Of a stretch of DNA of 64,000 nt, positions 1-64,000 are shown one piece after another. A model generated the notes under the pieces. The model made no database searches. It was not told the DNA's origin and saw only the letters and a list, made by a program, of their open reading frames with translations. How positions within the stretch are numbered: position 1 is the first letter of the stretch; each line of letters starts with the position of its first letter. The position numbers were made by a program, and so were the translations under genes. Location: sequence record PQ464590.1; one strand, written 5' to 3'.

Positions 1-1214
1 TTATTAGCAGCACGCATCTTATCCAATATACCAGCAGCGGCACTTTTTGGTGCTAGTTTACCTTTAGAACTAATGAAACGGTCATCACCAACATAGGTAT
101 ATTCGATTCCTTTTCCTGACTTCCACTTGTCACCAATCTTAACATCAGCAGTTTCATTATATTTGTCAATTTTAGCTTTAGCTGCACGATCAATACTCAT
201 AGCAGCAGAACTATTCATAGGCTTTTTAGTTTGGGAACTAATCCATTGACCACCTTTTCGAATATACTGCACACCAGCACGAGAAGTAATAAGATATCCT
301 TCTGGGATTTCAGTACTGGAACTCTCATCTCCTTCAGCTTCACGAACTTCTGAACGTTTTTCTTGACCATATCGACCCATTACTTGTGGTTGGAATGGTT
401 TCTGAGAAGGTTTTTGTACTTTACCAGCATCTTGAATATCTTTCTCTGGTTTAGCACCAGTTAATGAAGGGAAGTCAGCAGGGTTTTTCTGTACAAATTG
501 AATATATTGTTGTTTTACTGACTGTGCTTTTGCATCATCTAATACTACATTACCGTCATTATCGCAGAAGTTTTTACCATTCCACTCGGCTCGCATATTT
601 TTGTCACGCAACATGATAGTACTGTTAACAGGTAGAACATCATTGCCAGTTTCATGACGTAACCAACGAGCTTGACGAATCCCTTCAGCCCATAATTTTT
701 TAGTAAGTACGTTATCAGCAGTACTCCCATCTCTTAGACTCACAAAACGGGATTGTTTTGGAATAAAACGATATCCTTGAACTTCCAAACCAGCAGGGAT
801 TGTAATATCTTCTGCATGTGGTGGAAGAATGAAGAAATTAAGAGCGTTCCACTCCTTGTCTAAGGTTTCCCGTGATACATCATAGACACGTTGATCATCT
901 GCAATCACTTCACTAAGTACTGAAGATTCTGAAAGTAGAATACCATCCTCAGTGAAGCGATTTTTTCCAACATAAGTATAAGTCTTACCAGTGAAATTGA
1001 AGCTTTCTCCAATCATTCGAGTATTATTACGGTTATGTTCGATAATTTGTTTCTTAGCTGCCTCATTCATTTGGGGAGCTTTGTTTGGATCGATCATCTT
1101 CATATTCTTATGATTGAACCAAATTCCTTCAAAATAAATGTATTCGGAACCTTTATGTGAAGTGTAAATGTAGCCATTTGGTACTACTCTATTAGTACCG
1201 AAAAGATTTATCAT
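1..1214 (-). CDS. Hypothetical virion-region protein with an internal ~80-aa duplication; partial, runs off the left edge
   Basis: Manually translated from ATG 1214 (RBS AGGAG) with no stop to position 1: MINLFGTNRVVPNGYIYTSHKG...KMRAAN. Absent from the ORF track because it has no stop in the window. Confidence 0.85.
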   Translation of the reverse strand, partial: MINLFGTNRVVPNGYIYTSHKGSEYIYFEGIWFNHKNMKMIDPNKAPQMNEAAKKQIIEHNRNNTRMIGESFNFTGKTYTYVGKNRFTEDGILLSESSVLSEVIADDQRVYDVSRETLDKEWNALNFFILPPHAEDITIPAGLEVQGYRFIPKQSRFVSLRDGSTADNVLTKKLWAEGIRQARWLRHETGNDVLPVNSTIMLRDKNMRAEWNGKNFCDNDGNVVLDDAKAQSVKQQYIQFVQKNPADFPSLTGAKPEKDIQDAGKVQKPSQKPFQPQVMGRYGQEKRSEVREAEGDESSSTEIPEGYLITSRAGVQYIRKGGQWISSQTKKPMNSSAAMSIDRAAKAKIDKYNETADVKIGDKWKSGKGIEYTYVGDDRFISSKGKLAPKSAAAGILDKMRAAN

Positions 1215-1226
1215 GATTGTCTCCTA

Positions 1227-1775
1227 TTATGACAGCATTGCTAGAAGCTGCTCACGTTCTGCTTGAGATAGAGCAGATAACTTAGCGTCTAGACCACCAG
1301 CTTCTGAATTTCCTTGTGCTGGAGCAGATTGTGCAGGCTGCTCAGTATTAGTACTGGAGCTTGGCTGTCCTTGTGGTTGTGGTTTAGCAGAATCATCACC
1401 TTGATTGTACTGTGCAGTTGTTTGTTTACGAGCAGCTTGTAGAAGAGCATTACCAACATCTTTAGGACTAAAAGAAAGATTCTGATTAGTTCCTAGAGCA
1501 GATGTATCTAGACCATTACTCTTGAAAAATGCTGCAACATCAGCGAAAGGTACAGAAGATTGTGCTTTACCATATTTACGTCCAATCATTCTTTTGAATT
1601 CTACCCATAGACGGTTAGCTAGTTCACCAGATTCTTTAGCTCCAGCTTCTACCTGACCAGAACCAAACATACCTTTAACTCCACCTTTAGCGGAATCAAT
1701 GGCTGATTGGGTACGAGAATACGGACGCTCATTCAACGGTTCCGCATCTTCAAATAGTTCGTTTAACATACTCAT
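1227..1775 (-). CDS. Hypothetical protein with Q/P/S-rich C-terminal linker
   Basis: 182-aa ORF in operon with the structural genes. Confidence 0.75.
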   Translation of the reverse strand: MSMLNELFEDAEPLNERPYSRTQSAIDSAKGGVKGMFGSGQVEAGAKESGELANRLWVEFKRMIGRKYGKAQSSVPFADVAAFFKSNGLDTSALGTNQNLSFSPKDVGNALLQAARKQTTAQYNQGDDSAKPQPQGQPSSSTNTEQPAQSAPAQGNSEAGGLDAKLSALSQAEREQLLAMLS

Positions 1776-1780
1776 TCGTA

Positions 1781-2317
1781 TTATCCTTTTTTACCATATC
1801 CAGCAGACATGAACTCTGCATAATTAGCTTTCTTTGCTCCTAGTTTATTTAGAGCATCCTGAACTGCATCTTCTGCACGTTCTTGTCCAGCGAGTTCCTG
1901 ACCTTCTGGTTCCGCTTTACCAAATGGTTCACTTAGTACTGGGATATATTCATCCAATTCTAGTTCATCAGCGGTTTCTAGTTCCATTTCAATTGGTTCG
2001 TTCTTACCACGAACACGAAGAAGTGCTTCTGACCATTTTAACATACTACCAATTTCATATAGTAGTACTTCTGGTTGTAGGCCACGTGTACAAGTAAAAT
2101 CCATCCACCAAATTTCACCACAATCCAAGTTATAGAACTCTAAAGGACGATCTTGGAAAATAGATTTTAGTAATGGGCCAATTTCGGTAGCATCATAACG
2201 GTCACGCAGTCTAGCATGAATCTTACTTAGGTCTTCTTTAGACGGTTCAGATGCAAATTTGATGCGGTATTCATATTCAGGAGTGCTATCGATTAAGATT
2301 TGTTGTAGTTTATTCAT
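1781..2317 (-). CDS. Hypothetical protein in the virion module
   Basis: 178-aa ORF with GGAG RBS, operonic. Confidence 0.75.
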   Translation of the reverse strand: MNKLQQILIDSTPEYEYRIKFASEPSKEDLSKIHARLRDRYDATEIGPLLKSIFQDRPLEFYNLDCGEIWWMDFTCTRGLQPEVLLYEIGSMLKWSEALLRVRGKNEPIEMELETADELELDEYIPVLSEPFGKAEPEGQELAGQERAEDAVQDALNKLGAKKANYAEFMSAGYGKKG

Positions 2318-2342
2318 AATAACTCCGTAACAGTAGTTTCAT

Positions 2343-4452
<2,110 letters not shown>

Positions 4453-4461
4453 ATACCCTCC

Positions 4462-5235
4462 TTATAATCCAACTGAACCGATTACTCGGTCAAGTATATC
4501 TAATCCTTGGTTTACATCATCAGGTAGTAATGAACTAATACGCATCTTGTACATTTCTTCAATTGAATCGAAGTGGGTAACATTATCTGGTTTAATTGTC
4601 ATTGTTATTGACACTGGTGATGAGTTAGAATAGTCTAATGAATCATAGTCAATATCAGTTAATATACAACCAGTACATACAAAGTACTCAAGAACACCTG
4701 CACTATTATAACTTGAACCGCCAATAAATTGGTCAACTGCGTTGGTTAATCCTGGGTTATTTGTTGCTGCTGTAATAGCATCAGTAAGTGTATCACGCCC
4801 AAGTGATTCTAAATCATCATCATTGTTTCTACCACTAAGCATTTGTATTACAATTCCAAATTTGTAACCACCAAAATCTTGTTCAGAACGGGGTGTGATT
4901 CTACGTTGAAAATCTAATTGTTTCTGTAATTGTCGAGCCAATGCTTTAGTACTTTTATTTCCAATTGAATCTCGGATTGTTAATTTAATTGGGTTCCAAT
5001 CATGGCTACCAATATACGATGCGTTAGTTGCGAATTGGAATACTTTATGAGTTTTAAAAGATATACTTGGTCGATCAACAGATTCAACGTCCAACGCAAT
5101 ATGGTCGCGTTCATCAATATCAGTACCGAAGTTATATACGATCACTCTGAATTTATATTTTGCTTTTGGCTGAAGCATTGTTCTGTTACGTCCACTTGGT
5201 AGAGGAACGCCGTATTTGTCTAACATATTTGCCAT
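4462..5235 (-). CDS. Tail tube protein paralogue (gp19-like)
   Basis: Shares MANM.DKYGVPLP and QPKAKYKFRV with 5318-6007; WNPIKLTIRD tube motif. Confidence 0.75.
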   Translation of the reverse strand: MANMLDKYGVPLPSGRNRTMLQPKAKYKFRVIVYNFGTDIDERDHIALDVESVDRPSISFKTHKVFQFATNASYIGSHDWNPIKLTIRDSIGNKSTKALARQLQKQLDFQRRITPRSEQDFGGYKFGIVIQMLSGRNNDDDLESLGRDTLTDAITAATNNPGLTNAVDQFIGGSSYNSAGVLEYFVCTGCILTDIDYDSLDYSNSSPVSITMTIKPDNVTHFDSIEEMYKMRISSLLPDDVNQGLDILDRVIGSVGL

Positions 5236-5271
5236 AAAAGTTAACCTCTATTTAATCAGGGTAGTATTAGT

Positions 5272-5277
5272 TATTTA
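5272..5277 (-). promoter_or_regulatory. Putative late promoter (TAAATA, T4 gp55-type)
   Basis: CTAAATA on the minus strand upstream of the tube paralogue. Confidence 0.5.
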
Positions 5278-5281
5278 GCAT

Positions 5282-5312
5282 AAAAAAAGCCCCGAAATGT
5301 TATTCAGGGCTT
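5282..5312 (-). terminator. Intrinsic terminator after tail tube gene
   Basis: AAGCCCTGAA-loop-TTCGGGGCTT followed by a U-run on the minus strand. Confidence 0.8.
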
Positions 5313-5317
5313 GATGA

Positions 5318-6007
5318 TTACTGCTGATTAAAGAAGTTTGAATCTTTAATACTAGTAGTAGGGATTGATGTTTGAGCACCACTAATACTAGTAGCGTTTT
5401 CAGGAGTACCGTTACCAGTAACTTCATCACCGAATGGTAAACCAGTTGGACCTAGTTTTGCACAACCGTCTGGTTGAATGGACATCGTGATTACTTGTGG
5501 GTTACTATCGGAATAGTCCCATTCACCGAAGTTTGAATCAGCAATGAAACATCCTTGACAAACCCAAGTACTTTGAGTACCTTCAAAAAGGTTAGTAGTA
5601 CTTTCACTATTTGAACCATCCATTTCTTGAATCCACATTTCAAATTTGAATTGTGAATCAGTTAGACGTGATTCCTGCGTGTAGTAGTTAAATTCTTTAC
5701 GCATTTGGTTATAAATTGCTTTGGAACTCATGTTTCCTACCGAGTCACGGAAAGCGACTTCGATTGGACTCCACGTGTACTTGCCCTTGTAGTGTGCACT
5801 ACTGTTATAACTGTGCACAGTTACGTTTTCGTGTTCTACATGCACCGCACCTACTGTATTTGTGTCAATGGTAATGTGATTACCATCATCTCCAGCACCA
5901 AAGCCAAAAAAGATTACGCGGAATTTGTATTTCGCTTTTGGTTGCTTCATGGAAATGCGACCGCCACCAGGGAGGGGTACTCCATATTTATCTATCATAT
6001 TTGCCAT
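5318..6007 (-). CDS. gp19: Tail tube protein (gp19-like)
   Basis: Directly downstream of the sheath gene; WSPIEVAFRD, WVCQGCF and GEWDYSDS.P motifs. Confidence 0.8.
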   Translation of the reverse strand: MANMIDKYGVPLPGGGRISMKQPKAKYKFRVIFFGFGAGDDGNHITIDTNTVGAVHVEHENVTVHSYNSSAHYKGKYTWSPIEVAFRDSVGNMSSKAIYNQMRKEFNYYTQESRLTDSQFKFEMWIQEMDGSNSESTTNLFEGTQSTWVCQGCFIADSNFGEWDYSDSNPQVITMSIQPDGCAKLGPTGLPFGDEVTGNGTPENATSISGAQTSIPTTSIKDSNFFNQQ

Positions 6008-6046
6008 GTATTGATCTCCAATTCACAAGGTAAATTCTCTTTAATT

Positions 6047-6052
6047 TATTTA
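6047..6052 (-). promoter_or_regulatory. Putative late promoter (TAAATA)
   Basis: ATAAATA upstream of the tail tube gene. Confidence 0.5.
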
Positions 6053-6087
6053 TCAGATAATTATTCGGAATTGGAGTTACATAATAG

Positions 6088-6110
6088 AAAAGGGAGCTAA
6101 AAGCTCCCTT
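6088..6110 (-). terminator. Intrinsic terminator after tail sheath gene
   Basis: AGGGAGCT/AGCTCCCT hairpin plus U-run. Confidence 0.75.
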
Positions 6111-6119
6111 ATTGGTTAA

Positions 6120-8765
6120 TTACCCTTGTGTCTTTTCGATACGAATTGGCACATAAATGTAGTTGATAGTACGAGTAGGTTGGATCGCAATGTCCATCCA
6201 TAGTTCAGTACGGTCAATACGTGCTGGGGTGTTGTTTGATTCATCACATACAACGGTAAAGTCATATAGACCATTTAGTTGAACAAGTTCAGCTAAGAAA
6301 CTATTCACTACACCAGTAAACTCTTGGCGAGTACTTGGGGTATTTAGACGGAATAGGAATGGTTCTGCCATGATTTCTAGTTGACGACGAATATACACAA
6401 TTAGACGTGCCACGTTAACGTTCGCCAGTGCAGAGGTTTCGTTAGCAGTTAGAGTTTTATCTCCAAATACTAATAGACCACGCGTTGGACGCATCGCAAT
6501 CGGGTTAATCTTGTTCGGGTACATCACGTCACGTTGGCCTTGGTTGTAAACAACTGGCTCGTATTCACCTTCTGCGTTGATGTAACCTACAGAACTTGCG
6601 TTAGTTACTACACCACGAGTAGTACCTGCTGGTGGATACCATACATAGGAAATACTGTCACTGTACGCATAGGTACGCATTGCGATAGTACTACCAGGTA
6701 CGGCAACTTCTTCACCATCAACGTTAGTACTTAAGCACCAACCCATGTACTGTGCAGCATAGTCATATGCAGTAGTACGGCCTAGATCACCATTACTTGG
6801 TGCATTGTTCGCGTTGGTTGCCCAAGCCTGAACAGCAGTAGCGGATGGGGATAGACGTGCTGGAACATCAGTTACGATGAAAGCAGTTTCTTTACGGTCC
6901 GTGTTTAGTGTTACTAGTTCATCAAGTAGTTCAACATACCCTGGAGCACAAAGTAGGTTAAAATCGATTGATTCAGAACGGATAGCTTCGTTACCAACGA
7001 TAACTGCCGCCATTGCTTCTACAATGATTTGGCGTTGTGCATGGCGACCGAATAAACCAGAACCATCAACTGCTACACCACTAGCAACTTCCCAATTACC
7101 ATTAACCATTTTCTTAACAACACCTTCAGTATTGCCTAGGTCGATTGCAAGCATACCATTCTGGTACAAGTTGGCACTTGGTACTGAACCATTAAAGTCC
7201 GCATAAATCATACCGTTTAAAGTACTTTGATCAGCAGGATCTAGTTTAATCCATTCACCTTGTACGTTACGATAAAACTCATAACCATCAACACCTTGAG
7301 AAAGTGGTAGTACCCAGAAATCTCTGTCCGCTGCTGGTTCATCAACTTGGATGTATTTGTTAAGGGAATCAACTAGATCCCATTCTTCAGTAACCGTGTT
7401 AGCAACATACAGGGTAACTGTTAGGTTATCAGAGTTACTAAAGTCGTACCAGTAAGTACCGTTCGGTGCTTTAGCACGAGGTTCAGTTGAATTAACATAT
7501 AAGTTAGCAGTGTTTACTAGACCATAGTTAGAACTGTCTTGAGTTAGTTTCTTGAGTTCTTGTGCACTGAATAGTGCTTCACCACTTTGCACAACCTTGA
7601 AGCTATAACCATTCTTGTTGATGATGGTTAGTGCAGAAGTGCCAGTAAATGAGAAACCTGCATTAATTAGTACTGCACTTTTATTCAAATTCTCAATGAT
7701 AGTAGCAGTGTTAACTAGATGACCTTGAGGAACAGCTAGTACTTTAACACTCTGATTCAAATAACTAATGGTTAAGTAACCGTCAGTTGCAGCAGTGTTT
7801 AATGATGCTTCACCAAGTGGGGTAGCTGGTGCAGTTTGGGTAGCGATACTCGCACGCTTCATATACAAAGAGAAACTCTTACTATCAATGTCAAATAATG
7901 ATGCGATGTAGCTAGAACTGAATTGACCAGTTTTTGATTCAATATCATAGAAACTGTTACCAGTAAACACATCAATATTCTGCCATACACGAGTTAGTGA
8001 AGCATAACGCTTAACAACAAAACGTGTACCGAAGTAGTTAGAACCGTTCTTAGTATATCCATCACGAATCCAAATGTTACCTTCGAAGATAGAAGAACCT
8101 ACTGGAACTTTGTTGATTGGAGATAGGTAAGTTTCTACCTGTACTAGACCAACAGCTTCGAATTTGTACATTAGGAATTGACCATTTGATGGATTATAAC
8201 GTAGTACTAGATCATCTACATTTAGTCCAATAACATCTACATCATCAATATCAGCGGCTGAAACAATACGTACTGGTTTTAGTTGCCAATCATAGAATGA
8301 TTGTGGGTTATCCTTTTTAGCAATGTATGCTTCAATTTGGGTTGCAGTGGTGTCAAACCATAGTGAACCGTTATTAACTGGGCCAGTTGGTTCTGTGCCA
8401 GTAGGGGCTAACTCGTTTAGGTCAATGTCAGCACGTACTACGTACGCACGGTTAGCAATTCCTAGATAAGAGTAAGTACCGTGTAGACCGTACTCGTTAA
8501 GTTCGTCACCTTGAACAACAGAACCTAAGTAAGTTTGAAAAACAGGAGTACCGAATGTATCTAGTGCAGCTTTTTGTGAGCTTAATAGTTGTAGCTTACC
8601 AGCGTTTGCTTTTAGTGTGCCTGGAGCCACAGCGGTACTTCCAGGAACCAATTTGTCTTGAGCAGTAGCGATGATGAAAAGCGGCACAGTCCCTGGGGCA
8701 GACGCAGTACTCATCGAGGTATCAGTTACTGGAACACTCACACCAGGTGATAATAAATCAGCCAT
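6120..8765 (-). CDS. gp18: Tail sheath protein (gp18-like)
   Basis: N-terminal LLSPGVSV, C-terminal WYPPAG..RG, KINPI, VFGDKT, NVARL and FTVVCDESNNTPARIDR. Confidence 0.95.
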   Translation of the reverse strand: MADLLSPGVSVPVTDTSMSTASAPGTVPLFIIATAQDKLVPGSTAVAPGTLKANAGKLQLLSSQKAALDTFGTPVFQTYLGSVVQGDELNEYGLHGTYSYLGIANRAYVVRADIDLNELAPTGTEPTGPVNNGSLWFDTTATQIEAYIAKKDNPQSFYDWQLKPVRIVSAADIDDVDVIGLNVDDLVLRYNPSNGQFLMYKFEAVGLVQVETYLSPINKVPVGSSIFEGNIWIRDGYTKNGSNYFGTRFVVKRYASLTRVWQNIDVFTGNSFYDIESKTGQFSSSYIASLFDIDSKSFSLYMKRASIATQTAPATPLGEASLNTAATDGYLTISYLNQSVKVLAVPQGHLVNTATIIENLNKSAVLINAGFSFTGTSALTIINKNGYSFKVVQSGEALFSAQELKKLTQDSSNYGLVNTANLYVNSTEPRAKAPNGTYWYDFSNSDNLTVTLYVANTVTEEWDLVDSLNKYIQVDEPAADRDFWVLPLSQGVDGYEFYRNVQGEWIKLDPADQSTLNGMIYADFNGSVPSANLYQNGMLAIDLGNTEGVVKKMVNGNWEVASGVAVDGSGLFGRHAQRQIIVEAMAAVIVGNEAIRSESIDFNLLCAPGYVELLDELVTLNTDRKETAFIVTDVPARLSPSATAVQAWATNANNAPSNGDLGRTTAYDYAAQYMGWCLSTNVDGEEVAVPGSTIAMRTYAYSDSISYVWYPPAGTTRGVVTNASSVGYINAEGEYEPVVYNQGQRDVMYPNKINPIAMRPTRGLLVFGDKTLTANETSALANVNVARLIVYIRRQLEIMAEPFLFRLNTPSTRQEFTGVVNSFLAELVQLNGLYDFTVVCDESNNTPARIDRTELWMDIAIQPTRTINYIYVPIRIEKTQG

Positions 8766-8810
8766 TTAAATCCTCCAAAAATTTGGTATTATCGAATATT
8801 CGTATAATGT

Positions 8811-8816
8811 TATTTA
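8811..8816 (-). promoter_or_regulatory. Putative late promoter (TAAATA)
   Basis: ATAAATA ~45 nt upstream of the sheath start. Confidence 0.55.
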
Positions 8817-8848
8817 TTGGAGGATGAAGTCTTATGTATTGAAAGTGC

Positions 8849-9496
8849 TTACTTTTGGTCAAGAATACCGTGCATGATGATTCTTGCGGCCTTATGTAAA
8901 TCTTCTACTGTACCATCATTTTGTACAATCTGACGTGGTTCATTACGCCCAATCCAAGCCCATTCAGAACTATGAATACCTTCTAGTGTTTCTGGTACTG
9001 GAACAGTTCTGTTCATATCTTGAAGTACATTGTATGCATAAGCGGAACTGTACCATAATGGGGTGTTACGCTGTACTTCAATTATATGTGCTTCGTTCTC
9101 GCGAAGCATTTTGATCTCGTTCGGGAATCGACAATCAGTAATGATAATATTCCCTTCAATTTGACGCATTTTGTTCTCTAGTGAGAAAACCCAAGTATTA
9201 TCGTGGAAGTGTTTTCTAACTACATCAGTACCGAAGTTTTGAAGTACCCAACGTGGAGTTACATCAAAGCCAAGTTTAGATGACCAGTACTGGTCAACTG
9301 TTTCACGCTCTTCACGAGCTTCTTTAGTATGTCCTTCCAGCATAGTTCTGTCCCATCCGAAGATTACAGATACTGCATCTTTTAGAGTGGTTGCGAATGA
9401 CATACGGTGAAATCCACCTTCATCAATGAAAACTTGACTGAAAGTGTCTTTGCCTGAACCAATTGTTCCGTTGATAGCTACTATTTTACGTTCCAT
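8849..9496 (-). CDS. Deoxynucleoside monophosphate kinase (T4 gp1-like)
   Basis: Walker A GTIGSGKD, SFATTLKD, PRWVLQNFGTD and ITDCRFPNE. Confidence 0.9.
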   Translation of the reverse strand: MERKIVAINGTIGSGKDTFSQVFIDEGGFHRMSFATTLKDAVSVIFGWDRTMLEGHTKEAREERETVDQYWSSKLGFDVTPRWVLQNFGTDVVRKHFHDNTWVFSLENKMRQIEGNIIITDCRFPNEIKMLRENEAHIIEVQRNTPLWYSSAYAYNVLQDMNRTVPVPETLEGIHSSEWAWIGRNEPRQIVQNDGTVEDLHKAARIIMHGILDQK

Positions 9497-9509
9497 GTAT
9501 TGTACCTAT

Positions 9510-9541
9510 AAAAAAAGAAGAGACATTCCATGCCTCTTCTT
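9510..9541 (-). terminator. Intrinsic terminator after neck gene
   Basis: AAGAAGAG/CTCTTCTT hairpin plus U-run. Confidence 0.65.
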
Positions 9542-9549
9542 GTTGATTG

Positions 9550-10335
9550 TTAACCGATAATGAATGCCAGTGGAGTACCACCATCTTTGTAGTTACGTAG
9601 CTGCATCTCTAATTTTTCCTGAAGTGCTGCTGCTTCCTGACGTAGTTCTGAACCATCCATACTGAACGTACCTTGTGGACCTGGTAGCGTTGCGAATTTG
9701 GAACGGTTACGCCCTAGCATCATCATAGCTTCTGATAATGCCCAATCACGTAGCCAAGGATAAGACATTTGACGTTGGAATAGCATAGCTTCTGGAACGT
9801 TCTGGTATACATGAAGGAGAACATCTTCTTCACCACGGATATCACGATCAAGAATTAATTTCTTGTTCACTGAGTTCCATTGGAAAATGATTTCACGACC
9901 GAACAAACGGGCAACTGTTTCATCGAACTGATGATATAAGTCGTAAGTCAATAGTCCACCGCCAGTACTGCCACGTACAGCAGAAAGTAGATATGCGTTA
10001 CTATATGCCAAGCTGAATGGGTCAACAGTACTACTATTGCCTGAAACAACACCGTTACCACGACGATAAATGCGGCGAACAATTTCTACTTCAGTTGGTA
10101 AAACGTAGGATGATTCGGAAGGATATAGCTTCATGTGTAAGAATGCTTCTTCTTTAGAAGCACTAGACCATGCTCGGTAGTTCTCTACGGCAATATCGAT
10201 TGCAACTTCCAGTTGATCATCAGTGAGTTCAACTTCAACAGCACCAGCACCTAGTTTTTTGGTGATAGTATCTTTAAGTTTCTCTCTGTGATCATAGTTT
10301 GGGGCTTCTGGATCGCCCTGATAATCGTATGACAT
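9550..10335 (-). CDS. gp13: Neck protein (T4 gp13-like)
   Basis: LGAGAVEVELTDDQLEVAID and LPGPQGTFSMDGSEL; start set at the ATG after RBS GAGGT. Confidence 0.85.
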   Translation of the reverse strand: MSYDYQGDPEAPNYDHREKLKDTITKKLGAGAVEVELTDDQLEVAIDIAVENYRAWSSASKEEAFLHMKLYPSESSYVLPTEVEIVRRIYRRGNGVVSGNSSTVDPFSLAYSNAYLLSAVRGSTGGGLLTYDLYHQFDETVARLFGREIIFQWNSVNKKLILDRDIRGEEDVLLHVYQNVPEAMLFQRQMSYPWLRDWALSEAMMMLGRNRSKFATLPGPQGTFSMDGSELRQEAAALQEKLEMQLRNYKDGGTPLAFIIG

Positions 10336-10366
10336 AAGCACCTCTAAAAGTCATGTTACTGTACTG

Positions 10367-10372
10367 TATTTA
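10367..10372 (-). promoter_or_regulatory. Putative late promoter (TAAATA)
   Basis: CTAAATA upstream of the neck gene. Confidence 0.55.
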
Positions 10373-10387
10373 GAGGTGCTTCGTATC

Positions 10388-10600
10388 TTACTGTATAATT
10401 GAACGAACTAGCTCAATCATGTTATCGTACGATTCAAATTCACCGTACTTTGTCATTCCATCAGTACTGATCCAAGTTCGTTTGAGTTTGAATTCAGAAC
10501 CAATAGAGTAAGGATTTGGTGGATTGCCACGTTCGACAATCCAAGTTCCGGTTGAGTCCGTTACGTACACAATACCCTTACTTTTATATACAGATCTCAC
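10388..10600 (-). CDS. Hypothetical protein
   Basis: 70-aa ORF abutting the upstream gene. Confidence 0.6.
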   Translation of the reverse strand: MRSVYKSKGIVYVTDSTGTWIVERGNPPNPYSIGSEFKLKRTWISTDGMTKYGEFESYDNMIELVRSIIQ

Positions 10601-10984
10601 TTACGCTTTTTCGAAGTTCTGGGTGAAGAAGTCTAGACGTTCGCCAGTGAATGGTCCCAGTACTAGAACTGTACTTTCTTCATCGAACGCATTCATAGGA
10701 ACACTTTCATTCTCCGCAAGGTAAGAGATTTCATTCATAGAATCAATATCTTCCGCAAAGAAGACTTCCTGGCGTAGTCCATTATCTTTCACCCATGAAT
10801 CCCAGTGCTTGGTGAATTCACCAGCTTCAAATGAACCGACATACGAGTTGGAACGCGAATTGTACTGATGTAGTACCGTCATTCCAGCCATAACCATTTC
10901 TTTGGTTACATCTTCTGGGTTAGTACCTTTTAGTACTACGATTGCTTGATATGTTACTTTTGGAGCGTCTTCTTTACGAATCAT
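10601..10984 (-). CDS. Peptidyl-tRNA hydrolase 2 (Pth2)-fold protein, divergent
   Basis: YQAIVV...W..W......EVFFAEDIDSMNEI...TVLVLGPF..ERLD.FT resembles the Pth2 layout; the canonical catalytic motifs are not clear. Confidence 0.45.
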   Translation of the reverse strand: MIRKEDAPKVTYQAIVVLKGTNPEDVTKEMVMAGMTVLHQYNSRSNSYVGSFEAGEFTKHWDSWVKDNGLRQEVFFAEDIDSMNEISYLAENESVPMNAFDEESTVLVLGPFTGERLDFFTQNFEKA

Positions 10985-10996
10985 GATTTTACCTTA

Positions 10997-11329
10997 TTAG
11001 ATGATGATTTTCTTCTCAGGAGGCATAATAACACCAACGGAGGATTGTGTCAATGCTTCAACCGCAGAAACATACTCAGCACCTAGACCTGGTTCAACTT
11101 CACATACTGCAATGATATTGGACTTCATGAAAGTCACTGGAGCATCATCAGCAATGATTCCACCTAGGAAGGAAACGATTTGAATGTTTCCAGCTTCATC
11201 CTGACCTAGCTGTGCTGGGTGCATGGTGATTAGGGAATCTTGAGTTTCGCCTTGCAGTACTGCTAGAATTGGGCCGTGGTTAGCGATGTCTAGTAGTTTT
11301 ACAACGATTTTTGCTTTATCTTGTGCCAT
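10997..11329 (-). CDS. Sm-like domain protein of T4-like phages
   Basis: All-beta N-terminus, C-terminal helix and G-V-I-x-P-P-x-K-K-I-I tail typical of this family. Confidence 0.5.
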   Translation of the reverse strand: MAQDKAKIVVKLLDIANHGPILAVLQGETQDSLITMHPAQLGQDEAGNIQIVSFLGGIIADDAPVTFMKSNIIAVCEVEPGLGAEYVSAVEALTQSSVGVIMPPEKKIII

Positions 11330-11356
11330 GATAATCTTCCTTGATTAGTTTGTCAA

Positions 11357-11881
11357 TTAGTTTAGTTTATAAAGATGCTTGTGTACATCATTGAGTCTTG
11401 ATTCAATGATTTCACTGATAACGTTCCAGTTACCACCGCCTAAGTCGGCTCCAATAAGAGGGAAATGAACATGGACGTTATTCCCCAATTGTTTTAGCAT
11501 GTTATTCAAGTTCTCGAAACAAGTGTCGATCCCATCATAACTCACATATTTTTTTCCATCGTATCCATAACGGTTCTGTGTAATACTGTTACTGATAATT
11601 ACATTTTGTTCATCGTTCACATGAATGATGTTCGCACCAAGTTCTAGTCCTCCATTTGTATGGGCTAGCATATAGTCGTCATAAGCACCAGGGAAGCGTG
11701 CACGGAGTTCTTTTGCGAATCCCGATGCCATACGACCTTGTGCATTACAGCCGTGTACAATCACATCTACACGCTCATTATCACACAGTTTGTAAGCTTC
11801 ACTTCGTCTAAACGATGCTTCTTTGTATAGTTCAAATAGATTACCAATGTGCGTTTCAATGCCGTTATGAATGATGCTCAT
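11357..11881 (-). CDS. Macro domain (ADP-ribose processing, T4 tk.4-like) protein
   Basis: IVHGCNAQGRMASGFAKELRARFP and FPLIGADLGGGNW. Confidence 0.9.
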   Translation of the reverse strand: MSIIHNGIETHIGNLFELYKEASFRRSEAYKLCDNERVDVIVHGCNAQGRMASGFAKELRARFPGAYDDYMLAHTNGGLELGANIIHVNDEQNVIISNSITQNRYGYDGKKYVSYDGIDTCFENLNNMLKQLGNNVHVHFPLIGADLGGGNWNVISEIIESRLNDVHKHLYKLN

Positions 11882-11895
11882 AAATTCTCTCGATG

Positions 11896-11922
11896 AAAAA
11901 AGGACTCATGATTTGAGTCCTT
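11896..11922 (-). terminator. Intrinsic terminator
   Basis: AAGGACTCA/TGAGTCCTT hairpin plus U-run. Confidence 0.8.
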
Positions 11923-11929
11923 GGAATTG

Positions 11930-12175
11930 TTAGTCTTCAGAACCAAAACGAATTCGTCTAAGTTCCTTGCGATTCTTTCTTGCTACTGTGCTTTGGTGTA
12001 AGCGAATACTGCGTTTCATGTCCTTTTCAACGTACCACGAATCTTCGGGTGCATTATAGTCACAATAACCTTCTTCTGTAATTGTACCCAAGAATGGTGA
12101 TTTCTTAGGAATTGCAGTCACTTTAGGTTCGCTCTTGAATTGGCCTTGAGCTAATTGTTCACGGAAACTAGTCAT
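11930..12175 (-). CDS. Hypothetical basic protein
   Basis: Start moved to MTSFRE (RBS GGAG). Confidence 0.65.
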   Translation of the reverse strand: MTSFREQLAQGQFKSEPKVTAIPKKSPFLGTITEEGYCDYNAPEDSWYVEKDMKRSIRLHQSTVARKNRKELRRIRFGSED

Positions 12176-12223
12176 AGTATTTCTCCCAAATATTATCGAA
12201 GAACTTGTGTTCTTCATATATAT

Positions 12224-12472
12224 TTATTTGCTGGAGTTCAGTACTTTTTGAATAACAGATTTTAGCTCAGCAGCAGGTAAAATGTCAAGTAGCTTATTCA
12301 GTACTGAATCATATTCCTCTTTACGCTCACGATACTTCGCAAGTAAATCTAAACGCTTTGTTACACGCTCTTGTACCTCACCTACGTTCGGTGTTTTAAA
12401 CTCAACACCTAAACGTTTTGCTAGTTCAGCAGCACGTGTAACACTCTTTTCGTGAAATTCTTGAATATTCAT
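12224..12472 (-). CDS. Hypothetical protein
   Basis: 82-aa ORF coupled to the upstream gene. Confidence 0.65.
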   Translation of the reverse strand: MNIQEFHEKSVTRAAELAKRLGVEFKTPNVGEVQERVTKRLDLLAKYRERKEEYDSVLNKLLDILPAAELKSVIQKVLNSSK

Positions 12473-12473
12473 A

Positions 12474-13157
12474 TTATCCTTGACGTTTTTTTAGTTCCGC
12501 AATGAATTCAGTACAGCCACCGATATACTCATCATCAATGAAAATTTGTGGAACCTGACGAACTGGACGACCACAAATTTCAGATAGTGCAGCACCATCG
12601 ATACCTGCTTCTTCTAAATCTACGAATTCCATTGGGATTGAGTTTTGTTCACAAACTTGTTTTGCGGTATCACACCATTTGCAGCCAGTCTTACGACCGT
12701 AAATTTTTACATCCATGTTATTTCCTTTTGTTTCTCGTTTTTTATCAAATTGTGTAACAGCTTTTATTATACTATTACACATACGTTCAGTCAAATATAG
12801 TTCACAGTCCTCAATATCAATGTATCTGAACTTGTCCAGTTCTGGACGAACATTCCCGTACTTATTAGTATAAGTACTGATACATTTCAACTCTTCGGCT
12901 TCTGGCTTATATTTAGCAGTGTAAAAGAACAGTACTAAACGCTTCCCTTTCCTGTATGATACTTCACCTATATAGAGTAGATCTCTTTCATCTATCTCAA
13001 AACCAGTTTCTTCATAACATTCACGAACAGCAGCCTCTTTGAACGTTTCGGAACCTTCCGTTTTGCCTTTCGGAAGATCCCAATGCTCTTGTCCTGTCGT
13101 GTGACCTACAAGTATCTGACCATCTCGATAAAAAATTATTCCGCATGTATAACGCAT
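12474..13157 (-). CDS. Nudix hydrolase (NudE-like) fused in frame to a glutaredoxin
   Basis: Nudix box PKGKTEGSETFKEAAVRECYEETG; C-terminal Grx with CKWC, VPQIF and IGG; internal RBS plus ATG (start 12716). Confidence 0.9.
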   Translation of the reverse strand: MRYTCGIIFYRDGQILVGHTTGQEHWDLPKGKTEGSETFKEAAVRECYEETGFEIDERDLLYIGEVSYRKGKRLVLFFYTAKYKPEAEELKCISTYTNKYGNVRPELDKFRYIDIEDCELYLTERMCNSIIKAVTQFDKKRETKGNNMDVKIYGRKTGCKWCDTAKQVCEQNSIPMEFVDLEEAGIDGAALSEICGRPVRQVPQIFIDDEYIGGCTEFIAELKKRQG

Positions 13158-13190
13158 ATATTTTTATCTCTTCAATTACCAGATACCTAT

Positions 13191-13220
13191 AATATATCAC
13201 TTTTTTTGAATCTATCCCAC
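13191..13220 (-). promoter_or_regulatory. Promoter of the NTGGGA-N18-TATAAT class (copy 1)
   Basis: GTGGGA-TAGATTCAAAAAAAGTGA-TATATT upstream of the Nudix-Grx gene. Confidence 0.55.
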
Positions 13221-13221
13221 T

Positions 13222-14325
13222 TTATTGGAAAATTTTCTGTACCTCAGCGACACGCTTACCCTTCACGAACTCGCGGATATCACTGGGCTGGAGTGCTCCA
13301 TCTTTCAGCATCTGTTCAATATCACCGATGACTGTGTTCTCGAAACGATCATACACCTTGATAATAAAATCTTCAAGATCTAGATCGATTTCTTTACGAA
13401 GGATAAAGTACTCAAGTACTTGGTACAGGAATTCTTCACCACCGTTGTTCTTCACATTCATCTCAGTAAGGATATTTACCATCTCTTCTGGGGTGCTGCG
13501 ACGGAAACCTTTGATACTATCTTTATGTTTCTGAATGAACTTATTGAATTTCACAAAGCGGGATGGAATCTTGGCTTGACCAAATACATTATCCTTTAGT
13601 TCCAGATTACCAATAAGTTCCGCCCAGATAAAGTACTCTTTATACATCTCTGTGCAGTTCTTACTCATATACTCAATTGGCTTGAAGTTTGGCTTATGAC
13701 CAGGAAGAAGAATATCCAATGCACCCCATTGATGCAGTTTCTTCAGAAAAATAACTGGGTTCTCTTCCGAGAATGCTTTCTCGAACTCTACATACACACG
13801 CTCTTTCGTTAGATGTGCCAAGTCACCACGCTCAATCATCGTGCGGACTAATTCTTCAGTACTTTCATGTACTTTAAAATCGTCATAACGAGCACGGAAA
13901 CGAGCAAGACGTAGTACCCGTACTGGGTCTTCTGCGAAGTGTTCAGATACATGACGAAGGATCTTGTTCTTTAGGTCTTCTTTGCCGTTGTACGGGTCCA
14001 CATGGACTTTTAGTTGTGGGTCGAATGCAATGGCGTTGATTGTTAGATCGCGTCTGTAAAGGTCTTGTGCGAGCGTTACGCCCTGTGTATTCGTTTCGAA
14101 ACCACTGTAACCCTCACCGACTTTACGTTCAGTACGGGCTAGTGCGTGCTCATTACCCTCTTTATCGATGTAAACAGGGAAGTCAGCACCAACTTGTTCG
14201 AATCCAATACTTTTCAAGTACTCGATATCACGCTTAGTTGCATTCACAAGTACATAATCTTTATCTTTTGGACGTTTACCCAAAAGTCTATCTCTAACGT
14301 AGCCACCTACCAAATATTTTTTCAT
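13222..14325 (-). CDS. cca: tRNA nucleotidyltransferase (CCA-adding enzyme)
   Basis: YLVGGYVRD, DKD, VGADFPV, EHALARTERK, DLYRRDLTINA and EDPVRVLRLARF. Confidence 0.95.
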   Translation of the reverse strand: MKKYLVGGYVRDRLLGKRPKDKDYVLVNATKRDIEYLKSIGFEQVGADFPVYIDKEGNEHALARTERKVGEGYSGFETNTQGVTLAQDLYRRDLTINAIAFDPQLKVHVDPYNGKEDLKNKILRHVSEHFAEDPVRVLRLARFRARYDDFKVHESTEELVRTMIERGDLAHLTKERVYVEFEKAFSEENPVIFLKKLHQWGALDILLPGHKPNFKPIEYMSKNCTEMYKEYFIWAELIGNLELKDNVFGQAKIPSRFVKFNKFIQKHKDSIKGFRRSTPEEMVNILTEMNVKNNGGEEFLYQVLEYFILRKEIDLDLEDFIIKVYDRFENTVIGDIEQMLKDGALQPSDIREFVKGKRVAEVQKIFQ

Positions 14326-14768
14326 TTCTCTTCTCCAAGATAATGTACATCATATAAATTACGGAAGTGCCGTAGTTTAATGTATAGTTTATAGTCGATG
14401 AAGTGCTCCAGTTCACCATAATTATGATAATCACGTTCATTAGTACCAGTAGGTATGTAATACGCTACTGACGGATCTTCATAGTACTTATGTGATAATC
14501 TAATTGCAGTGCTGTTAGGAGCTAACACTATACTACACAACTCATATATGGGATGTACTTTTGTACATTTTATAAAGACCAAATTACCTTTTTCGCTAAA
14601 AGTTACAATAGAGTATTGTGGTTGAACCGTTACTAATGGAGGACTATAATTCCCACCATCTGAAACTGTAACATCTTTACCAAATGTGTTGGTGTTATAA
14701 TACGAAGAACTAATATCAAGAGTCAATATCTTAGTACTGGTCAAGTACTGGTCAAGTTCATCCCACAT
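14322..14768 (-). CDS. Hypothetical protein, possible distant member of the EEEFFQ family
   Basis: 148-aa ORF at the end of the tandem array; motif degenerate. Confidence 0.65.
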   Translation of the reverse strand: MWDELDQYLTSTKILTLDISSSYYNTNTFGKDVTVSDGGNYSPPLVTVQPQYSIVTFSEKGNLVFIKCTKVHPIYELCSIVLAPNSTAIRLSHKYYEDPSVAYYIPTGTNERDYHNYGELEHFIDYKLYIKLRHFRNLYDVHYLGEEK

Positions 14769-15139
14769 TATAACCTCCCTTTTGTAAATGGAAGCTCAAA
14801 AAGCATACGTTGTTGGAATGTCACCATACGAACGTAATTGATGTAGTCCAAATCACCCACGTCATTAAGTAGTGAGTACTGGAAGAATTCTTCTTCCGTC
14901 TTTAACTCATATTTCTTATTGTGAATGTGGATGTTGTTGTAGTGGATTCCAATATTACCAATCACGATTAGTTCTTTTGTGTTTGCTATCTCTAAATCAA
15001 AAAATATTCCACCGTCGATGTTGATGTAATATGAACATTCCTCATCTGGTTTGACTAAAATGTACTTCTTGGCATTCTTCACCAGTTCTGGAGTACTCAT
15101 TTCAGTGATTTCTTTTAGGACATCGAATAGTATTGTCAT
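14768..15139 (-). CDS. EEEFFQ-motif paralogue
   Basis: KTEEEFFQYSLL. Confidence 0.75.
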   Translation of the reverse strand: MTILFDVLKEITEMSTPELVKNAKKYILVKPDEECSYYINIDGGIFFDLEIANTKELIVIGNIGIHYNNIHIHNKKYELKTEEEFFQYSLLNDVGDLDYINYVRMVTFQQRMLFELPFTKGRL

Positions 15140-15537
15140 TTGTAAACCACACAGTACCGTTCAACGACGGCATCAAACAACTGAGTTATCATGATGAATA
15201 GTTCCAGTGGGAACATTAACTCATGGATAGTACTTTGCTGAAAGTATTCTTCTTCAGTACCAATGTGTGGAACTTCAATACGTTCATCACTATAGGTTTT
15301 GCGAATGATAATGTTATCATACGTGATATCAATTGAATAATTGTTATCGTCATCAAAACTGTCATCAGGTTTTACAGTGACCATAATCGCACGATAGTCT
15401 TCTTTTGCCCATACGAACACGTTATTACTAATCCAACGTGCTCCACTGGCAGCACTTGTAACTTTGCGTAGTGTAGGACTGTTGATGCCATGACCAATCA
15501 TGGCTTTGTATTTGTCCAATAAGTGTTTTTTCATCAT
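15136..15537 (-). CDS. EEEFFQ-motif paralogue
   Basis: GTEEEYFQQSTI; start at the TAATG overlap. Confidence 0.75.
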   Translation of the reverse strand: MMKKHLLDKYKAMIGHGINSPTLRKVTSAASGARWISNNVFVWAKEDYRAIMVTVKPDDSFDDDNNYSIDITYDNIIIRKTYSDERIEVPHIGTEEEYFQQSTIHELMFPLELFIMITQLFDAVVERYCVVYK

Positions 15538-15656
15538 TACAAACCCAACCAATCAACTAAACGATCCACAAAGGATTTTGGCGATTCAATCTGCTCTTCT
15601 TCATCTGACCAATCACGGTCAGTAACGCCCCAATCTTCTTCGAGTACATAAATCAT
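15537..15656 (-). CDS. Small acidic protein, 39 aa (not in ORF track)
   Basis: RBS GAGG then ATG; MIYVLEEDWGVTDRDWSDEEEQIESPKSFVDRLVDWLGL. Confidence 0.6.
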   Translation of the reverse strand: MIYVLEEDWGVTDRDWSDEEEQIESPKSFVDRLVDWLGL

Positions 15657-15691
15657 AATTAGCCTCTTGTTATTTTCAGATTACAACAACA

Positions 15692-16072
15692 TCATTCTGT
15701 ACTAAAATGTTTGGTATTAATATACTGAAACAAACATTTAAAGTCATTGATGGTCTTCAAATCCAATTCGGAAATATTATATAAGGTACTGCATTGAAAA
15801 AATTCCTCTTCAGTACAGTCATATTTTAAGTACACATCATCTTCATCATTCTGTACTAATGAACTGAACAAAAATCCATCTTCTTGTAAAAGAATACTAC
15901 ACCAGTATGGGTTAGAGACTGGAATGTTAATTCTAAGCTGTTCTTCTATTAGAATTTCTTTTTCTGTACTATCAATGAACACATGCACGTTATTGAAATA
16001 ATTCCATGTATCATTTTCCACAGTATCTATCATTAGAATTAGATCACGTATTACAGTTTTCCACTCACACAT
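15692..16072 (-). CDS. EEEFFQ-motif paralogue
   Basis: CTEEEFFQCSTL; start moved to MCEWKT. Confidence 0.7.
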   Translation of the reverse strand: MCEWKTVIRDLILMIDTVENDTWNYFNNVHVFIDSTEKEILIEEQLRINIPVSNPYWCSILLQEDGFLFSSLVQNDEDDVYLKYDCTEEEFFQCSTLYNISELDLKTINDFKCLFQYINTKHFSTE

Positions 16073-16073
16073 A

Positions 16074-16430
16074 TTATAGATATCTCCCCTGTAAAATACG
16101 TAATTTCTTATATGAGTCATATGATAACTCAAGCACGTTATGAAGTAAAGAGAATTGGAAAAATTCTTCTTCCGATTCCATCCATCCATCTTTGTTCAGG
16201 TACGTTACGTTGGCAGAATTGAGCTTCGTGTAAATCATTACGAAGTCATTACGCATACAAATGGATTTTCCTGGGCTTCCGTAGTGAATGATTGATAATT
16301 CTGTTGCTAGACCACACCATGCATCAAGACGACACACAACTCGTGGTGACTCATCACCAATCTCAATGGTTGTATCTCGGTATACATCATCCATACGATA
16401 AACGAAGTCAATACTATCGTTGATATCCAT
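16074..16430 (-). CDS. EEEFFQ-motif paralogue
   Basis: ESEEEFFQFSLL. Confidence 0.75.
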   Translation of the reverse strand: MDINDSIDFVYRMDDVYRDTTIEIGDESPRVVCRLDAWCGLATELSIIHYGSPGKSICMRNDFVMIYTKLNSANVTYLNKDGWMESEEEFFQFSLLHNVLELSYDSYKKLRILQGRYL

Positions 16431-16438
16431 TAGTACTC

Positions 16439-16858
16439 CTAGAAATGAATAATTGGTAACAGTACTGTATGATAGAACTTGTATATTTTAGTGTAAAGTT
16501 CGTAGTCAACGCAGTTCAGGTCAATTAGAAGTGAATTTTGAAAGAATTCGTCCTCTCCAATCATATCATCAACTGGGCGAAGAATATAGTTTTGGATACC
16601 ACCAATATCCTCGATATACACACCACGCCAATCCATCATCAGCAAAGATCCAGATCTGTTACCACGATGTTCAACTACTTGTATCCACTTAAGGATATTC
16701 TTCTCCATGTAGATTCTACGCATCCAGTACAGTTTATCGGCAGATCTATTTGGATTTATTTCGGTATCATAGAAGTACTCGTAGTATGCACTATTCAGTA
16801 CTACATCGTTAAAATCAAAGTTCACCGTTTCTTCAATAAGTTCATAATAGTTTTTCAT
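16439..16858 (-). CDS. EEEFFQ-motif paralogue
   Basis: IGEDEFFQNSLL. Confidence 0.75.
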   Translation of the reverse strand: MKNYYELIEETVNFDFNDVVLNSAYYEYFYDTEINPNRSADKLYWMRRIYMEKNILKWIQVVEHRGNRSGSLLMMDWRGVYIEDIGGIQNYILRPVDDMIGEDEFFQNSLLIDLNCVDYELYTKIYKFYHTVLLPIIHF

Positions 16859-16870
16859 TGTTTCTCCAAT

Positions 16871-16897
16871 AAAAAAGGACAGCCACCTGGCTGCCCT
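16871..16897 (-). terminator. Intrinsic terminator after hpf
   Basis: GGGCAGCCA/TGGCTGTCC hairpin plus U-run. Confidence 0.75.
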
Positions 16898-16905
16898 ATT
16901 GTATC

Positions 16906-17220
16906 TTACTCGTTGTCTTCTGTCAAGTCGAAGTGAACTGGTTGGTTACGCTTACTTAGTGTAATGTTCTTGTCTTTCGAAAGTACAGTTTCAATTTTAT
17001 CGAATGCGTTAGTGATTGCGGTATACATATTCTCTGAATTTGCAGTGGCTGATTTACCACACACTACCAGTACAGCAGAGAATTGAGTTTTATGAAGTTT
17101 CTTCAAATGAACTTCAACACCCAACACACCAAACTTTTGAAGTTTATCTGCATGATGTTGAATATGTTGTTCAATTGCGTCGGTTACTTCGATGTTACCA
17201 TTGATATTAGTAGATACCAT
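16906..17220 (-). CDS. hpf: Ribosome hibernation promoting factor (S30AE/HPF/RaiA family)
   Basis: NIEVTDAIEQHIQHHADKLQKF and ATANSENMYTAITNAFDKIE. Confidence 0.85.
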   Translation of the reverse strand: MVSTNINGNIEVTDAIEQHIQHHADKLQKFGVLGVEVHLKKLHKTQFSAVLVVCGKSATANSENMYTAITNAFDKIETVLSKDKNITLSKRNQPVHFDLTEDNE

Positions 17221-17239
17221 ATTATCACCTCTTATGTTA

Positions 17240-18151
17240 TTACAAAGAACTCAGTAGTATGTTAGCACGGTTGCCAACTTGTTTGTACCACAAAGAATTT
17301 TGTATTTCTCTCTTGAACTTCTTTGGGTTATCACGTTTTACACTCTTCCATAATTGTTCAAATGTACTAAGTTTATCAACACCCATTGTGAACGCCATTT
17401 CGTATAGAACGCGTTGTTGTTCTACTGTCAGATTCACTGCTTGTTTCTTTTGCAGGAGCAGCACGAAATCATTATACGTACGCTTCATATCTTGAACCAG
17501 TAAATCATGTGCCTGACGCTGCGTAATACCATTGCGGTACTTAATTGCGTCAGAGTCTTTCTTTCCTAGATAGTGTCCGTAACCAATCGTATAATTTCCT
17601 TTGATATCCTTGTACGGATAGAATTTGGAATTCTTGTACGATGGTCCTGTCTTCCCCCCAAGGAGGCGACGTTTATTGTTAGCCTGGGCTTCTTTAGACC
17701 CTTCGGCTTCCTTGATGTGATTGATAATTTCAGCATCTAAAATACTGAAGTGTACAGTCACATCAGGTAATGTAACATGCATCAAATCATTATCATTCGG
17801 TACGTAGATTGGCACGGAAGTATGTAATGGAACAGTATTGTTTACCGTTTGAAGTACTGCCATATATGACTTAACCTCAACATTATACGGTGCTAACTTA
17901 TTCGCAATAATCCAGTAGCTTTCGCCAGCCTGTACTACGTACTGTTTTCTGCTCTCCAGTACAGTTGCCTTTTGTAGCGGCAATGTATGGTGCTTTTGAA
18001 TTTGATTTTGTACTACCGACTCTTTAAAGTCCGATGATGTAGTACGATCATTTTGATGTAAACCAACTAATCCAATAGCAGCGGCAAGCAACAGAAAACC
18101 TACTAATACAACTTTAGTACGTGTTTTGAGTTCTTGTATCGCTTTATGCAC
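17240..18151 (-). CDS. LysM-domain GH24 (T4-type) lysozyme with N-terminal transmembrane anchor
   Basis: TM VVLVGFLLLAAAIGLVGL; LysM YVVQAGESYWIIANK; catalytic-like EAEG...YKD...YTIGYGH; GTG start with AGGAGG. Confidence 0.85.
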   Translation of the reverse strand: MHKAIQELKTRTKVVLVGFLLLAAAIGLVGLHQNDRTTSSDFKESVVQNQIQKHHTLPLQKATVLESRKQYVVQAGESYWIIANKLAPYNVEVKSYMAVLQTVNNTVPLHTSVPIYVPNDNDLMHVTLPDVTVHFSILDAEIINHIKEAEGSKEAQANNKRRLLGGKTGPSYKNSKFYPYKDIKGNYTIGYGHYLGKKDSDAIKYRNGITQRQAHDLLVQDMKRTYNDFVLLLQKKQAVNLTVEQQRVLYEMAFTMGVDKLSTFEQLWKSVKRDNPKKFKREIQNSLWYKQVGNRANILLSSL

Positions 18152-18261
18152 AATTCCTCCTATTTGCTAATTATTGTGTAGCTTCAGCAACAGGAGTTCT
18201 AAGGCTCCGTTTGCACAAAGCCTCATTTGGACTTTCTACATAGCTCTAGTGAAACACTAGT

Positions 18262-18867
18262 CTATCTTGAAACATTGTATTTGTCAACCTCTAAGAAAGA
18301 TAATATCTTTTCAGAAGAGGTCAACATGATTGCACCTAACTCATCTGGATCACAGGTCTTGATTCCGTGCTCCATGAATGTATCAAAGTTTTCAATCATA
18401 TGAGATGGGACAGTGCATTCTACAATGTTACTATATTTAGGATTACGGAGAGTCTCAAGTATCTTTTCGCTAGGCAATCCCACACTGTTCCAACCATTCA
18501 GTACTGCACATTTCAACAAACCACGACAAACATGGAAACCTGCTGTCCTATCGTCGTACGATACACCGTCATCAAAATTTCGAACCCAAGCATTACACAT
18601 AGTGTGTCCTGGGTATCCCATTGGTTGATAACTAGTGGTCATTTGCATCACTTCGTACTTCGTCAGTTCTTGAAGTATAACAGCATCAGGTGAAGTTGTC
18701 ACTAAGTACTGAAGCTGGGTAGTCAAATATGACATAGCAGAATCATATGATGAAAAACTCAATCCGTTCCGTGTGGAATAGATTGGCATACCTGTCGGAT
18801 GGAATCCTTCAACTACAATGCACTTATCGTACACCACGTAGTATGTTGTTTTTTCATGATTTATCAT
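18262..18867 (-). CDS. Hypothetical protein
   Basis: 201-aa ORF. Confidence 0.7.
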   Translation of the reverse strand: MINHEKTTYYVVYDKCIVVEGFHPTGMPIYSTRNGLSFSSYDSAMSYLTTQLQYLVTTSPDAVILQELTKYEVMQMTTSYQPMGYPGHTMCNAWVRNFDDGVSYDDRTAGFHVCRGLLKCAVLNGWNSVGLPSEKILETLRNPKYSNIVECTVPSHMIENFDTFMEHGIKTCDPDELGAIMLTSSEKILSFLEVDKYNVSR

Positions 18868-19007
18868 ACTAATCCAAAGATTCCCAGTACTGAATATACA
18901 GTTAGTACAGTAATTACTGTACCAACAGATGTCAGTACTGGGTTTAGACGCATTGACGCTTTGTAATCAAGATACATAGCGAATGCACAATTGCGGATCA
19001 TTTTCAT
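18864..19007 (-). CDS. Small membrane protein, 47 aa (not in ORF track)
   Basis: RBS AGGG; MKMIRNCAFAMYLDYKASMRLNPVLTSVGTVITVLTVYSVLGIFGLV; ATGA overlap with the next gene. Confidence 0.6.
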   Translation of the reverse strand: MKMIRNCAFAMYLDYKASMRLNPVLTSVGTVITVLTVYSVLGIFGLV

Positions 19008-19018
19008 TTTTTATATCC

Positions 19019-19510
19019 CTATACTAGTCTCACTAGCTTTGCAATACTCTCCTTGCAATGGACACAAGTTTGAATTTCACGAATATCACTTTGTACGGCC
19101 AGGAAACTTACTGTTTCATAAAGATGAGGGCATTCTACTTCTTCACCATCATCGTATTTTTTCCATGCGAGGCGACGTAGATCATAGTCATCCATGAAGG
19201 TTTTGAATTGTGGTAACAGAACCTTTATTTCTTCACCGATGAGGTCAAACACTTCACGTGCAATGTGATTAGGATACCCAGTACTGACAACGTATGAAAA
19301 TTTATTACTTTCATCATTAGTGACGCACTCGTATTCCAAATCGTTTACCCCTACTTCTTCATATATTTCATGTGAAGAACGGTTGATGGCATCAACCATG
19401 ATACCATCAACTAACGCTTCCATTTCACGATAATCAGAACTAGGGATATCTTCATCGTAATTATTACCGTATATACCATCACGGAATTCGAATTCAAATA
19501 TCGCTTTCAC
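19019..19510 (-). CDS. Hypothetical acidic protein with C-terminal Cys motif
   Basis: GTG start with GAGG; CPH...CVHC. Confidence 0.7.
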   Translation of the reverse strand: MKAIFEFEFRDGIYGNNYDEDIPSSDYREMEALVDGIMVDAINRSSHEIYEEVGVNDLEYECVTNDESNKFSYVVSTGYPNHIAREVFDLIGEEIKVLLPQFKTFMDDYDLRRLAWKKYDDGEEVECPHLYETVSFLAVQSDIREIQTCVHCKESIAKLVRLV

Positions 19511-19520
19511 TTGTACCTCT

Positions 19521-19550
19521 ATTATATCACATTTTTGGGACGTATCCCAA
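19521..19550 (-). promoter_or_regulatory. Promoter of the NTGGGA-N18-TATAAT class (copy 2)
   Basis: TTGGGA-TACGTCCCAAAAATGTGA-TATAAT with perfect dyad TTGGGA/TCCCAA. Confidence 0.65.
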
Positions 19551-19551
19551 A

Positions 19552-20007
19552 TTATACGTACACAAATGACGTATCAATGAATTTCATACCTTCAGTACTG
19601 AATTCTTTGACTGGAGTCCACTTCTTGTTGTTCTGAAGCTTGAAGTACAGTGGTTCTTCATCATGACTTACACCGAAAATATTGAAGTTCGGTGCATAAT
19701 CACAGTACACATCAAGAGCAATATTTTGCTCATCAATTTCAAGACCAGAAGCTACACGGATTAGGCCGATGTAAGAAACCTCTGGGTACGGTGCTTTAGC
19801 ACTAACACGCTTCAGATCACCCTTCACTGTATCGTACATCATGAAGTGAAACTCTGGGTCACAGAATGACGTGTAATTATCGTACCGGATGTACAACCCG
19901 CGATCATGAAGGGCAGAAATGATTCCCCTTAGTTCTTGGTCATTCAAATCACCAGTATCTAAACGGTGAGTACTTAGTAAGTTCTTCAGTGATTCCTGTA
20001 CTGTCAT
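19552..20007 (-). CDS. Hypothetical protein
   Basis: 151-aa ORF. Confidence 0.7.
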   Translation of the reverse strand: MTVQESLKNLLSTHRLDTGDLNDQELRGIISALHDRGLYIRYDNYTSFCDPEFHFMMYDTVKGDLKRVSAKAPYPEVSYIGLIRVASGLEIDEQNIALDVYCDYAPNFNIFGVSHDEEPLYFKLQNNKKWTPVKEFSTEGMKFIDTSFVYV

Positions 20008-20009
20008 TA

Positions 20010-21263
20010 TTAGTCCTTCTCTTTGAGTAGGTATTTGTTGTTGATTACTTTGAAGCTGACGATACGACCATCAACCAAATCAACACTCTTGTACACGTCA
20101 CCTTCAGCCTGTGGTGCATTGATGGATTTATGCTCCGCACTCGCAAGTGCTGATTTGATGTCAGTGTGCACATCGAAGAACTTGATAATTTCGCCTTGTG
20201 GGGCTAGTTGCAAGTCTAGATCAGCCGCTACTTCTTGGAATTCTGCATCCGTCAGCAAAGTACGTTTGTCAATATCATAGATACGGAACGTGAATAGCTG
20301 GTGCTTGTCGAAACCTTCAATGTTACCCTGGATACCCGGACCCATTACTTCACTTTGAATAGCAAGCTGACGATCATTCTCAACACAGTACTCGTACAGG
20401 CGACGTGGGAGGTCAGTTTCTAGTACTGGAGTCCAGAAGTGAGAAGTTGGATCGTACTTCAGAGAGTGGTTACGAGAAGCAACAACAATCTGACCTTGTT
20501 CGTAGTTGAACGGATATGGTTTCACTTCAACTACTTTCAGTTCTTGGGCTTCTTCATCCCACTCTTTTACTTCATCATCCAGCTTGTGCAGGAAGAAGTC
20601 TGGGTTCATCAGGCACGCAATAGTGTGGCTTGAACCTTCCATTTTCAGAGACTTACGGAAAGCTACACCTTTCATGGTCTGGGAGAACTTGCCGAAGATG
20701 TTCTGTACACGGTCTTCGTCAGTCTTAGGAACCACGATAGGGAACTCACCACCAGTTTTAGCACGGGAACCTGCACCACCATTCTTCTCGGATGGACGCT
20801 CGTACTTGATTACATCGATGAAGTTCTCAATGCCGAAGCGAGAGTCTTCCAGCGATGCCAGTACTGCATCGCGTGCAGCGGACTGATAGCTATCAGGGTG
20901 ATTACCGTTAGCTTCGTCAATCGCTTCCCATGTGCTCTCAAACATCGTTACAGGCAGTGCTAGACCTTGGGAGATCACACCCCGCAGTTTGATGGTACGC
21001 AGACGGCAGCGTTCTTTACCTTCATCATCCAGCTTAGTACCGCGTGCCGCAAGGAATGCAAATTCTTTACGATTTGCTGGCACAAAGGAGTCGATTTCAA
21101 AGAAGACACATTTCTGGCCTACTTCAAATTCACCCTTCTTCACGACTACCTGCCAACCATCAACGGTAGCAGCTACGATTTGGTCTGCACCTTCGATTGC
21201 ATCAATTGCATCGATAGTACGTACGGTAACGAGTTTACGGCCTTCGGTTACTAGTTCGGTCAT
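20010..21263 (-). CDS. RNA ligase, Rnl2-like (DRB0094 family) with N-terminal OB-like domain
   Basis: RKLVTVRTI..I..IEGAD.I, VFFEIDS, motif I KMEGSS, IQSE.MGPGIQGN, EG.VYK and SFKVINNKYLL. Confidence 0.9.
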   Translation of the reverse strand: MTELVTEGRKLVTVRTIDAIDAIEGADQIVAATVDGWQVVVKKGEFEVGQKCVFFEIDSFVPANRKEFAFLAARGTKLDDEGKERCRLRTIKLRGVISQGLALPVTMFESTWEAIDEANGNHPDSYQSAARDAVLASLEDSRFGIENFIDVIKYERPSEKNGGAGSRAKTGGEFPIVVPKTDEDRVQNIFGKFSQTMKGVAFRKSLKMEGSSHTIACLMNPDFFLHKLDDEVKEWDEEAQELKVVEVKPYPFNYEQGQIVVASRNHSLKYDPTSHFWTPVLETDLPRRLYEYCVENDRQLAIQSEVMGPGIQGNIEGFDKHQLFTFRIYDIDKRTLLTDAEFQEVAADLDLQLAPQGEIIKFFDVHTDIKSALASAEHKSINAPQAEGDVYKSVDLVDGRIVSFKVINNKYLLKEKD

Positions 21264-21272
21264 TTTTATTCC

Positions 21273-21779
21273 TTAGTTGTCTAAGCAAAATCTTGCATAA
21301 TAGTGGATACCTAGTGGATCATTCTGCGTCATTTCATCACAGAAGTCAACAATTTTTTTCATAAATTCCATGTACGTTTCTGGGATATCTCCCAGTACTA
21401 CACCGTTTTGGGAATATTTGAAATTATTCTCTGGTGATGAATATGGTTCATCTGGGCGGTCAAGGTGCTCATCGTTAGGTACATATTCATGAATACTGAT
21501 AAAGAAATTGTACTTAGGTGAATCATACTGTATAGTGTGATTGTTTGCACACCAAGCGGAGCCGAACTTACAACCGTCGCGTTTACCAGAAAGAAGAATA
21601 CCATCGTACCAACTTATATCTACATCAGTAAATCCCATATGTGTCATTACTTCAGTTGCATCTTCTTCGGATACAGAACCACGATAAATCAGACTATATG
21701 TAATAAGATTCATGTAAGCACGGATGGAATTATACCATGATTCTAAACGACGATCCATAACAATCTCCAGTTTAAACAT
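21273..21779 (-). CDS. Hypothetical protein
   Basis: 168-aa ORF. Confidence 0.65.
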   Translation of the reverse strand: MFKLEIVMDRRLESWYNSIRAYMNLITYSLIYRGSVSEEDATEVMTHMGFTDVDISWYDGILLSGKRDGCKFGSAWCANNHTIQYDSPKYNFFISIHEYVPNDEHLDRPDEPYSSPENNFKYSQNGVVLGDIPETYMEFMKKIVDFCDEMTQNDPLGIHYYARFCLDN

Positions 21780-21825
21780 ATTAATATAGTGACACCAGAA
21801 GTGTCACTTTATTAGGGGTTATAAA

Positions 21826-22185
21826 CTACTTAGCGTGAAGTGGGTTATCACTCAAGTAGTAGAATGTATCACGTTTCGTTTCTATTGTATAGCTCTTTTG
21901 GCAAAGTTTTTCAGCAAGAATATCAGCAAATGCTTTCATCTCTTTGAATAGTTCTTCTGAACTCTTCGGGAAACGTGGATACGCAATCACACGAGCCGTT
22001 AGTCCTTCTTCTTCTCCTCCAGTGTAGCAGTACTGAACTTTCGTAAGCTGGAAACATGCTCCGTGCTTGAAAGTGTATTCACGTGCTACTTGTCGTGCAA
22101 TATCAAAGTTACCTGCAATGTGCAGAGTAACATAGTCAGTACTACACTCGTTCTGCTTTACGTATTTTATCTCTTGTGTATTCAT
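21826..22185 (-). CDS. Conserved phage hypothetical protein
   Basis: YTGGEEEG...IAYPRFP motif. Confidence 0.7.
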   Translation of the reverse strand: MNTQEIKYVKQNECSTDYVTLHIAGNFDIARQVAREYTFKHGACFQLTKVQYCYTGGEEEGLTARVIAYPRFPKSSEELFKEMKAFADILAEKLCQKSYTIETKRDTFYYLSDNPLHAK

Positions 22186-22810
22186 CGTGCATTGTTTTCC
22201 ATTTTACTGGGTGTTGGGCTTTGAAGATAGTATCTACTAACCACATGAACGTATAAGGAGTATAACGGCCTCCCATTGATTCAAAACAGTACGGTTTGAA
22301 TGCCAACATCTTGCGATTGTACGATTCGTTACGCATATATGTAGTTGTGATATTACCAAAACCATAGTACTTATTTTCCACCCACAAAGTCAAGCCATTA
22401 CTGAAGTGGGCGTGATGTGAAGTTATTTCTAACTTCATAGCACCTGCATTGTAAGCTAGAAGAGTCTTGTACAGAACCATGTCAGAGTCTTCCCTTAGTT
22501 CTCGGTCCTCCATATAACGCTGGTAGTCTCCCCACGCCTTACTATGTAAAAACTTCAGACGTTCAAGGAACTCTTCTTCGGTTTCAGGTTTTTCCAGTTC
22601 GAACTCTTCGTACGTCAGACCAAGCTCATCATCAGTGTTGTCAATACTTTCTTGGGTCTTCTGGGCAAGTTCAAGTAACTTTTTAGTACTGTTATCCATG
22701 AAAAGATTCAGGATTGCATTACGGATATTACTTCTGAATTGAATACTAGCATACACTGCAAGACTACCGACAGAACTAGCTACGCAGTACGCCACTGTTT
22801 CCATAATCAT
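22142..22810 (-). CDS. Hypothetical protein with N-terminal hydrophobic segment
   Basis: 222-aa ORF, ATGA overlap. Confidence 0.7.
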   Translation of the reverse strand: MIMETVAYCVASSVGSLAVYASIQFRSNIRNAILNLFMDNSTKKLLELAQKTQESIDNTDDELGLTYEEFELEKPETEEEFLERLKFLHSKAWGDYQRYMEDRELREDSDMVLYKTLLAYNAGAMKLEITSHHAHFSNGLTLWVENKYYGFGNITTTYMRNESYNRKMLAFKPYCFESMGGRYTPYTFMWLVDTIFKAQHPVKWKTMHDEYTRDKIRKAERV

Positions 22811-23322
22811 TGCAGGTCAACCTCTTCTTTTTTGAACATAGTGAACAGGGATTTCTTCTCAGGTGGAAGTACAATCTCACCAGTAAGGTTCATTTTGAGG
22901 TTCCATAATGCATTACGGTTCGCGAAACTAATAGTACCTGCTTCGTTATCAGATTTGGAATAGCTAACACTTGTTGAACCAATCCACCTAGCCCTGTATC
23001 CAAATTCTTCATGGTTATAGTGTGTTACAACGAATGCGTACTGACGTGCTTCTACTTTATAACCACGCTCGTACAGATCTGCATCATAGAAAGTGATGTA
23101 GTTACTTGAGTTCATTTTTGCAATGTACTTTCCAGCTTCAGTGTACGCGATACATTTGGTGATATCACGGTCCCGATTCGGATCAATCTTTCCGAATGCC
23201 ATATAGGTTAGTACTGCATTACCGAAATAACCACCACTAGCTGCACAATACAGAAGGTGATATAAACCGTAGAACCAAATAATACTGAACAACATCCAAC
23301 CTGCGAAAGAATCTGCCATCAT
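22807..23322 (-). CDS. Hypothetical membrane-anchored protein
   Basis: N-terminal TM; RBS GGAGG. Confidence 0.7.
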   Translation of the reverse strand: MMADSFAGWMLFSIIWFYGLYHLLYCAASGGYFGNAVLTYMAFGKIDPNRDRDITKCIAYTEAGKYIAKMNSSNYITFYDADLYERGYKVEARQYAFVVTHYNHEEFGYRARWIGSTSVSYSKSDNEAGTISFANRNALWNLKMNLTGEIVLPPEKKSLFTMFKKEEVDLQ

Positions 23323-23340
23323 TTTGAACCTCCAGGATTT

Positions 23341-23366
23341 AAAAAGGCACTCTTGATAAAGTGCCT
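23341..23366 (-). terminator. Intrinsic terminator
   Basis: AGGCACT/AGTGCCT hairpin plus U-run. Confidence 0.7.
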
Positions 23367-23375
23367 AGGATTATA

Positions 23376-23654
23376 TTACTTCTGTTCTTCGGTGTCAACC
23401 ACTTCTTTGTCGTCGGTTGGTTCTTCTTCATCAGCAGGTACATCAGTTGCCCAAGCAACCGTTGCATCGTAGTGGGATTTAGCCAGAAGACCCCAACCAC
23501 CAGCAATTACAGGCCACAGAAGCCATGATGGAACAATTGCAGAAACAAGTGCCACTACCGTTAGAGCTAGCATAATACCCATACGAGTACTTGCTTGTAG
23601 TTCACGTTTTGCTTCGTTGTACAGACGTTTAGCTGCTAGAGTGATGATATCCAT
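23376..23654 (-). CDS. Small two-TM membrane protein with acidic tail
   Basis: Two hydrophobic segments; RBS AAGGA. Confidence 0.7.
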   Translation of the reverse strand: MDIITLAAKRLYNEAKRELQASTRMGIMLALTVVALVSAIVPSWLLWPVIAGGWGLLAKSHYDATVAWATDVPADEEEPTDDKEVVDTEEQK

Positions 23655-24225
23655 TTTGTTTCCTTATATGTTGTTTATGACATGAACGACAAACGCTTTT
23701 GTATTCATCATTACCGCCGATTAGAACTTGCTCTGTACTATCTGATAGACGAGCATTCATCGTGGCTTTTTCACCACATTCGCAGTACTGATGAAGTTCA
23801 GTGAGTTTGTCAGCAAGTTCCATAAGTCTTTTAGACCCTTCGAACAAATGACCACTGAAATCAGTCCTTAGACCGTAACAGTGTACATCGACTCCGTAAT
23901 TATCCACTATATCAGAGAGTTTGTCAATCTGCGATGTGTTCAAAAATTGACATTCATCAATGAAAATTGCGGCGATGTCAGTACCGTTGTTGATATCAGT
24001 CATGATATCGTTCAGTACTGAATGGTCATCTTTAGGAATAACCATCGCATCAGCAGATAACCCGATTCGTGAGGTAATCTTACCATAACCGTATCTGTTG
24101 TCAAGGGCTGATGTATAATAAAGAACATTTTGTCCAATATTAGATAAGTTGTACGCTGATTGAAGCAGAGAAGTACTTTTGCCACTATTCATGGCAGCGT
24201 GATAAAAGTATAGTTTAGCAGCCAC
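23629..24225 (-). CDS. tk: Thymidine kinase
   Basis: LYFYHAAMNSGKSTSLLQ, IFIDECQF, YGLRTDF and Zn ribbon; GTG start after GGAG. Confidence 0.95.
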   Translation of the reverse strand: MAAKLYFYHAAMNSGKSTSLLQSAYNLSNIGQNVLYYTSALDNRYGYGKITSRIGLSADAMVIPKDDHSVLNDIMTDINNGTDIAAIFIDECQFLNTSQIDKLSDIVDNYGVDVHCYGLRTDFSGHLFEGSKRLMELADKLTELHQYCECGEKATMNARLSDSTEQVLIGGNDEYKSVCRSCHKQHIRKQNGYHHSSS

Positions 24226-24421
24226 CGCAATTGCACTCCGAAATCCGTACAGAATCAGTATAGGTACTAATTTCTTTCCCATCGTATTCGATAGTTACTT
24301 TGAAATTCTTGTACTCATTGTGAAATGGCTCATCCCTAATATCAATCTGTATTGATAAGTTCTCTCGAAGTAGTTCAGGTAGGTACTCGGAAATAAGTTC
24401 TTTGATTGATTCTTCCATCAT
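24215..24421 (-). CDS. Small protein ending in CNCGGC
   Basis: 68-aa ORF. Confidence 0.6.
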   Translation of the reverse strand: MMEESIKELISEYLPELLRENLSIQIDIRDEPFHNEYKNFKVTIEYDGKEISTYTDSVRISECNCGGC

Positions 24422-24615
24422 ATCACCTTACATACACGAGAATGATCACGGCATCCTGTAAATGTAGGGTTATTGATATAGGTGAACCACACTTTCTTAG
24501 GAGTTACTTTAGTAACTTTACCTAATTCTAAAGTACTACCATTGTCATGACCAAAAGCAATAGTATCACCTGGTAGTACTATTTTACCACTTACGTCAAT
24601 TGCATGTTGTAACAC
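24418..24615 (-). CDS. Small SH3/KOW-like hypothetical protein
   Basis: GKIVLPGDTIAF...LGKVTKVTPKKV. Confidence 0.6.
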   Translation of the reverse strand: MLQHAIDVSGKIVLPGDTIAFGHDNGSTLELGKVTKVTPKKVWFTYINNPTFTGCRDHSRVCKVI

Positions 24616-24616
24616 A

Positions 24617-24925
24617 TTATCTCCTTATTCTAACATGAGTACGCTTATAATGTGAGTTCCATTCTCTCACATTAAACAACTCAATTTTTCCATCTTTTAG
24701 CAATTTCTTTATATCTGGATCAGTATCCAGTTGTGGACAGTGATTCGCATTAACTGCGAATTCCAATCCACGTTCTAGCAACGCGAGCATGTTCTTTCTA
24801 CGTTCTGAACCATAATCTGCGTACCGAACCCTTTCATTGAACTCCTTGAACTCAGGAGTTAGTTCCCATTTTCCATCTACTTTGCGAAGAACGTTGGCTT
24901 TGTTAGTTTGTGATTTAGCTGTCAT
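24617..24925 (-). CDS. Hypothetical protein
   Basis: 102-aa ORF. Confidence 0.65.
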   Translation of the reverse strand: MTAKSQTNKANVLRKVDGKWELTPEFKEFNERVRYADYGSERRKNMLALLERGLEFAVNANHCPQLDTDPDIKKLLKDGKIELFNVREWNSHYKRTHVRIRR

Positions 24926-25428
24926 ACTTTGCCCATATCTGGATATTTCTTCAGAAGTTTAGCTAACTGCTCACGCTCAATAATCTCTTTCAGGCGAAGT
25001 TGATCATCTTCTTCATTGGAACGTTTGATTTTCTTCTCAAGAGTCATGAATGTAGTGAGTAACTCAAAACGTTTAGCGTTCGCAGTTTTGATTTGATTCA
25101 TGATTTTACGAGCATCTATATCGAATTCGATTTGATGATCATATGGTGTATCAGTATAATCCTCAATACCATCTTCATCAAAGTCATACCCTTCATAAAC
25201 CATGTATCCATTGTACAGTACTACAAAGTCGTAATCACCGTACGGATGAGATGTTGAAGCGTATTTTGTTTTGTAATCCTGTTCTATTGTGATTTGTTTG
25301 AATACACAACTTTTGATTATAGCTTCAGCTTCAGGTTTAGTTTTAGCTGTGAAGAATTGTGTCTTCCCGTCACTTGTTCCTGAATATTCTGAACTATATC
25401 TTTGTCGTCGAAAAATAACAGTGTACAT
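24922..25428 (-). CDS. Hypothetical protein
   Basis: Start moved to MYTVIF (RBS GGAG). Confidence 0.65.
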   Translation of the reverse strand: MYTVIFRRQRYSSEYSGTSDGKTQFFTAKTKPEAEAIIKSCVFKQITIEQDYKTKYASTSHPYGDYDFVVLYNGYMVYEGYDFDEDGIEDYTDTPYDHQIEFDIDARKIMNQIKTANAKRFELLTTFMTLEKKIKRSNEEDDQLRLKEIIEREQLAKLLKKYPDMGKV

Positions 25429-25443
25429 TATTTTCTCCAAAAG

Positions 25444-25467
25444 AAAAAGGACTCTTAAGAGTCCTTT
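25444..25467 (-). terminator. Intrinsic terminator
   Basis: Perfect inverted repeat AAAGGACTCT/AGAGTCCTTT plus U-run. Confidence 0.75.
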
Positions 25468-25586
25468 CTATTGTTGTTTCGAATTGCACGAAGTATTTCT
25501 TTTTTCTCTTCCCTTGTACCTACAAGTGGAATAGAACCATGCTTCTGTGCGGAAGTTATTACTTTCTCTACTTCTTTAGGTGTCAC
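25455..25586 (-). CDS. Small basic protein, 43 aa (not in ORF track)
   Basis: GTG overlapping the upstream TGA; MTPKEVEKVITSAQKHGSIPLVGTREEKKEILRAIRNNNRKDS. Confidence 0.5.
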   Translation of the reverse strand: MTPKEVEKVITSAQKHGSIPLVGTREEKKEILRAIRNNNRKDS

Positions 25587-26029
25587 TGTAGAACCTTCAA
25601 TTTGTACAGTGTGCGTTCTAGGAAGGAAATAATATCCTCAAGACTGTTCACTGAACCGTAATCATCTTCAGCATCTAATAGCTGGTGGATGTGTTTAGCA
25701 GCTTGTACGTACTGTTCCAGTACTGGAATACATTGGTCTAATGGTAAGAACGTATACTGTTTACCCGAACCGATCTGTAGTGCTCCACGTGTACTCATAA
25801 GACCCTCCACGAAAGAGTCCACGTACTCACCAATATCTTTGTACAATTCATCCAGTTCCATGTGTTTGGAATATATATGGCATTGTAGATGCCAGTGGTG
25901 ACTTAGGGATTCAAGAAAAATACAGTCCTCCACGAATTCAAGTAGTTCTTCACCAGAACTCTCGACTTCGGCTCCCGCCATATAATCCATAATGTCACGC
26001 ATCTCAGAAGTTTCATCGAATTCATTCAT
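25583..26029 (-). CDS. Ferritin/Dps-like four-helix bundle protein
   Basis: HHWHLQ...SKHMELDELY.....YVDSFVE pattern resembles Dps-like ferroxidase residues. Confidence 0.6.
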   Translation of the reverse strand: MNEFDETSEMRDIMDYMAGAEVESSGEELLEFVEDCIFLESLSHHWHLQCHIYSKHMELDELYKDIGEYVDSFVEGLMSTRGALQIGSGKQYTFLPLDQCIPVLEQYVQAAKHIHQLLDAEDDYGSVNSLEDIISFLERTLYKLKVLQ

Positions 26030-26060
26030 AAAAATATCCTCAGTTGTGTATTTCTGGTAT

Positions 26061-26546
26061 TTAGTCCAAATAATACACTACTGTAGGCCGATGTGAATTT
26101 AGAAGGAACGCTCTTTCAACATTATCTTTTTCACGAAAAGAATCCATATCATATACTATACAAATAGTAGGCTTTTGTCCAGTAATTGCGTATGTACTAA
26201 GAGATCCAATCGTACAAAAATGCATTCTGTTATTAGGATTCAGTACTGGATAGTTCCGAGGAAACTCGAAACATATAACGTCTTCATAATATAGTTCTGA
26301 TAAGTGTCTCATGAATTCTAAACATTGTTCTGCTTTTTCTGTTTCACTTTTACAGTACTTAGATACTTTTACTTCAGACCATCCAGTAGGTGGTTCATTT
26401 GAATTTTCAATCACCCAACTAGGGACGACCATTACAGGTCGCCACATATCATAAATGAAGTACGTTTCAAGCATCCGATTGAAGAGCTTATTCTTCGTTT
26501 TCTTCAGCTTGAAGGTCTTTGGTAAAGTACTCATACGCGTCCTCAT
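26061..26546 (-). CDS. Hypothetical protein (start uncertain)
   Basis: ORF overlaps the upstream gene by 59 nt; true start may be 26474. Confidence 0.55.
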   Translation of the reverse strand: MRTRMSTLPKTFKLKKTKNKLFNRMLETYFIYDMWRPVMVVPSWVIENSNEPPTGWSEVKVSKYCKSETEKAEQCLEFMRHLSELYYEDVICFEFPRNYPVLNPNNRMHFCTIGSLSTYAITGQKPTICIVYDMDSFREKDNVERAFLLNSHRPTVVYYLD

Positions 26547-27063
26547 AAGTCATTCTGGTCCACGTTTGTTCCCAGTTCTCATCGATTGAGGACAGTACTT
26601 CAACATATTCTACATCCTCTGGTGTGAATACATGACGTTCACCATAATCCCGTCCGAGGTTCGGATTCATCTCAGTACTGTGCTCGAATATAACACTATC
26701 ACCATTGTACACATAACAGTAATAATATCCATCGGTGAATAGCTCATGCCAGAAGGAACCATTATCCAGGTCAGAACGTCCAGAATCCCAACTGTCATCA
26801 CATGGCAAGAAGTCGTACAAATAACTATCCAACTTGATACGAGCAGCACCGATTAGTGGTTTAGTACTTGGCGACTTGATCTCTTCACGGATAGACATCC
26901 ATTCCATATTGATGAAAGTACCAGAAGGAGTTCTTTCAGCAATACCGGATATTTTATTTGTTTGATGATAGTAATCACCATCAGAAGCAGATTGAAGTGT
27001 CTCAATGTACACTTCATCTTCTGGGTTTTGTAGTAGTAATGCAGCTAGTTCTTTTGCTTTCAT
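26488..27063 (-). CDS. Hypothetical protein, MKxxxLAxxLL paralogue
   Basis: MKAKELAALLLQNPEDEV; TAATG-coupled to 27063-27641. Confidence 0.7.
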   Translation of the reverse strand: MKAKELAALLLQNPEDEVYIETLQSASDGDYYHQTNKISGIAERTPSGTFINMEWMSIREEIKSPSTKPLIGAARIKLDSYLYDFLPCDDSWDSGRSDLDNGSFWHELFTDGYYYCYVYNGDSVIFEHSTEMNPNLGRDYGERHVFTPEDVEYVEVLSSIDENWEQTWTRMTYEDAYEYFTKDLQAEENEE

Positions 27064-27641
27064 TATAGTGTTTTTCCAAATGCAAGTGCTTCTTGGTAGG
27101 TCATTTCGGTGAATACTGGTTTCCATGTATTCTTGTCGAAATCAGTCAGTACTGAAAAATGGTCCACATCGGATAGACGCATTATACGTTTCCCTTCAGA
27201 TAGTGCCGAATCCAGTTTATCAAAGTACTCATCGTTCACAACTAGTACAATGTTTTGTTCAACACCCATACGGATTACTTGATAGCAGTTGCATTTTTCC
27301 ATATTGTAAGTACCGTACTCAACCGAGAATACTTCACCATCAGCTAGATATTTCACAGTAGGTACTGCCCAAAGACCTTGTCCTGGAATACGAGAAGGAG
27401 TGATTGTACCGTCTTTGAAGTACACCATATATGAACCAATAACTGGTGCTTCACTTGGAGTGATTTGATTTGGTATTGAATAATGATCAATGAAAAGACC
27501 ACTAGGAGTGATAGTGAATTGGTCTTGTAATTTACAAGCATGGAACTCAAATGTAGTGGTTCCTGCATTATCTTTGGTTTCTACAAAAACATCAAGATCT
27601 GGAAGGGATAATAATTTCTTAGCTAGGTCATGCGATTTCAT
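27063..27641 (-). CDS. Hypothetical protein, MKxxxLAxxLL paralogue
   Basis: MKSHDLAKKLLSLPDLDV with RBS AAGGA; C-terminus MTYQEA matches MTYEDA of its neighbour. Confidence 0.7.
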   Translation of the reverse strand: MKSHDLAKKLLSLPDLDVFVETKDNAGTTTFEFHACKLQDQFTITPSGLFIDHYSIPNQITPSEAPVIGSYMVYFKDGTITPSRIPGQGLWAVPTVKYLADGEVFSVEYGTYNMEKCNCYQVIRMGVEQNIVLVVNDEYFDKLDSALSEGKRIMRLSDVDHFSVLTDFDKNTWKPVFTEMTYQEALAFGKTL

Positions 27642-27813
27642 GTAATTTCCTTGTATATGTTCGTGATATACTCGTACCTCGTATATCAGAATTTCAATGA
27701 TCTCGATTTCACTAACGTTCATCTCGTTCATTTCAATTCATTCAATATACTTTAAGTACTTTATACTTGACACGGTTTGTGATCCAATTCCATCCCCCCA
27801 CAGGGGAGGGACG

Positions 27814-27837
27814 AAAAAAAATCAGGATAAACCTGAC
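27814..27837 (-). terminator. Intrinsic terminator closing the ncRNA
   Basis: GUCAGG-UUUAU-CCUGAU followed by a U-run (8 nt including the last stem U). Confidence 0.75.
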
Positions 27838-28278
27838 ACTGGTAGTAGTACCAATCTGAATTTGTAGATTTACTCAAAATTTGGACGGATCTTTCTTGTG
27901 CAAATTTTGTAGCATCGCTGGCGGGTTGTCCGGTTTCCAGCTACTACAGTCGCATACAACGGTCGTGTTCCTCACACGCTTACAGTACAGGCTAATTCAG
28001 CAACCAGTACTGCTGTCTCTCCGTAAAGAGACTCCCTTTCGACGGGGTAGAGTATGCTCTATAAGTCTATCGAGGCGGTATATGTCTTCTTACTCCGCTT
28101 TATAGTGCCGCTTTGCCGTGTCGCGTGTGACTTACATCTCGTTGGATATGAACGCACTTACGCTTTATTACTGACGGGTTTCATTTGCACTTCGTAGTGA
28201 ATGCTCTACTCATCTGCCCTCTACGTTTTCGAGTGGATCAGGTTCCATGTATCATGGCATTCAGCTTGGTACTATTAC
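27814..28278 (-). ncRNA. Candidate large structured non-coding RNA (~465 nt), family unknown
   Basis: Promoter at 28285-28314 and terminator at 27814-27837; 5' end (28278-28259) pairs with 3' end (27861-27842); many internal hairpins; GC richer than the flanks; no credible ORF. Confidence 0.75.
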
Positions 28279-28284
28279 ATTATT

Positions 28285-28314
28285 ATTATATCACAAAAAA
28301 TGGGAGTATCCCAT
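28285..28314 (-). promoter_or_regulatory. Promoter of the NTGGGA-N18-TATAAT class (copy 3), drives the ncRNA
   Basis: ATGGGA-TACTCCCATTTTTTGTGA-TATAAT; the dyad plus T-run may also terminate the upstream gene. Confidence 0.65.
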
Positions 28315-28548
28315 TTATTTGAATAATTTCGCCTGGTTCAAGTCTTTGTTCAACCAATCAGGATGGATATGCTCTTCTTTGATCTTTTCATTCAAGTAAA
28401 GCTGTGCTCCATGTTCAGAATCGAACCTCAAATAGTACTTGTTATCATCTGGATCACGAAGATAATTAGTACGATCATTATCACTGTAGTCATAATCATG
28501 AACTACTGAAACTAAACCATCTTTTACATCTAAACGATAATATGACAT
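28315..28548 (-). CDS. Hypothetical protein
   Basis: 77-aa ORF with GAGG RBS. Confidence 0.65.
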   Translation of the reverse strand: MSYYRLDVKDGLVSVVHDYDYSDNDRTNYLRDPDDNKYYLRFDSEHGAQLYLNEKIKEEHIHPDWLNKDLNQAKLFK

Positions 28549-28554
28549 ATGTCC

Positions 28555-28947
28555 TCACATATAAACAAATTTATCATTACTGCGTTCGAAGACTTGCTCA
28601 ACGAACTCAATATCTTTCAGTACTGTCTGTAGATCTTCAGAATCTTCAGAACGTGAAACGAGCCGGTATTTGTTATTTACTTCCGTAAAAATGACCTTCA
28701 TTACCTCGTCAGTACAGATTTCACCGTTGTACGTGATGTAAGAAGCACTCAATTTGATGTACTTCCCATCCTCTTCTAAACTGTTCTTAGCAAAAGCTGC
28801 ATCGATTCCAGTAAGATGAGAAATACTATCCTTTTTATCAAGGAAAGTAATAGTGGTCAGTACTAACTTCATTTTATCCTGAACACTGATGTTTTTCGTT
28901 GCACTAATGAACTCTAAATGAGAGAAATCAAGGTCTTTCAACATCAC
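28555..28947 (-). CDS. Hypothetical protein
   Basis: 130-aa ORF. Confidence 0.65.
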   Translation of the reverse strand: MMLKDLDFSHLEFISATKNISVQDKMKLVLTTITFLDKKDSISHLTGIDAAFAKNSLEEDGKYIKLSASYITYNGEICTDEVMKVIFTEVNNKYRLVSRSEDSEDLQTVLKDIEFVEQVFERSNDKFVYM

Positions 28948-29333
28948 AAATATTCCCAGGTTGTTTCAATAATTGTACGTTCTTTTTGGGTGATACTAAC
29001 TTCTTGGCAAGAAACAGTCTCTTCACCGTCGAACGGATTGTAGTACTGTGACTCTGTTAGTCCCTTTTCATAACGCACATGATAGTACTTCCCATCCTGT
29101 TTGTCAAGAAATACTAGATCATGTTGTGATTTCCAGCGACCATCATCGTACCATTCGTTCACAATGACAACGTACTCTGAATCAGGTTCTAGGTCTTCAA
29201 GTTCATCTGACCATTTACCACGGATTTTGATAACATCATCACAAGCCCATGAATCAGCTAGACGAACCATTGTATCATGTGGAAATGTCTTAGTCACTGT
29301 AATTACCATCCATACTGTCCATATTCGCAACAT
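28944..29333 (-). CDS. Hypothetical acidic protein (start probably further downstream)
   Basis: DDGRWK...GLTESQ...PF motif; N-terminus overlaps the upstream gene. Confidence 0.6.
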   Translation of the reverse strand: MLRIWTVWMVITVTKTFPHDTMVRLADSWACDDVIKIRGKWSDELEDLEPDSEYVVIVNEWYDDGRWKSQHDLVFLDKQDGKYYHVRYEKGLTESQYYNPFDGEETVSCQEVSITQKERTIIETTWEYL

Positions 29334-29529
29334 TCACTGCATTGGTGTAATTGTATAAAATTGACTCAAACACACGCCACACATCAGCATGGGACTTGAA
29401 TCTCCACAGAATATCACCATTGTTTGGATTAGCAGGAATAAAACGAATATCCCAGTCCTCAACCTTGAAAGTAAAAATGTGATCCAGATTTACTGGTTTC
29501 ATACCAGGGAAACGAATAATATTGCTCAT
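29290..29529 (-). CDS. Hypothetical protein
   Basis: Start moved to MSNIIRF (RBS GGAG). Confidence 0.65.
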   Translation of the reverse strand: MSNIIRFPGMKPVNLDHIFTFKVEDWDIRFIPANPNNGDILWRFKSHADVWRVFESILYNYTNAVNVANMDSMDGNYSD

Positions 29530-29542
29530 ATTGTTCTCCAGA

Positions 29543-29848
29543 TTAGATCGAATGTTCTTTGATAAGTGTAAGTACTTCACGGCCTTTGTCAGTGATTTCG
29601 AAATCACCACGACAACCACAAGTACAACCATTTACTAACCCACGTTTGATCAGATTCGCCATTGCCGCACGGCCTACTTTGTAAGGTACTTCTTTTGGGA
29701 TGGCGTGCCATACCGAATTGTCAAACAATTCATCACTGTTCTCGCCAGCACCAGTGTTGAAGATGCAAGCCCACTGGTCTAAACCAGCAAGGAATTCCAG
29801 AATAGGAAGTTTGTTTACGTGTTTAGCTTGAATGGTTTTAATACGCAT
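29543..29848 (-). CDS. Conserved phage winged-helix-like protein with GCxCGCRG motif
   Basis: LIKRGLVNGCTCGCRGDFEITDKG; start MRIKTI with RBS GGAG. Confidence 0.65.
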   Translation of the reverse strand: MRIKTIQAKHVNKLPILEFLAGLDQWACIFNTGAGENSDELFDNSVWHAIPKEVPYKVGRAAMANLIKRGLVNGCTCGCRGDFEITDKGREVLTLIKEHSI

Positions 29849-29862
29849 GTTTATTCTCCAAT

Positions 29863-29891
29863 AAAAAAGGGACATCTCATTTGATGTCCCT
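29863..29891 (-). terminator. Intrinsic terminator
   Basis: AGGGACATC/GATGTCCCT hairpin plus U-run. Confidence 0.75.
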
Positions 29892-29902
29892 ATTATGGCT
29901 GG

Positions 29903-30517
29903 TTAGGCTTCGGCTGTCAACTCTTTTTTGAGTTTTTTCATGTACCTGTTATACAGACCTACATGGTGGTGCATACTGGTTTCAAGGAACTCTTGAATGG
30001 ACAGTTTTTTACCCTTCTTCTTCTCCAGATTACGTTCACGTTGGCGTTGTGCATTCTCTTCATCGTGCTTCTCTACATCATCCCAGTACTGTTCAGTACT
30101 TGTATCTTTGTACAGGTCAAGGAAGTCTTGCAGATTTTCATACTTAGCACCACGTTTGATGTTACAGCGTTCACACATGGTGTTGTAGTTTTCAGTACAA
30201 TCCGGCCCACCTTTGGATTTAAGAATAGCGTGGTCCACGGTAAACATAACCTCACGGCCTTTGTGGGTGTACCCGTACACGTTCAAATGCTCACTACCAT
30301 ATACTGGGTGTGCACAAGCTTTCATACGCTCTAAACGTATCTCAGTGGCTTCTAGACCACAGTTAATGCACGTACATGAGCGTTGGAATGTCTTCACCTT
30401 CTCGAAGTCATAATGGAAGTGAACTCCTTGAATTTCCATAAAGTTCTTATCATCAGTGATGAGTTCCAGTGAACTCAAAGGGAGAACGCGTTTTACTGTG
30501 TACTTTCCACGAGCCAT
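29903..30517 (-). CDS. HNH endonuclease-family protein
   Basis: CINC...FTVDHAILKSKGG....N...MCERCN..RG. Confidence 0.85.
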   Translation of the reverse strand: MARGKYTVKRVLPLSSLELITDDKNFMEIQGVHFHYDFEKVKTFQRSCTCINCGLEATEIRLERMKACAHPVYGSEHLNVYGYTHKGREVMFTVDHAILKSKGGPDCTENYNTMCERCNIKRGAKYENLQDFLDLYKDTSTEQYWDDVEKHDEENAQRQRERNLEKKKGKKLSIQEFLETSMHHHVGLYNRYMKKLKKELTAEA

Positions 30518-30522
30518 AATAA

Positions 30523-30843
30523 TTACCTTTTCTTCAGAATTACGGTACGGTCCTTTTGTAGATCCAAAAGGAGTTTAACTAATGCATCATGGCGTTGTGC
30601 ACATACATCATATACAGTTTGCCATTTAGTCATTGTGTGTAGTGCTTCTTCGCCATTGTATACTTTCTTACCATCCTTGTCAATAACATATTTTTCAGGG
30701 ATTGGTGTATCAGCAGTACAACGTTCCAACAGGATAGAATCGGATTCAATCACTGGTGGATCGTTAACTACAACAGCCTTTTCTGCACAGCCCGTTAAGA
30801 ATACCACAGTACTGAACATTATTGCAAGGAATATTTTTTTCAT
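30523..30843 (-). CDS. Outer-membrane spanin (Rz1-like lipoprotein)
   Basis: Lipobox LTGC, P-rich linker, LLERC...P and W...YDVCA.RH. Confidence 0.75.
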   Translation of the reverse strand: MKKIFLAIMFSTVVFLTGCAEKAVVVNDPPVIESDSILLERCTADTPIPEKYVIDKDGKKVYNGEEALHTMTKWQTVYDVCAQRHDALVKLLLDLQKDRTVILKKR

Positions 30844-31199
30844 TTCATACCCCTTGCAAGTCTTGAGTTCTCACGCATGATTTTAAGTGCGTCAACACCT
30901 TTTTCTTCCATACAGTACTGATAGTATATCTCTTTCTCTTTTTCAACAATAAATGGTATCTTTTCTTTGATAACCTTAAACTGTTGACCTTCTAAGTACT
31001 CTTTTGTTTCTTTGTAGTTTTGGATGTTTTGATCCTTTATATCTTTCATTGCTGTGCGTACTTCTTGCTGTACAGTTTTAGCAATGTTTTGGTCATAACC
31101 ATCTTTGAGTGTTTTTAACCACCAACCAGACGAGAATGCCCCACCGACTAGAAAGACTACTAACAGTACTTTCCAGTATTTTTCTAGTAATACAAGCAT
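30840..31199 (-). CDS. Inner-membrane spanin (Rz-like)
   Basis: Single N-terminal TM, helical periplasmic domain with a Cys, ATGA overlap with the o-spanin. Confidence 0.7.
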   Translation of the reverse strand: MLVLLEKYWKVLLVVFLVGGAFSSGWWLKTLKDGYDQNIAKTVQQEVRTAMKDIKDQNIQNYKETKEYLEGQQFKVIKEKIPFIVEKEKEIYYQYCMEEKGVDALKIMRENSRLARGMK

Positions 31200-31227
31200 A
31201 TTACCCTCCATAGCATTAATCTAATAT

Positions 31228-31233
31228 TATTTA
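31228..31233 (-). promoter_or_regulatory. Putative late promoter (TAAATA) for the spanins
   Basis: CTAAATA upstream of the i-spanin. Confidence 0.5.
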
Positions 31234-31242
31234 GGAGGAATT

Positions 31243-31267
31243 AAAAAACCCAGCATTAAGCTGGGTT
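31243..31267 (-). terminator. Intrinsic terminator
   Basis: AACCCAGC/GCTGGGTT hairpin plus U-run. Confidence 0.75.
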
Positions 31268-31870
31268 GTCTTTGCGGATATTCTCAATGTGCTTAGCAAT
31301 CGCATCGAAGAGGTTATAGCGTTGGATACTGTTGATACCTACGCACGCACCTGTGATATCTTCGAGGATAGATTCCAGTACTTCAGAATCTACTTCATGA
31401 ACAAGTTTATCTTGTGTCTTCGTCACATCTGGACGAATACCTAATAGTTCATTTAGTGTGCAATCTTGATTGAATGTTGCGGTCTGATAACCGTGGTGTT
31501 CATACTTGATAATATCAAATATTTGCGAACCAACCATATCAGAAAGAGTACTGAAGAAGTTTTCAATCATGTCTTCGTTGGCGTTTAGAGTACGCAGAAC
31601 ATGAGCAACACATTCAGTACCGTCGAGGTTTTCAATGTAATGCATTTCTTCGAAAATTGGATAGCATGTTTCTACCAGTGCAATGCGAAGTTCTTCCAAC
31701 AGTTTATCGTTCTCGGACATATTAGCATACTTATCCTGCATCTCATCGAGGATAATACGCATTTCTTGGAATGCGAGATTGCTGTACTCACCATTCAAAA
31801 TCTGGATTTGCATTTCACGAATTAGATTATCCATTTCGACCGAACCGTGTTCTGTTTCTTTGAAGAGCAT
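31256..31870 (-). CDS. Hypothetical acidic protein
   Basis: 204-aa ORF. Confidence 0.7.
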   Translation of the reverse strand: MLFKETEHGSVEMDNLIREMQIQILNGEYSNLAFQEMRIILDEMQDKYANMSENDKLLEELRIALVETCYPIFEEMHYIENLDGTECVAHVLRTLNANEDMIENFFSTLSDMVGSQIFDIIKYEHHGYQTATFNQDCTLNELLGIRPDVTKTQDKLVHEVDSEVLESILEDITGACVGINSIQRYNLFDAIAKHIENIRKDNPA

Positions 31871-32446
31871 TTATTTCCCCTTATTATGTGCGATACGTTC
31901 TTTGAATCCTGATGTTACACGTATCAGAACACGTTGACAAGTCCGATCTAAGATTGGACAGCTATGAAGTACTTTGGAGGTGAATTTATGCACGCTTTCA
32001 GTGGGTGCAACAGCTTCAATAAGAACTTCATTATCAAGAACATTTTGTACTGAAGTATAATCCTTCGTATTGATTGGATTCATTACGAATGATGTACCAA
32101 TTACAGTACTGTAAATTAGATGTGTCTCTGGTTCAAAAGTATCATGAATGTCATTGGTGCAATCCAAGTGGTATCCATAAATTCCAGAACCTGTATCACC
32201 TTCTTTTAGTGAACGAACCTTGTAATCTATGACAATACTACGGTCATCATAGTCACGCATCTTTTCCATCATCATTTCAATCAAAGGCTGTAAAGAAGGA
32301 TCAGCTTTCTTTAGAACCTTTGTGGGATTTTCATATTTTAGTACTAAATCGGGGATAATAATGCTTGGAGCATCAAAATGAAACAGGTTCATCTCAATGC
32401 TCCCGACCGGATTTAGACTGTTAGTAACCGCAGTCGTAGTCGCCAT
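31871..32446 (-). CDS. 2-oxoglutarate/Fe(II) dioxygenase-fold protein
   Basis: HxD (YHLD), distal His (LHSCP) and R.LIRV; true start may be MNLFHF. Confidence 0.6.
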   Translation of the reverse strand: MATTTAVTNSLNPVGSIEMNLFHFDAPSIIIPDLVLKYENPTKVLKKADPSLQPLIEMMMEKMRDYDDRSIVIDYKVRSLKEGDTGSGIYGYHLDCTNDIHDTFEPETHLIYSTVIGTSFVMNPINTKDYTSVQNVLDNEVLIEAVAPTESVHKFTSKVLHSCPILDRTCQRVLIRVTSGFKERIAHNKGK

Positions 32447-32930
32447 TTGTAATTTTTACTTCTCCGTCTTCGAGGAATTCAATCTCTAGTTTCCAGTTCG
32501 TACCAAGTACTTCTTCCAGGATGTAAGAATATTTCTTACTGAACGCATCTTCTAAATTGCGAGCCTGTTCACGAGTTAGACCAGCATTGATATCAAGAAT
32601 ACGACTAGGTGGATTGTCATAATCTAGATCATAGTCAAAACGCTCATGATACTCAATTACGTTAGTGTACTTGTGATCTGCACGGTCATTTTCAATGAAT
32701 ACAACTGTACGGTGAACACATTCTTCTCCGTCATTGAATTCGGGTGTGAATCCTAGTACAAAGATGTGAGATAGACCTTCAGTACCTTCCTTCTGTAGTT
32801 CTTTCATCAGAAGTGGGAGTGCCTTTCTAGCACACTCCGCTTTAGCCGTTTGAATCTTATCTTCACGAGCACTAATGAGAAGTTCAATCTTGGTTAGATT
32901 TGAATACGAAGTTTTAGTACCCACAGTCAT
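32421..32930 (-). CDS. YDCGY-family paralogue 3
   Basis: GFTPEFNDGEECVH...GTNW...YDCGY-stop. Confidence 0.8.
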   Translation of the reverse strand: MTVGTKTSYSNLTKIELLISAREDKIQTAKAECARKALPLLMKELQKEGTEGLSHIFVLGFTPEFNDGEECVHRTVVFIENDRADHKYTNVIEYHERFDYDLDYDNPPSRILDINAGLTREQARNLEDAFSKKYSYILEEVLGTNWKLEIEFLEDGEVKITNGDYDCGY

Positions 32931-33306
32931 AATCCTCCTGAATCACTACAATTTCACCATTTTCACGGTACGCAACAACTTTGTAGTCAGTACCGTAAAC
33001 GCGTTCGATTAGTTCTTCGTCCACCAGCATATAGACTTCATTTTCGGTGTCTTCATCCATTTCGTTCTCTGGTAGTTCACCACTGTCATCGATGAAATCA
33101 TAGTAAGAAAAATCCACATCAGAACTATGTTCACATGCTTCACCGTCATTCCATACTGGAGTACTACCTAGTACTGCGACACCATTGAAAGTAGGGAATG
33201 CATCAAAGATGCTTTCGAACATTTCTTGGATCATCTCTTCACCATGTGCAGAGACTAGTGCGTTCGCAGCTTGTGCGTGCTCTTTGAATTTGCTGTAGTT
33301 TGTCAT
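32914..33306 (-). CDS. YDCGY-family paralogue 2
   Basis: GSTPVWNDGEACEH...GTDY...YDCGY-stop. Confidence 0.8.
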   Translation of the reverse strand: MTNYSKFKEHAQAANALVSAHGEEMIQEMFESIFDAFPTFNGVAVLGSTPVWNDGEACEHSSDVDFSYYDFIDDSGELPENEMDEDTENEVYMLVDEELIERVYGTDYKVVAYRENGEIVVIQEDYDCGY

Positions 33307-33307
33307 A

Positions 33308-33814
33308 TTAGTACCCACAGTCGTAGTATTCGTTGGTCACAGTTTTGATAGAACCATCTGCCATACGTACTGCAAGAATCTGCCAATCAGTACCCATTAC
33401 TTCATATAGAAGGTTTTCAATACCTTCTAGATGTGAGTCAACTTCACGATACACATCGTACTCGAAGTCACCGAGATCTAGACCATCTAGTGCATCTTCT
33501 ACATCTAGACCTTTTTCTTCTAGCTCTAGATCCATTGCTTCTTCACTTTCGAAACCGAGTAGTAGAGCAGTCATTTCTTCAGAATCACGAACATGGTCTT
33601 TTAGTTCATCTGATTCAATGATTGAGTACTGGGTGTGAGTACATGGATCACCATCGTTGAATCCAGGAGTATAGCCATTGATTAGAATAGCTTTGATGCC
33701 TGGATTCACAGAGAATGCACCAGCTAGTGCATCAGCAAAGATTTCATCTTTGTGTGCAGCAACGAAAGCGGAAACCGCTTTTTGTAGTTTTTTGTATTCT
33801 TGTAGTTTAGACAT
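33308..33814 (-). CDS. YDCGY-family paralogue 1
   Basis: GYTPGFNDGDPCTH...GTDW...YDCGY-stop; RBS AAGGA. Confidence 0.8.
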   Translation of the reverse strand: MSKLQEYKKLQKAVSAFVAAHKDEIFADALAGAFSVNPGIKAILINGYTPGFNDGDPCTHTQYSIIESDELKDHVRDSEEMTALLLGFESEEAMDLELEEKGLDVEDALDGLDLGDFEYDVYREVDSHLEGIENLLYEVMGTDWQILAVRMADGSIKTVTNEYYDCGY

Positions 33815-33815
33815 A

Positions 33816-35063
33816 TTATTTTCCTTTTCCGTACCATTGCATTTCGCGTAGTTCAATTAGAACCTTAGCGGCTAGTTTAGGGTTCGCCTTATTAGGCAGT
33901 ACTGAATTCTTCAAATGCACATCTCGTAATTCAGCAGATTTGTGATTGAAGTAATTCATTAGTTCTTCATATGACCAAGAACCGTTTCGAATAGCTAGTA
34001 GCTCATCCGCATCTGGTCGTTTCACATGAACTTCACCAGTGAGTAGTGCTTCTTCAGCAGTTCTCAACAAGCGTACTACGTGCATCGCATGTTTAGTATC
34101 GTATCCGTACTGCGATTCCAGTACTTTACGAGCATCATTGCGATTCTCTTTCCATTTGTGATAACTCTTCCGGTTATCAGAATTCTCGTCGTACTCTTTC
34201 TTGTTGAATTTCACAATCAAAATAGGAGCACGCTTGATTTCTTCAACTGAACGATTATCAGTGTCAATTTTGTGGATACTACCATCGTTGTTGATAGTTT
34301 GTGAATCCGGTGCAGGAACAACACCAAAGATGTTCTCACCGTACGGGATTAGCTCATAATCATGCTTGAAGTTCAGGATGTTGAAATCTCGATCCAGAAG
34401 CTTTTCGGGTAAGTAGTTATGAACGAGTTTTACGAAGTGATATTGCTTCAGTGGCTTAGCAGAAACTAATTGCAGTGAAGTATCACGCATGAATTTCTCA
34501 AAGTCAATATGCATTTTCACAAAAATATTTTTACCACGAGTCGTATTGATACGCTGAACTAGGTAATCGGGGAACGTTTCTTCCATCCAATTGATCGTGT
34601 TCTGATACGGATATTCATCGAAGATTTCATTCAATCGACGTTCCGCAATACGCTCTTTGTCCATCCAACCATGATGGTTCTGCATACGATGTGCCTGGTT
34701 ATAAGCATAACCACTGTACGTGTACGCAATCTTATTACTAAGTAGCTGCTGATTGTACGAACGAAGATAATCGTACATTTCTGAACGTTCTACAATTTCA
34801 GAATCATCAACCCATAGTGTTTCTAGGATGTTCGGGTTCCCATCTAGATACAATTTCATGAACTTACTTAGCTCATAGAACTTAGTATCTTCTTCCTTTG
34901 CATCAGATGCTTCGCCAACATTGAACCACGGAGTAAGAACGAATTCTTTATCCGCTACAAAAATACCTCGATAATCTACATCAGAGGTTGGAGTACTGGT
35001 CCCATAAGCATGGGAGCCAGCCAAGTGCTTTACAATAGTCTGCTCTAAAAAATTATGATTCAT
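33816..35063 (-). CDS. Pol-beta superfamily nucleotidyltransferase (RlaP/Nuc-transf-like) with central insertion
   Basis: AGSHAYGTSTPTSDVDYRGIF, GNPNILETL, GYDTKHAMHVVRLL and L.IRNG.W.YEE. Confidence 0.85.
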   Translation of the reverse strand: MNHNFLEQTIVKHLAGSHAYGTSTPTSDVDYRGIFVADKEFVLTPWFNVGEASDAKEEDTKFYELSKFMKLYLDGNPNILETLWVDDSEIVERSEMYDYLRSYNQQLLSNKIAYTYSGYAYNQAHRMQNHHGWMDKERIAERRLNEIFDEYPYQNTINWMEETFPDYLVQRINTTRGKNIFVKMHIDFEKFMRDTSLQLVSAKPLKQYHFVKLVHNYLPEKLLDRDFNILNFKHDYELIPYGENIFGVVPAPDSQTINNDGSIHKIDTDNRSVEEIKRAPILIVKFNKKEYDENSDNRKSYHKWKENRNDARKVLESQYGYDTKHAMHVVRLLRTAEEALLTGEVHVKRPDADELLAIRNGSWSYEELMNYFNHKSAELRDVHLKNSVLPNKANPKLAAKVLIELREMQWYGKGK

Positions 35064-35514
35064 AGTACTCCCACATTAGATCCGAAAATACTTCTAACCA
35101 TACACGTTTGATATGTTCAGTAAGTACTTCATCCCCGTTATTTTTGGATTCTAGTTTTAGATGTGTGTGCGTTCCTTCATGATCCATATGAATAAGTTTC
35201 ACTAATGTAAGTTGAGTTTGTGCCAGATAACCTAAACCGTAAAGACCTGCCATACGACTAGAAATTTCATCGAACACATTTTCCAGAAACTCATCACCAT
35301 CATCAACAGTACAGAAGATGATATAGAATGAGTTCTCACCAGCATCACTGGAATGACCTTCACATGACCATCGTGGAACAACATTCTCCAGACACGGAGA
35401 AGTCTTGAAGAAATCAAGAACATCTTTCATTTTGTCATCAACAGTTGTTGTATTCAGTGCAATAAATTGACTTTTTACGTCATCAAATAATTCACGAGTA
35501 ACTTGAACTTTCAT
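35053..35514 (-). CDS. Hypothetical protein with SCEGH motif
   Basis: 153-aa ORF. Confidence 0.65.
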   Translation of the reverse strand: MKVQVTRELFDDVKSQFIALNTTTVDDKMKDVLDFFKTSPCLENVVPRWSCEGHSSDAGENSFYIIFCTVDDGDEFLENVFDEISSRMAGLYGLGYLAQTQLTLVKLIHMDHEGTHTHLKLESKNNGDEVLTEHIKRVWLEVFSDLMWEYYES

Positions 35515-35515
35515 T

Positions 35516-35911
35516 TTAGTTCCTTAGATATACAGTTAGATGGCATAAGAAGCCATTGTAGTACTTCATGAAGTCTTCATAAAGTGTACGGTAATCTTCA
35601 TAACACATCACTAAATCAGTGACTGTATCAGCTTGAAAGAACGCTTCTTCAGTACTGAGATTCAGTACTTCAGCATTCATTCCATTTTCTAAAATCTTAG
35701 TAAATTCAATACCACGTGTAGAGATCTCTATTAGGAAGAAATCGCCGGAAGTATCTTTGGGACCAACAATGTTAATCCCAGAACCCATTTCGAATGAGTA
35801 CTCAAATTCAACAATATCGTTATCATCGAGTCCGTAAAAGAATCCTTCGGAGTTCACTCGCTTACGGTTATTCATATCTTTTATGAGGTCATAAATGTCA
35901 GTTGGTGTCAT
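35516..35911 (-). CDS. EEEFFQ-motif paralogue
   Basis: LSTEEAFFQADT. Confidence 0.7.
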   Translation of the reverse strand: MTPTDIYDLIKDMNNRKRVNSEGFFYGLDDNDIVEFEYSFEMGSGINIVGPKDTSGDFFLIEISTRGIEFTKILENGMNAEVLNLSTEEAFFQADTVTDLVMCYEDYRTLYEDFMKYYNGFLCHLTVYLRN

Positions 35912-36215
35912 TTTCCATCATTTCCACGATAGCGTTGAAGACCTCAATGATAACATCACCATGACATACCAATGGAGCACATGAACAACCGATTGTTTTA
36001 CCGGATAAGTCCAAGAAGTCTTGAACGGTCAGAACCCCAGATTCGAGCTTATCATAAAGACTTTGACGGTACATTTCAACAACTATCTGTCGTGTGTGAC
36101 CTTTTGATAAATCAATGGGAAATTCATTGCCCCATTTCGTCCCACGCCCGATATACACATCGAACGTCGAACATTTGTGTCTATTCACCAGTACTGGTGT
36201 GATGTATTTTACCAC
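35898..36215 (-). CDS. DUF4326-family protein
   Basis: DVYIGRGTKWGNEF and GKTIGCSCAPLVCHGDV. Confidence 0.85.
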   Translation of the reverse strand: MVKYITPVLVNRHKCSTFDVYIGRGTKWGNEFPIDLSKGHTRQIVVEMYRQSLYDKLESGVLTVQDFLDLSGKTIGCSCAPLVCHGDVIIEVFNAIVEMMENDTN

Positions 36216-36601
36216 ATGACATCCATTAGGATACCATCATATCCAGGGAAAATACAAGAACATTCTTGTTCCATAAATTCCTCAAAAGAATCATATGACT
36301 CGTACCCGTGCTTTTCGCAAAAGGTCTTCAGGAAGTACAGTGCCTTTTGGTGAGTATTTTCTGGTTCTCCAGCCCATACAGGAGCTAGATCAGAATCGTC
36401 ACCCTGGAAGAACCGTTCGAATACAAACATAGAATCGTTACGGAAAATATCACAATGGTGATTACAGAACATGTCGTGGATTTCCTTACGGACATCCTCA
36501 CCTCCATGATTCTTCTTGATGTGATTGTACAAATCAATGACATTTACTTGAATGTACTTCTTCTCATTAGGCTTATGGTGATGTGTATAGTAATCGTACA
36601 T
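36209..36601 (-). CDS. Hypothetical protein
   Basis: Start moved to MYDYYT (RBS AAGGA). Confidence 0.65.
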   Translation of the reverse strand: MYDYYTHHHKPNEKKYIQVNVIDLYNHIKKNHGGEDVRKEIHDMFCNHHCDIFRNDSMFVFERFFQGDDSDLAPVWAGEPENTHQKALYFLKTFCEKHGYESYDSFEEFMEQECSCIFPGYDGILMDVMW

Positions 36602-36602
36602 A

Positions 36603-37190
36603 CTAATCCTTATATAAATTAGCGATTTGATCTTGGAATTCGTAAGCTGCCTGGACTTCTGCAATCTTATTACATTCATTGTTCTTATAATCAATAGAAC
36701 AACACATGTAGTAGAATAGCTTGGAAATATGAATATCAGTACTGAACTTTACCGGAGCAACAATTGGCTCACCACTAATGAACTTATCTTTCTCAACTTC
36801 AACATTCACTAAGTTGCATTTGAATGCGATGTTGCGTTCATCATCAATGGCGTACCACGCTTGTAAGCCCGAATCGTTTGGAACGCGAACTTCCCGCCGC
36901 ATAATATTATGCATATCATGATAGTACTCGATGGACGTTTTATAGTCCAACGGTGATGGTCGTGACGAACAAGTTGAACGACTGATCCTGAACTCCCCCT
37001 TCGCGATACGCATGAAGACGTTCCGTTGAATTTCGGTCATAGTACTGACAATGTACTTCGTTAGAATGATTTCCTTTCGTAGAATATCACCCTTAGCGAA
37101 GTCAATAATTTCATGCATCTTTTTTATGGCGAAAGGATTACCGGAGTACAGGATTAATCCTATCATGTTATTGTAACTTTTCTTTTCCAT
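36603..37190 (-). CDS. Hypothetical protein
   Basis: Start MEKKSY with RBS AGGAGG. Confidence 0.7.
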   Translation of the reverse strand: MEKKSYNNMIGLILYSGNPFAIKKMHEIIDFAKGDILRKEIILTKYIVSTMTEIQRNVFMRIAKGEFRISRSTCSSRPSPLDYKTSIEYYHDMHNIMRREVRVPNDSGLQAWYAIDDERNIAFKCNLVNVEVEKDKFISGEPIVAPVKFSTDIHISKLFYYMCCSIDYKNNECNKIAEVQAAYEFQDQIANLYKD

Positions 37191-37217
37191 TTCCCCTCCT
37201 GCTTCGAGATTCCACTG

Positions 37218-37245
37218 ATTATAGCACAAAAAAAGAGACTGTCAA
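37218..37245 (-). promoter_or_regulatory. Sigma70-type promoter
   Basis: TTGACA-16 nt-TATAAT; the -35 box lies inside the upstream terminator hairpin. Confidence 0.7.
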
Positions 37246-37256
37246 GTGACAGTCTC
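37228..37256 (-). terminator. Intrinsic terminator after the tail-fibre genes
   Basis: GAGACTGTCA/TGACAGTCTC hairpin plus U7. Confidence 0.85.
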
Positions 37257-37264
37257 AATTATTT

Positions 37265-39997
37265 TTAATTCCAACGGGTTCCTGAACCAGAAGGAACACC
37301 AGTACTGCACGGTATTGCACTTCCTCGTTTAGTAACACTTGGTCGATAAGTCATGAATCTAGTAACTTTCTCTGTAACGATGCTATCAATAGAGGTAGCC
37401 CCCGTAACTATAGTTCCTACATAGGTGCTCGTTAGTGATTCAGCAATTTGACTTTCTGAGATCACGTACGATGCCTTACCCGTGCTCCTGTTCATCTGAA
37501 CATACAGATAAAACGTACTATTAGCTGGGTTAGCTTTAATTGAGGTTAGATTGTACGACACTGGAGAGAGCTTGTCAAATATTCCACCCAAGAAAACTGG
37601 AATTTCTTGTGTCATATACACGTTAAATCCTCTAGGAACTTCTTGAGACAACACAACAATTCTTTCTAGTACTGAGCCAGTATTCGCAATCAGTCCGTCA
37701 ATTTGTGCTTCAGTTGTTCCATATAACCCAAATACAGATTTGGTTGCAACATCACTCCAAGAATGGTCGTATATTCCGAACCCAACTCCAGGAAGAACAC
37801 CTGGTTCAAAAGCACCTGATTGTACATAAGATTGCGTCATTGACCTAGAACTTACTAGTGAACCACCTTTAATTTTCCCAACTAAACAATGCCATGTTGT
37901 GTTTCCAGGAACAGCAAAACAATGAACTGACGCAACACCAATATAGTTGAAACCAGAAAATTTTGCAATGGTTAAACCATTAAATCTTCGTGACGTTAGT
38001 CCAGAATCCACATCAGTAACGTTATTATAACCTGTAGTATAGGTAGTACTAACAACTGAACCACCAGTAATAGCATTGGAACTTAATGTTAAATCAACTT
38101 CAGCGGTAATGATAAATCCAACATTGGAAGAACTTCTACATTTAACAACTGCAATCGAATGACCAAACGTTGAATCTGGAACATAAAATACAGTAATTAA
38201 ACTTTTAACAAATCCAGAAAGACCAGATGCACTAATTATTGAGTTTTTCAAATTCTGCATTACTGTATCTGACATCGTGTATGTACCATCAAAGTTCCCA
38301 GTACTGGTATTATATTTCCCTAACGACGGTTTTGTGTAACCTTCTATGAATGAAGAGGCGTACGCACTTACATTACCATTAGCTTCAATTAATGAAATCA
38401 TGGCAGTATATTGATCAGTTGTCGAATCAACGCCTATTAGTGATCGAGTTTGTGGCTCGTAACCTGTAAGAGTTCCATGTTGCAATGATTGATACGTATA
38501 TGTTCTAGTACTTCCAAGTGTGGTAGTACTGTATGAATTATATGAACTTGTTATTCCATTGTTTGTTCCTGCACACGCCAGTACTAATTTGTTTTTTGTC
38601 AAGAATCGAATACCTAAAAGGTTCTCACCGATAGCTGAACCAAATACTGGCGAAATGTTTGCTGATTGTCGATTAGCCGTTCTATTGATAAGATTCCATG
38701 AATCATATTTGTTGGTTGGTGTAACTTTAGCTATGGACAAACCATAAGTAGATGATGATGACCATCTTGACTTATTACTAACTACTAGTCCATCAGCAGT
38801 TTGACATAAACTACCAGTATTACCAAGTGACAAACCGTAACCTGTTATATTCACTGTATCAATTAGATATGGGTCCACGCGGTTAAATGTAGTACCTGCG
38901 GCATCAGCAGATATTGTTATTGGATTTCCAACAGTTTGGTCATATGTAATTGTTTTAGTACTGATATTATACACGAAGCTAAAACCACTTCCAAGCATTG
39001 TTGATATAGCAGTGTCAGTAATGGCTCGTGTGCTGAACCAAATAGCAACCCGAACGGTAGTATTGTTGCTATTCGGAACACAAACAATATTATATTTTTC
39101 AAGATGCTGCCATATTTCAACTGAATTAACGTTCGCCCCAGTTACATACAATGCAGGGTCCGAAGCCGAATCACTACTATACATATCCCATATTCTAATA
39201 TTAGCACTATTAGTATATGAGGTATTTCTAACAGTTTTGCCGTTATACCCAGTAATTCTAGTCATGGAATTTATATTACCTGCCCGAATACTTGCAACTG
39301 GAACAGTGTACAGTACTAATGCATATGCATTATTAGTTACTGTAGTATCCTTACCCCAAATATAAACAGTACCGTTAATGACACTTGCATTTATCGGATC
39401 GAAGTTTACAAAAGTACTAGTTGGGAACTGTGAAGATTCATGGGACACTTGGTTAAGAGTTGAGTTTGTCATTGCTAAAACATAAGTATCACCTGACGCA
39501 GCCCCTGACGTTTTGTAAAACAGAATTTGGTACGCATCAGTTGCATAAAAATCACTTATGTACTGACTGGGTGTAAAGAACGCTGGACGATACTCGGTGT
39601 TAGTTGATACCACATCACTTTGACTTAATCCTGTAATTGAACGTATATTACGAACGTACGCATAGTAATATCCATATGTGCTACCATTAGTACCTGAACG
39701 CAAATAAACTACTGTGCCATCGTCTTCAACAACTATTGGCTGCATATAGTGAACGTGTGAATAACTACTAGCACCTGTAAATGAACCACTCACGTTTATT
39801 GGTAAGTAATCTAGTGTACCAACACGGGAAATCGGAAGCATACCCAAAATAGCATCCACTTCGCTTTTTCGGTAGTACGGGTAATCTACATCACCTGTAT
39901 TAGCACCAGGTGCTACCCCATTGAAAGTACGCATCGCGTACTTTCCATTTATTTGAAGATTTCCTTGTACTTCAAGGGAACCAAATATTTTCGACAT
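37265..39997 (-). CDS. Tail fibre / baseplate-associated structural protein (910 aa)
   Basis: S/T/G/N-rich beta protein; N- and C-terminal domains shared with 40589-43291. Confidence 0.7.
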   Translation of the reverse strand: MSKIFGSLEVQGNLQINGKYAMRTFNGVAPGANTGDVDYPYYRKSEVDAILGMLPISRVGTLDYLPINVSGSFTGASSYSHVHYMQPIVVEDDGTVVYLRSGTNGSTYGYYYAYVRNIRSITGLSQSDVVSTNTEYRPAFFTPSQYISDFYATDAYQILFYKTSGAASGDTYVLAMTNSTLNQVSHESSQFPTSTFVNFDPINASVINGTVYIWGKDTTVTNNAYALVLYTVPVASIRAGNINSMTRITGYNGKTVRNTSYTNSANIRIWDMYSSDSASDPALYVTGANVNSVEIWQHLEKYNIVCVPNSNNTTVRVAIWFSTRAITDTAISTMLGSGFSFVYNISTKTITYDQTVGNPITISADAAGTTFNRVDPYLIDTVNITGYGLSLGNTGSLCQTADGLVVSNKSRWSSSSTYGLSIAKVTPTNKYDSWNLINRTANRQSANISPVFGSAIGENLLGIRFLTKNKLVLACAGTNNGITSSYNSYSTTTLGSTRTYTYQSLQHGTLTGYEPQTRSLIGVDSTTDQYTAMISLIEANGNVSAYASSFIEGYTKPSLGKYNTSTGNFDGTYTMSDTVMQNLKNSIISASGLSGFVKSLITVFYVPDSTFGHSIAVVKCRSSSNVGFIITAEVDLTLSSNAITGGSVVSTTYTTGYNNVTDVDSGLTSRRFNGLTIAKFSGFNYIGVASVHCFAVPGNTTWHCLVGKIKGGSLVSSRSMTQSYVQSGAFEPGVLPGVGFGIYDHSWSDVATKSVFGLYGTTEAQIDGLIANTGSVLERIVVLSQEVPRGFNVYMTQEIPVFLGGIFDKLSPVSYNLTSIKANPANSTFYLYVQMNRSTGKASYVISESQIAESLTSTYVGTIVTGATSIDSIVTEKVTRFMTYRPSVTKRGSAIPCSTGVPSGSGTRWN

Positions 39998-40006
39998 ATT
40001 ATTTCC

Positions 40007-40579
40007 TTACCAGTTAATTGTTCCCGTTTGGGTTGGATACCCAGTACTTACGGGGAATGCCCCTCCAATGTTAGTAGTACTGGCTCTGTAATTGCCGAAT
40101 CGGGAAACTGTTGCTATTGTATTAGATGTTACTGCACTGGCATTTGTTATAACTTTACCAATAAACATATTTACGTTAGTTTCTGGCTCTTCAGATGTAT
40201 TAACATGATATGATGGAACACCCATAGATAAACCAACATAAACATTATATGTCCTATTTGCACTAAGAGAAATTGTTTGAGTTGGAACAGTTATGTTTAA
40301 CCCACCCATAAAGAGTGGGATAACTTTATTAAAAACTAAATTAAGACCTGATGATGTTATGTTTAACGCTGTATCATAAGGACTTCCGTATTGCGAAAGT
40401 GGAAAATCCCTAATAGTACTGTTAGTATAATCTTCAGTAGCTACTGGGACATTAATTGCCCCAGCACTATTTGTATTATACACGGTCCCATCATTAGTAG
40501 TAATTGATACACCTGTGTTTTTATTTTGAACAACTACATTTTTTGCAGTGTTCACATCAGCTTTTATTTTATAAGACAT
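40007..40579 (-). CDS. Short paralogue of the fibre proteins (shared C-terminal domain)
   Basis: FIGKVIT...GGAFPVSTGYPTQTGTINW. Confidence 0.7.
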   Translation of the reverse strand: MSYKIKADVNTAKNVVVQNKNTGVSITTNDGTVYNTNSAGAINVPVATEDYTNSTIRDFPLSQYGSPYDTALNITSSGLNLVFNKVIPLFMGGLNITVPTQTISLSANRTYNVYVGLSMGVPSYHVNTSEEPETNVNMFIGKVITNASAVTSNTIATVSRFGNYRASTTNIGGAFPVSTGYPTQTGTINW

Positions 40580-40588
40580 ATATTATCC

Positions 40589-43291
40589 TTACCAGTTAAT
40601 TGTTCCTGTACCTGCTGGTGTACCATAACTTACTGGGAACGATGAACCAGCAGCAGTTAATGACTCACCAAAAATATCCAATCTAGAACGTTTGATAATA
40701 TCAATACTATCTATTTGTAATGCATTAGTGGTGATATTACCAATCCAGAATAAGTTATATGCAGATGTGCCTGTTTCAGCAATTACATTTTGGCTTATGG
40801 TGTACTGTGCAATACCCTGGACTAATTGAACATATACGTAAAATGTTTTATTAGCAGGTGATGCTGTTATTGAAGTCAAGTTGATTGTTGTTATTGGTAA
40901 TGTGAATGATTTACCACTCAACATCACGGGTGTCTCTTCTGTAAAATATACTATAAAACCCTGAGCTACATCTTGTGATACAACGTTAATCGGCGTACTG
41001 ACTTTGGGAGTCCATGCATCAAAGTCTGCTATAGTAGTACCATACGAGAAGAAAACTTGTTTACAGTTCAAGTCTGCTTGTCTAATAATACCAAATCCCT
41101 GTCCAGGTAATGCAAATGGCTGCGTACCGTTGGAATATGATGTATATGTATTGTCAACAACTAATCTACTAAATTGTGAAGTACTTTTATCAACTATTCC
41201 TCTGAAATATATACCAATTGAGTTACCAATTGTATTTCTTGTCATAGGATCTGCCCCACCAACAAAATAGAATGACCCACCATCATAAATTGTTATACCA
41301 ACACTACTGTCAGACAAATACGCAGTGTTATTACCTTGTAAACCACCAGTATAAACACCAGAACTTACCAGACGTTTGAACGAAATTGTATTAATTGTTC
41401 CAGTTCTGGAACTTACATTCACCTCAATAAAACGATACACGTATTGAAGATCATCAGTAACAGTACTTAACATTGCAAATGCAGGAATATCAGACTGTTG
41501 TGGGACATATAACGTACAATCCTTAGATGCACCAGGGCTAAGTGTTTCAGTGAACTTTGCAAATTCGGAATTCTTCAAGTTCAGTAACTGAGTACTATTA
41601 ACCGAAATCGTCCCAGAACTGCCACCCGTTGCATTATATGAAAGTGGAGTACTTTCACGTAAGCCTTGAACAAATATACCACCATTTGCAGTAACTGTGC
41701 TCCCACTTACTGTACTAATAAACACTCTATTAGTATCATTCATTGCAATTTGTGCTCTATTTGTGGTCGGTTCATACCCATTCATTGTTCCGTACGTTAA
41801 TGACCTAAATGAAAACGTTGGGTTTGCAGAGTGAACTGCATATGAATTAGCTTTAGTACCGTTTGCCTGGGTTGAAACTTGTTTAGTACTGGTTGCCGAT
41901 AATAGTTCTGGTCCAGTAATATAAGAACCAATAATTGACCCGAATGAGTTATTCATTTGACCATATTTTATTGAACCAATTGAGTTTGAATACTGCTTAA
42001 AGTTCAACATATTATATGGTGTTATATTAACATTGTATCTACAAAGCTGAATAGTAGGCGGTTCCTGTAAGTTCGGAGTATAAACAGCAACCACTACATT
42101 TAATGGAGTGTAATTATATGTTGTTGCAATATTTACCGCCCCATTGTGTACGTATAGTTCATCTGTCGTTATTACATTACCAGCAGCAACAGGTAAAGAA
42201 TTGGAAATGGTAACTCTCATTGGAGCATTCGATGTAGTTGCATAACCAGAATCAACATTAACACTTTTTGAATTCGGGTTGAATACAAAACTAAAACCAT
42301 GTTGTGGTCTTATAGTTCCAGATGTTGTAGCTGCGTAACAGTCTCCATTGATACGAACACGAATATTTCCAGTACTGGCATCCTGTAACGCAACAACATC
42401 AATAGATACCATATAAGGACTCATTGCAAATAAATTCGCATCGTATAATACATATGGTTCGTTCGCTAACGAAGTTGATCTAACACCGCCAGCAATTTTA
42501 ATATTATTGTAGTTACTCATTGGGTAAAACACAGAACCGTTAAATCCAGTTAATCGTGTTGCAGTGAACGTCCCATTTGTGGCATTGAATAATACCCTAA
42601 CAACTGATAATTCAAATTTAGTATCGGATAGCATTGAACCGAAATAATAAATGTATCCATCAGTTCCTAACATACAATATATTAATTCTCCACCCTCTGG
42701 AAGAACAGTACTACTTGGAATTAAAAATCCAGTATGTTGAGAATCATCAAGTGTTCCATTCATCAATGAAGTATAAAAACTGGTATGCACTGCACCTGAA
42801 CTTGTAATTAGCTGACCACAAACAACATTAGTGTCAGTACTTACACAAGATACTGGTGTATATCCAGCAGGAATATATCCAGGCTGATATTGAACGTTAG
42901 TGTTGGTGGATACTGAATTAATTACATCTTTGTTTAAAATATCAGGAAGATATGAATAGTAAAGCCCTGATATTGAACCATTTGTTCCTGAACGTAAAGC
43001 AACGTAAGTACCATCACGTTCAATGAAGTGTTTAAGTCTTCTGTACTGTGAGTTTTCAGATGCACCCACAAAGTCGCCGGAAACACCAGCAGGTAGGTAA
43101 TTGTGTGTACCATAATGTGATAGAGGCATAACACCTACAATTTCATTCAATTCTTGGATAGTATAACCATCCCAATTCATATTACCAGCGGAATCAAAGG
43201 TTGCCGCACCATCAATACTTTGTACTGTTCTCTTTCCTAAAGCGGTGGCGTTATGTGTTACATTATAACCACCATAAATTCGTTTAGTCAT
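40589..43291 (-). CDS. Tail fibre / baseplate-associated structural protein (900 aa)
   Basis: MPLSHYG...LP..VSGDF.GA; C-terminus WIGNITT...GSSFPVSYGTPAGTGTINW. Confidence 0.7.
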   Translation of the reverse strand: MTKRIYGGYNVTHNATALGKRTVQSIDGAATFDSAGNMNWDGYTIQELNEIVGVMPLSHYGTHNYLPAGVSGDFVGASENSQYRRLKHFIERDGTYVALRSGTNGSISGLYYSYLPDILNKDVINSVSTNTNVQYQPGYIPAGYTPVSCVSTDTNVVCGQLITSSGAVHTSFYTSLMNGTLDDSQHTGFLIPSSTVLPEGGELIYCMLGTDGYIYYFGSMLSDTKFELSVVRVLFNATNGTFTATRLTGFNGSVFYPMSNYNNIKIAGGVRSTSLANEPYVLYDANLFAMSPYMVSIDVVALQDASTGNIRVRINGDCYAATTSGTIRPQHGFSFVFNPNSKSVNVDSGYATTSNAPMRVTISNSLPVAAGNVITTDELYVHNGAVNIATTYNYTPLNVVVAVYTPNLQEPPTIQLCRYNVNITPYNMLNFKQYSNSIGSIKYGQMNNSFGSIIGSYITGPELLSATSTKQVSTQANGTKANSYAVHSANPTFSFRSLTYGTMNGYEPTTNRAQIAMNDTNRVFISTVSGSTVTANGGIFVQGLRESTPLSYNATGGSSGTISVNSTQLLNLKNSEFAKFTETLSPGASKDCTLYVPQQSDIPAFAMLSTVTDDLQYVYRFIEVNVSSRTGTINTISFKRLVSSGVYTGGLQGNNTAYLSDSSVGITIYDGGSFYFVGGADPMTRNTIGNSIGIYFRGIVDKSTSQFSRLVVDNTYTSYSNGTQPFALPGQGFGIIRQADLNCKQVFFSYGTTIADFDAWTPKVSTPINVVSQDVAQGFIVYFTEETPVMLSGKSFTLPITTINLTSITASPANKTFYVYVQLVQGIAQYTISQNVIAETGTSAYNLFWIGNITTNALQIDSIDIIKRSRLDIFGESLTAAGSSFPVSYGTPAGTGTINW

Positions 43292-43322
43292 TTTATATCC
43301 TTTTCTGTAGATATCACTGTAT

Positions 43323-43328
43323 TATTTA
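43323..43328 (-). promoter_or_regulatory. Putative late promoter (TAAATA) for the fibre operon
   Basis: ATAAATA ~30 nt upstream of 43291. Confidence 0.55.
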
Positions 43329-43337
43329 TGAGTAAAC

Positions 43338-43361
43338 GAAAAAAGCACCCTAGGGGTGCTT
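43338..43361 (-). terminator. Intrinsic terminator (copy A of a 24-bp direct repeat)
   Basis: GAAAAAAGCACCCTAGGGGTGCTT. Confidence 0.85.
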
Positions 43362-43830
43362 AGTAGTCAATTCCTTTCTTGAGGATTTTCTGATTATTAG
43401 AACCTCTGAATGATAAGGTCAAATCTTTTTGTGAATCAATAAATTTACCATCGATAAGAACATCACAGTACTGAAGGATACCAGATGCATGATTATTCTG
43501 AACTTCCTGAAGAGTATATCCGGTCCAACACCAAATATTCTTATTCGGATACTTCTCCTTCACAACAGAACATAACTCCAGAACAGTACTGATATTTTTA
43601 GGCATCAATGGATCACCTCCTAAGAGAGACAAACCATCTATGTATGGCTTGGATAATTCATCCAATATTTCTTGTACAGTTTCAGTACTAAATTCAGTTC
43701 CTGAACGATAGTCCCACGCTGACTCATTGAAACAACCTACACATCCATGAGAACACCCAGATACAAAAAGGGAGCATCTAACTCCCTCCCCATTTACCAA
43801 ATCACCCTTGATTATTGTTTGATATCTCAT
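43360..43830 (-). CDS. nrdG: Anaerobic ribonucleotide reductase activase
   Basis: NGEGVRCSLFVSGCSHGCVGCFN radical SAM motif; GSNNQ. Confidence 0.95.
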   Translation of the reverse strand: MRYQTIIKGDLVNGEGVRCSLFVSGCSHGCVGCFNESAWDYRSGTEFSTETVQEILDELSKPYIDGLSLLGGDPLMPKNISTVLELCSVVKEKYPNKNIWCWTGYTLQEVQNNHASGILQYCDVLIDGKFIDSQKDLTLSFRGSNNQKILKKGIDY

Positions 43831-45644
43831 TTGTGTTTTACTCTCTTCATCACTTCTTGTTGTTTACCTTTATTGAAAGGTCTACTATTTGGTGAACTTA
43901 GATATCCAGATACTCTACGAATAACTGACATATTATCTTCATCTCTGTTGTTACATATTGGACAATGGAAACCATTCTTATCAACTGCAAATTCACCTTC
44001 AAATGAACAAGAATAACATTTATCTACTGGCTGGTTTATACCGAAGTACGGTACTTTTGTGTACGCATAATCAACAATTCCTTCTAATGCTTTGAGATTC
44101 TTATATAGATTAGGTGTTTCAACGTAGCTAATATTACCACCGTTACTTAGTAATGCGAAACCAGATTCGTATTCGAATTTATCAAATATAGTACCGTCAA
44201 CCCAAACAGGCTGGTGGAATGAATTAGTGATGAAGTCACGTTTTAGTACTGAAGGATATTTCTTCTCAATACATTTCGCGAATTTATAACAAAGTGATTC
44301 AGCAGGTGTGCCATATAAACTGAATGCAATATTTGATTCAGTCTTGTACTTCTCACATTTAGATTTCATATAATTCAGAACACTAATACAAAACTCCTTA
44401 TCCTGAACACCTTTTAGAATATCTGAACATTCAGCTAAACCAACAAACCCAATACTAATACTTGCGTACCCATCATAAAATAACTGCTCAATAGTATCAT
44501 CAGCTTCTAATCTAGCCAATGCACCTTCCATGAATAATGTAGGGTTCTGACGTGCAGTAGTATTCTTTAGACGCTCTACACGGTTCATTTGAGCACGGAA
44601 TGCAATATCCATATGCTCGCCTACCTTGTCGATGAAATCACCGTCTGATGAACTCTCAAGAGCAATAAGTGGTAAGTTCAAGCTCACAACGCCTAAGTTG
44701 AATCGACCATTGTATTGTTCAGCCCCAGTACTGTCCTCCCATTGGGAAAGGAATGAACGACAACCCATAGGGGTAACTGGTTCAGCAGTGCTTCCGGTAA
44801 CATTTCTGTTCAGTGGTACAGAAACAAAGTCAGGATAGATTCGTTTAGATGCACATTCTAATGCTTTTAGCTTCAGGTCGTAATTCACATCAGTACCGTT
44901 CAGGTTTGTTCCTTCTTCTAAGAAGAAAACAACTTTAGGAAATACTGGTGTGTGACCATCAACACCTAAACCTTTACTATGAACACCAAGATATGCTTCA
45001 GTAATCATGCGTCCGTACTTGGATGTATTCAGACCTAAGCTAATAGTAATGAATGGTGTTTGACCATTAGAACTTGTAATGGTATTCACTTGGTATAGAA
45101 GGGCTTGCATTGCATCATGAACTTCTTTCTTCAATGAATCCATAACGTACTCATCAGAAAGATTATATTTTTGTTGTTCTTTTAGAAGTCTATCATGTGA
45201 TTTTTTGACATACGGTTCTAGACCATAATCGATGTGGGCTAATGATTGACCGCCATATTGTGCTGCTGAAACTGCAAGTACTATTTGTGTCAGTACTGTA
45301 CTTGCTACACCAATACTATTCGGTGAGCCAATTTGTGCATTTCCAATTTTGAAGCCATGTTCCAGCATATCTGGATAATTTACTAAGCAACAGTTAGTAA
45401 GTGGGCTAATATAGTAATCTAAGTCATGAATATGTCCGTATCCATCATTGTGCCATTTCATCAAGTCTTCAGAAACTACTTCATTTGCGTAGTGCTTAGA
45501 AAGAATACCTGCCAGTAAATCACGATGTGTGTTTACCATTTTGGAATCTTTGTTCGCATTCTCTCGAAGAATATCAGGATTATTTTGGCTCAAAAAATCT
45601 CGTACGTCCGAATATAGTTCATCACTTCTCATATAACTCTCCAT
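43827..45644 (-). CDS. nrdD: Anaerobic (class III) ribonucleotide reductase
   Basis: HIHDLDY, LTNCCL, GQTPF, PMGCRS, YGTPAESL, Zn ribbon and RRVSGYL; start may be 45632. Confidence 0.97.
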   Translation of the reverse strand: MESYMRSDELYSDVRDFLSQNNPDILRENANKDSKMVNTHRDLLAGILSKHYANEVVSEDLMKWHNDGYGHIHDLDYYISPLTNCCLVNYPDMLEHGFKIGNAQIGSPNSIGVASTVLTQIVLAVSAAQYGGQSLAHIDYGLEPYVKKSHDRLLKEQQKYNLSDEYVMDSLKKEVHDAMQALLYQVNTITSSNGQTPFITISLGLNTSKYGRMITEAYLGVHSKGLGVDGHTPVFPKVVFFLEEGTNLNGTDVNYDLKLKALECASKRIYPDFVSVPLNRNVTGSTAEPVTPMGCRSFLSQWEDSTGAEQYNGRFNLGVVSLNLPLIALESSSDGDFIDKVGEHMDIAFRAQMNRVERLKNTTARQNPTLFMEGALARLEADDTIEQLFYDGYASISIGFVGLAECSDILKGVQDKEFCISVLNYMKSKCEKYKTESNIAFSLYGTPAESLCYKFAKCIEKKYPSVLKRDFITNSFHQPVWVDGTIFDKFEYESGFALLSNGGNISYVETPNLYKNLKALEGIVDYAYTKVPYFGINQPVDKCYSCSFEGEFAVDKNGFHCPICNNRDEDNMSVIRRVSGYLSSPNSRPFNKGKQQEVMKRVKHK

Positions 45645-45744
45645 GTTTTTATTGTGATTTATTTAGATATCAAAGAACCCATTATACACCGAACCTTGGC
45701 TTTTTTCATTGATCTAAATCAACGATACATCAAATGCTTAAAAT

Positions 45745-45768
45745 GAAAAAAGCACCCTAGGGGTGCTT
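45745..45768 (-). terminator. Intrinsic terminator (copy B of a 24-bp direct repeat)
   Basis: Identical to 43338-43361. Confidence 0.85.
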
Positions 45769-45773
45769 TCATT

Positions 45774-46187
45774 TTATTTGCTTTCAGATTTTTGTTCTTC
45801 GCCCCAAGCATTTTGCTCTGGAACCGGAACAGCTTCAGCCCCGTTCCCTACTGTACTACAATTGTGTTCGTTTAGCTCGATCTTCAACTGCATCGCGGCT
45901 GCTTTGTTCTCTTCATGGGAGCCATTCATCACGAATCCATTCTTGATAAGACCAAGGGTATAGTGACGGTTGTACAGGAATGCCCATACGAACATAGCAA
46001 TAATACCACCAATTCCTGTAGTAGCAGTTAGAATAGAGTACACTACGAATACGCCGATAAAGGTGATCCAATCCGCACGGAACAGTGCAGGGAAGAATCC
46101 GAAGAATAGTGTAGTCCAGGAGAAACCAGTATAACCAGTTTTTAGTTCACCCGTTTTAGGGTTTTTCATTGCGATAGGGTTTGCCAT
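45774..46187 (-). CDS. Membrane protein, DUF2628-like
   Basis: GFSWTTLFFGFFPALFRADW...YNRHY..GL...G. Confidence 0.7.
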   Translation of the reverse strand: MANPIAMKNPKTGELKTGYTGFSWTTLFFGFFPALFRADWITFIGVFVVYSILTATTGIGGIIAMFVWAFLYNRHYTLGLIKNGFVMNGSHEENKAAAMQLKIELNEHNCSTVGNGAEAVPVPEQNAWGEEQKSESK

Positions 46188-46196
46188 TTTATTTCC

Positions 46197-46634
46197 TTAC
46201 CAGTGCATGGAGTTAGGGTGTTCATAAATTTCATCAAAGAATTCAACAGTACTAATAAAGTTAACTGCATCTTCTTTGTCAAAGAACCGCATGAAAATAT
46301 CGCCATCATCACATCCAACGAACCATACGCAGTACTTATGCGTCTTGACTCGTTCTAGGAATTCATCACGATAATACTCATGTTGTAATTTATCTTCTTC
46401 TCGTGCTTTAGGACTTATATCCTTTTCGTACCAGTACTCAATATCTGTCATGGTATCACTGAACTGCCCAAATACTGGAGTTACACGTTCATATTCAGTG
46501 TTCTCTCCGATATTTGGAACAGAATAGTAATTCAATGCATCGTTCAGTACTGGTAAGAATCCTAAGAATTCATCATTCTTAGTTCTTGTTCTGAAGTAAT
46601 CTTGTACTTCAATACCGTCAGTATGTTGAAGCAT
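46197..46634 (-). CDS. Hypothetical acidic protein
   Basis: Start at the TAATG overlap (MLQHTD). Confidence 0.65.
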   Translation of the reverse strand: MLQHTDGIEVQDYFRTRTKNDEFLGFLPVLNDALNYYSVPNIGENTEYERVTPVFGQFSDTMTDIEYWYEKDISPKAREEDKLQHEYYRDEFLERVKTHKYCVWFVGCDDGDIFMRFFDKEDAVNFISTVEFFDEIYEHPNSMHW

Positions 46635-46807
46635 TATTCTGGTTTCCATTGAATAGTTACAATGAATGAACCTTCATGGAATCCATGCTCATCTTGTGGG
46701 ATATTAGAAACTTCAGGGTTGAATTTTTCATCAAAAGCTTCATGAATATCACGACCAAGATCATAAAGACTTTCACCATCGTATTCTTTGGAGAAGATAG
46801 CTTTCAT
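46634..46807 (-). CDS. Small protein, 57 aa (not in ORF track)
   Basis: MKAIFSKEYDGESLYDLGRDIHEAFDEKFNPEVSNIPQDEHGFHEGSFIVTIQWKPE; RBS GAGGT; coupled at both ends. Confidence 0.7.
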   Translation of the reverse strand: MKAIFSKEYDGESLYDLGRDIHEAFDEKFNPEVSNIPQDEHGFHEGSFIVTIQWKPE

Positions 46808-47355
46808 CACTTCACCTCAAATAGACACTTAGCTGCTAGTACTTTTAGAATTTGTTCTGGCATTTCTTCATGAGTGAATTCACGCATATCGAAATATGGC
46901 ACACCTAGATCATCTAAGTTCTTCACAAATAGTTCATCAATGAACTTAGCTTCATCTTCGGACTGAGTGCGACCGTACTGGTCATATTCAGGTTTACGTG
47001 GAAGCAGGAATACCATGTTATCGTACTGGTTATACAATTTACGAGATAGTGAGGAACTCAAGTTCGCTTCGTCATCGTAGAACTCATTGTACACTACCGC
47101 GTTCAGTAGAGATGCATCAGAGATGATGAAATCCACTTTATTCAGTAAACGACGAAGACGATGGTTCTGAACAGCAGTAATCAGTACTTGATCAGCCATT
47201 GCTTCAGTATTGTTATCGTACACGAAGTCTTTGATAACTTCAGTTACGATCTCAACCTTCTGTCGAGTTTGTAGTTTCATAGCGTGGAATAGACCCGCAG
47301 CAGTAGTACTCTTACCGCAGCATGGTCCACCGACTAGATTCACAACAATTGTCAT
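46807..47355 (-). CDS. P-loop kinase, NadR C-terminal/AAA_28-like
   Basis: VNLVGGPCCGKSTTA, E.V.E..K, FIISDASLL and GRTQSEDEA. Confidence 0.75.
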   Translation of the reverse strand: MTIVVNLVGGPCCGKSTTAAGLFHAMKLQTRQKVEIVTEVIKDFVYDNNTEAMADQVLITAVQNHRLRRLLNKVDFIISDASLLNAVVYNEFYDDEANLSSSLSRKLYNQYDNMVFLLPRKPEYDQYGRTQSEDEAKFIDELFVKNLDDLGVPYFDMREFTHEEMPEQILKVLAAKCLFEVK

Positions 47356-47798
47356 TTCTTCACCTCGATTAGTAGTTTTTTGATCTCATTTTGTTCAGCG
47401 ATAAGATTCAGTGGTGCATTTAGGATGGCCGTGTGGTAACGGTCTATGACCTCCTGTACGGCGATGTTATACGCCTCTACACACTCTTCCATATTATCAA
47501 AGAACTCGATTGGTACGCCCGTATAGGCACGATAACCAGTATTGTCGAACACCTTGATTGGTCTTGACCATATTGGCTCATCTTTCTTATTCAGTGGTAA
47601 CAGTACTGTATTACTGTAATACACATTAGGCCATTTCTTTCCAGCTTCTTCGAAATCAGTCTTAGTGAATACGATGCATTTCTCTGGTGATACATTTCGA
47701 ACAGCTTTCTTATCTAGATCTGGCTTTCGATAGTCACATGCGTAAACAATTTTACCTCGCATCGAACTTTCGATTACATCATTTACATCAATTCTCAT
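47352..47798 (-). CDS. Hypothetical protein
   Basis: 148-aa ORF. Confidence 0.7.
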   Translation of the reverse strand: MRIDVNDVIESSMRGKIVYACDYRKPDLDKKAVRNVSPEKCIVFTKTDFEEAGKKWPNVYYSNTVLLPLNKKDEPIWSRPIKVFDNTGYRAYTGVPIEFFDNMEECVEAYNIAVQEVIDRYHTAILNAPLNLIAEQNEIKKLLIEVKK

Positions 47799-48205
47799 TG
47801 TCTGGACCTCGTTCGGATTTGAATAATTGAATCCATTTCTGCATCATGCATTGCCATGAATAGTTCATCAGCACTTTTCAGCACTAATAGAGCTAAACCA
47901 ACCAAATCAGGACGTTTACATGTATGCATCAATGTACTAATCATCTGGTGTTTTTCTTTATTGCAAGTATATGTCCACGGTATTGAATGCGTAGTTCCGC
48001 GTTTATATACAATTGGATCATAAGCAACATCTGTTATTGAAAATATTAACGAGTTGCCCATGTATACTTGAGAACGGTCAATTTCATACAATAGGTTGTA
48101 TTTTGATGTGAACATTATGTATTCACTATCATCAGGCGTGATTTGGTGTGTAATTTCATCACCAATAATTGCAGCGAGTTTCAGTACTAAATCCTTTTCC
48201 CTCAT
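47795..48205 (-). CDS. Hypothetical protein
   Basis: 136-aa ORF. Confidence 0.65.
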   Translation of the reverse strand: MREKDLVLKLAAIIGDEITHQITPDDSEYIMFTSKYNLLYEIDRSQVYMGNSLIFSITDVAYDPIVYKRGTTHSIPWTYTCNKEKHQMISTLMHTCKRPDLVGLALLVLKSADELFMAMHDAEMDSIIQIRTRSRQ

Positions 48206-48576
48206 GTATGAAATACCTCCTTTACATTATATTGTTCAATTGCAATAGAACAGATCTCACACGGTTTAGCAGGTACAGGATTACCATTGCTATCAATACG
48301 TGCAATTAAGAGGGTATGAACATCTTGGCGAGCAGCAAGTAGTACTGAAATCTCCGCATGAAGAAAGATAGCCTCTGGCTTACCAACTTTCACTGCGAAG
48401 TGTTTCTGTACTGGATGTGATGTTTTATACGTGTTTGTACGCGTACAGATGACCCTACCACGACGATCCAATGCACGGGCAATGACACGGTACTGTTTAC
48501 GACTAAGCCCCTTCTGGAGTTCCAGTGGGGGCATTTCACGCAGATCTTGTACTAACTTAGCTAACTTCGAATTCAT
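48202..48576 (-). CDS. Zn-dependent deaminase (CDA/dCMP deaminase fold)
   Basis: FLHAEI...KPCEIC. Confidence 0.85.
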   Translation of the reverse strand: MNSKLAKLVQDLREMPPLELQKGLSRKQYRVIARALDRRGRVICTRTNTYKTSHPVQKHFAVKVGKPEAIFLHAEISVLLAARQDVHTLLIARIDSNGNPVPAKPCEICSIAIEQYNVKEVFHT

Positions 48577-49199
48577 GTAAAATCTATGCCTGTTTTTAGT
48601 GACATACGATGAGTGAACAAGTCATGTTCAACCTCTATCAATATGAGCTTGATTTCTTCAACTTGCTGTACTGTAGCAGTTTTCATGAACTCTGTCAATG
48701 CAGTTTTGTAGTTTTCTAAATTTTCGATGTCACGAGGTAGGAATGTCTTAGTGACATCATCCAGTAGTTCGGATTTCCAGCTTCTTTCTCCTTTCGTGAG
48801 GCGGCCTGAATTCATCAAAAAACTACTTAGTGAAGATGTGCTTTGACTGATCTTGAACACTTCTTCTTCTTTGTTATCAATATCTTCTTCTGTATAGGGA
48901 CCGTACTTTGCCAGTACTAAATTGTACAGATTATCAATTGCTTCATCATACGTCCACCCACCGCAATCACAATCAACATCGTGTGAACTCACCCATTTCT
49001 TCACTTGGTCAGCCTCGAAGTACGGAGGGCAAAACTCTACCCAGTACTGAATCTTTGTGTTCAGTGGCTGATATTTCTCAACGCGTTCCGTACTTGGGCA
49101 AACCATATGCGGATCAATGCGAATCTCAACTTCAACAAAATCCTCATTGATAAATGCTGGGTGACGCATACAGAACCAATATTTGTCGTATGTATTCAA
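48573..49199 (-). CDS. Hypothetical protein
   Basis: 208-aa ORF. Confidence 0.7.
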   Translation of the reverse strand: MNTYDKYWFCMRHPAFINEDFVEVEIRIDPHMVCPSTERVEKYQPLNTKIQYWVEFCPPYFEADQVKKWVSSHDVDCDCGGWTYDEAIDNLYNLVLAKYGPYTEEDIDNKEEEVFKISQSTSSLSSFLMNSGRLTKGERSWKSELLDDVTKTFLPRDIENLENYKTALTEFMKTATVQQVEEIKLILIEVEHDLFTHRMSLKTGIDFT

Positions 49200-49421
49200 T
49201 TAGCGTTCCGTCCTTCCAATGTAAATCACATCAACCTTACAACGAGCCTGATTACCAACTGCCCCAGTAGCTGACCGTACTGGTTTTGGCATCAACGTAC
49301 CTTTTTGATGTAATTGTGCATGTTCGATAGATACAAAGAAGTTATCACCCATGTATTCTTGTGTGATAACTTCTGCTTCTGGATTCTCAAGGAGAATCTT
49401 CGCTAAGTGTTTTGCTTTCAT
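49200..49421 (-). CDS. Small MKxxxLAxxLL paralogue
   Basis: MKAKHLAKILLENPEAEV; RBS AAGGAG. Confidence 0.7.
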   Translation of the reverse strand: MKAKHLAKILLENPEAEVITQEYMGDNFFVSIEHAQLHQKGTLMPKPVRSATGAVGNQARCKVDVIYIGRTER

Positions 49422-49441
49422 TTACACTCCTTAGTTAAGGC

Positions 49442-49554
49442 GAAAGTACTATCACCCAGGGTGTTGGTAGTTCCGAGTAGGGATACCCTGAATTAGCATT
49501 GAAGCGTACGGTCTGATACTGATTTTACCCAGATGCACGGCTTATAGTACTTTC
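49442..49554. ncRNA. Candidate ~113-nt structured RNA or cis-regulatory leader
   Basis: 11-bp closing helix GAAAGTACTAT/ATAGTACTTTC enclosing two further stems; intergenic; strand unresolved. Confidence 0.45.
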
Positions 49555-49578
49555 TATTTTTCAATTAGTATCTAGTGA

Positions 49579-49764
49579 CTAGTAATAAAATTCCATATTT
49601 TCAATGATATTTCCTAAGTCAGCTTCGAAGCTTTTATTTTTACTGAAGTTGAAAATCATACTAGAAGTCCGTATTGGACACGCTTCGTCTACCACATTGT
49701 GTTCTTCTTTTTTTGAGTTACAGTGGCGGCATTTGGTGTTGTTACTACGGAACTTGTTATTCAT
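49579..49764 (-). CDS. Small CCHC zinc-finger-like protein
   Basis: CRHC......H......CP. Confidence 0.65.
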   Translation of the reverse strand: MNNKFRSNNTKCRHCNSKKEEHNVVDEACPIRTSSMIFNFSKNKSFEADLGNIIENMEFYY

Positions 49765-49826
49765 ATTACTTATTTTTTCCTAGTTTGTTGGTAAATTAAT
49801 AGTGCCATTTCAAATGACACTTAGTA

Positions 49827-49994
49827 CTACAATCTGAAACCGTAAACTGGTTTCTTTGGGTCTTCCTCGTACTTTTCAGTACTGAAAGATTTGAATGATC
49901 CACGACCAGGAGAAGGGCATTCAAATGTACCCGCCTTGTGATATAATTTCTCTTTACCACATTTCTTGCATTTATATCCGATTAGTTCTTTCAT
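49827..49994 (-). CDS. Small CCHC zinc-finger-like protein, 55 aa (not in ORF track)
   Basis: MKELIGYKCKKCGKEKLYHKAGTFECPSPG...; ATGA overlap with the upstream gene. Confidence 0.65.
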   Translation of the reverse strand: MKELIGYKCKKCGKEKLYHKAGTFECPSPGRGSFKSFSTEKYEEDPKKPVYGFRL

Positions 49995-50326
49995 ACTTCC
50001 TCTTCGAATCCAAACGTATCGAGGGAGTACTTGTTCAGATCCATCATCAGCACGTCAAGGTTGATATAACCAGTGAACATCTGCTGTGCATCGAAGTCTT
50101 CCAGAAGTTCAAGTACTGGACGATACGCAGGCCGCTCCATGAAGTTCTGAATATCTGAATTCAGAAATGATTGTACTTCATGGTAAACAATTCCACGCTC
50201 ATCAAACGTAACTAAAGTTACGTCAGTATTAGGACAGAGTGAACGAAGAGTACCTAGTACGTCTTTTTTACGAGCTTCATGATCGTACAAACCACTTGTG
50301 TCAACTGCAATTAGGAAAGTCTTCAT
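49991..50326 (-). CDS. Short vWA-like protein
   Basis: FLIAVDTSG (MIDAS-like start) and VTLVTFD. Confidence 0.55.
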   Translation of the reverse strand: MKTFLIAVDTSGLYDHEARKKDVLGTLRSLCPNTDVTLVTFDERGIVYHEVQSFLNSDIQNFMERPAYRPVLELLEDFDAQQMFTGYINLDVLMMDLNKYSLDTFGFEEEV

Positions 50327-50329
50327 TGT

Positions 50330-51010
50330 TTACCCTTTGTTGAAGTGACCAAAACCAACCATGCTAATAGCGGTCCCAGTACTGAATTTTACGAAATCGA
50401 ATTTTGGATAGTCAACCAACTGTTCAGTAAAGGTATCATACTTTTTGGTTTCTGTCAACACTGAACGTGAATCTTTTCCAAGTGAACGACTTTGTTCCAG
50501 TACTGCATTCTGTTCAATAGTATCAAAAGTGACCTTATTGAACGAGCTTACAGGCCATGAACCATAACGGTACGTTTGGATCGTAATGGTATTACCAATA
50601 TATTCAGTACTCATGGTCATGTATGGCTTTTTCATATCCACATTGCCATGTCCGTAGTGTTTGAAGTCCAGAACGATATTGGATTGTATTGCAATCAAAC
50701 ATTCACTGATTAGCTTGTTCAGGTGATAACGCTTCAGATGTGCACAGTTATGTTCAATATAAACTGTACAGTATGAACGTTCAGTACGCTTAGTACTGAT
50801 AAGCCCTTTTGGAGCTACGTACTTCCCACATAGTTGTTCAATACGTGGATCTTTATTTTCCAGTACTGGACCATTCCAATGGGAGAAATACGCATCAGTT
50901 ACAGTACTGTGCACTTCGAATAAACCTGTTAGACCTTTCTCATGAACTACTTTGAGCAGTTCATGGAAGTCAGTACTGATGAAGTTTTGAATGCAATACA
51001 TGCGTTTCAT
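50330..51010 (-). CDS. Hypothetical protein
   Basis: 226-aa ORF. Confidence 0.7.
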   Translation of the reverse strand: MKRMYCIQNFISTDFHELLKVVHEKGLTGLFEVHSTVTDAYFSHWNGPVLENKDPRIEQLCGKYVAPKGLISTKRTERSYCTVYIEHNCAHLKRYHLNKLISECLIAIQSNIVLDFKHYGHGNVDMKKPYMTMSTEYIGNTITIQTYRYGSWPVSSFNKVTFDTIEQNAVLEQSRSLGKDSRSVLTETKKYDTFTEQLVDYPKFDFVKFSTGTAISMVGFGHFNKG

Positions 51011-51963
51011 TGTTTTACGTATCCTGATTTGATTTTTGAAATTACTTTTTTGTCCATGAATTTTTTAGCTTCTTCATAGGACTCGAAATCTTTCTCATCT
51101 ACGGTACTGGATTTACCAACACCACCGTACTCAATGATGACGGCACAGTTATTGATTTCCACGTTGTAGAATTTGTGTGATTCTTCACTTTTGAAGACCA
51201 ATTGTACCATATCAGGAATATCTTTGCAAGATTTCCATTGAGACAAAATGAATTCGTTGTCATCAATAACATCATCCATATTGTAACCGTGATTGAATTC
51301 CTTATTACGAATAACAAGTTTGATCGCGGCCTCAAAGAAATCGAACCATTCAGGATCTTTCTTCAATGATTTAGTACAACTGAAGAAATCACCAGTGTAT
51401 TCTTCAAAATCTGAGAAGGATGGGATTTCACCTTCTTTGTACTCAAAGAAATCAGAACCTGGTACTTTGAATCCCTTGGTATGTGGATGCACCCACAGTG
51501 CTTCAGTGATAAGCGAACTGATATCTGCATCATCTGCCACTGAACCACACGAAATACTTTTGATTTTAGGAACTTCTTCCATCTCAATATCAAAGGTCGT
51601 CAGTGTTTCAATTGCATTACTCACAAGCAATTGTTTACCATTACCGGCATCAAAAATGATGAAATATACTTCCATCAGTTCGCCATCATCTTCTGCTAAA
51701 TCAGGAAGTGATGCAATCTGATTCATCAGGAGTTCTTGCTGTTTTGCAATAGTAGCTGCATCTGCATAGAAATACGTTGCACTGATATAAGAACACCCAG
51801 TGATAATACCATCATCACCAAAGTAATCTTCAGTACTGAATCTTTCATAATCATCACGTTGTGTAAGTACAAGCATTTCAACAATATTACTTACACCAGA
51901 AGGTTCTAGTTGTAGTAATTTTGCATTTTTCATTTTGGCTGATGCAATAACAGTAGTCTTCAT
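51007..51963 (-). CDS. Protein with C-terminal WGR-like domain
   Basis: SHKFYNVEIN...IIEYGGVG......KDFESYEEAKKFMDKKVISKIKSGY. Confidence 0.75.
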   Translation of the reverse strand: MKTTVIASAKMKNAKLLQLEPSGVSNIVEMLVLTQRDDYERFSTEDYFGDDGIITGCSYISATYFYADAATIAKQQELLMNQIASLPDLAEDDGELMEVYFIIFDAGNGKQLLVSNAIETLTTFDIEMEEVPKIKSISCGSVADDADISSLITEALWVHPHTKGFKVPGSDFFEYKEGEIPSFSDFEEYTGDFFSCTKSLKKDPEWFDFFEAAIKLVIRNKEFNHGYNMDDVIDDNEFILSQWKSCKDIPDMVQLVFKSEESHKFYNVEINNCAVIIEYGGVGKSSTVDEKDFESYEEAKKFMDKKVISKIKSGYVKQ

Positions 51964-52160
51964 TATGATCTCACAGGGTTCTTACGACACATTAGGGAAA
52001 GTGAATTACCTTCATGGATTTCATGACACGAATACGTCGCACCATCCATCTGTAATTGTACGAGGCCAGGGTACAGGGTATATGCTTCCCCTGGCTTTAC
52101 GTTCGGTTTAGAACAAGATACTAACATAAACGGTAGCAGTACTGCAAGAAGTTTTTTCAT
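51963..52160 (-). CDS. Small lipoprotein
   Basis: MKKLLAVLLPFMLVSC lipobox; TAATG-coupled. Confidence 0.7.
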   Translation of the reverse strand: MKKLLAVLLPFMLVSCSKPNVKPGEAYTLYPGLVQLQMDGATYSCHEIHEGNSLSLMCRKNPVRS

Positions 52161-53011
52161 TATTTTAGCGTATTCTTCCACTTGTTGAGTTTAGTGAGCA
52201 TGTACGTCAAGAACTCACGTTCGATTTCTTCAGGAGTCATATTATGACACTGCAACGCGAACATGTCAAGTGCACAAATAGCTAAATCTACCGCTTCACC
52301 CTTGATACCATCTTTGCCAGGTTCTTTGTATGAAAGACCTTGTGAGATGTTGATTTCAAGAGATAACTCACCTAGCTCTTCTGCACACTTCTTCATGACA
52401 TAATCTTCATGGCGTGATGCGTCTGTACCTTTTTTGCCTAGACCCACACTCATGTTGAACATTGACACTAATGATAATTCATCAAGAGAGATATTGTCAA
52501 GCTTATCTTTCAACTCATTCATCTCTTGCCATTCATCGTGTGGTACGATTTCGTACGGTGATAATGGTAATGTTTGTGTTTCACTCTTCGCCGCTTCTTT
52601 CAACTTCTGTACATAACCCTTTGCAGTACTAGTACTGACATTATTCATGTAATTCACAGCAGTACGTTGCTTGTTAGTCATGGATGGATCGAAGTACGAG
52701 ATATTACGATTGTACTTCTCCAGTAGATTACTTAGGCGATCCATACGGCCTTGGTGTTTTTCAGTATCACGCTCATTCTTGTGTGCGTACTCAAGACGAT
52801 AGATTGCTAACAGGATTTCGCCATCTGGAGTTATACGGTAATCTTTCCAAGCCCCACGCCCATTACCAAAAATACTATCAGGATTAGGCTCAAGATATCC
52901 ACCATCCAGAAGGAACTGTAGACTTGTTTTTGTTTCACCTTTCATGCTACGAACGTCGAAGTTTAAAGAACCTTTCTCGTTAGCATGATACAACATCTTT
53001 TCAATATTCAT
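52160..53011 (-). CDS. Two-domain protein with C-terminal MazG-like nucleotide pyrophosphohydrolase
   Basis: KCAEELGEL...GEAVDLAICALD; N-terminal winged-helix-like segment. Confidence 0.7.
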   Translation of the reverse strand: MNIEKMLYHANEKGSLNFDVRSMKGETKTSLQFLLDGGYLEPNPDSIFGNGRGAWKDYRITPDGEILLAIYRLEYAHKNERDTEKHQGRMDRLSNLLEKYNRNISYFDPSMTNKQRTAVNYMNNVSTSTAKGYVQKLKEAAKSETQTLPLSPYEIVPHDEWQEMNELKDKLDNISLDELSLVSMFNMSVGLGKKGTDASRHEDYVMKKCAEELGELSLEINISQGLSYKEPGKDGIKGEAVDLAICALDMFALQCHNMTPEEIEREFLTYMLTKLNKWKNTLK

Positions 53012-53361
53012 TACTTCTCCTGAATATATTTGATTAGTTCTAGTTTCTCATCTTCAGTAAGAGAATCTTTCTTCATTAGTGCATTCATCTTCTTTTGATT
53101 CTCTTTCTTGCGTGCTGCATTACGCAAAATAGTCTGACGAGCATCATATTCTTTATCAGTTTCTACGCGTTGCATTTCAATATCAACTGCACTATAAGAG
53201 TACGAATCAGTACTGTGAGCAACTAGAGTAGCATCTGGATAATCATCTACTAACTTCTGGAGTGTGGCAATGATTTCACGTACTTCCATCCCGCACATGT
53301 CTAGATCTTCGTATACGGTTGTTGTAATAACTAATTTTTTAGGGCTGTTGTTTACGCTCAC
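53011..53361 (-). CDS. Hypothetical protein (tandem paralogue A)
   Basis: RVETDKEYDAR...LTEDEK.ELI. Confidence 0.7.
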   Translation of the reverse strand: MSVNNSPKKLVITTTVYEDLDMCGMEVREIIATLQKLVDDYPDATLVAHSTDSYSYSAVDIEMQRVETDKEYDARQTILRNAARKKENQKKMNALMKKDSLTEDEKLELIKYIQEK

Positions 53362-53699
53362 TTGGACTCCATAATTAGGTCAATAAGTTGTTTCTTTTCT
53401 TCAACTGTGAGTACTGGTTTCGCCATTAGACGGTCAATTGCACTCTGATTATTGATGGCTTCTTGTACGATTTGTTCTTTAGTAATACGTGCATCGTACT
53501 CTTCATCAGTTTCTTCTCTGACGTGAACTACTGCATAGTACTGATCATTGTATAAACCATTTTCGGTTCTTAGTAGTACTGAATGTGGTTCATAACCTTT
53601 TTGGTATTTCGTGAGAACATCAATCATCGAAGTACAATCAGTATCATCGAAGCTAATTCTTCCTAGTTCGGTATAAATGAGTCGTTTCATATATTTCAC
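53358..53699 (-). CDS. Hypothetical protein (tandem paralogue B)
   Basis: REETDEEYDAR...LTVEEK.QLI. Confidence 0.7.
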   Translation of the reverse strand: MKYMKRLIYTELGRISFDDTDCTSMIDVLTKYQKGYEPHSVLLRTENGLYNDQYYAVVHVREETDEEYDARITKEQIVQEAINNQSAIDRLMAKPVLTVEEKKQLIDLIMESK

Positions 53700-53703
53700 C
53701 TAC

Positions 53704-53730
53704 AAAAAGAGGGAGCACACTGGCTCCCTT
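53704..53730 (-). terminator. Intrinsic terminator after groES
   Basis: AGGGAGC/GCTCCCT hairpin plus U-run. Confidence 0.75.
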
Positions 53731-53736
53731 GTATTA

Positions 53737-54033
53737 TTATTCGTCGTCTAGAATACCGACAATGCTTTCTTCATTCATAATGAGGTACTCTGTACCATCA
53801 AGACTGATTCGGTGTACACGCTTATCGTCACTGAAAGTTACCACATCACCCACTTTTACACCCATTGGTACATGTTTGCCTGATTCGGTAATAGAACCAG
53901 TACCAACAGCTAGAATTTCAGCACGGGTAGTTTCCTCATTACCAGAACTGGTGAGAAGAATCCCACCAGCAGACTTAGCTTCAATCACGATCTGTTTAGC
54001 CAGTACATGATTGTAAATCGGTCTGTATTTCAT
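53737..54033 (-). CDS. groES: Co-chaperonin GroES
   Basis: YRPIYNHVL, SAGGILL, ILAVGTG, VKVGDVV and YLIMNEESIVGIL; start MKYRP with RBS AAGGA. Confidence 0.95.
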   Translation of the reverse strand: MKYRPIYNHVLAKQIVIEAKSAGGILLTSSGNEETTRAEILAVGTGSITESGKHVPMGVKVGDVVTFSDDKRVHRISLDGTEYLIMNEESIVGILDDE

Positions 54034-54034
54034 A

Positions 54035-54571
54035 TCAATTTCCTTTATATTGACGTTTACGCTTAGTGCAATTTTTCCAAGAGCAGGAAGCACGGGAGAA
54101 CAAGTCATCCCAGTAATCAGGCATGTAGCCTTTAGAACGCTTCCCACGGAATGGTGGTTCACCCTCTTCTTTCACTACACCGCAAGCAGCACGCTTAGCT
54201 GGGATTGTGCAGACCTTCTTACGGTTACGAGTGGTGTGGCTGTGTCTCCAGCAACGACCGTAGTAACGGCGTGTACGTGGCTGTTTAGACCAGTAGTACG
54301 GCTGATATGCGTGCCATTCACCGATGAATAGATCCGGTGAAACCATTTTCCCATTCACGAATAGGTAGAAGCCGTGGTCATGCTCGAAGCTTTTATCGAA
54401 CCATGAACCGTACTGTTGTGACTTCTTCTCTTTGAATGCCCCTAGGTTGAACTTCATGGAACCGTAGAAACGATTGATTCCTCCGAAGTTCCACACATAA
54501 GAGTACATATCATCGATGAACTCTACTTTTCCGTTGTCGTGGTAAATTACAAATTTTTGTTCAATGAACAT
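54035..54571 (-). CDS. Hypothetical protein with basic C-terminus
   Basis: RGKRS..YMPDYWDD...SWKN. Confidence 0.7.
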   Translation of the reverse strand: MFIEQKFVIYHDNGKVEFIDDMYSYVWNFGGINRFYGSMKFNLGAFKEKKSQQYGSWFDKSFEHDHGFYLFVNGKMVSPDLFIGEWHAYQPYYWSKQPRTRRYYGRCWRHSHTTRNRKKVCTIPAKRAACGVVKEEGEPPFRGKRSKGYMPDYWDDLFSRASCSWKNCTKRKRQYKGN

Positions 54572-54641
54572 AGTATATCTCCTGAGTTAGTGTTAAGTAT
54601 CACTAAGCAAAAGACATACGACCCTTATGTAGTTTTTTCAA

Positions 54642-55265
54642 TTATTCATAATCCTGTGTAGTATGAGGGTAAGAGCAAATGATACGGCCTTTGTAAGACA
54701 GAATCGTTGCATCTTCACCATTTTCATTTTCAAACTCACGAACTTCAATGAGTCCGAATTTCACTTTCTTGGTACGCTTCATGTTATTGAGGTTCCAAGT
54801 ATTTACTAAGTGTTCTTTACAGTCTTTAGTACTGATCTTGTCTTTAGCAGGAACTGAAGGATCAGATAGTGATTCACCAAGAATATAAGTTAGTACTTCA
54901 TGAACTTCTTTCTTAGGTACATCATCGTAAGATAGTTCAGCAACACTTTCCATCGTACCAGGGAACAATACCCCTGAATCGATTAGTGGTTTGTAGATGT
55001 CATATAGTAGATAATCAAGGAATCCTTGGTCGTCTAAGTAATCAATCATCAACAGACCGAACATCATGATAGCTTCATCACCGTCATCCACTGGACGACC
55101 AATGACTAGTGAACCGTCAAATTCACTGAGAACATCGTCGATTTCATCATCTTCGTAGTCACCACCTGCTAGGGCTAGTTTCTTGATTTCTGAAAGAACC
55201 CACTGTTTGTTGTACAACGGACGAATCATTGAATCTTTATTTGCTACGACTTCTGACCATTCCAT
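54642..55265 (-). CDS. Hypothetical acidic protein
   Basis: 207-aa ORF, RBS AAGGAG. Confidence 0.7.
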   Translation of the reverse strand: MEWSEVVANKDSMIRPLYNKQWVLSEIKKLALAGGDYEDDEIDDVLSEFDGSLVIGRPVDDGDEAIMMFGLLMIDYLDDQGFLDYLLYDIYKPLIDSGVLFPGTMESVAELSYDDVPKKEVHEVLTYILGESLSDPSVPAKDKISTKDCKEHLVNTWNLNNMKRTKKVKFGLIEVREFENENGEDATILSYKGRIICSYPHTTQDYE

Positions 55266-55268
55266 ACA

Positions 55269-55973
55269 TTACTCCTTTGGAAATAAGATGCGAAACTCGG
55301 TCATGAGTTTGTTGTGTAAAGGTTTAGCGTATTCTATCACAGCACGCGAACGCTCGTCAAGAGTTCCTTCAGTACTGTAATAAATCTCTTCCATCTTTTG
55401 ACGGATATCGTCCAGGTACATGATGTGCAAATCTTTGCGAATAAGCGTCATATTCATCGTGTCGTTCGGGAATTCACAAAATGCCCAGATAGCCATTATA
55501 GGGAATTTGAACGCATGATACAAGTTCTTTAGTCCCAGTACTGGATCATAATCATGAGGAACTACCAACTTCTTGCGTCCCTTGTCGAACGCTCTGTCAG
55601 TACTGCGGCTAACCAATTTCCGTACTTTGCTCTTTTTCAATCCAGCGGTAAGTCTGAACGAGATATGATTCATGATATTCGTTTTGTTGGTCATGAAGCA
55701 CAGTATCTTCGGTTCTAGATTAGAAGCCAAATCATACACTTCATAGTCCTGCAAGTACTCTACATTGATAGGAATTTCACCACATTCTGGTAAGTACACG
55801 GTTTCATTCTCACGATTGAAACCCGTTACCATCTGTACTATTACGTCGATGTCACGTGGTACTGCACTTAGACCCCAATTTGCTTCAGCAAAGGAACCAA
55901 CAATGATTACACCTTCTGCCCATGACTCATCGAAGTAATCATAGATGGCTTGTGCCATTAATTCGGCATTCAT
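55269..55973 (-). CDS. Minimal nucleotidyltransferase (pol-beta fold) with helical C-terminus
   Basis: IIVGSF...RDIDVIV and KNLYHAF. Confidence 0.65.
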   Translation of the reverse strand: MNAELMAQAIYDYFDESWAEGVIIVGSFAEANWGLSAVPRDIDVIVQMVTGFNRENETVYLPECGEIPINVEYLQDYEVYDLASNLEPKILCFMTNKTNIMNHISFRLTAGLKKSKVRKLVSRSTDRAFDKGRKKLVVPHDYDPVLGLKNLYHAFKFPIMAIWAFCEFPNDTMNMTLIRKDLHIMYLDDIRQKMEEIYYSTEGTLDERSRAVIEYAKPLHNKLMTEFRILFPKE

Positions 55974-55986
55974 ATGTATTCCCCAT

Positions 55987-56011
55987 AAAAAAGCCCACAA
56001 AGTGTGGGCTT
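55987..56011 (-). terminator. Intrinsic terminator
   Basis: AAGCCCACA/TGTGGGCTT hairpin plus U-run. Confidence 0.8.
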
Positions 56012-56095
56012 AAAGTGTTTTCTAAACAACATGGAGTCAAATAATATTATTATTCTTATAACATTATTTATCAATATTGTTTAGAATAAGCCCGT

Positions 56096-56338
56096 TTAGA
56101 TACGGGTCCATTGTTGGTTTTTCACCTCAACAACTTTCTTTTTGCCCTGCTTCACTACTTCATAGGTAGTGATCATTGGAGAGCCTTTCACGCCAGTTTG
56201 TAAACCCTTGTCGGAAACAAGTAGACGGAACTGCTGACGGGTTAGAACACCGTCACGACGAAGACGCTTTAGATTCGCTAGTGCGTCAGCACGGTCTTGT
56301 TTAGCACGTTGGGTTTGAGCTTGTTGTTTCTGTTCCAT
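56096..56338 (-). CDS. Small basic protein
   Basis: Start MEQKQQ with RBS GAGG. Confidence 0.7.
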   Translation of the reverse strand: MEQKQQAQTQRAKQDRADALANLKRLRRDGVLTRQQFRLLVSDKGLQTGVKGSPMITTYEVVKQGKKKVVEVKNQQWTRI

Positions 56339-56351
56339 GTTTATTTCCTCT

Positions 56352-56765
56352 TTAGTTACTTTTGGTATATTTGCGGACTGCATCCATATCCAAATACTTC
56401 TGGAAACGTTGATACATTTCTTTCAGTACTGGTAGGTCTTGATACAAGATGTTAGGGTTTTCTATATTATCATAGAATTCTTCTTCTGTACAGTCAAATG
56501 ATACATTACTTATTCCTGTACCGAAATCTTCAAAATACTCACACTGTTCATCATACGAATCGTTATAGAGTTCATCATCTTCTAAATCTTCATCGTAATA
56601 ATTATAGATAGACATGGTACAATGGTTCAAACTGAAAGTCAACACATCAGTACTGATTTTTGCTGATTCTTGTAAGAAACATCTCCCATAATCAGATTCG
56701 AATTGTCGAATATTATCGACATTTTTCATCTGTTCAAATAATTTTTGAATCTCTGTCATATGCAC
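56352..56765 (-). CDS. EEEFFQ-motif paralogue (divergent)
   Basis: FDCTEEEFYDN. Confidence 0.65.
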   Translation of the reverse strand: MHMTEIQKLFEQMKNVDNIRQFESDYGRCFLQESAKISTDVLTFSLNHCTMSIYNYYDEDLEDDELYNDSYDEQCEYFEDFGTGISNVSFDCTEEEFYDNIENPNILYQDLPVLKEMYQRFQKYLDMDAVRKYTKSN

Positions 56766-56767
56766 CT

Positions 56768-56797
56768 ATTATATCACATTATTTGGGTTTGTCCCAA
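56768..56797 (-). promoter_or_regulatory. Promoter of the NTGGGA-N18-TATAAT class (copy 4)
   Basis: TTGGGA-CAAACCCAAATAATGTGA-TATAAT. Confidence 0.65.
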
Positions 56798-56838
56798 AAC
56801 TTTTTATTAAAATGGGGAAATTTCTTTCCCCTTGTAAC

Positions 56839-58305
56839 TTATAGGTTTTTCTCTGCGAACTCTGCGAGTGGAGAACGAACAACACCTTCTAGCTCAATTA
56901 CACGGCAACCAGGCCAGTCTTTGAATTTCTCGGTAACGTACGTTAGACCACTGTTCGTTGCACTGATGAACTTACTATCAATCTGGGAGAGGTTCCCCAT
57001 GATGATAACTTTACAGTTCTCACCTGCACGAGTCAGGATTGTTTTTGCCTGTGCTGGAGTAATGTTCTGGAATTCATCCACGATTAGAATCGTGTTGATG
57101 AAACTACGTCCACGGATGAAGTTCAGTGCTTTGAACTGAATCTGATTACGTTTCATAATCTCTTCAATGGAACCTTGAGGGTTCGCGTCATCTTTGTGTA
57201 GATATTCCAATGCATCAATCGCCGCACCACAGAACGGGATTACCTTCTCCGCTTCTGTGCCTGGTAAGAAACCAATCTCTTCAAATTGTGAATCCTGTGT
57301 CTTAGAGAAGATCACACGCTCAAAATGATTTCCACGGTTCTTAGGCTCCAGTACTAAGTCCAAAGCACATGCTAAGGTGATTAGTGTTTTACCTGTACCC
57401 GCTGAACCTAATAGTACTGTAATGTGTACATCAGGATCAAGAATACTATTGATTGCCATCGCTTGCTTCACGTTCTTAGCTTTGATGTCCCAGACTTTCT
57501 GACGAAGTGCTTGACTCTGACCAACATCCAAGAATATTTGGTACACAGTTTCATCAACTTCACCATCTGTGAACTCGCGATCACCAAGGCCATCATACAC
57601 TAAAAGTAGCTCATTGTCATCATAAATGTAGTCACCACAGCATAGACCGTCAGGAAGTAGACCATCAAGAGTACCTTCTGGAACCATGTGGTATAGTTTA
57701 CGACCTTCTTGTGTACTGAACACTTCTACATTCTTGTCTTCAATCTCTTTCCAGAAGTCAAAATCAATTAGATGATGACCAGTGTGGATTAGATCCGAGT
57801 CAGAAATGGTAACATCATTACGATAATCCTGTACTTCAACACCGTAAGCCATAGCTTTGATACGCATGTTGATATCACGAGTTACCAGTACTGAACCAGT
57901 TGCTAATGCTACAAGAATAATCTTGTCGTCCGGTACGGAACTATGCATTAGTGTAGCTACTTTTGCAGCTTCTTCATCAGGTTTGTCCTGATTCATAGCA
58001 CGCAATAGTGCTTCAGCTTCTTCAGCAGTAACGATTTGCAAACGACTGTCTGAATCCAAATGTGGATGCAGACGGGACATATCCACTCCAGTAGCTGAAA
58101 TTTCTTCGTGAGTAGCTTCTTCAAGAATGTTGCTGATGTTACGGATAGCGATACGTGCATCACGTGATACGTCAACGTTACGACTCTTGATTGAATCCAA
58201 CTCTTCCAGTACTGTAAATGGTAGTACTACTGTTGCTCCTTTGAATGCAGTTACTGCACTATGGTCACTTAGTAGTACGTTTGTATCGATAGCATATTTT
58301 TTCAT
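56839..58305 (-). CDS. phoH: PIN domain-PhoH ATPase (PhoH2/YlaK-like)
   Basis: YAIDTNVLL, VLEELD, LVTRD.NMR, GSAGTGKT, IGFLPG, RGRSF, DEFQN and GNLSQID. Confidence 0.92.
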   Translation of the reverse strand: MKKYAIDTNVLLSDHSAVTAFKGATVVLPFTVLEELDSIKSRNVDVSRDARIAIRNISNILEEATHEEISATGVDMSRLHPHLDSDSRLQIVTAEEAEALLRAMNQDKPDEEAAKVATLMHSSVPDDKIILVALATGSVLVTRDINMRIKAMAYGVEVQDYRNDVTISDSDLIHTGHHLIDFDFWKEIEDKNVEVFSTQEGRKLYHMVPEGTLDGLLPDGLCCGDYIYDDNELLLVYDGLGDREFTDGEVDETVYQIFLDVGQSQALRQKVWDIKAKNVKQAMAINSILDPDVHITVLLGSAGTGKTLITLACALDLVLEPKNRGNHFERVIFSKTQDSQFEEIGFLPGTEAEKVIPFCGAAIDALEYLHKDDANPQGSIEEIMKRNQIQFKALNFIRGRSFINTILIVDEFQNITPAQAKTILTRAGENCKVIIMGNLSQIDSKFISATNSGLTYVTEKFKDWPGCRVIELEGVVRSPLAEFAEKNL

Positions 58306-58343
58306 AAATGTCCTTATTCATGATTTGGGGGAGGTTTAGAACC

Positions 58344-58655
58344 TCATTTTGAAGGGCTGTAGTTCACATAGCACTGTAAACCTTTAACCCGTTCAGTCCA
58401 ACACTGCTGGTAAACAATTTGACCAACAGAAACTGGATCTGATGATGTTGAATTCATTGTAAGACCATCACTGGTTTTCAATGTAAACGAACAATCTGTC
58501 TTATTACACTGTCCAATCGTCTGAACAGTGCCTGTATTGTAGTATATGTCTAATTTTTCAGTATCGTAATTTTGCTGAGCAGCACAAAAGCGAATTGAGA
58601 AAATTGCAACGATAATACCGATAAAACCCAGTACTTTCATCATACACAGCCTCAC
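58344..58655 (-). CDS. Small exported or membrane-anchored protein
   Basis: N-terminal hydrophobic segment, four Cys. Confidence 0.6.
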   Translation of the reverse strand: MRLCMMKVLGFIGIIVAIFSIRFCAAQQNYDTEKLDIYYNTGTVQTIGQCNKTDCSFTLKTSDGLTMNSTSSDPVSVGQIVYQQCWTERVKGLQCYVNYSPSK

Positions 58656-58978
58656 AGATGTTTGAAACCATTCTCCAGATAAGATACAATATTCTTCAAC
58701 CCAACTGGATTTGCACTGTGTACATAGTACTCGAATGGTTCTTTTATATTATTGTCAAACATGTACTCAATCAAGTACTTCGCAAAAGTATAACCCGTCT
58801 TTTCTACAACCGATTCGGTATCTCCGAGGTCATGGTCGAATGATACAAATTTTGGAAGTCCGTGCTTTTGTACATACGAAATCGCGTCTTCACATGTGCG
58901 TACTACGATAAAACCCTCTCCTGGGTAATATTTTTCAGCATCACGCAAGTCATCAATGAACAGATTATACATCGTCAT
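58652..58978 (-). CDS. Cyclic-phosphate-processing receiver (cREC) domain protein
   Basis: LFIDDLR...ISFDHDLG..TGY...HSANPVG pattern. Confidence 0.8.
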   Translation of the reverse strand: MTMYNLFIDDLRDAEKYYPGEGFIVVRTCEDAISYVQKHGLPKFVSFDHDLGDTESVVEKTGYTFAKYLIEYMFDNNIKEPFEYYVHSANPVGLKNIVSYLENGFKHL

Positions 58979-59539
58979 TTACCCTCTGTCAACGTAATCT
59001 ACAAGAAGATTTTCCTTCTGTACAAGACGTTCAAGTTCAATCTTTGATGTGCCAATATATAGCTGGTTCAGTAGGTTATTGTACCCACATTCGTTACCAC
59101 GGCCTTTTGTGTACCGACAGATGTGCATGAGGTTCACTCCTGCATTCTCTGCACTAAAATGCTCACCCAAGTGTGCGTTGTTGCGAATTTCTTGAATTTC
59201 TTCGTACGAAACCTCATACGAGAAACTATGATTGTGTGTCCCATTTGGGCTGCGAATACTTGCCAACGGCACTAAACGTGAGATATCGAGGTCGTAATGG
59301 ATCTCTTCCCATGCTTCACGTTTGATTGCAATTTCAAGGGATTCATCGTCAGGTTCTACCCCGCCGCCAACACCACCCATCATACCATCGAAGCGTAACT
59401 CTGACAGTACTAAAGATACGTTCGGAATGTCATTATATGGGTAATTCTGGTACGGAGTGCAATTCCGTGCGAAAATCCACACAAATACACAATCAAAACG
59501 AGTACTGCGTTCACCGAATGGTACGTCAACAAATTCCAC
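58979..59539 (-). CDS. Nudix hydrolase of the NUDT16 (U8 snoRNA decapping) type
   Basis: RFDG..G..GG.V...ESLE.AI.RE.WEE; C-terminal YIGTSKIEL resembles NUDT16 FIGSAREQL. Confidence 0.7.
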   Translation of the reverse strand: MEFVDVPFGERSTRFDCVFVWIFARNCTPYQNYPYNDIPNVSLVLSELRFDGMMGGVGGGVEPDDESLEIAIKREAWEEIHYDLDISRLVPLASIRSPNGTHNHSFSYEVSYEEIQEIRNNAHLGEHFSAENAGVNLMHICRYTKGRGNECGYNNLLNQLYIGTSKIELERLVQKENLLVDYVDRG

Positions 59540-59549
59540 TTTTGTTCTC

Positions 59550-60308
59550 CTATTTTACTCTCTCATTTACGATATCAATAATTTCCAGGATTGCTTTTGT
59601 GATCGGCTTGTAGATTTTTTTGTCGAATGTCCAGTCGTTCTCACCACGTTTGAGGTTCACATTCACCGTGTAAGCTGGAGTACCTAAGCCAACCATGTCG
59701 CTCCATTTCAAAATTGTATCAGAAGAACCAATTATAATAACTGTATCAAGTTCTGTCAAGCTTTGCAGTACTTTATTTCTTTCCGCATAAAGTTCAAGAC
59801 GCTGTCCATCAACGTAACGCTCGGATTCACCAAGGAAAACAACGTTAGGTTTAGCATATACGTCCTCTTTTGGAATATATGGTTCATAACCAACATCCAG
59901 TACTGTAAAGTCGTTGTGAGCCATAGAATATCCCTCAATTACTTCTTTGAGGTTCCCATGAAGGTGCATGGCAGTCCCACCAGCACGCTCATACAAATCG
60001 TCCACATTAGCTGTAATGTGCAAGAAACGATCACCCAATTCAGCTTCTAGTCCAGCAATGGCGTAGTGTGCATCATTTGGTTCTTTATCCTTCAACATCA
60101 CTCGGAGAGTATTATAGAATGAATGAATGTGAGCGTACTTACTACCTAAGCTTGCAATATTACAAACATCATTGATGTTCACACCTTCCCATAATGCATC
60201 TTCTGCATCACGAAAAGTACTAATGCCTGATTCAGCACTAAGACCAGCACCGCTTAGAATTAACAAACGTTTCTGTCCCTTAGCTGCAATAAATTTATTC
60301 ACATCCAT
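59550..60308 (-). CDS. Sir2/CobB-like NAD-dependent deacylase
   Basis: SGAGLSAESGISTFRD, TANVDDLYERAG, HLHG, KPNVVFLGE and IIGSS. Confidence 0.9.
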   Translation of the reverse strand: MDVNKFIAAKGQKRLLILSGAGLSAESGISTFRDAEDALWEGVNINDVCNIASLGSKYAHIHSFYNTLRVMLKDKEPNDAHYAIAGLEAELGDRFLHITANVDDLYERAGGTAMHLHGNLKEVIEGYSMAHNDFTVLDVGYEPYIPKEDVYAKPNVVFLGESERYVDGQRLELYAERNKVLQSLTELDTVIIIGSSDTILKWSDMVGLGTPAYTVNVNLKRGENDWTFDKKIYKPITKAILEIIDIVNERVK

Positions 60309-60317
60309 AGTAGTTCC

Positions 60318-60749
60318 TTATTTCTTCAAAGCATTAAACTTTTCATTTCCAAACTTAAGTACTTTAGGAATACCCTTCAATTTGATTAAAAGTTCTAGTA
60401 GATCTTTGTCAGTGTCTTTTGGATTGTAGTTAATGCTCATGTGTATTAGTAAACTGGGGAAGCTATGATTATATCCAGCATTCTTAAGTTCTTTGTGACG
60501 TTTAGTAATGCCAGGAGAGTCCATCGTGATTGCTATCGCATCACCTAGCATCTTCACACCAGTTACTTTTGCGTTGTATACTTGGGTATTTTTTAGTATT
60601 TTGATGTCAGGATCACTTTCATCGTACATTAATGTGCAGTGTAGTTCAGAAGGTGGAAGACATTCAATTCCTGCCACCTTCATTATTTTATGAATTTCTT
60701 TTGCTTGTGCTGCGTCGAGCTTCAAGCTGCAATATCCTTTGCCAGCCAT
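60318..60749 (-). CDS. acb1: 2H phosphoesterase, anti-CBASS nuclease Acb1 (T4 57B)-like
   Basis: ELHCTLMY and HSF....IHMSINY two-His motifs; size ~143 aa. Confidence 0.7.
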   Translation of the reverse strand: MAGKGYCSLKLDAAQAKEIHKIMKVAGIECLPPSELHCTLMYDESDPDIKILKNTQVYNAKVTGVKMLGDAIAITMDSPGITKRHKELKNAGYNHSFPSLLIHMSINYNPKDTDKDLLELLIKLKGIPKVLKFGNEKFNALKK

Positions 60750-60760
60750 TATAATTCCCT

Positions 60761-60985
60761 CTAAAAGATTTGTGAATACGCTCCTATCCAGTACAGAATG
60801 TATGCCAATCCCAAGATTGTACAAACGAATCCTAACCGCATGATTACGAACGCTATTTGATAGTATTTAGAGGTGAATCTGCCGTCCGGTTCAAGAAAAC
60901 CTTCCTTCCAGCCCTTCCATTCTAACATCATGATTACAACACTAGCAAGGTACAGTAGTACGATACCCCAGTATAAAATTACCAT
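60761..60985 (-). CDS. Small two-TM membrane protein
   Basis: Two hydrophobic segments. Confidence 0.65.
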   Translation of the reverse strand: MVILYWGIVLLYLASVVIMMLEWKGWKEGFLEPDGRFTSKYYQIAFVIMRLGFVCTILGLAYILYWIGAYSQIF

Positions 60986-61233
60986 GATAGTAATCCGTTG
61001 TGATATAATCCCAGTACTATAAATCCAATTGGATAAATGGACATGTACACGAAGTGTGCGTTACGGTTCCATTTCAAACGAGTTTTAACTTTTTCATCTG
61101 TTTCATTTGAGATGGAACAGTTCAAGTCACTCACTGCAAACGCTGGAGCCGCAAGAAATACACAACCACCGATGTAGAACCACACCATGAACGTAAAGAT
61201 AATGAACGCCCAGTGCTGAATAGTTTCCATCAT
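60979..61233 (-). CDS. Small two-TM membrane protein
   Basis: Two hydrophobic segments. Confidence 0.65.
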   Translation of the reverse strand: MMETIQHWAFIIFTFMVWFYIGGCVFLAAPAFAVSDLNCSISNETDEKVKTRLKWNRNAHFVYMSIYPIGFIVLGLYHNGLLSW

Positions 61234-61424
61234 ACCATTGCTCCAAAGGCCAATGCCAGTACTGAACCAACCACTGTCAGTGTGAGCATAATGGAGCTAA
61301 TGACGTACAAGCAGAAACGTTCTAAACGAGTTTCAGCTAAACCATTCTTACTGAATGGAATGACGCACAAAACACCGATAAAACCGATTACTGCCAGAAT
61401 TGCAAACATGTGATACAGTTCCAT
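61230..61424 (-). CDS. Small two-TM membrane protein
   Basis: Two hydrophobic segments; RBS GAGGG. Confidence 0.65.
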   Translation of the reverse strand: MELYHMFAILAVIGFIGVLCVIPFSKNGLAETRLERFCLYVISSIMLTLTVVGSVLALAFGAMV

Positions 61425-61454
61425 GATATTACCCTCTATTGTTAAAGTACTGAC

Positions 61455-61483
61455 ATCGTATCATTATCATGAACCGATGTCAA
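61455..61483 (-). promoter_or_regulatory. Sigma70-type promoter
   Basis: TTGACA-17 nt-TACGAT upstream of 61424. Confidence 0.65.
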
Positions 61484-61488
61484 GAAAT

Positions 61489-61689
61489 TTATAGAAGAAA
61501 AATCAAAATAGGATAACCGACGTAGATCAGAGCTAGACCTAACCAAATGAAGAACCATGTTTTATTTTCTTCTTCTTTAGTCGGAAACTGTGTTGAACCT
61601 AACATGGTCGTGACGAATAGCACCCACGGGGTAGCAATAGCTAATGTTATGATGATGAACAAAGTTTTCAAAATAATCATAGTAATCAT
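61489..61689 (-). CDS. Small two-TM membrane protein
   Basis: Start at the ATGA overlap. Confidence 0.65.
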   Translation of the reverse strand: MITMIILKTLFIIITLAIATPWVLFVTTMLGSTQFPTKEEENKTWFFIWLGLALIYVGYPILIFLL

Positions 61690-61898
61690 GCGAACACCAT
61701 TATAGGTAAGACAATGTATACTGATATAATCAGTGCGAAGATGGAAAGCCAATACACATAAATTATTTTGCGTGGTGGCTTATCTTGATAAGCTTGGTCT
61801 AGACCATATCCCGCAAGTAGTAAAATAACGAACAGTACTGGTGTAGCTATAGTCCATATTCCTACTATTATAAGGATGCTTAGTAAAATGCTCATCAT
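61686..61898 (-). CDS. Small two-TM membrane protein
   Basis: Paralogue-like with 61489 (IATP.LFV). Confidence 0.65.
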   Translation of the reverse strand: MMSILLSILIIVGIWTIATPVLFVILLLAGYGLDQAYQDKPPRKIIYVYWLSIFALIISVYIVLPIMVFA

Positions 61899-62050
61899 TC
61901 CACCCAAGATTCACTGTCTTTGTGTTCACCACATTCATCACAGCTATATACATACACTGTTAGCCAATTATCTGCTTTATCTCGAACTACATCTTTGAAT
62001 TTGTCCGAGTAACTTTGTGTATCTTTTTCACAATGTTTACACCAACTCAT
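61895..62050 (-). CDS. Small zinc-ribbon protein, 51 aa (not in ORF track)
   Basis: MSWCKHC...CDECG...; RBS GGAG. Confidence 0.7.
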   Translation of the reverse strand: MSWCKHCEKDTQSYSDKFKDVVRDKADNWLTVYVYSCDECGEHKDSESWVE

Positions 62051-62073
62051 ATGATACTCCTGTTTGTTTGATT

Positions 62074-62098
62074 AAAAAAGAGGGAGGCAATGCCTCCC
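62074..62098 (-). terminator. Intrinsic terminator after nadV
   Basis: GGGAGGCA/TGCCTCCC hairpin plus U-run. Confidence 0.85.
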
Positions 62099-62106
62099 AA
62101 TATCAA

Positions 62107-63585
62107 TTATAGTCCTTTATTTGCACGAGCACGTACATCATCAAAGCTGCTTAGGTTCATGATCTCACCGTTGATATACATATCTACCATCATATCACGG
62201 AGGAATGGATTCACCTCTTGTAGCTCAATACGTTCGGCTAGGATCTTACCACTGCTGGTACATTCGTAAGTAGTCACACGACCACGTAGAGAACGTTTAC
62301 CAACATCGGTAATTGGGTCTTTGAACAGGTCTTCCCAAGTACCATCTGCTAGCTGCTGTGCAGAACCTTTCATTGCAAAGGAATATGTATCGCGGCCTTT
62401 CTCTGGGTGTACAAGTTTACCACCCATACCGAATACGATATTCTCTAAAGAGTACATCTTAGCTTCTAAGTTCTCAACGATAGTACGGATACTTTCTTCG
62501 TTGATGCCGTCGCCTTGAATAACTCCGATATAACCTGGAAGTACAGAATAGCCATTTGCGTTTACAGTACTACCAAATTTCTCCATCAAAATCTCTAGGA
62601 TTTCGATAGGCATTGTGGTTGGATCACCACTGTCTGGACGCATAACAAGTTTAGCACCAGGGCAGCGTTTACCAATCTCTTCAATTGTTGCTTTTAGTTT
62701 AGTACCGATGAAGTCACGCACGAAACGTTTAGCGTCATAAGTATCGATAACTACAGAAACAATTGGTGGTACACCTACTGAACCGTTAGCAATGTATTTC
62801 TCTACTTTCTTCTCCCATAGGCGAACCATTTTGATTGCCATGTTGAAGTCATCGCGTTTGTCCGCGTCAGAGTTAGAGCAAGTAGCACTGTGCTCACTAG
62901 CTGTAACACTGCTCAAGTACGCGTTCGTGGTGCGATAGTAAGCTTTGATGTAACGGTTAGCCGCTAGGCAGTCTGATCCATTGAACACCACAGCGTGAGA
63001 AATACCTGCAAGGATTGCAGACTCATAGCTTGATGCAGAACGGTCGCCAAAGTTATGCAAGTGGTAATCGACAAAGCGATGACCAGCGTGACGTTCCATA
63101 ACATCAGCAAGGAACACTTTGATACTACGAGCGTTCGAAGCTACAGTGGTAGGGAACTGCACTGCACGTTGAAGTTGAGTTTCAATGTACGATGCGATAA
63201 CTTTTACACGTGGATCAGTACTGAAGGAGCGTAATAGTGGAACTCCAACAGGAACTACAGTACCTTCTGGAATTGCACGGATGTGAAGCGGGAGTTTTCC
63301 ACCATGAACATTCACGATGTGTTCCCAGAATTCACGGTCAAAATCATCACCACGCTCAGTGGTTTCTAGTTCAGCTTCATCGATATCAGCCGTTGTAATC
63401 GTAATATCAAGGTACTCTTGGAGATAAATCTCTAGACCCATCATCACTACATGACTGGTATATTTTGTTGGCTTACGAGCAACGATGTTAGATTCTAGAC
63501 CGATTACACCGTCTTTCATCATAGCATCATGACCAGTTTTGTAAGAGTCAACGTTCAGGATAAAGTTCACATTTAGATTTTTCAT
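62107..63585 (-). CDS. nadV: Nicotinamide phosphoribosyltransferase
   Basis: DSYKTGH, LHNFGDR, FNGSD, ASEHS, SVVIDTYD, LVMRPDSGDP, IQGDGI and FGMGG.L. Confidence 0.95.
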   Translation of the reverse strand: MKNLNVNFILNVDSYKTGHDAMMKDGVIGLESNIVARKPTKYTSHVVMMGLEIYLQEYLDITITTADIDEAELETTERGDDFDREFWEHIVNVHGGKLPLHIRAIPEGTVVPVGVPLLRSFSTDPRVKVIASYIETQLQRAVQFPTTVASNARSIKVFLADVMERHAGHRFVDYHLHNFGDRSASSYESAILAGISHAVVFNGSDCLAANRYIKAYYRTTNAYLSSVTASEHSATCSNSDADKRDDFNMAIKMVRLWEKKVEKYIANGSVGVPPIVSVVIDTYDAKRFVRDFIGTKLKATIEEIGKRCPGAKLVMRPDSGDPTTMPIEILEILMEKFGSTVNANGYSVLPGYIGVIQGDGINEESIRTIVENLEAKMYSLENIVFGMGGKLVHPEKGRDTYSFAMKGSAQQLADGTWEDLFKDPITDVGKRSLRGRVTTYECTSSGKILAERIELQEVNPFLRDMMVDMYINGEIMNLSSFDDVRARANKGL

Positions 63586-63633
63586 ATTGTATTACCTCTT
63601 TGGTATTAGTTAGAGAAAGCTACACGCTTTCCA

Positions 63634-63990
63634 TTATGTTAGCAAACTCACCGGAAGTTTGTACTTCAATTCCGCGTTGGAGAACATATCTTTGTCTCCT
63701 GGGATCATCATTTTGAAGTATCTTTCCTCCTTAGAATTCACGATATCCAGTACTGGAAAAGTATTTCCATTTTTGTGTACTAGGATTCCGTTCGAAGTAT
63801 ATTCATGAACTGCACTCATATACTTCTTTGAAATTGTTAGGGTACAATCGTATACTTTTCCGTACTGATATACCCACTGACCAATGTCAGTACTTCTTGA
63901 ACCATCGAATGGATACTGAAAGTTCATATCAGAAGTACCGAACCATTGCCGAGCAATGAACCAAAACCTATTATGACCTTGTATATCCAT
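63634..63990 (-). CDS. Hypothetical protein
   Basis: 118-aa ORF. Confidence 0.6.
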   Translation of the reverse strand: MDIQGHNRFWFIARQWFGTSDMNFQYPFDGSRSTDIGQWVYQYGKVYDCTLTISKKYMSAVHEYTSNGILVHKNGNTFPVLDIVNSKEERYFKMMIPGDKDMFSNAELKYKLPVSLLT

Positions 63991-64000
63991 TGCCCGATTC

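Follow-up and report, generated by a model that had tools for sequence, protein, structure and literature searches.

The hexamer AGTACT is present in a roughly ten-fold excess throughout the genome of Erwinia phage Hallingskeid, with 1313 copies in 366 kb where 125 are expected, and 412 copies of the octamer CAGTACTG where 6.9 are expected. The excess is a property of the DNA itself, is common to the Rak2-like jumbo phages sampled and has arisen convergently in an unrelated prophage. Possibly, AGTACT serves as a selected site that is read in trans.

Abundance of AGTACT in the window and in the genome

The window, i.e. the whole stretch of 64,000 nucleotides that was analysed, corresponds to positions 248001-312000 of the Hallingskeid record. 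It holds 209 copies of AGTACT and 63 of CAGTACTG, close to the ~200 and 55-60 that the initial annotation had reported. The expectations from base composition were 20.8 and 0.8, again in line with its values of 20-25 and ~1, while the by-eye G+C content of ~36% proved somewhat low at a measured 38.9%. In 100 dinucleotide-preserving shuffles of the window AGTACT occurred 19.9 +/- 4.2 times (maximum 29). Markov models of order 1, 2 and 3 gave 20.5, 46.9 and 95.2; the order-4 value of 167 already includes the motif's own pentamers. Among all 4096 6-mers, AGTACT was the strongest outlier of the window (z = 41.6). Representative sites are listed in Table 1.

Table 1. Positions of the AGTACT sites described in the window.
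Feature	Position	Strand	Remark
Dispersed AGTACT, 209 copies, 63 as CAGTACTG	312..63894	.	First copy 312-317, last copy 63889-63894; mean spacing 306 bp, largest gap 1253 bp
First full octamer CAGTACTG	311..318	.	Within a virion protein gene cut by the window start
Frame 0 example, AGT-ACT = Ser-Thr	1350..1355	-	
Frame 1 example, cAG-TAC-Ttt = Gln-Tyr-Phe	3867..3872	-	
Frame 2 example, gaA-GTA-CTn = Glu-Val-Leu	2064..2069	-	
AGTACT pair	13407..13420	.	Starts 8 bp apart
CAGTACTG, then a second AGTACT	30084..30100	.	Starts 10 bp apart
CAGTACTAGTACTG, two abutting AGTACT copies	52624..52637	.	
Intergenic AGTACT	Start 16432		GenBank annotation
Intergenic AGTACT	27755..27760	.	Annotated CDS0499 and CDS0500 on either side
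Intergenic AGTACT	49445..49450	.	Spacer at record positions 297421 to 297579
Intergenic AGTACT	49546..49551	.	Shares the spacer with the 49445 copy
Intergenic AGTACT	61446..61451	.	CDS0561 and CDS0562 on either side

Codon usage does not account for these numbers. When synonymous codons were shuffled within the genes of the window, 45.7 +/- 5.6 copies of AGTACT (maximum 61) and 6.1 +/- 2.3 of CAGTACTG were obtained, against 195 and 61 observed, so that the ratio under a codon-preserving null was far from 1. The copies were not confined to one reading frame (AGT-ACT 79, nAG-TAC-Tnn 36, nnA-GTA-CTn 80) and five sites are intergenic by GenBank annotation, as had been claimed. The coding sequences of the whole genome behaved similarly, with 1189 copies against 316 +/- 16 in the synonymous shuffle and 164 +/- 13 when codon order was shuffled. 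Here the three frames held 555, 190 and 444 copies, against 148, 69 and 99 by synonymous shuffle, each frame thus lying at 2.8-4.5 times its null, and the density was 4.8 per kb in non-coding and 3.5 per kb in coding DNA. Altogether, the presence in all frames and in spacers, the symmetric flanks described below and the 3.8-fold excess over the synonymous shuffle genome-wide bear out the earlier proposal of a DNA-level signal, as opposed to an effect of amino acids or codons.

The effect of this excess reaches codon choice and even protein sequence. Of the 882 Ser-Thr pairs in the genome, 555 (63%; 129 pairs expected) are encoded as AGT-ACT, and the dipeptide itself is raised (882 vs 517 expected; Thr-Ser 498). 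Val-Leu behaves like Ser-Thr. When the genome is divided into six parts, the AGT-ACT share of Ser-Thr stays at 0.58-0.66 in each, thus the pressure is uniform along the genome.

Form and placement of the motif

Across the genome, the flanks of AGTACT are dyad-symmetric, TTC-AGTACT-GAA, with C in 56% of sites at -1 and G in 51% at +1, T at -3/-4 and A at the mirror positions. Enrichment is graded, from 60-fold for the exact octamer to 5.8-fold with one mismatch and 1.6-fold with two. Perfect palindromy together with flanks of matching symmetry suggests that a dimer recognises the site in double-stranded DNA.

Spacing of the copies along the genome is Poisson-like. Gene starts and ends are not favoured, the density being flat around starts, stops and along genes, and in sigma-70-like promoters AGTACT lies in at least four different registers. 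A promoter, operator or terminator element was therefore discarded, as there is no fixed position relative to genes. Outside the window, about 20 copies belong to early promoters that occur as repeats. Likewise, a dispersed repeat or miniature mobile element was rejected, since the copies have no longer common flank: no shared information was found past about 5 bp per side, and the commonest 12-mer around AGTACT accounts for 20 of the 1313 copies.

Phylogenetic spread and turnover of sites

Every Rak2-like jumbo phage sampled carries the excess. It is absent from the 287-kb PA5oct-like Pseudomonas phage 30-2 (1 AGTACT vs 14.3 expected), the 490-kb Atu_ph07 (3 vs 5.2), T4, T7 (4 vs 13.1), lambda (5 vs 5.0) and E. 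coli DNA (3 vs 4.8).

On a tree of 19 taxa, AGTACT was lost at 0.181 per site per branch, compared to 0.274 for control hexamers, for which 179 composition-matched hexamers were used; this amounts to 180 losses against 272 expected. Gains numbered 162, against about 51 per control hexamer. Loss is thus slowed and gain raised, gains and losses being about equal. New sites arise by changes at all six positions and by many different base changes. In one close pair, gain from single-step precursors was not raised (1 observed vs about 3.4 expected). Overall, these data would fit a density that selection maintains despite the turnover of single sites.

Convergence in a Leclercia prophage

The second carrier is a temperate siphovirus of about 33 kb, integrated in Leclercia. 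The 34 kb counted contain 152 copies of AGTACT and no GCGC, whereas 10.6 kb of flanking host DNA contain 3 AGTACT and 68 GCGC. Its coding sequences hold 122 copies (29.7 +/- 4.8 expected), and 66% of its Ser-Thr pairs are AGT-ACT. Flank preferences correlate with those of Hallingskeid (r = 0.90), as do the palindrome profiles with AGTACT left out (r = 0.75), and the only gene content common to both is a lysozyme. The excess is therefore convergent in this unrelated prophage. The initial annotation had treated it as a property of one phage; it belongs to a whole clade and to the prophage as well.

Discussion

The explanation that we prefer, as quite possible though short of probable, is that AGTACT is a selected, dispersed recognition site by which a dimeric trans-acting factor marks phage DNA. 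In its longer form T-T-C-AGTACT-G-A-A, in which a pyrimidine directly flanks the core, it would constitute a dyad-symmetric site on double-stranded phage DNA, held by natural selection at high and uniform density and read in trans by a putative dimeric, sequence-specific factor. For such a reader, the number of sites per DNA length would count and not their positions, so that density may label the DNA as phage: phage DNA carries about 3.6 AGTACT and no GCGC per kb, host DNA 0.06-0.3 and 6-7. As the same motif and flanks occur in two lineages sharing only a lysozyme, it is unlikely that both encode the reader. A protein of the Enterobacterales host may act as reader or, alternatively, a jumbo-phage product whose specificity the small prophage would imitate. 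Candidate benefits are protection, selection as template in replication, expression or packaging, or escape when host DNA is degraded. Any benefit must be considerable, because 1313 sites would be lethal under host ScaI-type restriction.

Some observations fit the selected site less well. With a host protein as reader, the lack of excess in T7 and lambda would be odd. The site of the nucleoid-occlusion protein SlmA, to our knowledge the only enterobacterial site with an AGTACT core, has requirements that the flanks do not match. A biased repair or conversion process would likewise slow loss and raise gain, and the precursor gain in the close pair was not raised.

A more far-reaching reading, which we consider rather doubtful, is that the AGTACT excess and the total loss of GCGC together form an identity code of an enterobacterial phage guild, read in trans and mimicked by the Leclercia prophage. 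Loss of short palindromes is expected in phages, and in Hallingskeid this purge is extreme: GCGC is missing (354 expected), and 22 palindromic hexamers are without any copy. A trans-acting system might tell phage DNA from the host chromosome by this code, for example sparing it during the destruction of host DNA or selecting it as template, and the mimicry could help the prophage to survive or exploit infection by a jumbo phage.

Among the rival explanations, molecular drive survives best, although it is unlikely. Here, biased mismatch repair or gene conversion during phage replication or recombination would turn near-cognate sequences into AGTACT without any benefit of the site, comparable to the very-short-patch repair that enriches CCWGG or the uptake bias that enriches uptake sequences. 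The gain flux of about three times that of control hexamers, the slower loss and the uniform density along the genome agree with this, as do the recombination genes annotated in Hallingskeid; T4-type phages recombine heavily. However, depletion is not seen for any one precursor, the 18 one-off variants all having O/E >= 1 except AGGACT (0.57) and its complement AGTCCT (0.77), and gains come from all six positions by many base changes. Prophage and jumbo phage moreover have no recombination or repair genes in common, yet show the same motif and flanks, and the host DNA adjoining the prophage lacks the effect, so that a repair bias throughout the host is ruled out.

Quite unlikely, too, is a by-product of restriction avoidance, in which nearly all G+C-rich palindromes are purged and the 'safe' AGTACT is drifted into or tolerated. 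The excess does co-occur with the purge, GCGC being missing from 34 of 34 AGTACT-dense loci of a viral collection, and the two lineages have similar palindrome profiles even without AGTACT. But tolerance predicts an O/E near 1, whereas that of AGTACT is 10 to 14, and motif information extends out to 12 bp, with protein sequences changed. Purge and excess are also separable: L052 has the purge only (GCGC 0, 15 expected, yet AGTACT 3 vs 5.1), L040 the excess only (AGTACT 14 vs 4.8, GCGC normal), and L066 lacks 29 palindromic hexamers and AGTACT as well.

A replication signal, in which the octamer would be favoured for priming or initiation on either strand, appears very unlikely. Primases recognise triplets, GTT or GCT in the case of T4 gp61 and CTG in the case of E. 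coli DnaG, and CAGTACTG holds GT-N and CTG triplet types symmetrically in both orientations. Primase and helicase are annotated in Hallingskeid, and the sites are dense and even. Yet trinucleotides are frequent by chance, so that a motif of 8 to 12 bp is not needed for priming. A single shared specificity would be unexpected as well, since the prophage lacks its own primase and that of the jumbo phage is T4-type, and the DnaG-using host chromosome shows no excess.

Still less probable is a physical property of the DNA, by which TpA-centred palindromes would act as flexible kinks aiding condensation or ejection of a very long genome. The sites are evenly dispersed and symmetric, and the first carriers found were jumbo phages. 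Against this, the sister jumbo clades represented by 30-2 and Atu_ph07 have no excess, a 33-kb siphovirus has it, and the exact flanked hexamer is favoured over other TpA-centred sequences such as TGTACA (O/E 1.3) and GTATAC (0.69).

The initial annotation had suggested a methyltransferase-linked sink, in which a cognate enzyme marks AGTACT or GTAC and linked repair accumulates the site, by analogy with HIP1 and its methyltransferases. Two DNA methyltransferases are indeed present in Hallingskeid, a phage Dam (PF05869) and a C5-cytosine enzyme (PF00145), which match GATC and CCWGG. In the paper on the isolation of the phage, comparison of native and amplified Hallingskeid DNA by Nanopore found only GATC (6mA) and CCWGG (5mC) modified, leaving AGTACT unmodified (PMC11780129). 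No methyltransferase was seen among the genes read in the Leclercia prophage, no one-off variant shows the depletion predicted by directed repair, and gains occur at all six positions. The suggestion is thus highly improbable. The annotation's other ideas, a site bound by a packaging or genome-organising protein or a cue for recombination, are still candidates. AGTACT as a restriction-modification target under a phage methyltransferase was rejected on the lack of modification in this one published data set (PMC11780129).

Least probable of all is that the sites bind SlmA and block division during infection: the core of GTGAGTACTCAC is identical to AGTACT (PMC3020112), known carrier hosts are all Enterobacterales apart from one reported Xanthomonas host, and Pseudomonas and Agrobacterium were the isolation hosts of the sister clades without the excess, but SlmA requires G1, T2, A4, G5 and a purine at position 3 (PMC3020112), while position 3 of the phage half-sites is a pyrimidine in 75% and G in only 7%, GT at positions 1-2 is not enriched, and the 366 kb contain no perfect site and only 4 copies of GTnAGTACTnAC.

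Relation to known systems and significance

No earlier description of the AGTACT excess was found in the literature. Its nearest analogue is HIP1 of cyanobacteria (GCGATCGC), and the comparison drawn in the initial annotation is apt as to pattern. Both are hyper-abundant, dispersed octameric palindromes far above expectation in all frames and in spacers, both bias codon and amino-acid use, and both keep a steady density despite turnover of single sites. They differ in sequence, CAGTACTG not being GCGATCGC or a close variant, and in location, HIP1 lying on the cellular chromosome and AGTACT on phage or prophage DNA with a host chromosome lacking the excess. The AGTACT excess is moreover accompanied by extreme depletion of other palindromes. 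HIP1 contains the methylated CGATCG and GATC; CGATCG has no copy in the Hallingskeid genome. In contrast to HIP1, no cognate methylation was found at AGTACT (PMC11780129).

Chi (GCTGGTGG), uptake sequences and KOPS would, on the preferred reading, resemble AGTACT as short, dense, selected motifs with a trans-acting reader, which turn over and mark a DNA's own identity. They are, however, asymmetric and orientation-dependent with known readers, whereas AGTACT is a palindrome marking phage and not host, and its symmetry led us to reject a Chi-like signal of recombination or nuclease control. Chi is itself enriched in Hallingskeid (54 copies vs about 4 expected). With ScaI-type sites AGTACT has the hexamer in common, in a genome that avoids 22 other palindromic hexamers, but it is ten-fold up where T7 and the PA5oct-like phage are depleted. 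The SlmA site resembles it in the central AGTACT and as the palindromic site of a dimeric helix-turn-helix protein of Enterobacterales, and differs in flanks that are incompatible with SlmA needs.

One restriction-type palindrome is thus raised ten-fold or more where 22 others are wholly removed, by a push so strong that hundreds of genes have had codons and amino acids rewritten. The excess defines an entire jumbo-phage clade, and several of its members are under consideration for phage therapy and biocontrol. In practice, it is a simple classifier of Rak2-like phages in metagenomes, predicts extreme sensitivity to ScaI-type restriction and matters when carrier genomes are recoded or synthesised. 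What highly iterated palindromes do has been asked ever since the description of HIP1, and a lytic phage growing within hours, with 1313 sites and relatives infecting E. coli, puts a direct test within reach. Because the trait occurs in the jumbo clade and in an unrelated temperate phage, a sequence-reading process of general importance probably acts on phage DNA in enterobacteria. If the identity code were true, it would be a sequence-based counterpart of the self-marking of T4 by base modification, as well as the first highly iterated palindrome with a function in viruses.

Source phage and gene content

Megablast of window positions 37000-46000 gave 100% identity to Erwinia phage Hallingskeid (PQ464590.1, 366,158 bp), and the window corresponds to record positions 248001-312000. 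Hallingskeid, which infects Erwinia aphidicola, falls in the Rak2-like group of jumbo myoviruses and is related to T4 (PMC11780129). The whole genome (L001-L008) was analysed alongside the window. The window includes genes for tail formation, nucleotide metabolism, RNA repair and NAD salvage, with almost all genes on the minus strand. The last two functions form a cluster (CCA-adding enzyme, RNA ligase, RlaP-type nucleotidyltransferase, PIN-PhoH, Sir2 and nicotinamide phosphoribosyltransferase), which probably represents counter-defence genes. Additionally, a pair of genes encodes proteins of 910 and 900 residues with no Pfam match; a 190-residue gene sits between them and the pair adjoins the anaerobic ribonucleotide reductase genes. 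Coordinates of these and other features are collected in the table.

Coordinates of features in the window, the Hallingskeid genome and the Leclercia prophage
Feature	Sequence	Position	Strand
RNA-repair and NAD-salvage genes	Window	13222-14325, 20010-21263, 33816-35063, 56839-58305, 59550-60308, 62107-63585	
Gene of 910-residue protein	Window	37265-39997	minus
Gene of 900-residue protein	Window	40589-43291	minus
Gene with 42-residue match	Window	26061-26546	
Chi octamers	Window	6628, 25681, 44210	plus
Chi octamers	Window	1294, 23497, 33021, 53963, 59977	minus
Early-promoter families	L001, Hallingskeid genome outside the window (record coordinates)	5600-20400	
Leclercia prophage	L215	1-16717	
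Leclercia prophage	L219	1-17352	reverse
Integrase-gene region of the prophage	L219	~3.4-5.1 kb	reverse

Size of the AGTACT excess

The excess of AGTACT is real and very strong. Roughly 200 AGTACT and 55-60 copies of the octamer CAGTACTG had been found by manual scan in the initial annotation, and the observation was upheld on exact counting: the window holds 209 AGTACT compared to 20.8 predicted by composition, and 63 octamers compared to 0.8. Dinucleotide shuffles of the window yielded 19.9 +/- 4.2 copies (maximum 29), and AGTACT ranks first as an outlier among all hexamers. As a severe null, synonymous codons were shuffled within each gene, preserving every protein and the gene's own codon counts. 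Under this codon-preserving null the excess persisted, with 195 copies observed in the window's coding sequences against 45.7 +/- 5.6, and 1189 against 316 +/- 16 in those of the genome, so that the earlier view that amino-acid usage does not explain the motif was upheld. Its claimed occurrence in all frames and in intergenic DNA was also borne out, since all three reading frames are raised genome-wide and AGTACT density is higher outside coding DNA (4.8 per kb) than within it (3.5 per kb). Altogether, the synonymous and codon-order shuffles and the non-coding density rule out codon or amino-acid usage as the cause.

Phages carrying the excess

The excess is conserved across the Rak2-like clade. 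AGTACT was the top 6-mer outlier (5- to 10-fold) in the capsid-centred 41-kb region of EJP2, Munch, GAP32, Kaldavass and PBECO4, as well as in XaC1 and a 50-kb stretch of RaK2. Furthermore, 58 loci of at least 9 kb were retrieved via the capsid protein and grouped by capsid identity. At 91% identity or more, 17 of 17 loci showed an observed/expected ratio (O/E) of 3.2-7.1; the one locus at 73% had 3.1, and the 40 loci at 61-69% were centred on 1 (range 0 to 3.0). An NrdD-based search of the viral collection did not find close relatives. No excess was seen in the next relatives Atu_ph07 (3 vs 5.2 expected) and T4 (7 vs 9.4), nor in lambda (5 vs 5.0) and 50 kb of E. coli K-12 (3 vs 4.8). AGTACT is strongly avoided in Pseudomonas phage 30-2 of the sister jumbo clade (1 vs 14.3) and in T7 (4 vs 13.1); such avoidance is the usual pattern, and the excess is conspicuous by comparison.

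Spacing, flanks and coding effects

The genome carries 1313 AGTACT, one per 279 bp, present in every 10-kb bin. Their spacing is near Poisson (mean 278, median 204, largest gap 2178 bp), and their density is flat at gene starts, at gene ends and along genes. The flanks are dyad-symmetric, with C in 56% and G in only 5% of genome sites at -1, G in 51% at +1, and a preference for T at -3 and -4 that is mirrored by A on the other side, giving the consensus TTCAGTACTGAA. Enrichment of the octamer is graded: 60-fold for the exact form, 5.8-fold with one mismatch and 1.6-fold with two.

At the protein level, 63% of Ser-Thr dipeptides in the genome are written AGT-ACT (15% expected). Ser-Thr and Val-Leu are about 1.5-1.7 times too frequent, whereas the reversed Thr-Ser and Leu-Val are at the expectation from amino-acid composition. 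Motif pressure has thus shaped the coding sequence. The 63% share is constant in every part of the genome, and regional density varies only through the number of Ser-Thr and Val-Leu pairs; therefore, the pressure is uniform and limited by protein constraint. Codon usage is odd for an enterobacterial phage (CTA 25% of Leu, AGT 31% of Ser, GTA 41% of Val), which is largely explained by the motif, and its cost may be offset by the phage's own tRNA genes outside the window.

Several identities were rejected. A longer repeat family was ruled out because flanking conservation around AGTACT is missing, and a helical-phase or other periodic arrangement was rejected, with nothing detected beyond the 3-bp coding period and two promoter families spaced by 20 and 22 bp. 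The octamer corresponds to the LexA half-sites CAGTA and TACTG, overlapped, but the spacing of 18 that builds a LexA box shows no enrichment, nor is there a preference for T following CTG. Binding by SlmA is weakened as an explanation, as the flanks are incompatible with a SlmA site. A genome-end cut site was dismissed, since the record has no terminal repeat and does not end at the motif.

In the early region, two families of repeated sigma-70-like promoters each carry a pair of AGTACT copies at a distance of 20 or 22 bp (for example agtactaTTGACA-N17-CATAAT and TTGCAT-N-cagtactgTATAAT). Within sigma-70-like promoters of this region, the motif occupies at least four registers: upstream of -35, overlapping -35, abutting -10 and overlapping -10. 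This looks like opportunistic filling of free positions rather than a promoter element, and the several registers together with the flat metagene profile rule out a promoter, operator or terminator role.

Site turnover

Between Hallingskeid and EJP2 (76% nucleotide identity), 43 AGTACT sites are common, 50 are found only in Hallingskeid and 43 only in EJP2, a retention of 46% compared to 25% for any hexamer. Gains and losses were then mapped by parsimony on a 19-taxon tree (15.8 kb of ungapped columns, 179 composition-matched control hexamers); parsimony is noisy at these distances, equally so for the control hexamers. Loss per site per branch was 0.181 for AGTACT and 0.274 for controls (180 losses vs 272 expected), and gains numbered 162 vs about 51 per control hexamer, so that gains and losses were nearly equal. 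The product of the two ratios (~4.8) agrees with the standing excess in the tree region; therefore, AGTACT density is an equilibrium arising from slower loss and faster gain. Single-step gains came through all six positions by many base changes, and no one-off variant is depleted in the genome. Thus there is no sign of repair fixing one particular mismatch, and single-mismatch directed repair was rejected. Conversion drive, as a rival explanation of the excess, is weakened.

Modification

Among other ideas, the initial annotation had proposed a methyltransferase-linked mutational sink, an idea that the published data speak against. Comparison of native and amplified Hallingskeid DNA by Nanopore found only GATC (6mA) and CCWGG (5mC) modified, and two methyltransferases were predicted; nicks were detected in another phage of that study and none were reported for Hallingskeid (PMC11780129). 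We identified the two enzymes as a phage Dam (PF05869) and a C5-cytosine enzyme (PF00145). As these fit the two published motifs, there is no orphan enzyme for AGTACT, and a link to methylation is weakened.

GCGC loss, palindrome avoidance and Chi

GCGC is absent both from the window (0 vs 55.5 +/- 6.6) and from the Hallingskeid genome (0 vs 354). Twenty-two palindromic hexamers lack any copy in the genome, including GGTACC, CTGCAG, GTCGAC and GGATCC; GAATTC and GATATC occur at 1.5-1.7 times expectation. GCGC is missing in 8 of 8 Rak2-clade samples and normal in outgroups.

An AGTACT excess arising as a side effect of restriction avoidance is weakened by three viral contigs in which the two traits separate. 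L052 (capsid 66% identical) has lost GCGC (0 vs 15) without an AGTACT excess, L040 (capsid 73% identical) has 14 AGTACT vs 4.8 with normal GCGC, and L066 lacks 29 palindromic hexamers and avoids AGTACT too. L040 and L052 are intermediate states. Therefore, the excess is no automatic by-product of the purge.

The E. coli Chi octamer GCTGGTGG is also enriched in Hallingskeid, with 54 copies vs about 4 expected; relative to the local gene, 35 are on the sense and 17 on the opposite strand. In several relatives CTGGTG ranks with the top hexamers. Such enrichment suggests selection for RecBCD protection.

Convergence in a Leclercia prophage

The viral collection was scanned for two octamers at most 30 bp apart. 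At least 34 loci had 2.4-7 AGTACT per kb, all of those listed without GCGC; among the 34 matches listed, 7 were Rak2-like and 23 came from ~33-kb contigs. The latter encode a lambda-type tail, an HK97-type capsid fused to a protease, a GpA-type terminase and a serine integrase, and integrated copies of this element occur in Leclercia tamurae and a Leclercia MAG. The prophage is compact (~33-34 kb), with structural, lysis, HNH and serine-integrase genes and no recognisable repressor or replication genes.

The AGTACT excess is convergent in this unrelated prophage. The element holds 152 AGTACT, 56 CAGTACTG and no GCGC in 34 kb (41.9% G+C), compared to 3 AGTACT and 68 GCGC in 10.6 kb of flanking host DNA (52.7% G+C), and the content changes sharply at both ends. 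Its genes contain 122 AGTACT vs 29.7 +/- 4.8 after synonymous shuffling, the order of frames is that of Hallingskeid (61, 17, 44), and 66% of Ser-Thr is AGT-ACT. Flank preferences of the two correlate with r = 0.90 over 24 cells. Hexamer O/E of Hallingskeid and the element correlate with r = 0.75 (other 63 palindromic hexamers) and 0.64 (non-palindromic), as high as the values for Hallingskeid's own relatives, whereas T7, lambda, T4 and E. coli stay at or below 0.46 for palindromic and lie at 0.20-0.31 for non-palindromic hexamers; motif-overlapping words contribute to all these correlations. The prophage, with 42% G+C in a 53% host, shares the oligonucleotide signature of the jumbo phages. 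The integrase-gene region lacks GCGC and contains just one AGTACT.

By tblastx, blastp and phmmer, Hallingskeid and the element share only a lysozyme, and these searches found no shared reader gene. A capsid-protease match was spurious, and a 42-residue match to a window gene involves a protein with only 7 close homologues. HNH and other endonucleases yielded no clade-wide candidate: one is of a widespread homing type, and the window endonuclease is present in only some clade members.

Interpretation

The symmetric flanks, graded specificity and independence of position of AGTACT, together with uniform pressure, turnover at equilibrium and absence of modification, lead us to propose, tentatively and with somewhat less than even confidence, that the motif is recognised at dispersed sites by a dimeric factor. 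Such a factor would bind the motif on duplex DNA, and selection would act on its density. A priming signal and a mechanical property of the DNA are rival explanations that are both weakened. Since the same specificity occurs in two lineages without shared genes, the putative reader is probably not encoded by both; it may be a host protein, or it may come from the jumbo phages, with the prophage mimicking its target.

Among known systems, HIP1, the cyanobacterial palindrome invoked in the initial annotation, is closest in pattern, but AGTACT has neither its sequence nor its cognate methylation; it thus acts as a highly iterated palindrome other than HIP1. Chi and uptake sequences are likewise selected, dispersed identity signals, from which AGTACT differs in being palindromic, and its excess is the opposite of ordinary restriction-site avoidance. 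In the open literature, including the Hallingskeid, CBB and fEgEco12 genome papers, we found no description of AGTACT or CAGTACTG abundance in phages or jumbo phages; as far as searched, the feature is undescribed.

The phages with the excess lack a hypermodified base of the kind by which T4 marks its own DNA. The contrast in AGTACT (~10- to 60-fold) and GCGC (none vs 6-7 per kb) would permit near-perfect discrimination between phage and host, and the mechanism behind the excess is readily testable.

Follow-up and report, generated by a model that had tools for sequence, protein, structure and literature searches.

We wanted to establish what is encoded by the longest stretch without an ATG-initiated open reading frame of at least 60 amino acids in a 64,000-nt piece of the genome of the Erwinia jumbo phage Hallingskeid (PQ464590.1; this piece is referred to as the window, and the record coordinate is the window coordinate + 248,000). 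The stretch spans positions 27732–28314 (583 nt), and three small coding sequences (CDS) are annotated in the record within the part discussed below (28059–28157, 27874–27975, and 27761–27877). An earlier note, based on the letters alone, had taken it for the only long gene-free stretch in the window and for the gene of a large structured phage RNA; it is indeed the longest, but not the only one, as 731–1226 and 17864–18261 are also poor in open reading frames. From the comparison of related sequences, we conclude that the minus strand from 28278 to ~27813 does encode a large structured non-coding RNA, which belongs to no described class. The central proposal of the earlier note is thus borne out by homologues that covary, by the lack of an Rfam match and of a conserved open reading frame, and by a genomic slot (slot C) in which the unit stands alone. 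All coordinates below are those of the window, and the RNA features lie on its minus strand.

The TATAAT previously pointed out at 28290–28285 is present and, moreover, is part of an extended −10 element (TGATATAAT, TGnTATAAT; 28293–28285), which is aligned in 10 of 10 orthologues and also in the paralogues; the window contains 9 extended −10 sites against 4.8 expected. A −35-like hexamer, TGGGAT (28313–28308), is located 17 nt upstream of the −10 element and, in the alignment, sits where the relatives carry a TGAAAC-type element, i.e. the "divergent RpoD-like" promoter class that was reported for phages CBB and GAP32 and is enriched before DNA-synthesis genes in phage CBB (PMC5259590). The −35-like element is overlapped by a terminator-like hairpin of the upstream gene (ORF 28315–28548), which has an 8-pair stem and a T-run (28316–28298). 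Judging by the spacing from the −10 element, transcription would start near G28278 on the minus strand, and it is most likely the host RNA polymerase that would start there at the extended −10 and the phage-type −35 elements. At the other end, our terminator scan recovered the terminator expected to follow the RNA, an intrinsic-terminator-like hairpin (27837–27821) with a U-run (reaching 27813); a U-run is found at this place in 39 of 56 relatives, and the hairpin is missing from several classes. A short form of ~465 nt (28278–27813), ending with the U-run, is therefore predicted, and the locus has what a bacterial-type RNA gene should have, namely a promoter of its own (the conserved extended −10) and an intrinsic terminator of its own (hairpin and U-run).

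The RNA is not confined to Hallingskeid, which itself carries a second copy outside the window. Matches were found in 71 phage records. A search with an exact pattern gave 34 matches in viral contigs, 52 in metagenomes, and 2 in genome contigs, with 1–4 matches (lower bounds) per Rak2-like genome (contigs of >345 kb). The loci that we fetched represent 78 distinct copies in at least 11 classes and at least three syntenic slots (A, B, and C). A looser pattern applied to viral contigs gave 16 new loci, of which 3 were confirmed by the family profile as further paralogues in the same jumbo phages and the remaining 13 were discarded as chance hits. Further, blastn matches to phages EJP2 (87%) and 7t3 (85%) stop at the borders of the RNA, which thus forms an island of nucleotide conservation. 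Protein genes in the same orientation always follow directly downstream of the unit in slots A and B. In slot C, the genes on either side are encoded on the other strand and a strong bidirectional terminator closes the unit, which argues for an RNA gene in its own right and against a leader. No neighbouring protein recurs across the slots; the downstream proteins fall into >20 unrelated clusters across the three syntenic slots, one of which has no co-directional downstream gene, and the constant downstream gene family or pathway that marks a cis leader or riboswitch was not found.

The sequence folds with an energy beyond chance, with z-scores of −4.6 (465 nt) and −6.6 (623 nt), but the opposite strand does so too (z = −5.8), and energy alone therefore cannot show the strand. 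The strand is fixed by the asymmetry of wobble pairs in the alignment, as 139 G-U/U-G cells were counted versus 10 A-C/C-A cells, which identifies the minus strand as the RNA strand. Helices were counted with our own scripts on unfitted MAFFT alignments of related sequences, using statistics that ignore phylogeny; on this basis, covariation backs at least 10 helices and two pseudoknots, with 91–100% standard pairs and many two-sided changes. RNAalifold returned 61 pairs, 37 of them with two-sided changes. Standard pairs amounted to 100% in PK2, P12, and P13, 99% in PK1 and P11, 98% in P6, 97% in P1, 96% in P4, and 91% in P9; none of 300 shuffles reached any of these values, and slid controls were much lower.

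In the fold backed by this covariation, the 5′ domain begins with a three-way junction (28263–28198), in which P1 (28263–28258 with 28203–28198) encloses the hairpin P2 (28257–28245; CCAUG/CAUGG), which covaries in RNAalifold, and the bulged hairpin P3 (28241–28214; 91–94% standard pairs, 0 of 300 shuffles), and continues with P4 to P9. P4 (28191–28187 with 28108–28104; 29 two-sided-change cells) encloses P5 and a class-specific insert; P5 (28177–28174 with 28119–28116) has 96% standard pairs and is uninformative because it is invariant. The hairpin P6 (28098–28075; 49 two-sided-change cells) is followed by the hairpins P7 (28061–28048; UAGAG/CUCUA) and P9 (28032–28015; GUCUCUU/GAGAGAC with a UACG loop, two-sided changes in 7 of 7 pairs), and the purine block AAGGGAG (28040–28034) between the latter two is invariant. 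The 3′ domain is held together by the two covariation-backed pseudoknots, PK1 joining the loop of P10 to the strand after P12, and PK2 joining the strand before P12 to the loop of P13. The hairpin P10 (28012–27983; CAGUAC/GUACUG), which has only 71% standard pairs on alignment A3 because its register shifts, holds the 5′ strand of PK1 (28000–27994) in its loop; the 3′ strand is at 27862–27856, and 6 of the 7 PK1 pairs show two-sided changes (86 such cells; slid controls gave 26–45% standard pairs). P11 (27978–27964; CGUGU/ACACG) has 43 two-sided-change cells. PK2 pairs 27960–27956 with 27929–27925 and has two-sided changes in 3 pairs. P12 (27948–27944 with 27867–27863; 58 two-sided-change cells) encloses P13 (27941–27917; 42 such cells), the 15-nt loop of which is near-invariant, and the variable hairpin P14 (27912–27873; CAAAAUUUG/CAAAUUUUG).

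The hairpins that had been picked out by inspection of the single sequence thus fared differently. Covariation supports P9, P11, P13 (GCUGG/CCAGC), and P2; P7 and P14 can be made out by eye in those classes that possess them but are no better than shuffles on the whole-family alignment. Two pairings had to be given up, as CAGCA/UGCUG is displaced by P10 and PK1 (of which PK1 is solid and P10 has the value of 71% given above) and GUAGC/GCUAC by P12. The same comparison bears on the helix that was thought to close the ends of the RNA by pairing nt 1–20 with 27861–27842, as a 9-bp and a 6-bp half. In Hallingskeid, 18 of these 20 positions are complementary, and across the family, the 20 pairs are 51% standard versus 50% in shuffled columns (134 of 300 shuffles reach 51%). 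The 9-bp half stands as a lineage-specific closing helix, P0 (28274–28266 with 27854–27846), which Hallingskeid, 7t3, and three metagenomic relatives keep as 11–13 bp with differing letters (duplex z-scores of −3.6 to −5.0; the P0-bearing sequences are Hallingskeid and loci L003, L027, L028, and L033) and which is absent from EJP2 and from the remaining classes. The 6-bp half does not stand, since it competes with P1 and PK1, both of which covary family-wide. In the Hallingskeid lineage, P0 joins the 5′ and 3′ ends and closes the entire core. A local hairpin after PK1 (GGUA/UACC) was rejected, as it is unconserved (56% standard pairs); the segment forms P0 in the Hallingskeid lineage.

We note that conservation extends ~150 nt beyond the terminator, a feature absent from the earlier note, which had described a self-contained RNA of ~465 nt; this description holds for the short form, but the conserved unit reaches ~27660. 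The 3′ extension (27812–27660; ~620 nt overall in the long form) ends with the hairpin P18 (27688–27664), the stem of which is kept with differing letters in slots A, B, and C, as judged by eye on the alignments. Within the extension, the hairpin P16 (27808–27791; 98% standard pairs) pairs a C/U-rich arm with a G-run; the G-run and the AUG that follows it (27799–27791) are invariant or nearly so, and variation is of the C/U type and limited to the 5′ arm. The region also holds a direct repeat. The first copy, motif m2 (UACCAGUGUCAGG; 27844–27832), contributes its 3′ part as the 5′ arm of the terminator hairpin, and the second copy, motif m3 (CAAACCGUGUCAAG; 27779–27766), covaries with it and matches it at 7 variable positions in 55 of 55 sequences. 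The strict concert in which these two 3′ motifs evolve suggests a definable structural switch. Termination right after the core would yield the ~465-nt form, and read-through would yield a ~620-nt form with the G-run hairpin, a second 3′ closing motif, and P18, both 3′ ends being predicted from the sequence. In a 6-mer scan for a third strand complementary to m2 and m3, only the G-run opposite the m3 pyrimidines was found. By eye, most classes also allow the 3′ part of m2 to pair, with differing letters, with the segment that directly follows PK1. Two coding readings of the extension were discarded: a mini-ORF from the invariant AUG after the G-run varies in length and frame by class and is missing from two classes (by eye), and in slot C, a short ORF following P18, considered in a tmRNA-like role, has 6–51 codons and is unconserved.

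We next compare the RNA with known families. Large highly structured RNAs of unassigned role are rare, and RNase P, group I/II introns, tmRNA, OLE, GOLLD, ROOL, and raiA each opened a field. The covariance models of Rfam 15, which include tmRNA, RNase P, group I/II introns, 6S, riboswitches, GOLLD, ROOL, OLE, raiA, HEARO, and self-cleaving ribozymes, gave no hit at the gathering threshold in the whole window or in 15 loci spanning all classes; at E-values up to 10, region 27500–28600 gave two chance-level hits only, far below threshold. ARAGORN detected no tRNA or tmRNA gene in the 64 kb. The statement that the RNA is not a tmRNA, RNase P, or group I/II intron is in keeping with these searches, and our literature searches brought up no description of this RNA family. 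The RNA is reminiscent of GOLLD and ROOL, large ornate RNAs that phages and prophages often carry and for which cryo-EM shows RNA-only homo-oligomeric cages (PMC12286853): like them, it exceeds 400 nt, has many covariation-supported helices as well as pseudoknots and invariant unpaired nucleotides at junctions, and is phage-carried without an associated protein gene. However, the Rfam models reveal no homology to either in the window and the 15 loci; GOLLD and ROOL are often near tRNA genes, whereas none is present here in the window (ARAGORN) or in the 15 loci (Rfam); and the Hallingskeid-type RNA resides in virulent enterobacterial jumbo phages with 2–4 ancient paralogues per genome. The phi29 pRNA is likewise encoded by a phage, structured, and active in trans as RNA, and its loop-loop pairings could be inter- or intramolecular (compare PK1), but it differs in size and fold (homology was compared through Rfam only), and it belongs to the phi29-type packaging motor, which is absent from these T4-like phages. 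Finally, the Pseudomonas jumbo phage PA5oct, distantly related to the Rak2 group, has four RNA-seq-defined, ORF-free transcribed regions of 0.24–0.62 kb, ncRNA001–004 (PMC7318152). With the family profile, nhmmer revealed no relative among ncRNA001, 002, and 004 (E-values >0.7 only).

What does such an RNA do? The reading that we prefer, to which we assign a probability of roughly 55%, is that the gene stands alone and that its RNA acts in trans through its shape, as invariant unpaired nucleotides are found at junctions and in pseudoknot loops, no conserved motif is reiterated or complementary to a target, and the neighbours differ. The RNA would then work through its three-dimensional structure as part of an RNP, as a catalytic RNA, or as a self-assembling RNA; none of the analyses that we ran indicated a partner protein, a ligand, or a catalytic activity. 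We consider it less likely that the RNA is an antisense regulator, acts as a sponge, or serves as a cis leader. As for a protein-coding origin of the conservation, the three small CDS are annotated in PQ464590.1 and other records also annotate short ORFs in the gap, but we consider it extremely improbable that they are real: no alignment column lies under an ORF of at least 30 amino acids in >53% of the sequences, so that no ORF position on either strand is common to more than about half of them, the length of the longest ORF varies between 0 and 81 amino acids and its place varies as well, most indels that separate close relatives are of 1 nt, the frame is not conserved in relatives, substitutions are pairwise compensatory, and many records leave the gap unannotated. 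A leader would be the 5′ part of the downstream operon transcript and would control read-through at 27837–27813 or translation at P18, either as an attenuator or folding checkpoint or as a polymerase-modifying antitermination RNA like HK022 put. Several features fit this, i.e. the invariable position immediately upstream of co-oriented protein genes in slots A and B, the conserved sequence that runs past the terminator to P18 adjoining the start codon, and the several copies per genome at different operons, as in nut/put-type elements; put, too, lies just downstream of a strong promoter and before a terminator and genes. Further, because the 3′ part of m2, which is the 5′ arm of the terminator, can alternatively pair after PK1, a terminator/anti-terminator arrangement is possible in classes 2 and 3, as judged by eye on the alignment. 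We nevertheless regard a leader as unlikely, since in slot C the unit lies between two opposite-strand genes with its own terminator and only an unconserved ORF of 6–51 codons after P18, leaving no operon to enter; the downstream proteins belong to many unrelated families; the hairpin and U-run do not overlap m2 in classes 9–11, and such a hairpin is missing in 8 of 32 representatives; and the ~430-nt core with two pseudoknots far exceeds any known leader of this type, the RNA being ~7 times larger than put and other processive-antitermination leaders. We note that the conservation past the terminator, the m2/m3 repeat, and, in slots A and B, the position of P18 just before the following gene would also fit a cis leader, and that the promoter class would also fit an origin transcript.

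Such a replication-origin transcript would be a promoter-driven, folded ~0.5-kb RNA that stays hybridised to DNA near the G-run/C-run and serves as a primer for DNA synthesis. Like ColE1 RNA II and the T4 origin transcripts (oriF/oriG), the RNA has its own promoter, is folded over ~0.5 kb, carries a G-run/C-run towards its 3′ part, and occurs at several loci; its promoter belongs to the class that precedes DNA-synthesis genes in CBB, an A+T-rich stretch lies downstream of the invariant G-run and its C-rich partner, 2–4 copies are spread across a ~350-kb genome with T4-like replication, and the unit can stand alone between opposite-strand genes. However, the near-perfect preservation of ~10 helices and two pseudoknots with invariant loops is a far tighter constraint than R-loop priming needs, the C-run opposite the invariant G-run varies only between C and U, as in an RNA hairpin, and no signs of iterons or of an antisense regulator were seen. 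Cumulative GC skew is monotonic over the 64 kb, without an inflection at the locus, which is weak evidence because skew in phages follows transcription. Overall, an origin transcript seems improbable to us. We hold a similarly low opinion of the candidate role as a decoy or sponge, i.e. an abundant RNA that titrates a host protein or defence sensor. The strong promoter that the RNA has to itself, its several gene copies, and invariant purine blocks resembling SD sequences (28040–28034 and 27799–27791) would suit this role, and the virulent jumbo phage setting makes counter-defence plausible in general; against it, conservation follows the pattern of one compact tertiary fold, no link from the RNA to any defence system emerged, and binding motifs are not reiterated apart from the single m2/m3 duplicate. 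For the latter reason, among the scaffold, sponge/decoy, and ribozyme roles that had been suggested, a repeat-based sponge looks the least likely.

Returning to the preferred reading of an RNA that acts in trans through its shape, a more specific version of it can be put forward tentatively, at somewhat worse than even odds. The RNA would represent a new class of large ornate phage RNAs with a ~430-nt core locked by two pseudoknots and, in some lineages, by the 5′/3′ helix; the duplicated 3′ module would let terminated and read-through isoforms close on one core; 2–4 ancient, non-interchangeable paralogues would be present in every Rak2-like jumbo phage; and during infection, the RNA would work either as a ribozyme or as a machine that assembles itself or organises proteins. 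The letters of PK1 differ between paralogues of one genome, and PK1 might form between molecules and so stop different paralogues from assembling together. The system is accessible, as the phages are cultivable and sequenced and matter to laboratories and clinics, several are recorded as infecting E. coli K-12-type strains, their hosts include E. coli, Klebsiella, Salmonella, Yersinia, Erwinia, Cronobacter, Serratia, and Pectobacterium, natural variants are numerous enough for a confident secondary structure, and the paralogues serve as internal controls. The RNA also accounts for the recurring "empty" gaps of 650–740 nt in the genomes of this phage group and corrects their annotation, at least three small CDS inside it being spurious in the Hallingskeid record, with similar ones in other records. 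The start of one downstream gene is probably wrong as well: the record has 27731, whereas a start at 27641 is suggested by the conserved RNA hairpin together with the SD/ATG at 27653–27639; the protein gene would then extend from 27641 to 27063 on the minus strand.

The record of Erwinia phage Hallingskeid (PQ464590.1, 366 kb) matches the region at 100%, with window position plus 248,000 giving the record position, and the genes surrounding the RNA all lie on the minus strand. On that strand, the −10 box proposed in the earlier note belongs to an extended −10 element (28293-28285), and TGGGAT lies 17 nt upstream of the −10, at the site occupied in relatives by a TGAAAC-type element, the "divergent RpoD-like promoter" of the phage CBB paper (PMC5259590). 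The expected terminator was also found, as a terminator-like hairpin and U-run at 27837-27813 (minus strand). The RNA region has a G+C content of 44.7% versus 38.9% for the window, with no GC-skew switch at the locus, and the 465-nt stretch surpasses its shuffles in folding energy (z −4.6), as does the complementary strand (z −5.8). No stretch of the window lacking ORFs of at least 60 amino acids is longer than 27732-28314 (583 nt); however, it is not the only long gene-free one, as had been claimed, because other ORF-poor stretches of 400-500 nt are present (e.g. 731-1226 and 17864-18261, the latter folding only modestly above shuffles on the minus strand, z −2.4). The record places three tiny minus-strand CDS inside the RNA (28059-28157, 27874-27975, and 27761-27877), which, having frames without conservation, are probably spurious calls. 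The downstream 222-aa gene, annotated at 27063-27731 on the minus strand, has a start (27731) that overlaps the conserved RNA tail; at 27653-27639, an AAGGA resembling a Shine-Dalgarno sequence and an ATG in the same frame point to 27641 as the true start.

By blastn, the region was matched in 71 records of Rak2-like jumbo phages, with two to four matching places per record. These phages belong to Asteriusvirus, Eneladusvirus, Mimasvirus, Alcyoneusvirus, and unclassified relatives, and they infect Escherichia, Klebsiella, Salmonella, Yersinia, Erwinia, Cronobacter, Serratia, Pectobacterium, and Xanthomonas. Every genome has its match within a gap of 650-740 nt left unannotated by most annotators, and the alignments to the related phages EJP2 (87% identity) and 7t3 (85%) both stop at the gap borders, indicating an island of nucleotide conservation amid diverged protein genes. 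A pattern search with invariant positions returned 34 sites from IMG/VR, 52 from metagenomes, and 2 from assemblies classed as "bacterial", with one to four exact matches per large contig as a lower bound. The two filed as bacterial genomes, CAUSEC010000004.1 (212 kb, Enterobacteriaceae MAG) and NZ_JAMGZK010000045.1 (185 kb, Silvania hatchlandensis), are probably jumbo-phage contigs inside bacterial assemblies. After removal of duplicates, 78 distinct RNA copies remained, falling into at least 11 sequence classes and a more divergent metagenomic clade.

Covariation among homologues, proposed earlier as a check, is found for both helices and pseudoknots. RNAalifold predicted 61 pairs from 32 sequences, 37 of them showing two-sided changes. 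Counts on MAFFT alignments not fitted to any structure gave the following percentages of standard pairs (cells with two-sided changes in parentheses): P1, 97% (18); P3, 91-94% (3, 13, and 31 for P3a, P3b, and P3c); P4, 96% (29); P6, 98% (49); P9, 91% (56); P11, 99% (43); P12, 100% (58); P13, 100% (42); and, for the pseudoknots, PK1, 99% (86) and PK2, 100% (14). For each of these, 0 of 300 column shuffles matched the observed pairing, and sliding the partner by one to three columns brought pairing well below that observed, mostly to 20-60% (at most 84% for the P3 segments of two to three pairs). The whole-family alignment, in which variable hairpins are out of register, gave no stand-out signal for P2, P7, P10, or P14, and P5, P8, and P16 are nearly invariant and thus carry no covariation information. 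The supported helices contain 139 G-U/U-G cells versus 10 A-C/C-A cells, which assigns the RNA to the minus strand.

The 5′ domain opens with a three-way junction in which P1 surrounds P2 and P3; then come P4/P5, which carry a class-specific insert, and P6, P7, and P9. The 3′ domain comprises P10, P11, and P12, with P13 and P14 inside P12, and is locked by two pseudoknots: PK1 joins the P10 loop to the strand after P12, and PK2 joins the strand before P12 to the near-invariant P13 loop. At the junctions lie unpaired blocks that do not vary. These data show a conserved, multi-pseudoknotted RNA fold that has its own promoter-like and terminator-like elements and is independent of its neighbors. 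We note that one hairpin module whose loop is conserved, P14 in the window (27912-27873), occurs in the P14 region of classes 2, 3, 9, and 10, in the P9 region of classes 6-9 and 11, and in both arms of one 121Q copy (alignments A3 and A4); judged from these positions, its behavior is that of a transposable structural module.

The end-closing helix proposed in the earlier note held only in part. Family-wide, it forms 51% standard pairs versus 50% by chance, and the nucleotides of its 6-bp half are shared with P1 and PK1, both of them covarying in all classes. The 9-bp half does exist in one subgroup, namely Hallingskeid, 7t3, and three metagenomic relatives, where it reaches 11-13 bp with different letters. 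This helix (P0) pairs the 5′ leader with the segment directly after PK1; it is absent from EJP2 and the other classes, most of which have a 5′ hairpin instead. The Hallingskeid lineage thus has a core closed by P0, with P0, P1, and PK1 converging on a single junction.

The ~465-nt gene of the earlier note has a terminator-like end, but conservation runs beyond the U-run to the P18 hairpin (27688-27664), whose stem is kept with changed letters at all genomic positions of the RNA. Every class retains a hairpin formed by a C/U-rich arm and a G-run, with AUG next; G-run and AUG show little or no variation. The motif m3 (27779-27766), about 20 nt downstream, is a direct copy of the pre-terminator motif m2 (27844-27832). 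The two agree at seven variable positions in 55/55 sequences, across nine letter combinations and at a spacing of 48-86 nt, and a scan for a third pairing partner found none. Paralogues of one genome carry differing m2/m3 letters, which implies that the match belongs to each RNA molecule and not to a shared protein. The terminator hairpin is missing altogether in 8 of 32 representatives. From these features we infer two RNA forms, a short one of ~465 nt and a long one of ~620 nt; the duplicated 3′ closing module would allow either to dock on the same core.

Clustering of neighbor genes revealed three conserved slots and no neighbor protein family common to all of them. Slot A, that of the window, comes after a 129-aa gene and before a Dps-like gene; slot B is followed by a 174-aa gene, a Dam methylase, and a nucleotidyltransferase; and in slot C the RNA lies between two opposite-strand genes. 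This indicates that the paralogues are old and retained rather than recent mobile copies. The second Hallingskeid copy (positions 3425-3981 of fetched locus L104, record ~341.1-341.6 kb, outside the window) precedes a 174-aa gene, a DNA methyltransferase, and a cytidylyltransferase; between its m2 and its G-run hairpin, the terminator hairpin is lacking.

We consider it somewhat probable (about 0.55) that the RNA acts in trans by virtue of its shape, whether as part of a ribonucleoprotein, as a catalytic RNA, or as a self-assembling RNA. Action in cis, as a leader or attenuator, would accommodate the conserved 3′ extension and a possible terminator/anti-terminator pairing of m2 but is unlikely given that the downstream genes are unrelated and that slot C lies between opposite-strand genes; there, a strong bidirectional terminator ends the unit ~190 nt past m3, and the interval holds no more than a short, non-conserved ORF. 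Still less probable is an origin transcript, which the promoter class and the G-run fit but the degree of structural constraint does not, and we give equally little weight to a sponge RNA, since repeats are lacking. A protein-coding region is excluded in practice, as the family has no conserved reading frame and indels among close relatives are mostly of 1 nt.

Neither the window nor 15 family loci gave an Rfam match, and the RNA is a new class; with the covariation, this bears out the earlier view of a large phage RNA outside recognized classes. The analysis confirms and extends that finding and corrects parts of it. A tRNA or tmRNA identity was rejected, ARAGORN finding 0 genes within the 64 kb, and family-profile nhmmer detected no similarity to the RNA-seq-defined PA5oct ncRNAs (ncRNA001, 002, and 004 compared). 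Searches of the literature library found no description of the family. GOLLD and ROOL are the nearest analogues by kind, although the RNA has no homology to either.

Further extended −10 elements (TGnTATAAT) occur in the window on the minus strand (19521-19529, 21729-21737, 37218-37226, and 56768-56776) and on the plus strand (49939-49947, 61001-61009, and 61722-61730); the latter fall within ORF-poor stretches (49170-49990 and 60750-62106) and may mark divergent transcription units. An HNH endonuclease gene lies near the RNA gene (29903-30517, minus strand). In the window and 14 family loci, representing several classes and genera, such genes are at most ~2.5 kb away from the RNA gene; they may be free-standing homing endonucleases beside a highly conserved target.

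Follow-up and report, generated by a model that had tools for sequence, protein, structure and literature searches.

Tail-bearing acidic proteins of a Rak2-like jumbo phage are encoded next to a small 2-oxoglutarate oxygenase across distant phages

Erwinia phage Hallingskeid, a 366-kb Rak2-like jumbo phage, carries on its minus strand a row of five genes, for an RlaP-family nucleotidyltransferase, three acidic paralogues (Y1 to Y3) and a 191-residue oxygenase (DX), and the question they raise is which of them belong together and to what end. We addressed it in the window, a 64,000-nucleotide stretch of record PQ464590.1. An initial annotation, made from the letters of the window, had seen in the five genes a single unit, possibly an undescribed modification or repair system; all five reading frames are indeed present on the minus strand, where it had placed them.

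The five genes make up the middle part of a phage operon of eleven genes. The operon is likely to start at a sigma-70-type promoter (37218..37245, minus strand), a pattern match only, which agrees with the consensus (TTGACA, 16 nt, TATAAT, with TG) at 12 of 12 positions and immediately follows the terminator-like hairpin belonging to the 910-aa gene upstream; its likely end is an intrinsic-terminator-like hairpin with T run (31247..31267, minus strand), also a pattern match only. Two hypothetical genes come first (36603..37229, without a Pfam match and with the GenBank start slightly further in; 36209..36601), followed on the same strand by a gene for a DUF4326 protein (35898..36215; PF14216, E=4e-19), a family predicted to process ribose-linked phosphates (PMC9503650), by one for a hypothetical protein kept in part of the Rak2-like phages (35516..35911; phrog_22376) and by one for a hypothetical acidic protein (35053..35514; phrog_7413) that overlaps the nucleotidyltransferase start by 11 nt. 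The last gene of the operon (31256..31870) specifies an acidic 204-aa protein whose relatives were not detected, and abuts DX with a spacer of 0. The genes between are as tightly packed: 1 nt separates the nucleotidyltransferase gene from Y1 and Y1 from Y2, Y2 and Y3 overlap by 17 nt, and Y3 and DX by 26 nt. The start codon of Y3 sits within the Tyr-Asp codons of the preceding tail, as does that of DX in many relatives.

Y1 (33308..33814, 168 aa; phrog_10375), Y2 (32914..33306, 130 aa; predicted to be folded, pLDDT 92.6) and Y3 (32421..32930, 169 aa) show pairwise identities of 33-37%. They are acidic, as first described (pI 4.05-4.73), all three contain the motifs G-x-T-P-x-(F/W)-N-D-G-x-x-C-x-H and G-T-(D/N)-(W/Y), and each terminates in Y-D-C-G-Y immediately before the stop codon. 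The 15-mer reported as common to two of them, GACTGTGGGTACTAA, has two exact copies, one at the end of each of Y1 and Y2; a third copy with 2 mismatches lies at the end of Y3 (chance expectation 0.18). Y3 and the last copies of all Rak2-like phages are positional orthologues, the clade that they form having an SH-aLRT of 94. Since the paralogues are old and position-specific, each copy appears to have been retained by selection.

The superfamily to which they belong is large, at 5312 clusters with E<=0.001, and lies outside any characterised family: it has no Pfam entry and no solved structure. Its C-terminal motif behaves as an end-anchored essential element across thousands of relatives. About 135 of 152 representatives (at <=50% identity) terminate in Y-x-C-G-[Y/H/W], far beyond chance, and because the chain stops right after the motif the free carboxylate probably matters. 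The sole strictly invariant tail residue is Gly; the residue preceding it is Cys in 195 of 214 tails and Pro in 9 of 214, and in about 9% of members Cys is swapped for Pro, Ala, Val, Ser, Arg or Met. The loop Cys, for its part, never varies, and the loop His is also unaltered where the tail Cys is replaced; loop Pro50 is invariant in Y, including the branch without DX, and the acidic linker region is variable. Copy number ranges from 1 to 4 per locus, with a single copy in 39 of 55 loci.

What is conserved is not a set of five genes but one or more tail-bearing acidic proteins followed by the oxygenase. DX lies within 1.5 kb, usually as the next gene, in 42 of 47 distinct loci, these being loci in which every Y has a CGY-type tail and in which there is enough downstream DNA to judge; they include Agrobacterium and Ancylobacter prophages and a Planctomycetota MAG, which otherwise have no flanking genes in common with the window. 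The adjacency is near-obligate and runs both ways: when five divergent DX proteins were picked by sequence-record length alone, a protein ending in DCGY was encoded immediately upstream of all five. The paralogue and oxygenase genes stay linked in very distant phages, so that on this link the initial interpretation, which unlinked genes would have counted against, withstands its own test; no description of the pair was found in the literature searched. Seven CGY-tail loci have DUF6915 and lack DX, and remoter DX-like oxygenases of Mycobacterium phage Rey, Bacillus phage G and Gordonia phage Skog have no adjoining Y. The wider oxygenase clade thus needs no Y, and the DX substrate might be RNA, a small molecule or a host protein.

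The nucleotidyltransferase (33816..35063, 415 aa), of the Pol-beta type, is RlaP-like, as proposed, scoring 64.2 bits with Pfam RlaP (PF10127) against a cut-off of 23, and E=5e-73 with phrog_388; GS and D-V-D, of the pattern GS...DxD, are seen in its translation, and the Pfam model matches residues 14-131 only. It stands outside the conserved Y-DX core. That the five genes nevertheless form one system, in which the paralogues receive nucleotides from the nucleotidyltransferase (on their terminal Tyr, for instance) in one pathway with the oxygenase, would have a precedent in MntA/HepT, where a nucleotidyltransferase drives Tyr AMPylation of its partner protein, and the order nucleotidyltransferase, Y array, DX is constant in all sampled Rak2-like phages. 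RlaP is, however, linked only in those phages and at one Nocardia locus, and with this one exception is absent within 5 kb of Y-DX pairs outside them; 728 phage records contain RlaP homologues, most of them with no Y, and 33 contain the paralogues. Of the macromolecules of E. coli, RNA is also reported to be the only one that RlaP extends, at its 3' ends (bioRxiv 10.64898/2025.12.29.696909), so that nucleotidylation of the paralogues is unlikely and a five-gene system built on it very improbable. Enzymes of this family (P. fluorescens RlaP, phage T4 NrdC.11) put one or two nucleotides onto damaged RNA 3' ends, and they are frequent in jumbo phages together with RNA ligases (bioRxiv 10.64898/2025.12.29.696909; PMC7824862); the biochemistry of RlaP is known for Pseudomonas enzymes only (bioRxiv 10.64898/2025.12.29.696909). 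Unlike in that setting, no RNA ligase adjoins here, those of the phage being 11 kb and ~49 kb off. Of the initial interpretation, then, the end motif, the oxygenase, the uncharacterised paralogues and the Y-DX link are borne out; the five-gene unit and the nucleotidylated paralogues are not.

DX (31871..32446; phrog_21561) was called a dioxygenase from the outset, and its AF2 model (pLDDT 92.2), a double-stranded beta-helix, together with its catalytic residues indeed marks it as a small Fe(II)/2-oxoglutarate (2OG) oxygenase. The iron triad (H93-x-D95, H161) does not vary among 20 homologues with identities as low as 20%, and neither do R172 and R176; the catalytic residues are also found in the distant relatives from phages Rey and G. 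R172, which follows H161 by 11 positions, and R176-x-T178 show little or no variation; judged from position only, the R172/R176 region may bind the C5 carboxylate of 2-oxoglutarate. When 48,161 PDB chains were scanned without bias, the best 50 matches were all 2OG/Fe oxygenases (Z up to 9.9), a second structural comparison gave PHD2 as the best (Z 10.5, rmsd 3.2 Å, 148 residues aligned), and Foldseek, like the second look and the wide scan, put 2OG oxygenases in all its top places. By sequence, 20 DX members gave 0 Pfam matches at E<=1, including to 2OG-FeII_Oxy/PhyH-type families, and nothing in the PDB matched; DX is therefore a new sequence family within the 2OG superfamily.

As to the kind of oxygenase, the structural scores tie, with PHD-type protein hydroxylases at Z 9.4-9.7 and the small-molecule oxygenases EvdO2 and SnoK at Z 9.8-9.9. 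The PHD/P4H enzymes (human PHD2, Dictyostelium PHD, Pseudomonas putida P4H) have the lowest rmsd and highest identity to DX (Z 9.4-10.5; 3.2-3.4 Å over 141-148 residues; 12-14%). They share with it a single-domain double-stranded beta-helix, the HxD...H triad and a basic residue ~10 after the distal His, and they modify particular partner proteins at a loop or turn; Pseudomonas putida P4H hydroxylates EF-Tu. In contrast to their targets, the putative Y turn contains Cys in 91% of members, Pro being confined to ~4%, and in contrast to the enzymes themselves DX has no sequence-level match to any Pfam 2OG family. An AlkB-type demethylase was considered for DX and rejected, AlkB, ALKBH3, ALKBH6 and ALKBH7 scoring Z 7.3-7.8, ~2 below the top tier; ABH2 ranks high in Foldseek's own list only.

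A sister branch of the Y superfamily has the tail Y-x-H-D, is without DX and has DUF6915 as its partner, which adjoins the sister-branch gene in 26 of 27 judgeable loci. Both branches have the loop TPx[FW]NDGxxC; in the sister branch Phe replaces the loop His in 33 of 34 cases, and gene order is opposite to that of Y-then-DX. DUF6915 retains many invariant His, Asp and Glu residues; as a candidate HD phosphohydrolase it was rejected, at an hhalign probability of 0.7% with the HD proteins that neighbour Y-DX. Tail and partner go together, CGY with DX and YxHD with DUF6915, mostly through one old split: on the Y tree tail type switches ~5 times and DX presence ~4 times, and an independent-pairs test is powerless. 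Two new families with partner rules are defined in this way, CGY tail plus oxygenase and YxHD tail plus DUF6915.

The genes around Y-DX recur in unrelated loci: Thg1, HD phosphohydrolase, RlaP, T4 Rnl1-like ligase and CCA-adding enzyme, and further PP-loop ATPase, PNK-like kinase, Macro domain and metallophosphoesterase. The Y-less DX-like gene of Rey adjoins RtcB, tRNA genes and phosphoesterases, and that of phage G NAD-salvage genes and KptA. Such repeated RNA-end repair enzymes fit the undescribed modification or repair role suggested initially, and point, by guilt by association within accessory-gene islands, to a link of Y-DX with RNA repair.

The explanation that we favour, with a probability of about 0.4, is that DX recognises the free C-terminal tail of Y, which would be its substrate or its regulator, in RNA-repair islands of phages. 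The proposed module comprises one to four acidic Y proteins (phrog_10375) and then DX (phrog_21561), usually translationally coupled. Y would have to keep its terminal carboxylate free and to have aromatic-x-Cys(or Pro)-Gly-aromatic as its last residues; this tail, as the element recognised, would be inserted into the active-site cleft of DX, where its terminal aromatic residue, or else the Cys/Pro of an X-Pro-Gly-like turn, would undergo oxidation. Y proteins would then be dedicated protein substrates, their activity switched by the modification, and the module would act inside a phage gene set for RNA-end repair and tRNA maintenance that here may include the upstream-encoded RlaP, adding nucleotides to damaged RNA 3' ends. 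If DX does modify, or is controlled by, the Y tail, the pair would be a new kind of protein-directed 2OG oxygenase system and would give a first handle on a very large phage protein family of >5000 sequence clusters; its steady placement with RNA-end repair suggests a missing component in the upkeep of translation by large phages under host tRNA attack.

The target-variant anti-defence proteins of the initial annotation are a live rival to tail recognition. Y would consist of inhibitor or 'immunity'-type decoys, each paralogue neutralising a different host nuclease, such as a tRNA-cleaving defence effector, while DX acts separately or activates Y; the array would be a counter-defence battery beside the RNA-repair enzymes. 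Strong acidity, a variable acidic linker region, RNA-repair neighbours and tandem arrays of 2-4 paralogues with ~30% identity and positional orthology all suit this, as does the sole structural match of Y above noise, to EsaG/DUF600, the immunity protein of the nuclease toxin EsaD: both are small acidic alpha+beta proteins, and esaG-type genes form tandem arrays of diverged paralogues. The fold resemblance is weak but unique, the Z of 5.6 for Y2 (rmsd 4.5 Å, 98 of 130 residues) being below the level where a fold match is trustworthy, yet the only one at Z>=5 and ~2 Z above the next; EsaG is also the top Foldseek match (E 0.09). Y differs, however, in having no adjoining toxin gene and no sequence similarity, with DUF600 matched in Pfam by 0 of 45 Y members and no immunity family matched by sequence, and an invariant loop with end-anchored tail is not described for EsaG. 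We regard decoys as doubtful, in that they leave the near-obligate DX partner and the motif-terminated chain unexplained and fit poorly with the 39 single-copy loci.

That one superfamily pairs with two unrelated enzymes, the tail type following the partner, is better suited to a generic regulatory module than to a specific substrate. Y might thus regulate its enzyme as a pseudo-substrate or antitoxin-like inhibitor, its tail plugging the DX or DUF6915 active site until a signal comes, and a small acidic protein, then an enzyme, translationally coupled, recalls antitoxin-toxin pairs; but up to four inhibitor genes per enzyme would be odd, gene order is opposite with DUF6915, and DX is neither basic nor toxin-like and gives no hint of toxicity, which makes such regulation unlikely. 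Alternatively, the target of DX could be tRNA or other RNA, which this oxygenase would repair or modify, with Y as its accessory, much as archease, a small acidic helper encoded beside a metal-dependent RNA-repair enzyme, assists the RtcB ligase. The neighbours of the Y-less genes in Rey and phage G speak for this, as do the Thg1, RlaP, HD and CCA-adding enzyme genes beside Y-DX and the presence of ABH2, an AlkB homologue, among the first Foldseek matches of DX; it is made improbable by the AlkB family scoring ~2 Z lower (7.4-7.8) than protein hydroxylases and small-molecule oxygenases, by the acidity of Y, which would not itself bind RNA, and by the lack of any fold or sequence resemblance found between Y and archease, the partner of Y being moreover an oxygenase. 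Cys/His and the terminal Cys had initially suggested a metal site. Y could be a metal-binding protein or metallochaperone handing metal to its metalloenzyme partner, with a site made up of the loop Cys, which never changes, a His often present two positions later and the tail Cys (His-Asp in the sister branch). Such classic ligands, Cys-x-His in the loop and Cys or His-Asp in the tail, are conserved in both branches, Y is strongly acidic, DX requires Fe(II) and DUF6915 has its many invariant His, Asp and Glu. The metal site is weakened, and a metallochaperone appears quite improbable, because the tail Cys is replaced in ~9% of members while loop Cys and His stay unchanged; the Phe for loop His in the sister branch also counts against it, and tandem paralogues would be unaccounted for.

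Invariant residues at the very C-terminus, encoded beside the gene of an oxidative tailoring enzyme, are familiar from mycofactocin (MftA/MftC) and PQQ (PqqA/PqqE). In a further reading, the Y proteins would be a new class whose maturation consists in the oxidation of the free C-terminal residue or turn, by DX or in the sister branch by DUF6915; the altered terminus, for instance an aldehyde or an aromatic residue that has been hydroxylated or decarboxylated, would arm Y as an inhibitor of host RNA-targeting defence nucleases; we consider this rather unlikely, though if true it would be a widespread, undescribed principle of enzyme-activated counter-defence in phages. Y-DX differs from the mycofactocin and PQQ precursor-plus-oxidase pairs in being without peptidase, transporter or recognition-element genes and in its enzyme, DX being a 2OG oxygenase and MftC and PqqE radical-SAM enzymes; MftA and PqqA, moreover, are short peptides, whereas Y is a confidently folded protein of 130-180 aa.

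The cassette occupies the minus strand of a region that matches Erwinia phage Hallingskeid (PQ464590; 366 kb), a Rak2-like jumbo phage, at 100% identity, window position 1 corresponding to position 248001 of the GenBank record on which our genome-wide searches were run. All five open reading frames of the initial annotation were recovered on that strand, without recourse to an alternative genetic code: a nucleotidyltransferase gene (NTase), three tandem acidic paralogues (Y1, Y2 and Y3) and a small oxygenase-like gene (DX). GenBank names the first "nucleotidyltransferase" and each of the others "hypothetical protein". They are tightly packed, their junctions being 1-nt spacers or overlaps of 11-26 nt. 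The ATG of the downstream gene is often made from the Tyr-Asp codons of the preceding Y tail (window 32421-32446 and 32914-32930, and loci L141-L145), so that a short stretch is dual-coding, and a 17-nt tail/start overlap recurs in very distant loci, e.g. L141. The GenBank start of DX, at 32392 (XPP58816.1, 173 aa), appears to be 18 codons short; ATG 32446 is preferable, since the 18 N-terminal residues that it adds are kept from genus to genus and are modelled as structured with high confidence.

Eleven co-oriented genes are flanked by a sigma-70-type promoter of perfect consensus (37218-37245) and a terminator-like hairpin (31247-31267), both recognized by pattern match only. The promoter overlaps a terminator hairpin with a 9-bp stem (37218-37256), directly 3' of a 910-aa gene, forming a compact terminator/promoter junction. 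The operon of Y and DX also contains a DUF4326 gene; DUF4326 is predicted to process ribose-linked phosphate (PMC9503650).

The three Y proteins are 33-37% identical in pairwise comparison and acidic as described (pI 4.05, 4.14 and 4.73), and each carries the shared loop G-x-T-P-x-(F/W)-N-D-G-x-x-C-x-H, the strand G-T-(D/N)-(W/Y) and the exact YDCGY-stop end attributed to them. Y1 and Y2 each end in an exact copy of the 15-mer said to be common to two paralogues, and Y3 in a copy with two mismatches; its chance expectation is 0.18. Searched with a Y profile, 1.84 billion cluster representatives yielded 5312 relatives at E<=0.001, of which 2269 also reach E<=1e-10; almost all are 130-190 aa long, and Y-x-C-G-[Y/H/W] is the C-terminus of about 135 of the 152 best. 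One 5994-aa protein (P0055) was matched by the Y profile in 21 stretches and is probably an acidic repeat rather than a true relative. The initial annotation had allowed for a match to a characterised family: none was found in Pfam, where a scan of 45 Y members gave nothing consistent, and the two corresponding PHROG families (phrog_10375 and phrog_9564) are of unknown function. Sequence comparison with the PDB gave no usable match, the ESM Atlas only unnamed viral clusters and BFVD only family members; long open reading frames scanned for fusions of Y with DUF6915, DX or another domain contained none. Y represents a new and large superfamily of proteins whose motif is anchored at the chain end. 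The predicted structure of Y2 (pLDDT 92.6) opens at the N-terminus with a long helix and a strand, after which the invariant loop leads into a second strand; a variable acidic linker comes next, then a pair of helices and a beta-hairpin, and the six residues of the final tail lie outside regular secondary structure.

DX matches nothing in Pfam or the PDB by sequence, a Pfam scan of 20 members gave nothing consistent, and the ESM Atlas yielded a weak PhyH lead besides unnamed viral clusters. Its model (pLDDT 92) is a double-stranded beta-helix whose leading structural matches are all Fe(II)/2OG oxygenases. The HxD...H...R dioxygenase signature proposed earlier is borne out by this fold and by the invariance of H93-x-D95, H161, R172 and R176. 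Within the 2OG oxygenases DX therefore constitutes a sequence family that is new. As to its substrate class, in an unbiased structural scan PHD-type protein prolyl hydroxylases (Z 9.4-9.7, rmsd about 3.3 Å) tied with small-molecule oxygenases (Z 9.8-9.9), and the AlkB family lay about 2 Z below the top scorers.

How far the genes travel together was judged with HMMs built for this analysis (the DX model iterated twice), duplicates being removed before counting; scanning metagenomes for the loop pattern contributed 80 further loci. Among 55 distinct loci in which all Y copies have the Y-x-C-G-Y kind of tail (CGY-type), 47 include enough downstream DNA to be judged: DX was present in 42, DUF6915 in 7 and RlaP in 16. 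DX lies within 1.5 kb of the Y array and is normally the very next gene. Where it was missing from CGY-type loci, none was found elsewhere on the same contigs (records 13-49% complete). The reverse test gave the same picture—all five divergent DX proteins drawn from a word-index search have a ...DCGY protein encoded directly upstream, overlapping or nearly so. Y and DX are a near-obligate gene pair, with the caveat that yet more remote DX-like oxygenases, described below, lack a Y neighbour. The claim of a conserved five-gene unit was not supported: the order RlaP, two to four Y genes, DX is kept in all Rak2-like phages, but elsewhere RlaP drops out while Y followed by DX persists, for instance in unrelated viral contigs, in a Planctomycetota MAG, and in Agrobacterium rosae and Ancylobacter rudongensis prophages.

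A sister branch of Y (phrog_9564) ends in Y-x-H-D and almost always directly follows a gene for DUF6915 (PF21866, phrog_8143), as in loci L101, L102, L134, L035 and about 22 others. Of 37 distinct loci with no CGY-type tail (mostly Y-x-H-D), 27 have enough upstream DNA to be judged; 26 carry DUF6915, usually immediately upstream of Y, and one carries DX. DUF6915 and YxHD-type Y are a second undescribed pair. Many His, Asp and Glu residues of DUF6915 are invariant, and by sequence the family is without a relative in the PDB; the proposal that it is a minimal HD domain was rejected (hhalign probability 0.7%). A further unannotated family of about 130 aa (c13; L020, L109, L121, L126, L129 and L131) is found repeatedly beside DUF6915-Y pairs, and two copies of it stand upstream of Thg1 in L020. 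These counts are to be read with the searches in mind: the viral-contig scan was biased to the CGY type because the tail was among its search patterns, while the scans of genomes and metagenomes relied solely on the loop common to both types. On the Y tree, moreover, there are only about five changes of tail type and about four of DX presence, leaving just 2-5 independent contrasts; the match between tail and partner therefore goes back for the most part to a single ancient split and does not count as repeated co-evolution.

The NTase assignment stood: the protein matches Pfam RlaP above threshold and phrog_388 along its full length, with no usable match in the PDB by sequence. RlaP enzymes of Pseudomonas extend damaged RNAs at the 3'-OH by one or two nucleotides and, of the E. 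coli macromolecules, labelled RNA alone; T4 NrdC.11 is a member of the family (bioRxiv 10.64898/2025.12.29.696909). A survey that found RlaP to be the most prevalent end-restoring NTase of jumbo phages mentions neither Y proteins nor the DX oxygenase (PMC7824862).

Other neighbours of Y-DX or Y-DUF6915, in loci unrelated to one another, are Thg1 (L019, L020, L084, L097, L142), an HD-type phosphohydrolase (phrog_990; L023, L071, L078, L093), a T4 Rnl1-like RNA ligase (L032), a CCA-adding enzyme (L145), a PNK-like kinase (L142), a Macro domain (L141) and metallophosphoesterases (L113, L144); RlaP itself accompanies them in Rak2-like phages and in Nocardia (L034). Hallingskeid was searched for Thg1 and DUF6915 and encodes neither. 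On three unrelated contigs (L141, L144, L145) a PP-loop ATPase gene is followed by Y, by DX and then by the gene of a 487-aa DUF2828 + DUF7788 (vWA-like) protein, a type that may resemble Ro/TROVE RNA-binding modules. The RNA-repair theme extends to distant DX-like proteins of about 227 aa with an intact HxD...H...R and no Y gene nearby: that of Mycobacterium phage Rey (gp139, L146) is downstream of an RtcB ligase by three short genes and a phosphatase gene, with tRNA genes near, and that of Bacillus phage G (gp274, L147) is surrounded by NUDIX, NAD-salvage (nicotinamidase, NAPRTase) and KptA genes; the third is in Gordonia phage Skog (gp119, L148). The link to RNA repair is guilt by association within accessory-gene islands, yet it recurs across lineages with little else in common.

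The most economical mechanism would have the partner enzyme read the free C-terminal tail of Y, which in the pair with DX may be the substrate. We tentatively favour such an enzyme-substrate relation, at a probability of about 0.4, because the Y chain must end at its motif, because the last residue is in every case an aromatic whose C-beta can be oxidised (Tyr, His or Trp), and because the Cys/Pro-Gly in front of it is similar to the X-Pro-Gly turn on which prolyl hydroxylases act. Immediately ahead of the tail Gly, CGY-type members have Cys in 195 cases, Pro in 9 and one of Ala, Val, Ser, Arg and Met in 10.

Y may instead be an inhibitor array directed at host nucleases: the sole match above noise in its structural scan was EsaG/DUF600 (Z 5.6), an immunity protein against a nuclease toxin, a resemblance between folds that we treat as a lead and not a finding. 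It could also be a metal carrier: across CGY-type members the loop Cys does not vary, and 187 of 213 CGY-type proteins have His two residues further on. Against a metal site, the YxHD type has Phe at that position in 33 of 34. Y might also be a regulator of its partner enzyme, or an accessory factor for an RNA-directed oxygenase. Least likely is the NTase-centred five-gene system of the initial annotation, RlaP accompanying only part of the Y-DX loci. The 2OG oxygenases are a known superfamily, and that an oxygenase may have a protein partner of its own is likewise a known idea; the Y partner family, its tail rule and the Y-DX pairing are new, and the literature searched mentions neither the YDCGY motif, nor DUF6915 in the context of Y, nor such a phage oxygenase, with Thg1 or otherwise.

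In the tree, Y copies of Rak2-like phages cluster by position in the array: one clade unites the last copies, Y3 included (SH-aLRT 94), and a second one the middle copies (99). The duplications therefore predate the split of the Rak2-like genera, each copy having been retained.

Directly downstream of the operon lies a spanin pair (30523-31211), an Rz-like i-spanin with a lipoprotein-type o-spanin, followed by an HNH endonuclease in an order shared with K64-1 and CBB. An Rnl2-type RNA ligase gene lies on the same strand about 11 kb downstream of the cassette (20043-20645), and an Rnl1-type ligase of Hallingskeid is encoded outside the window, at record positions 331953-332579.
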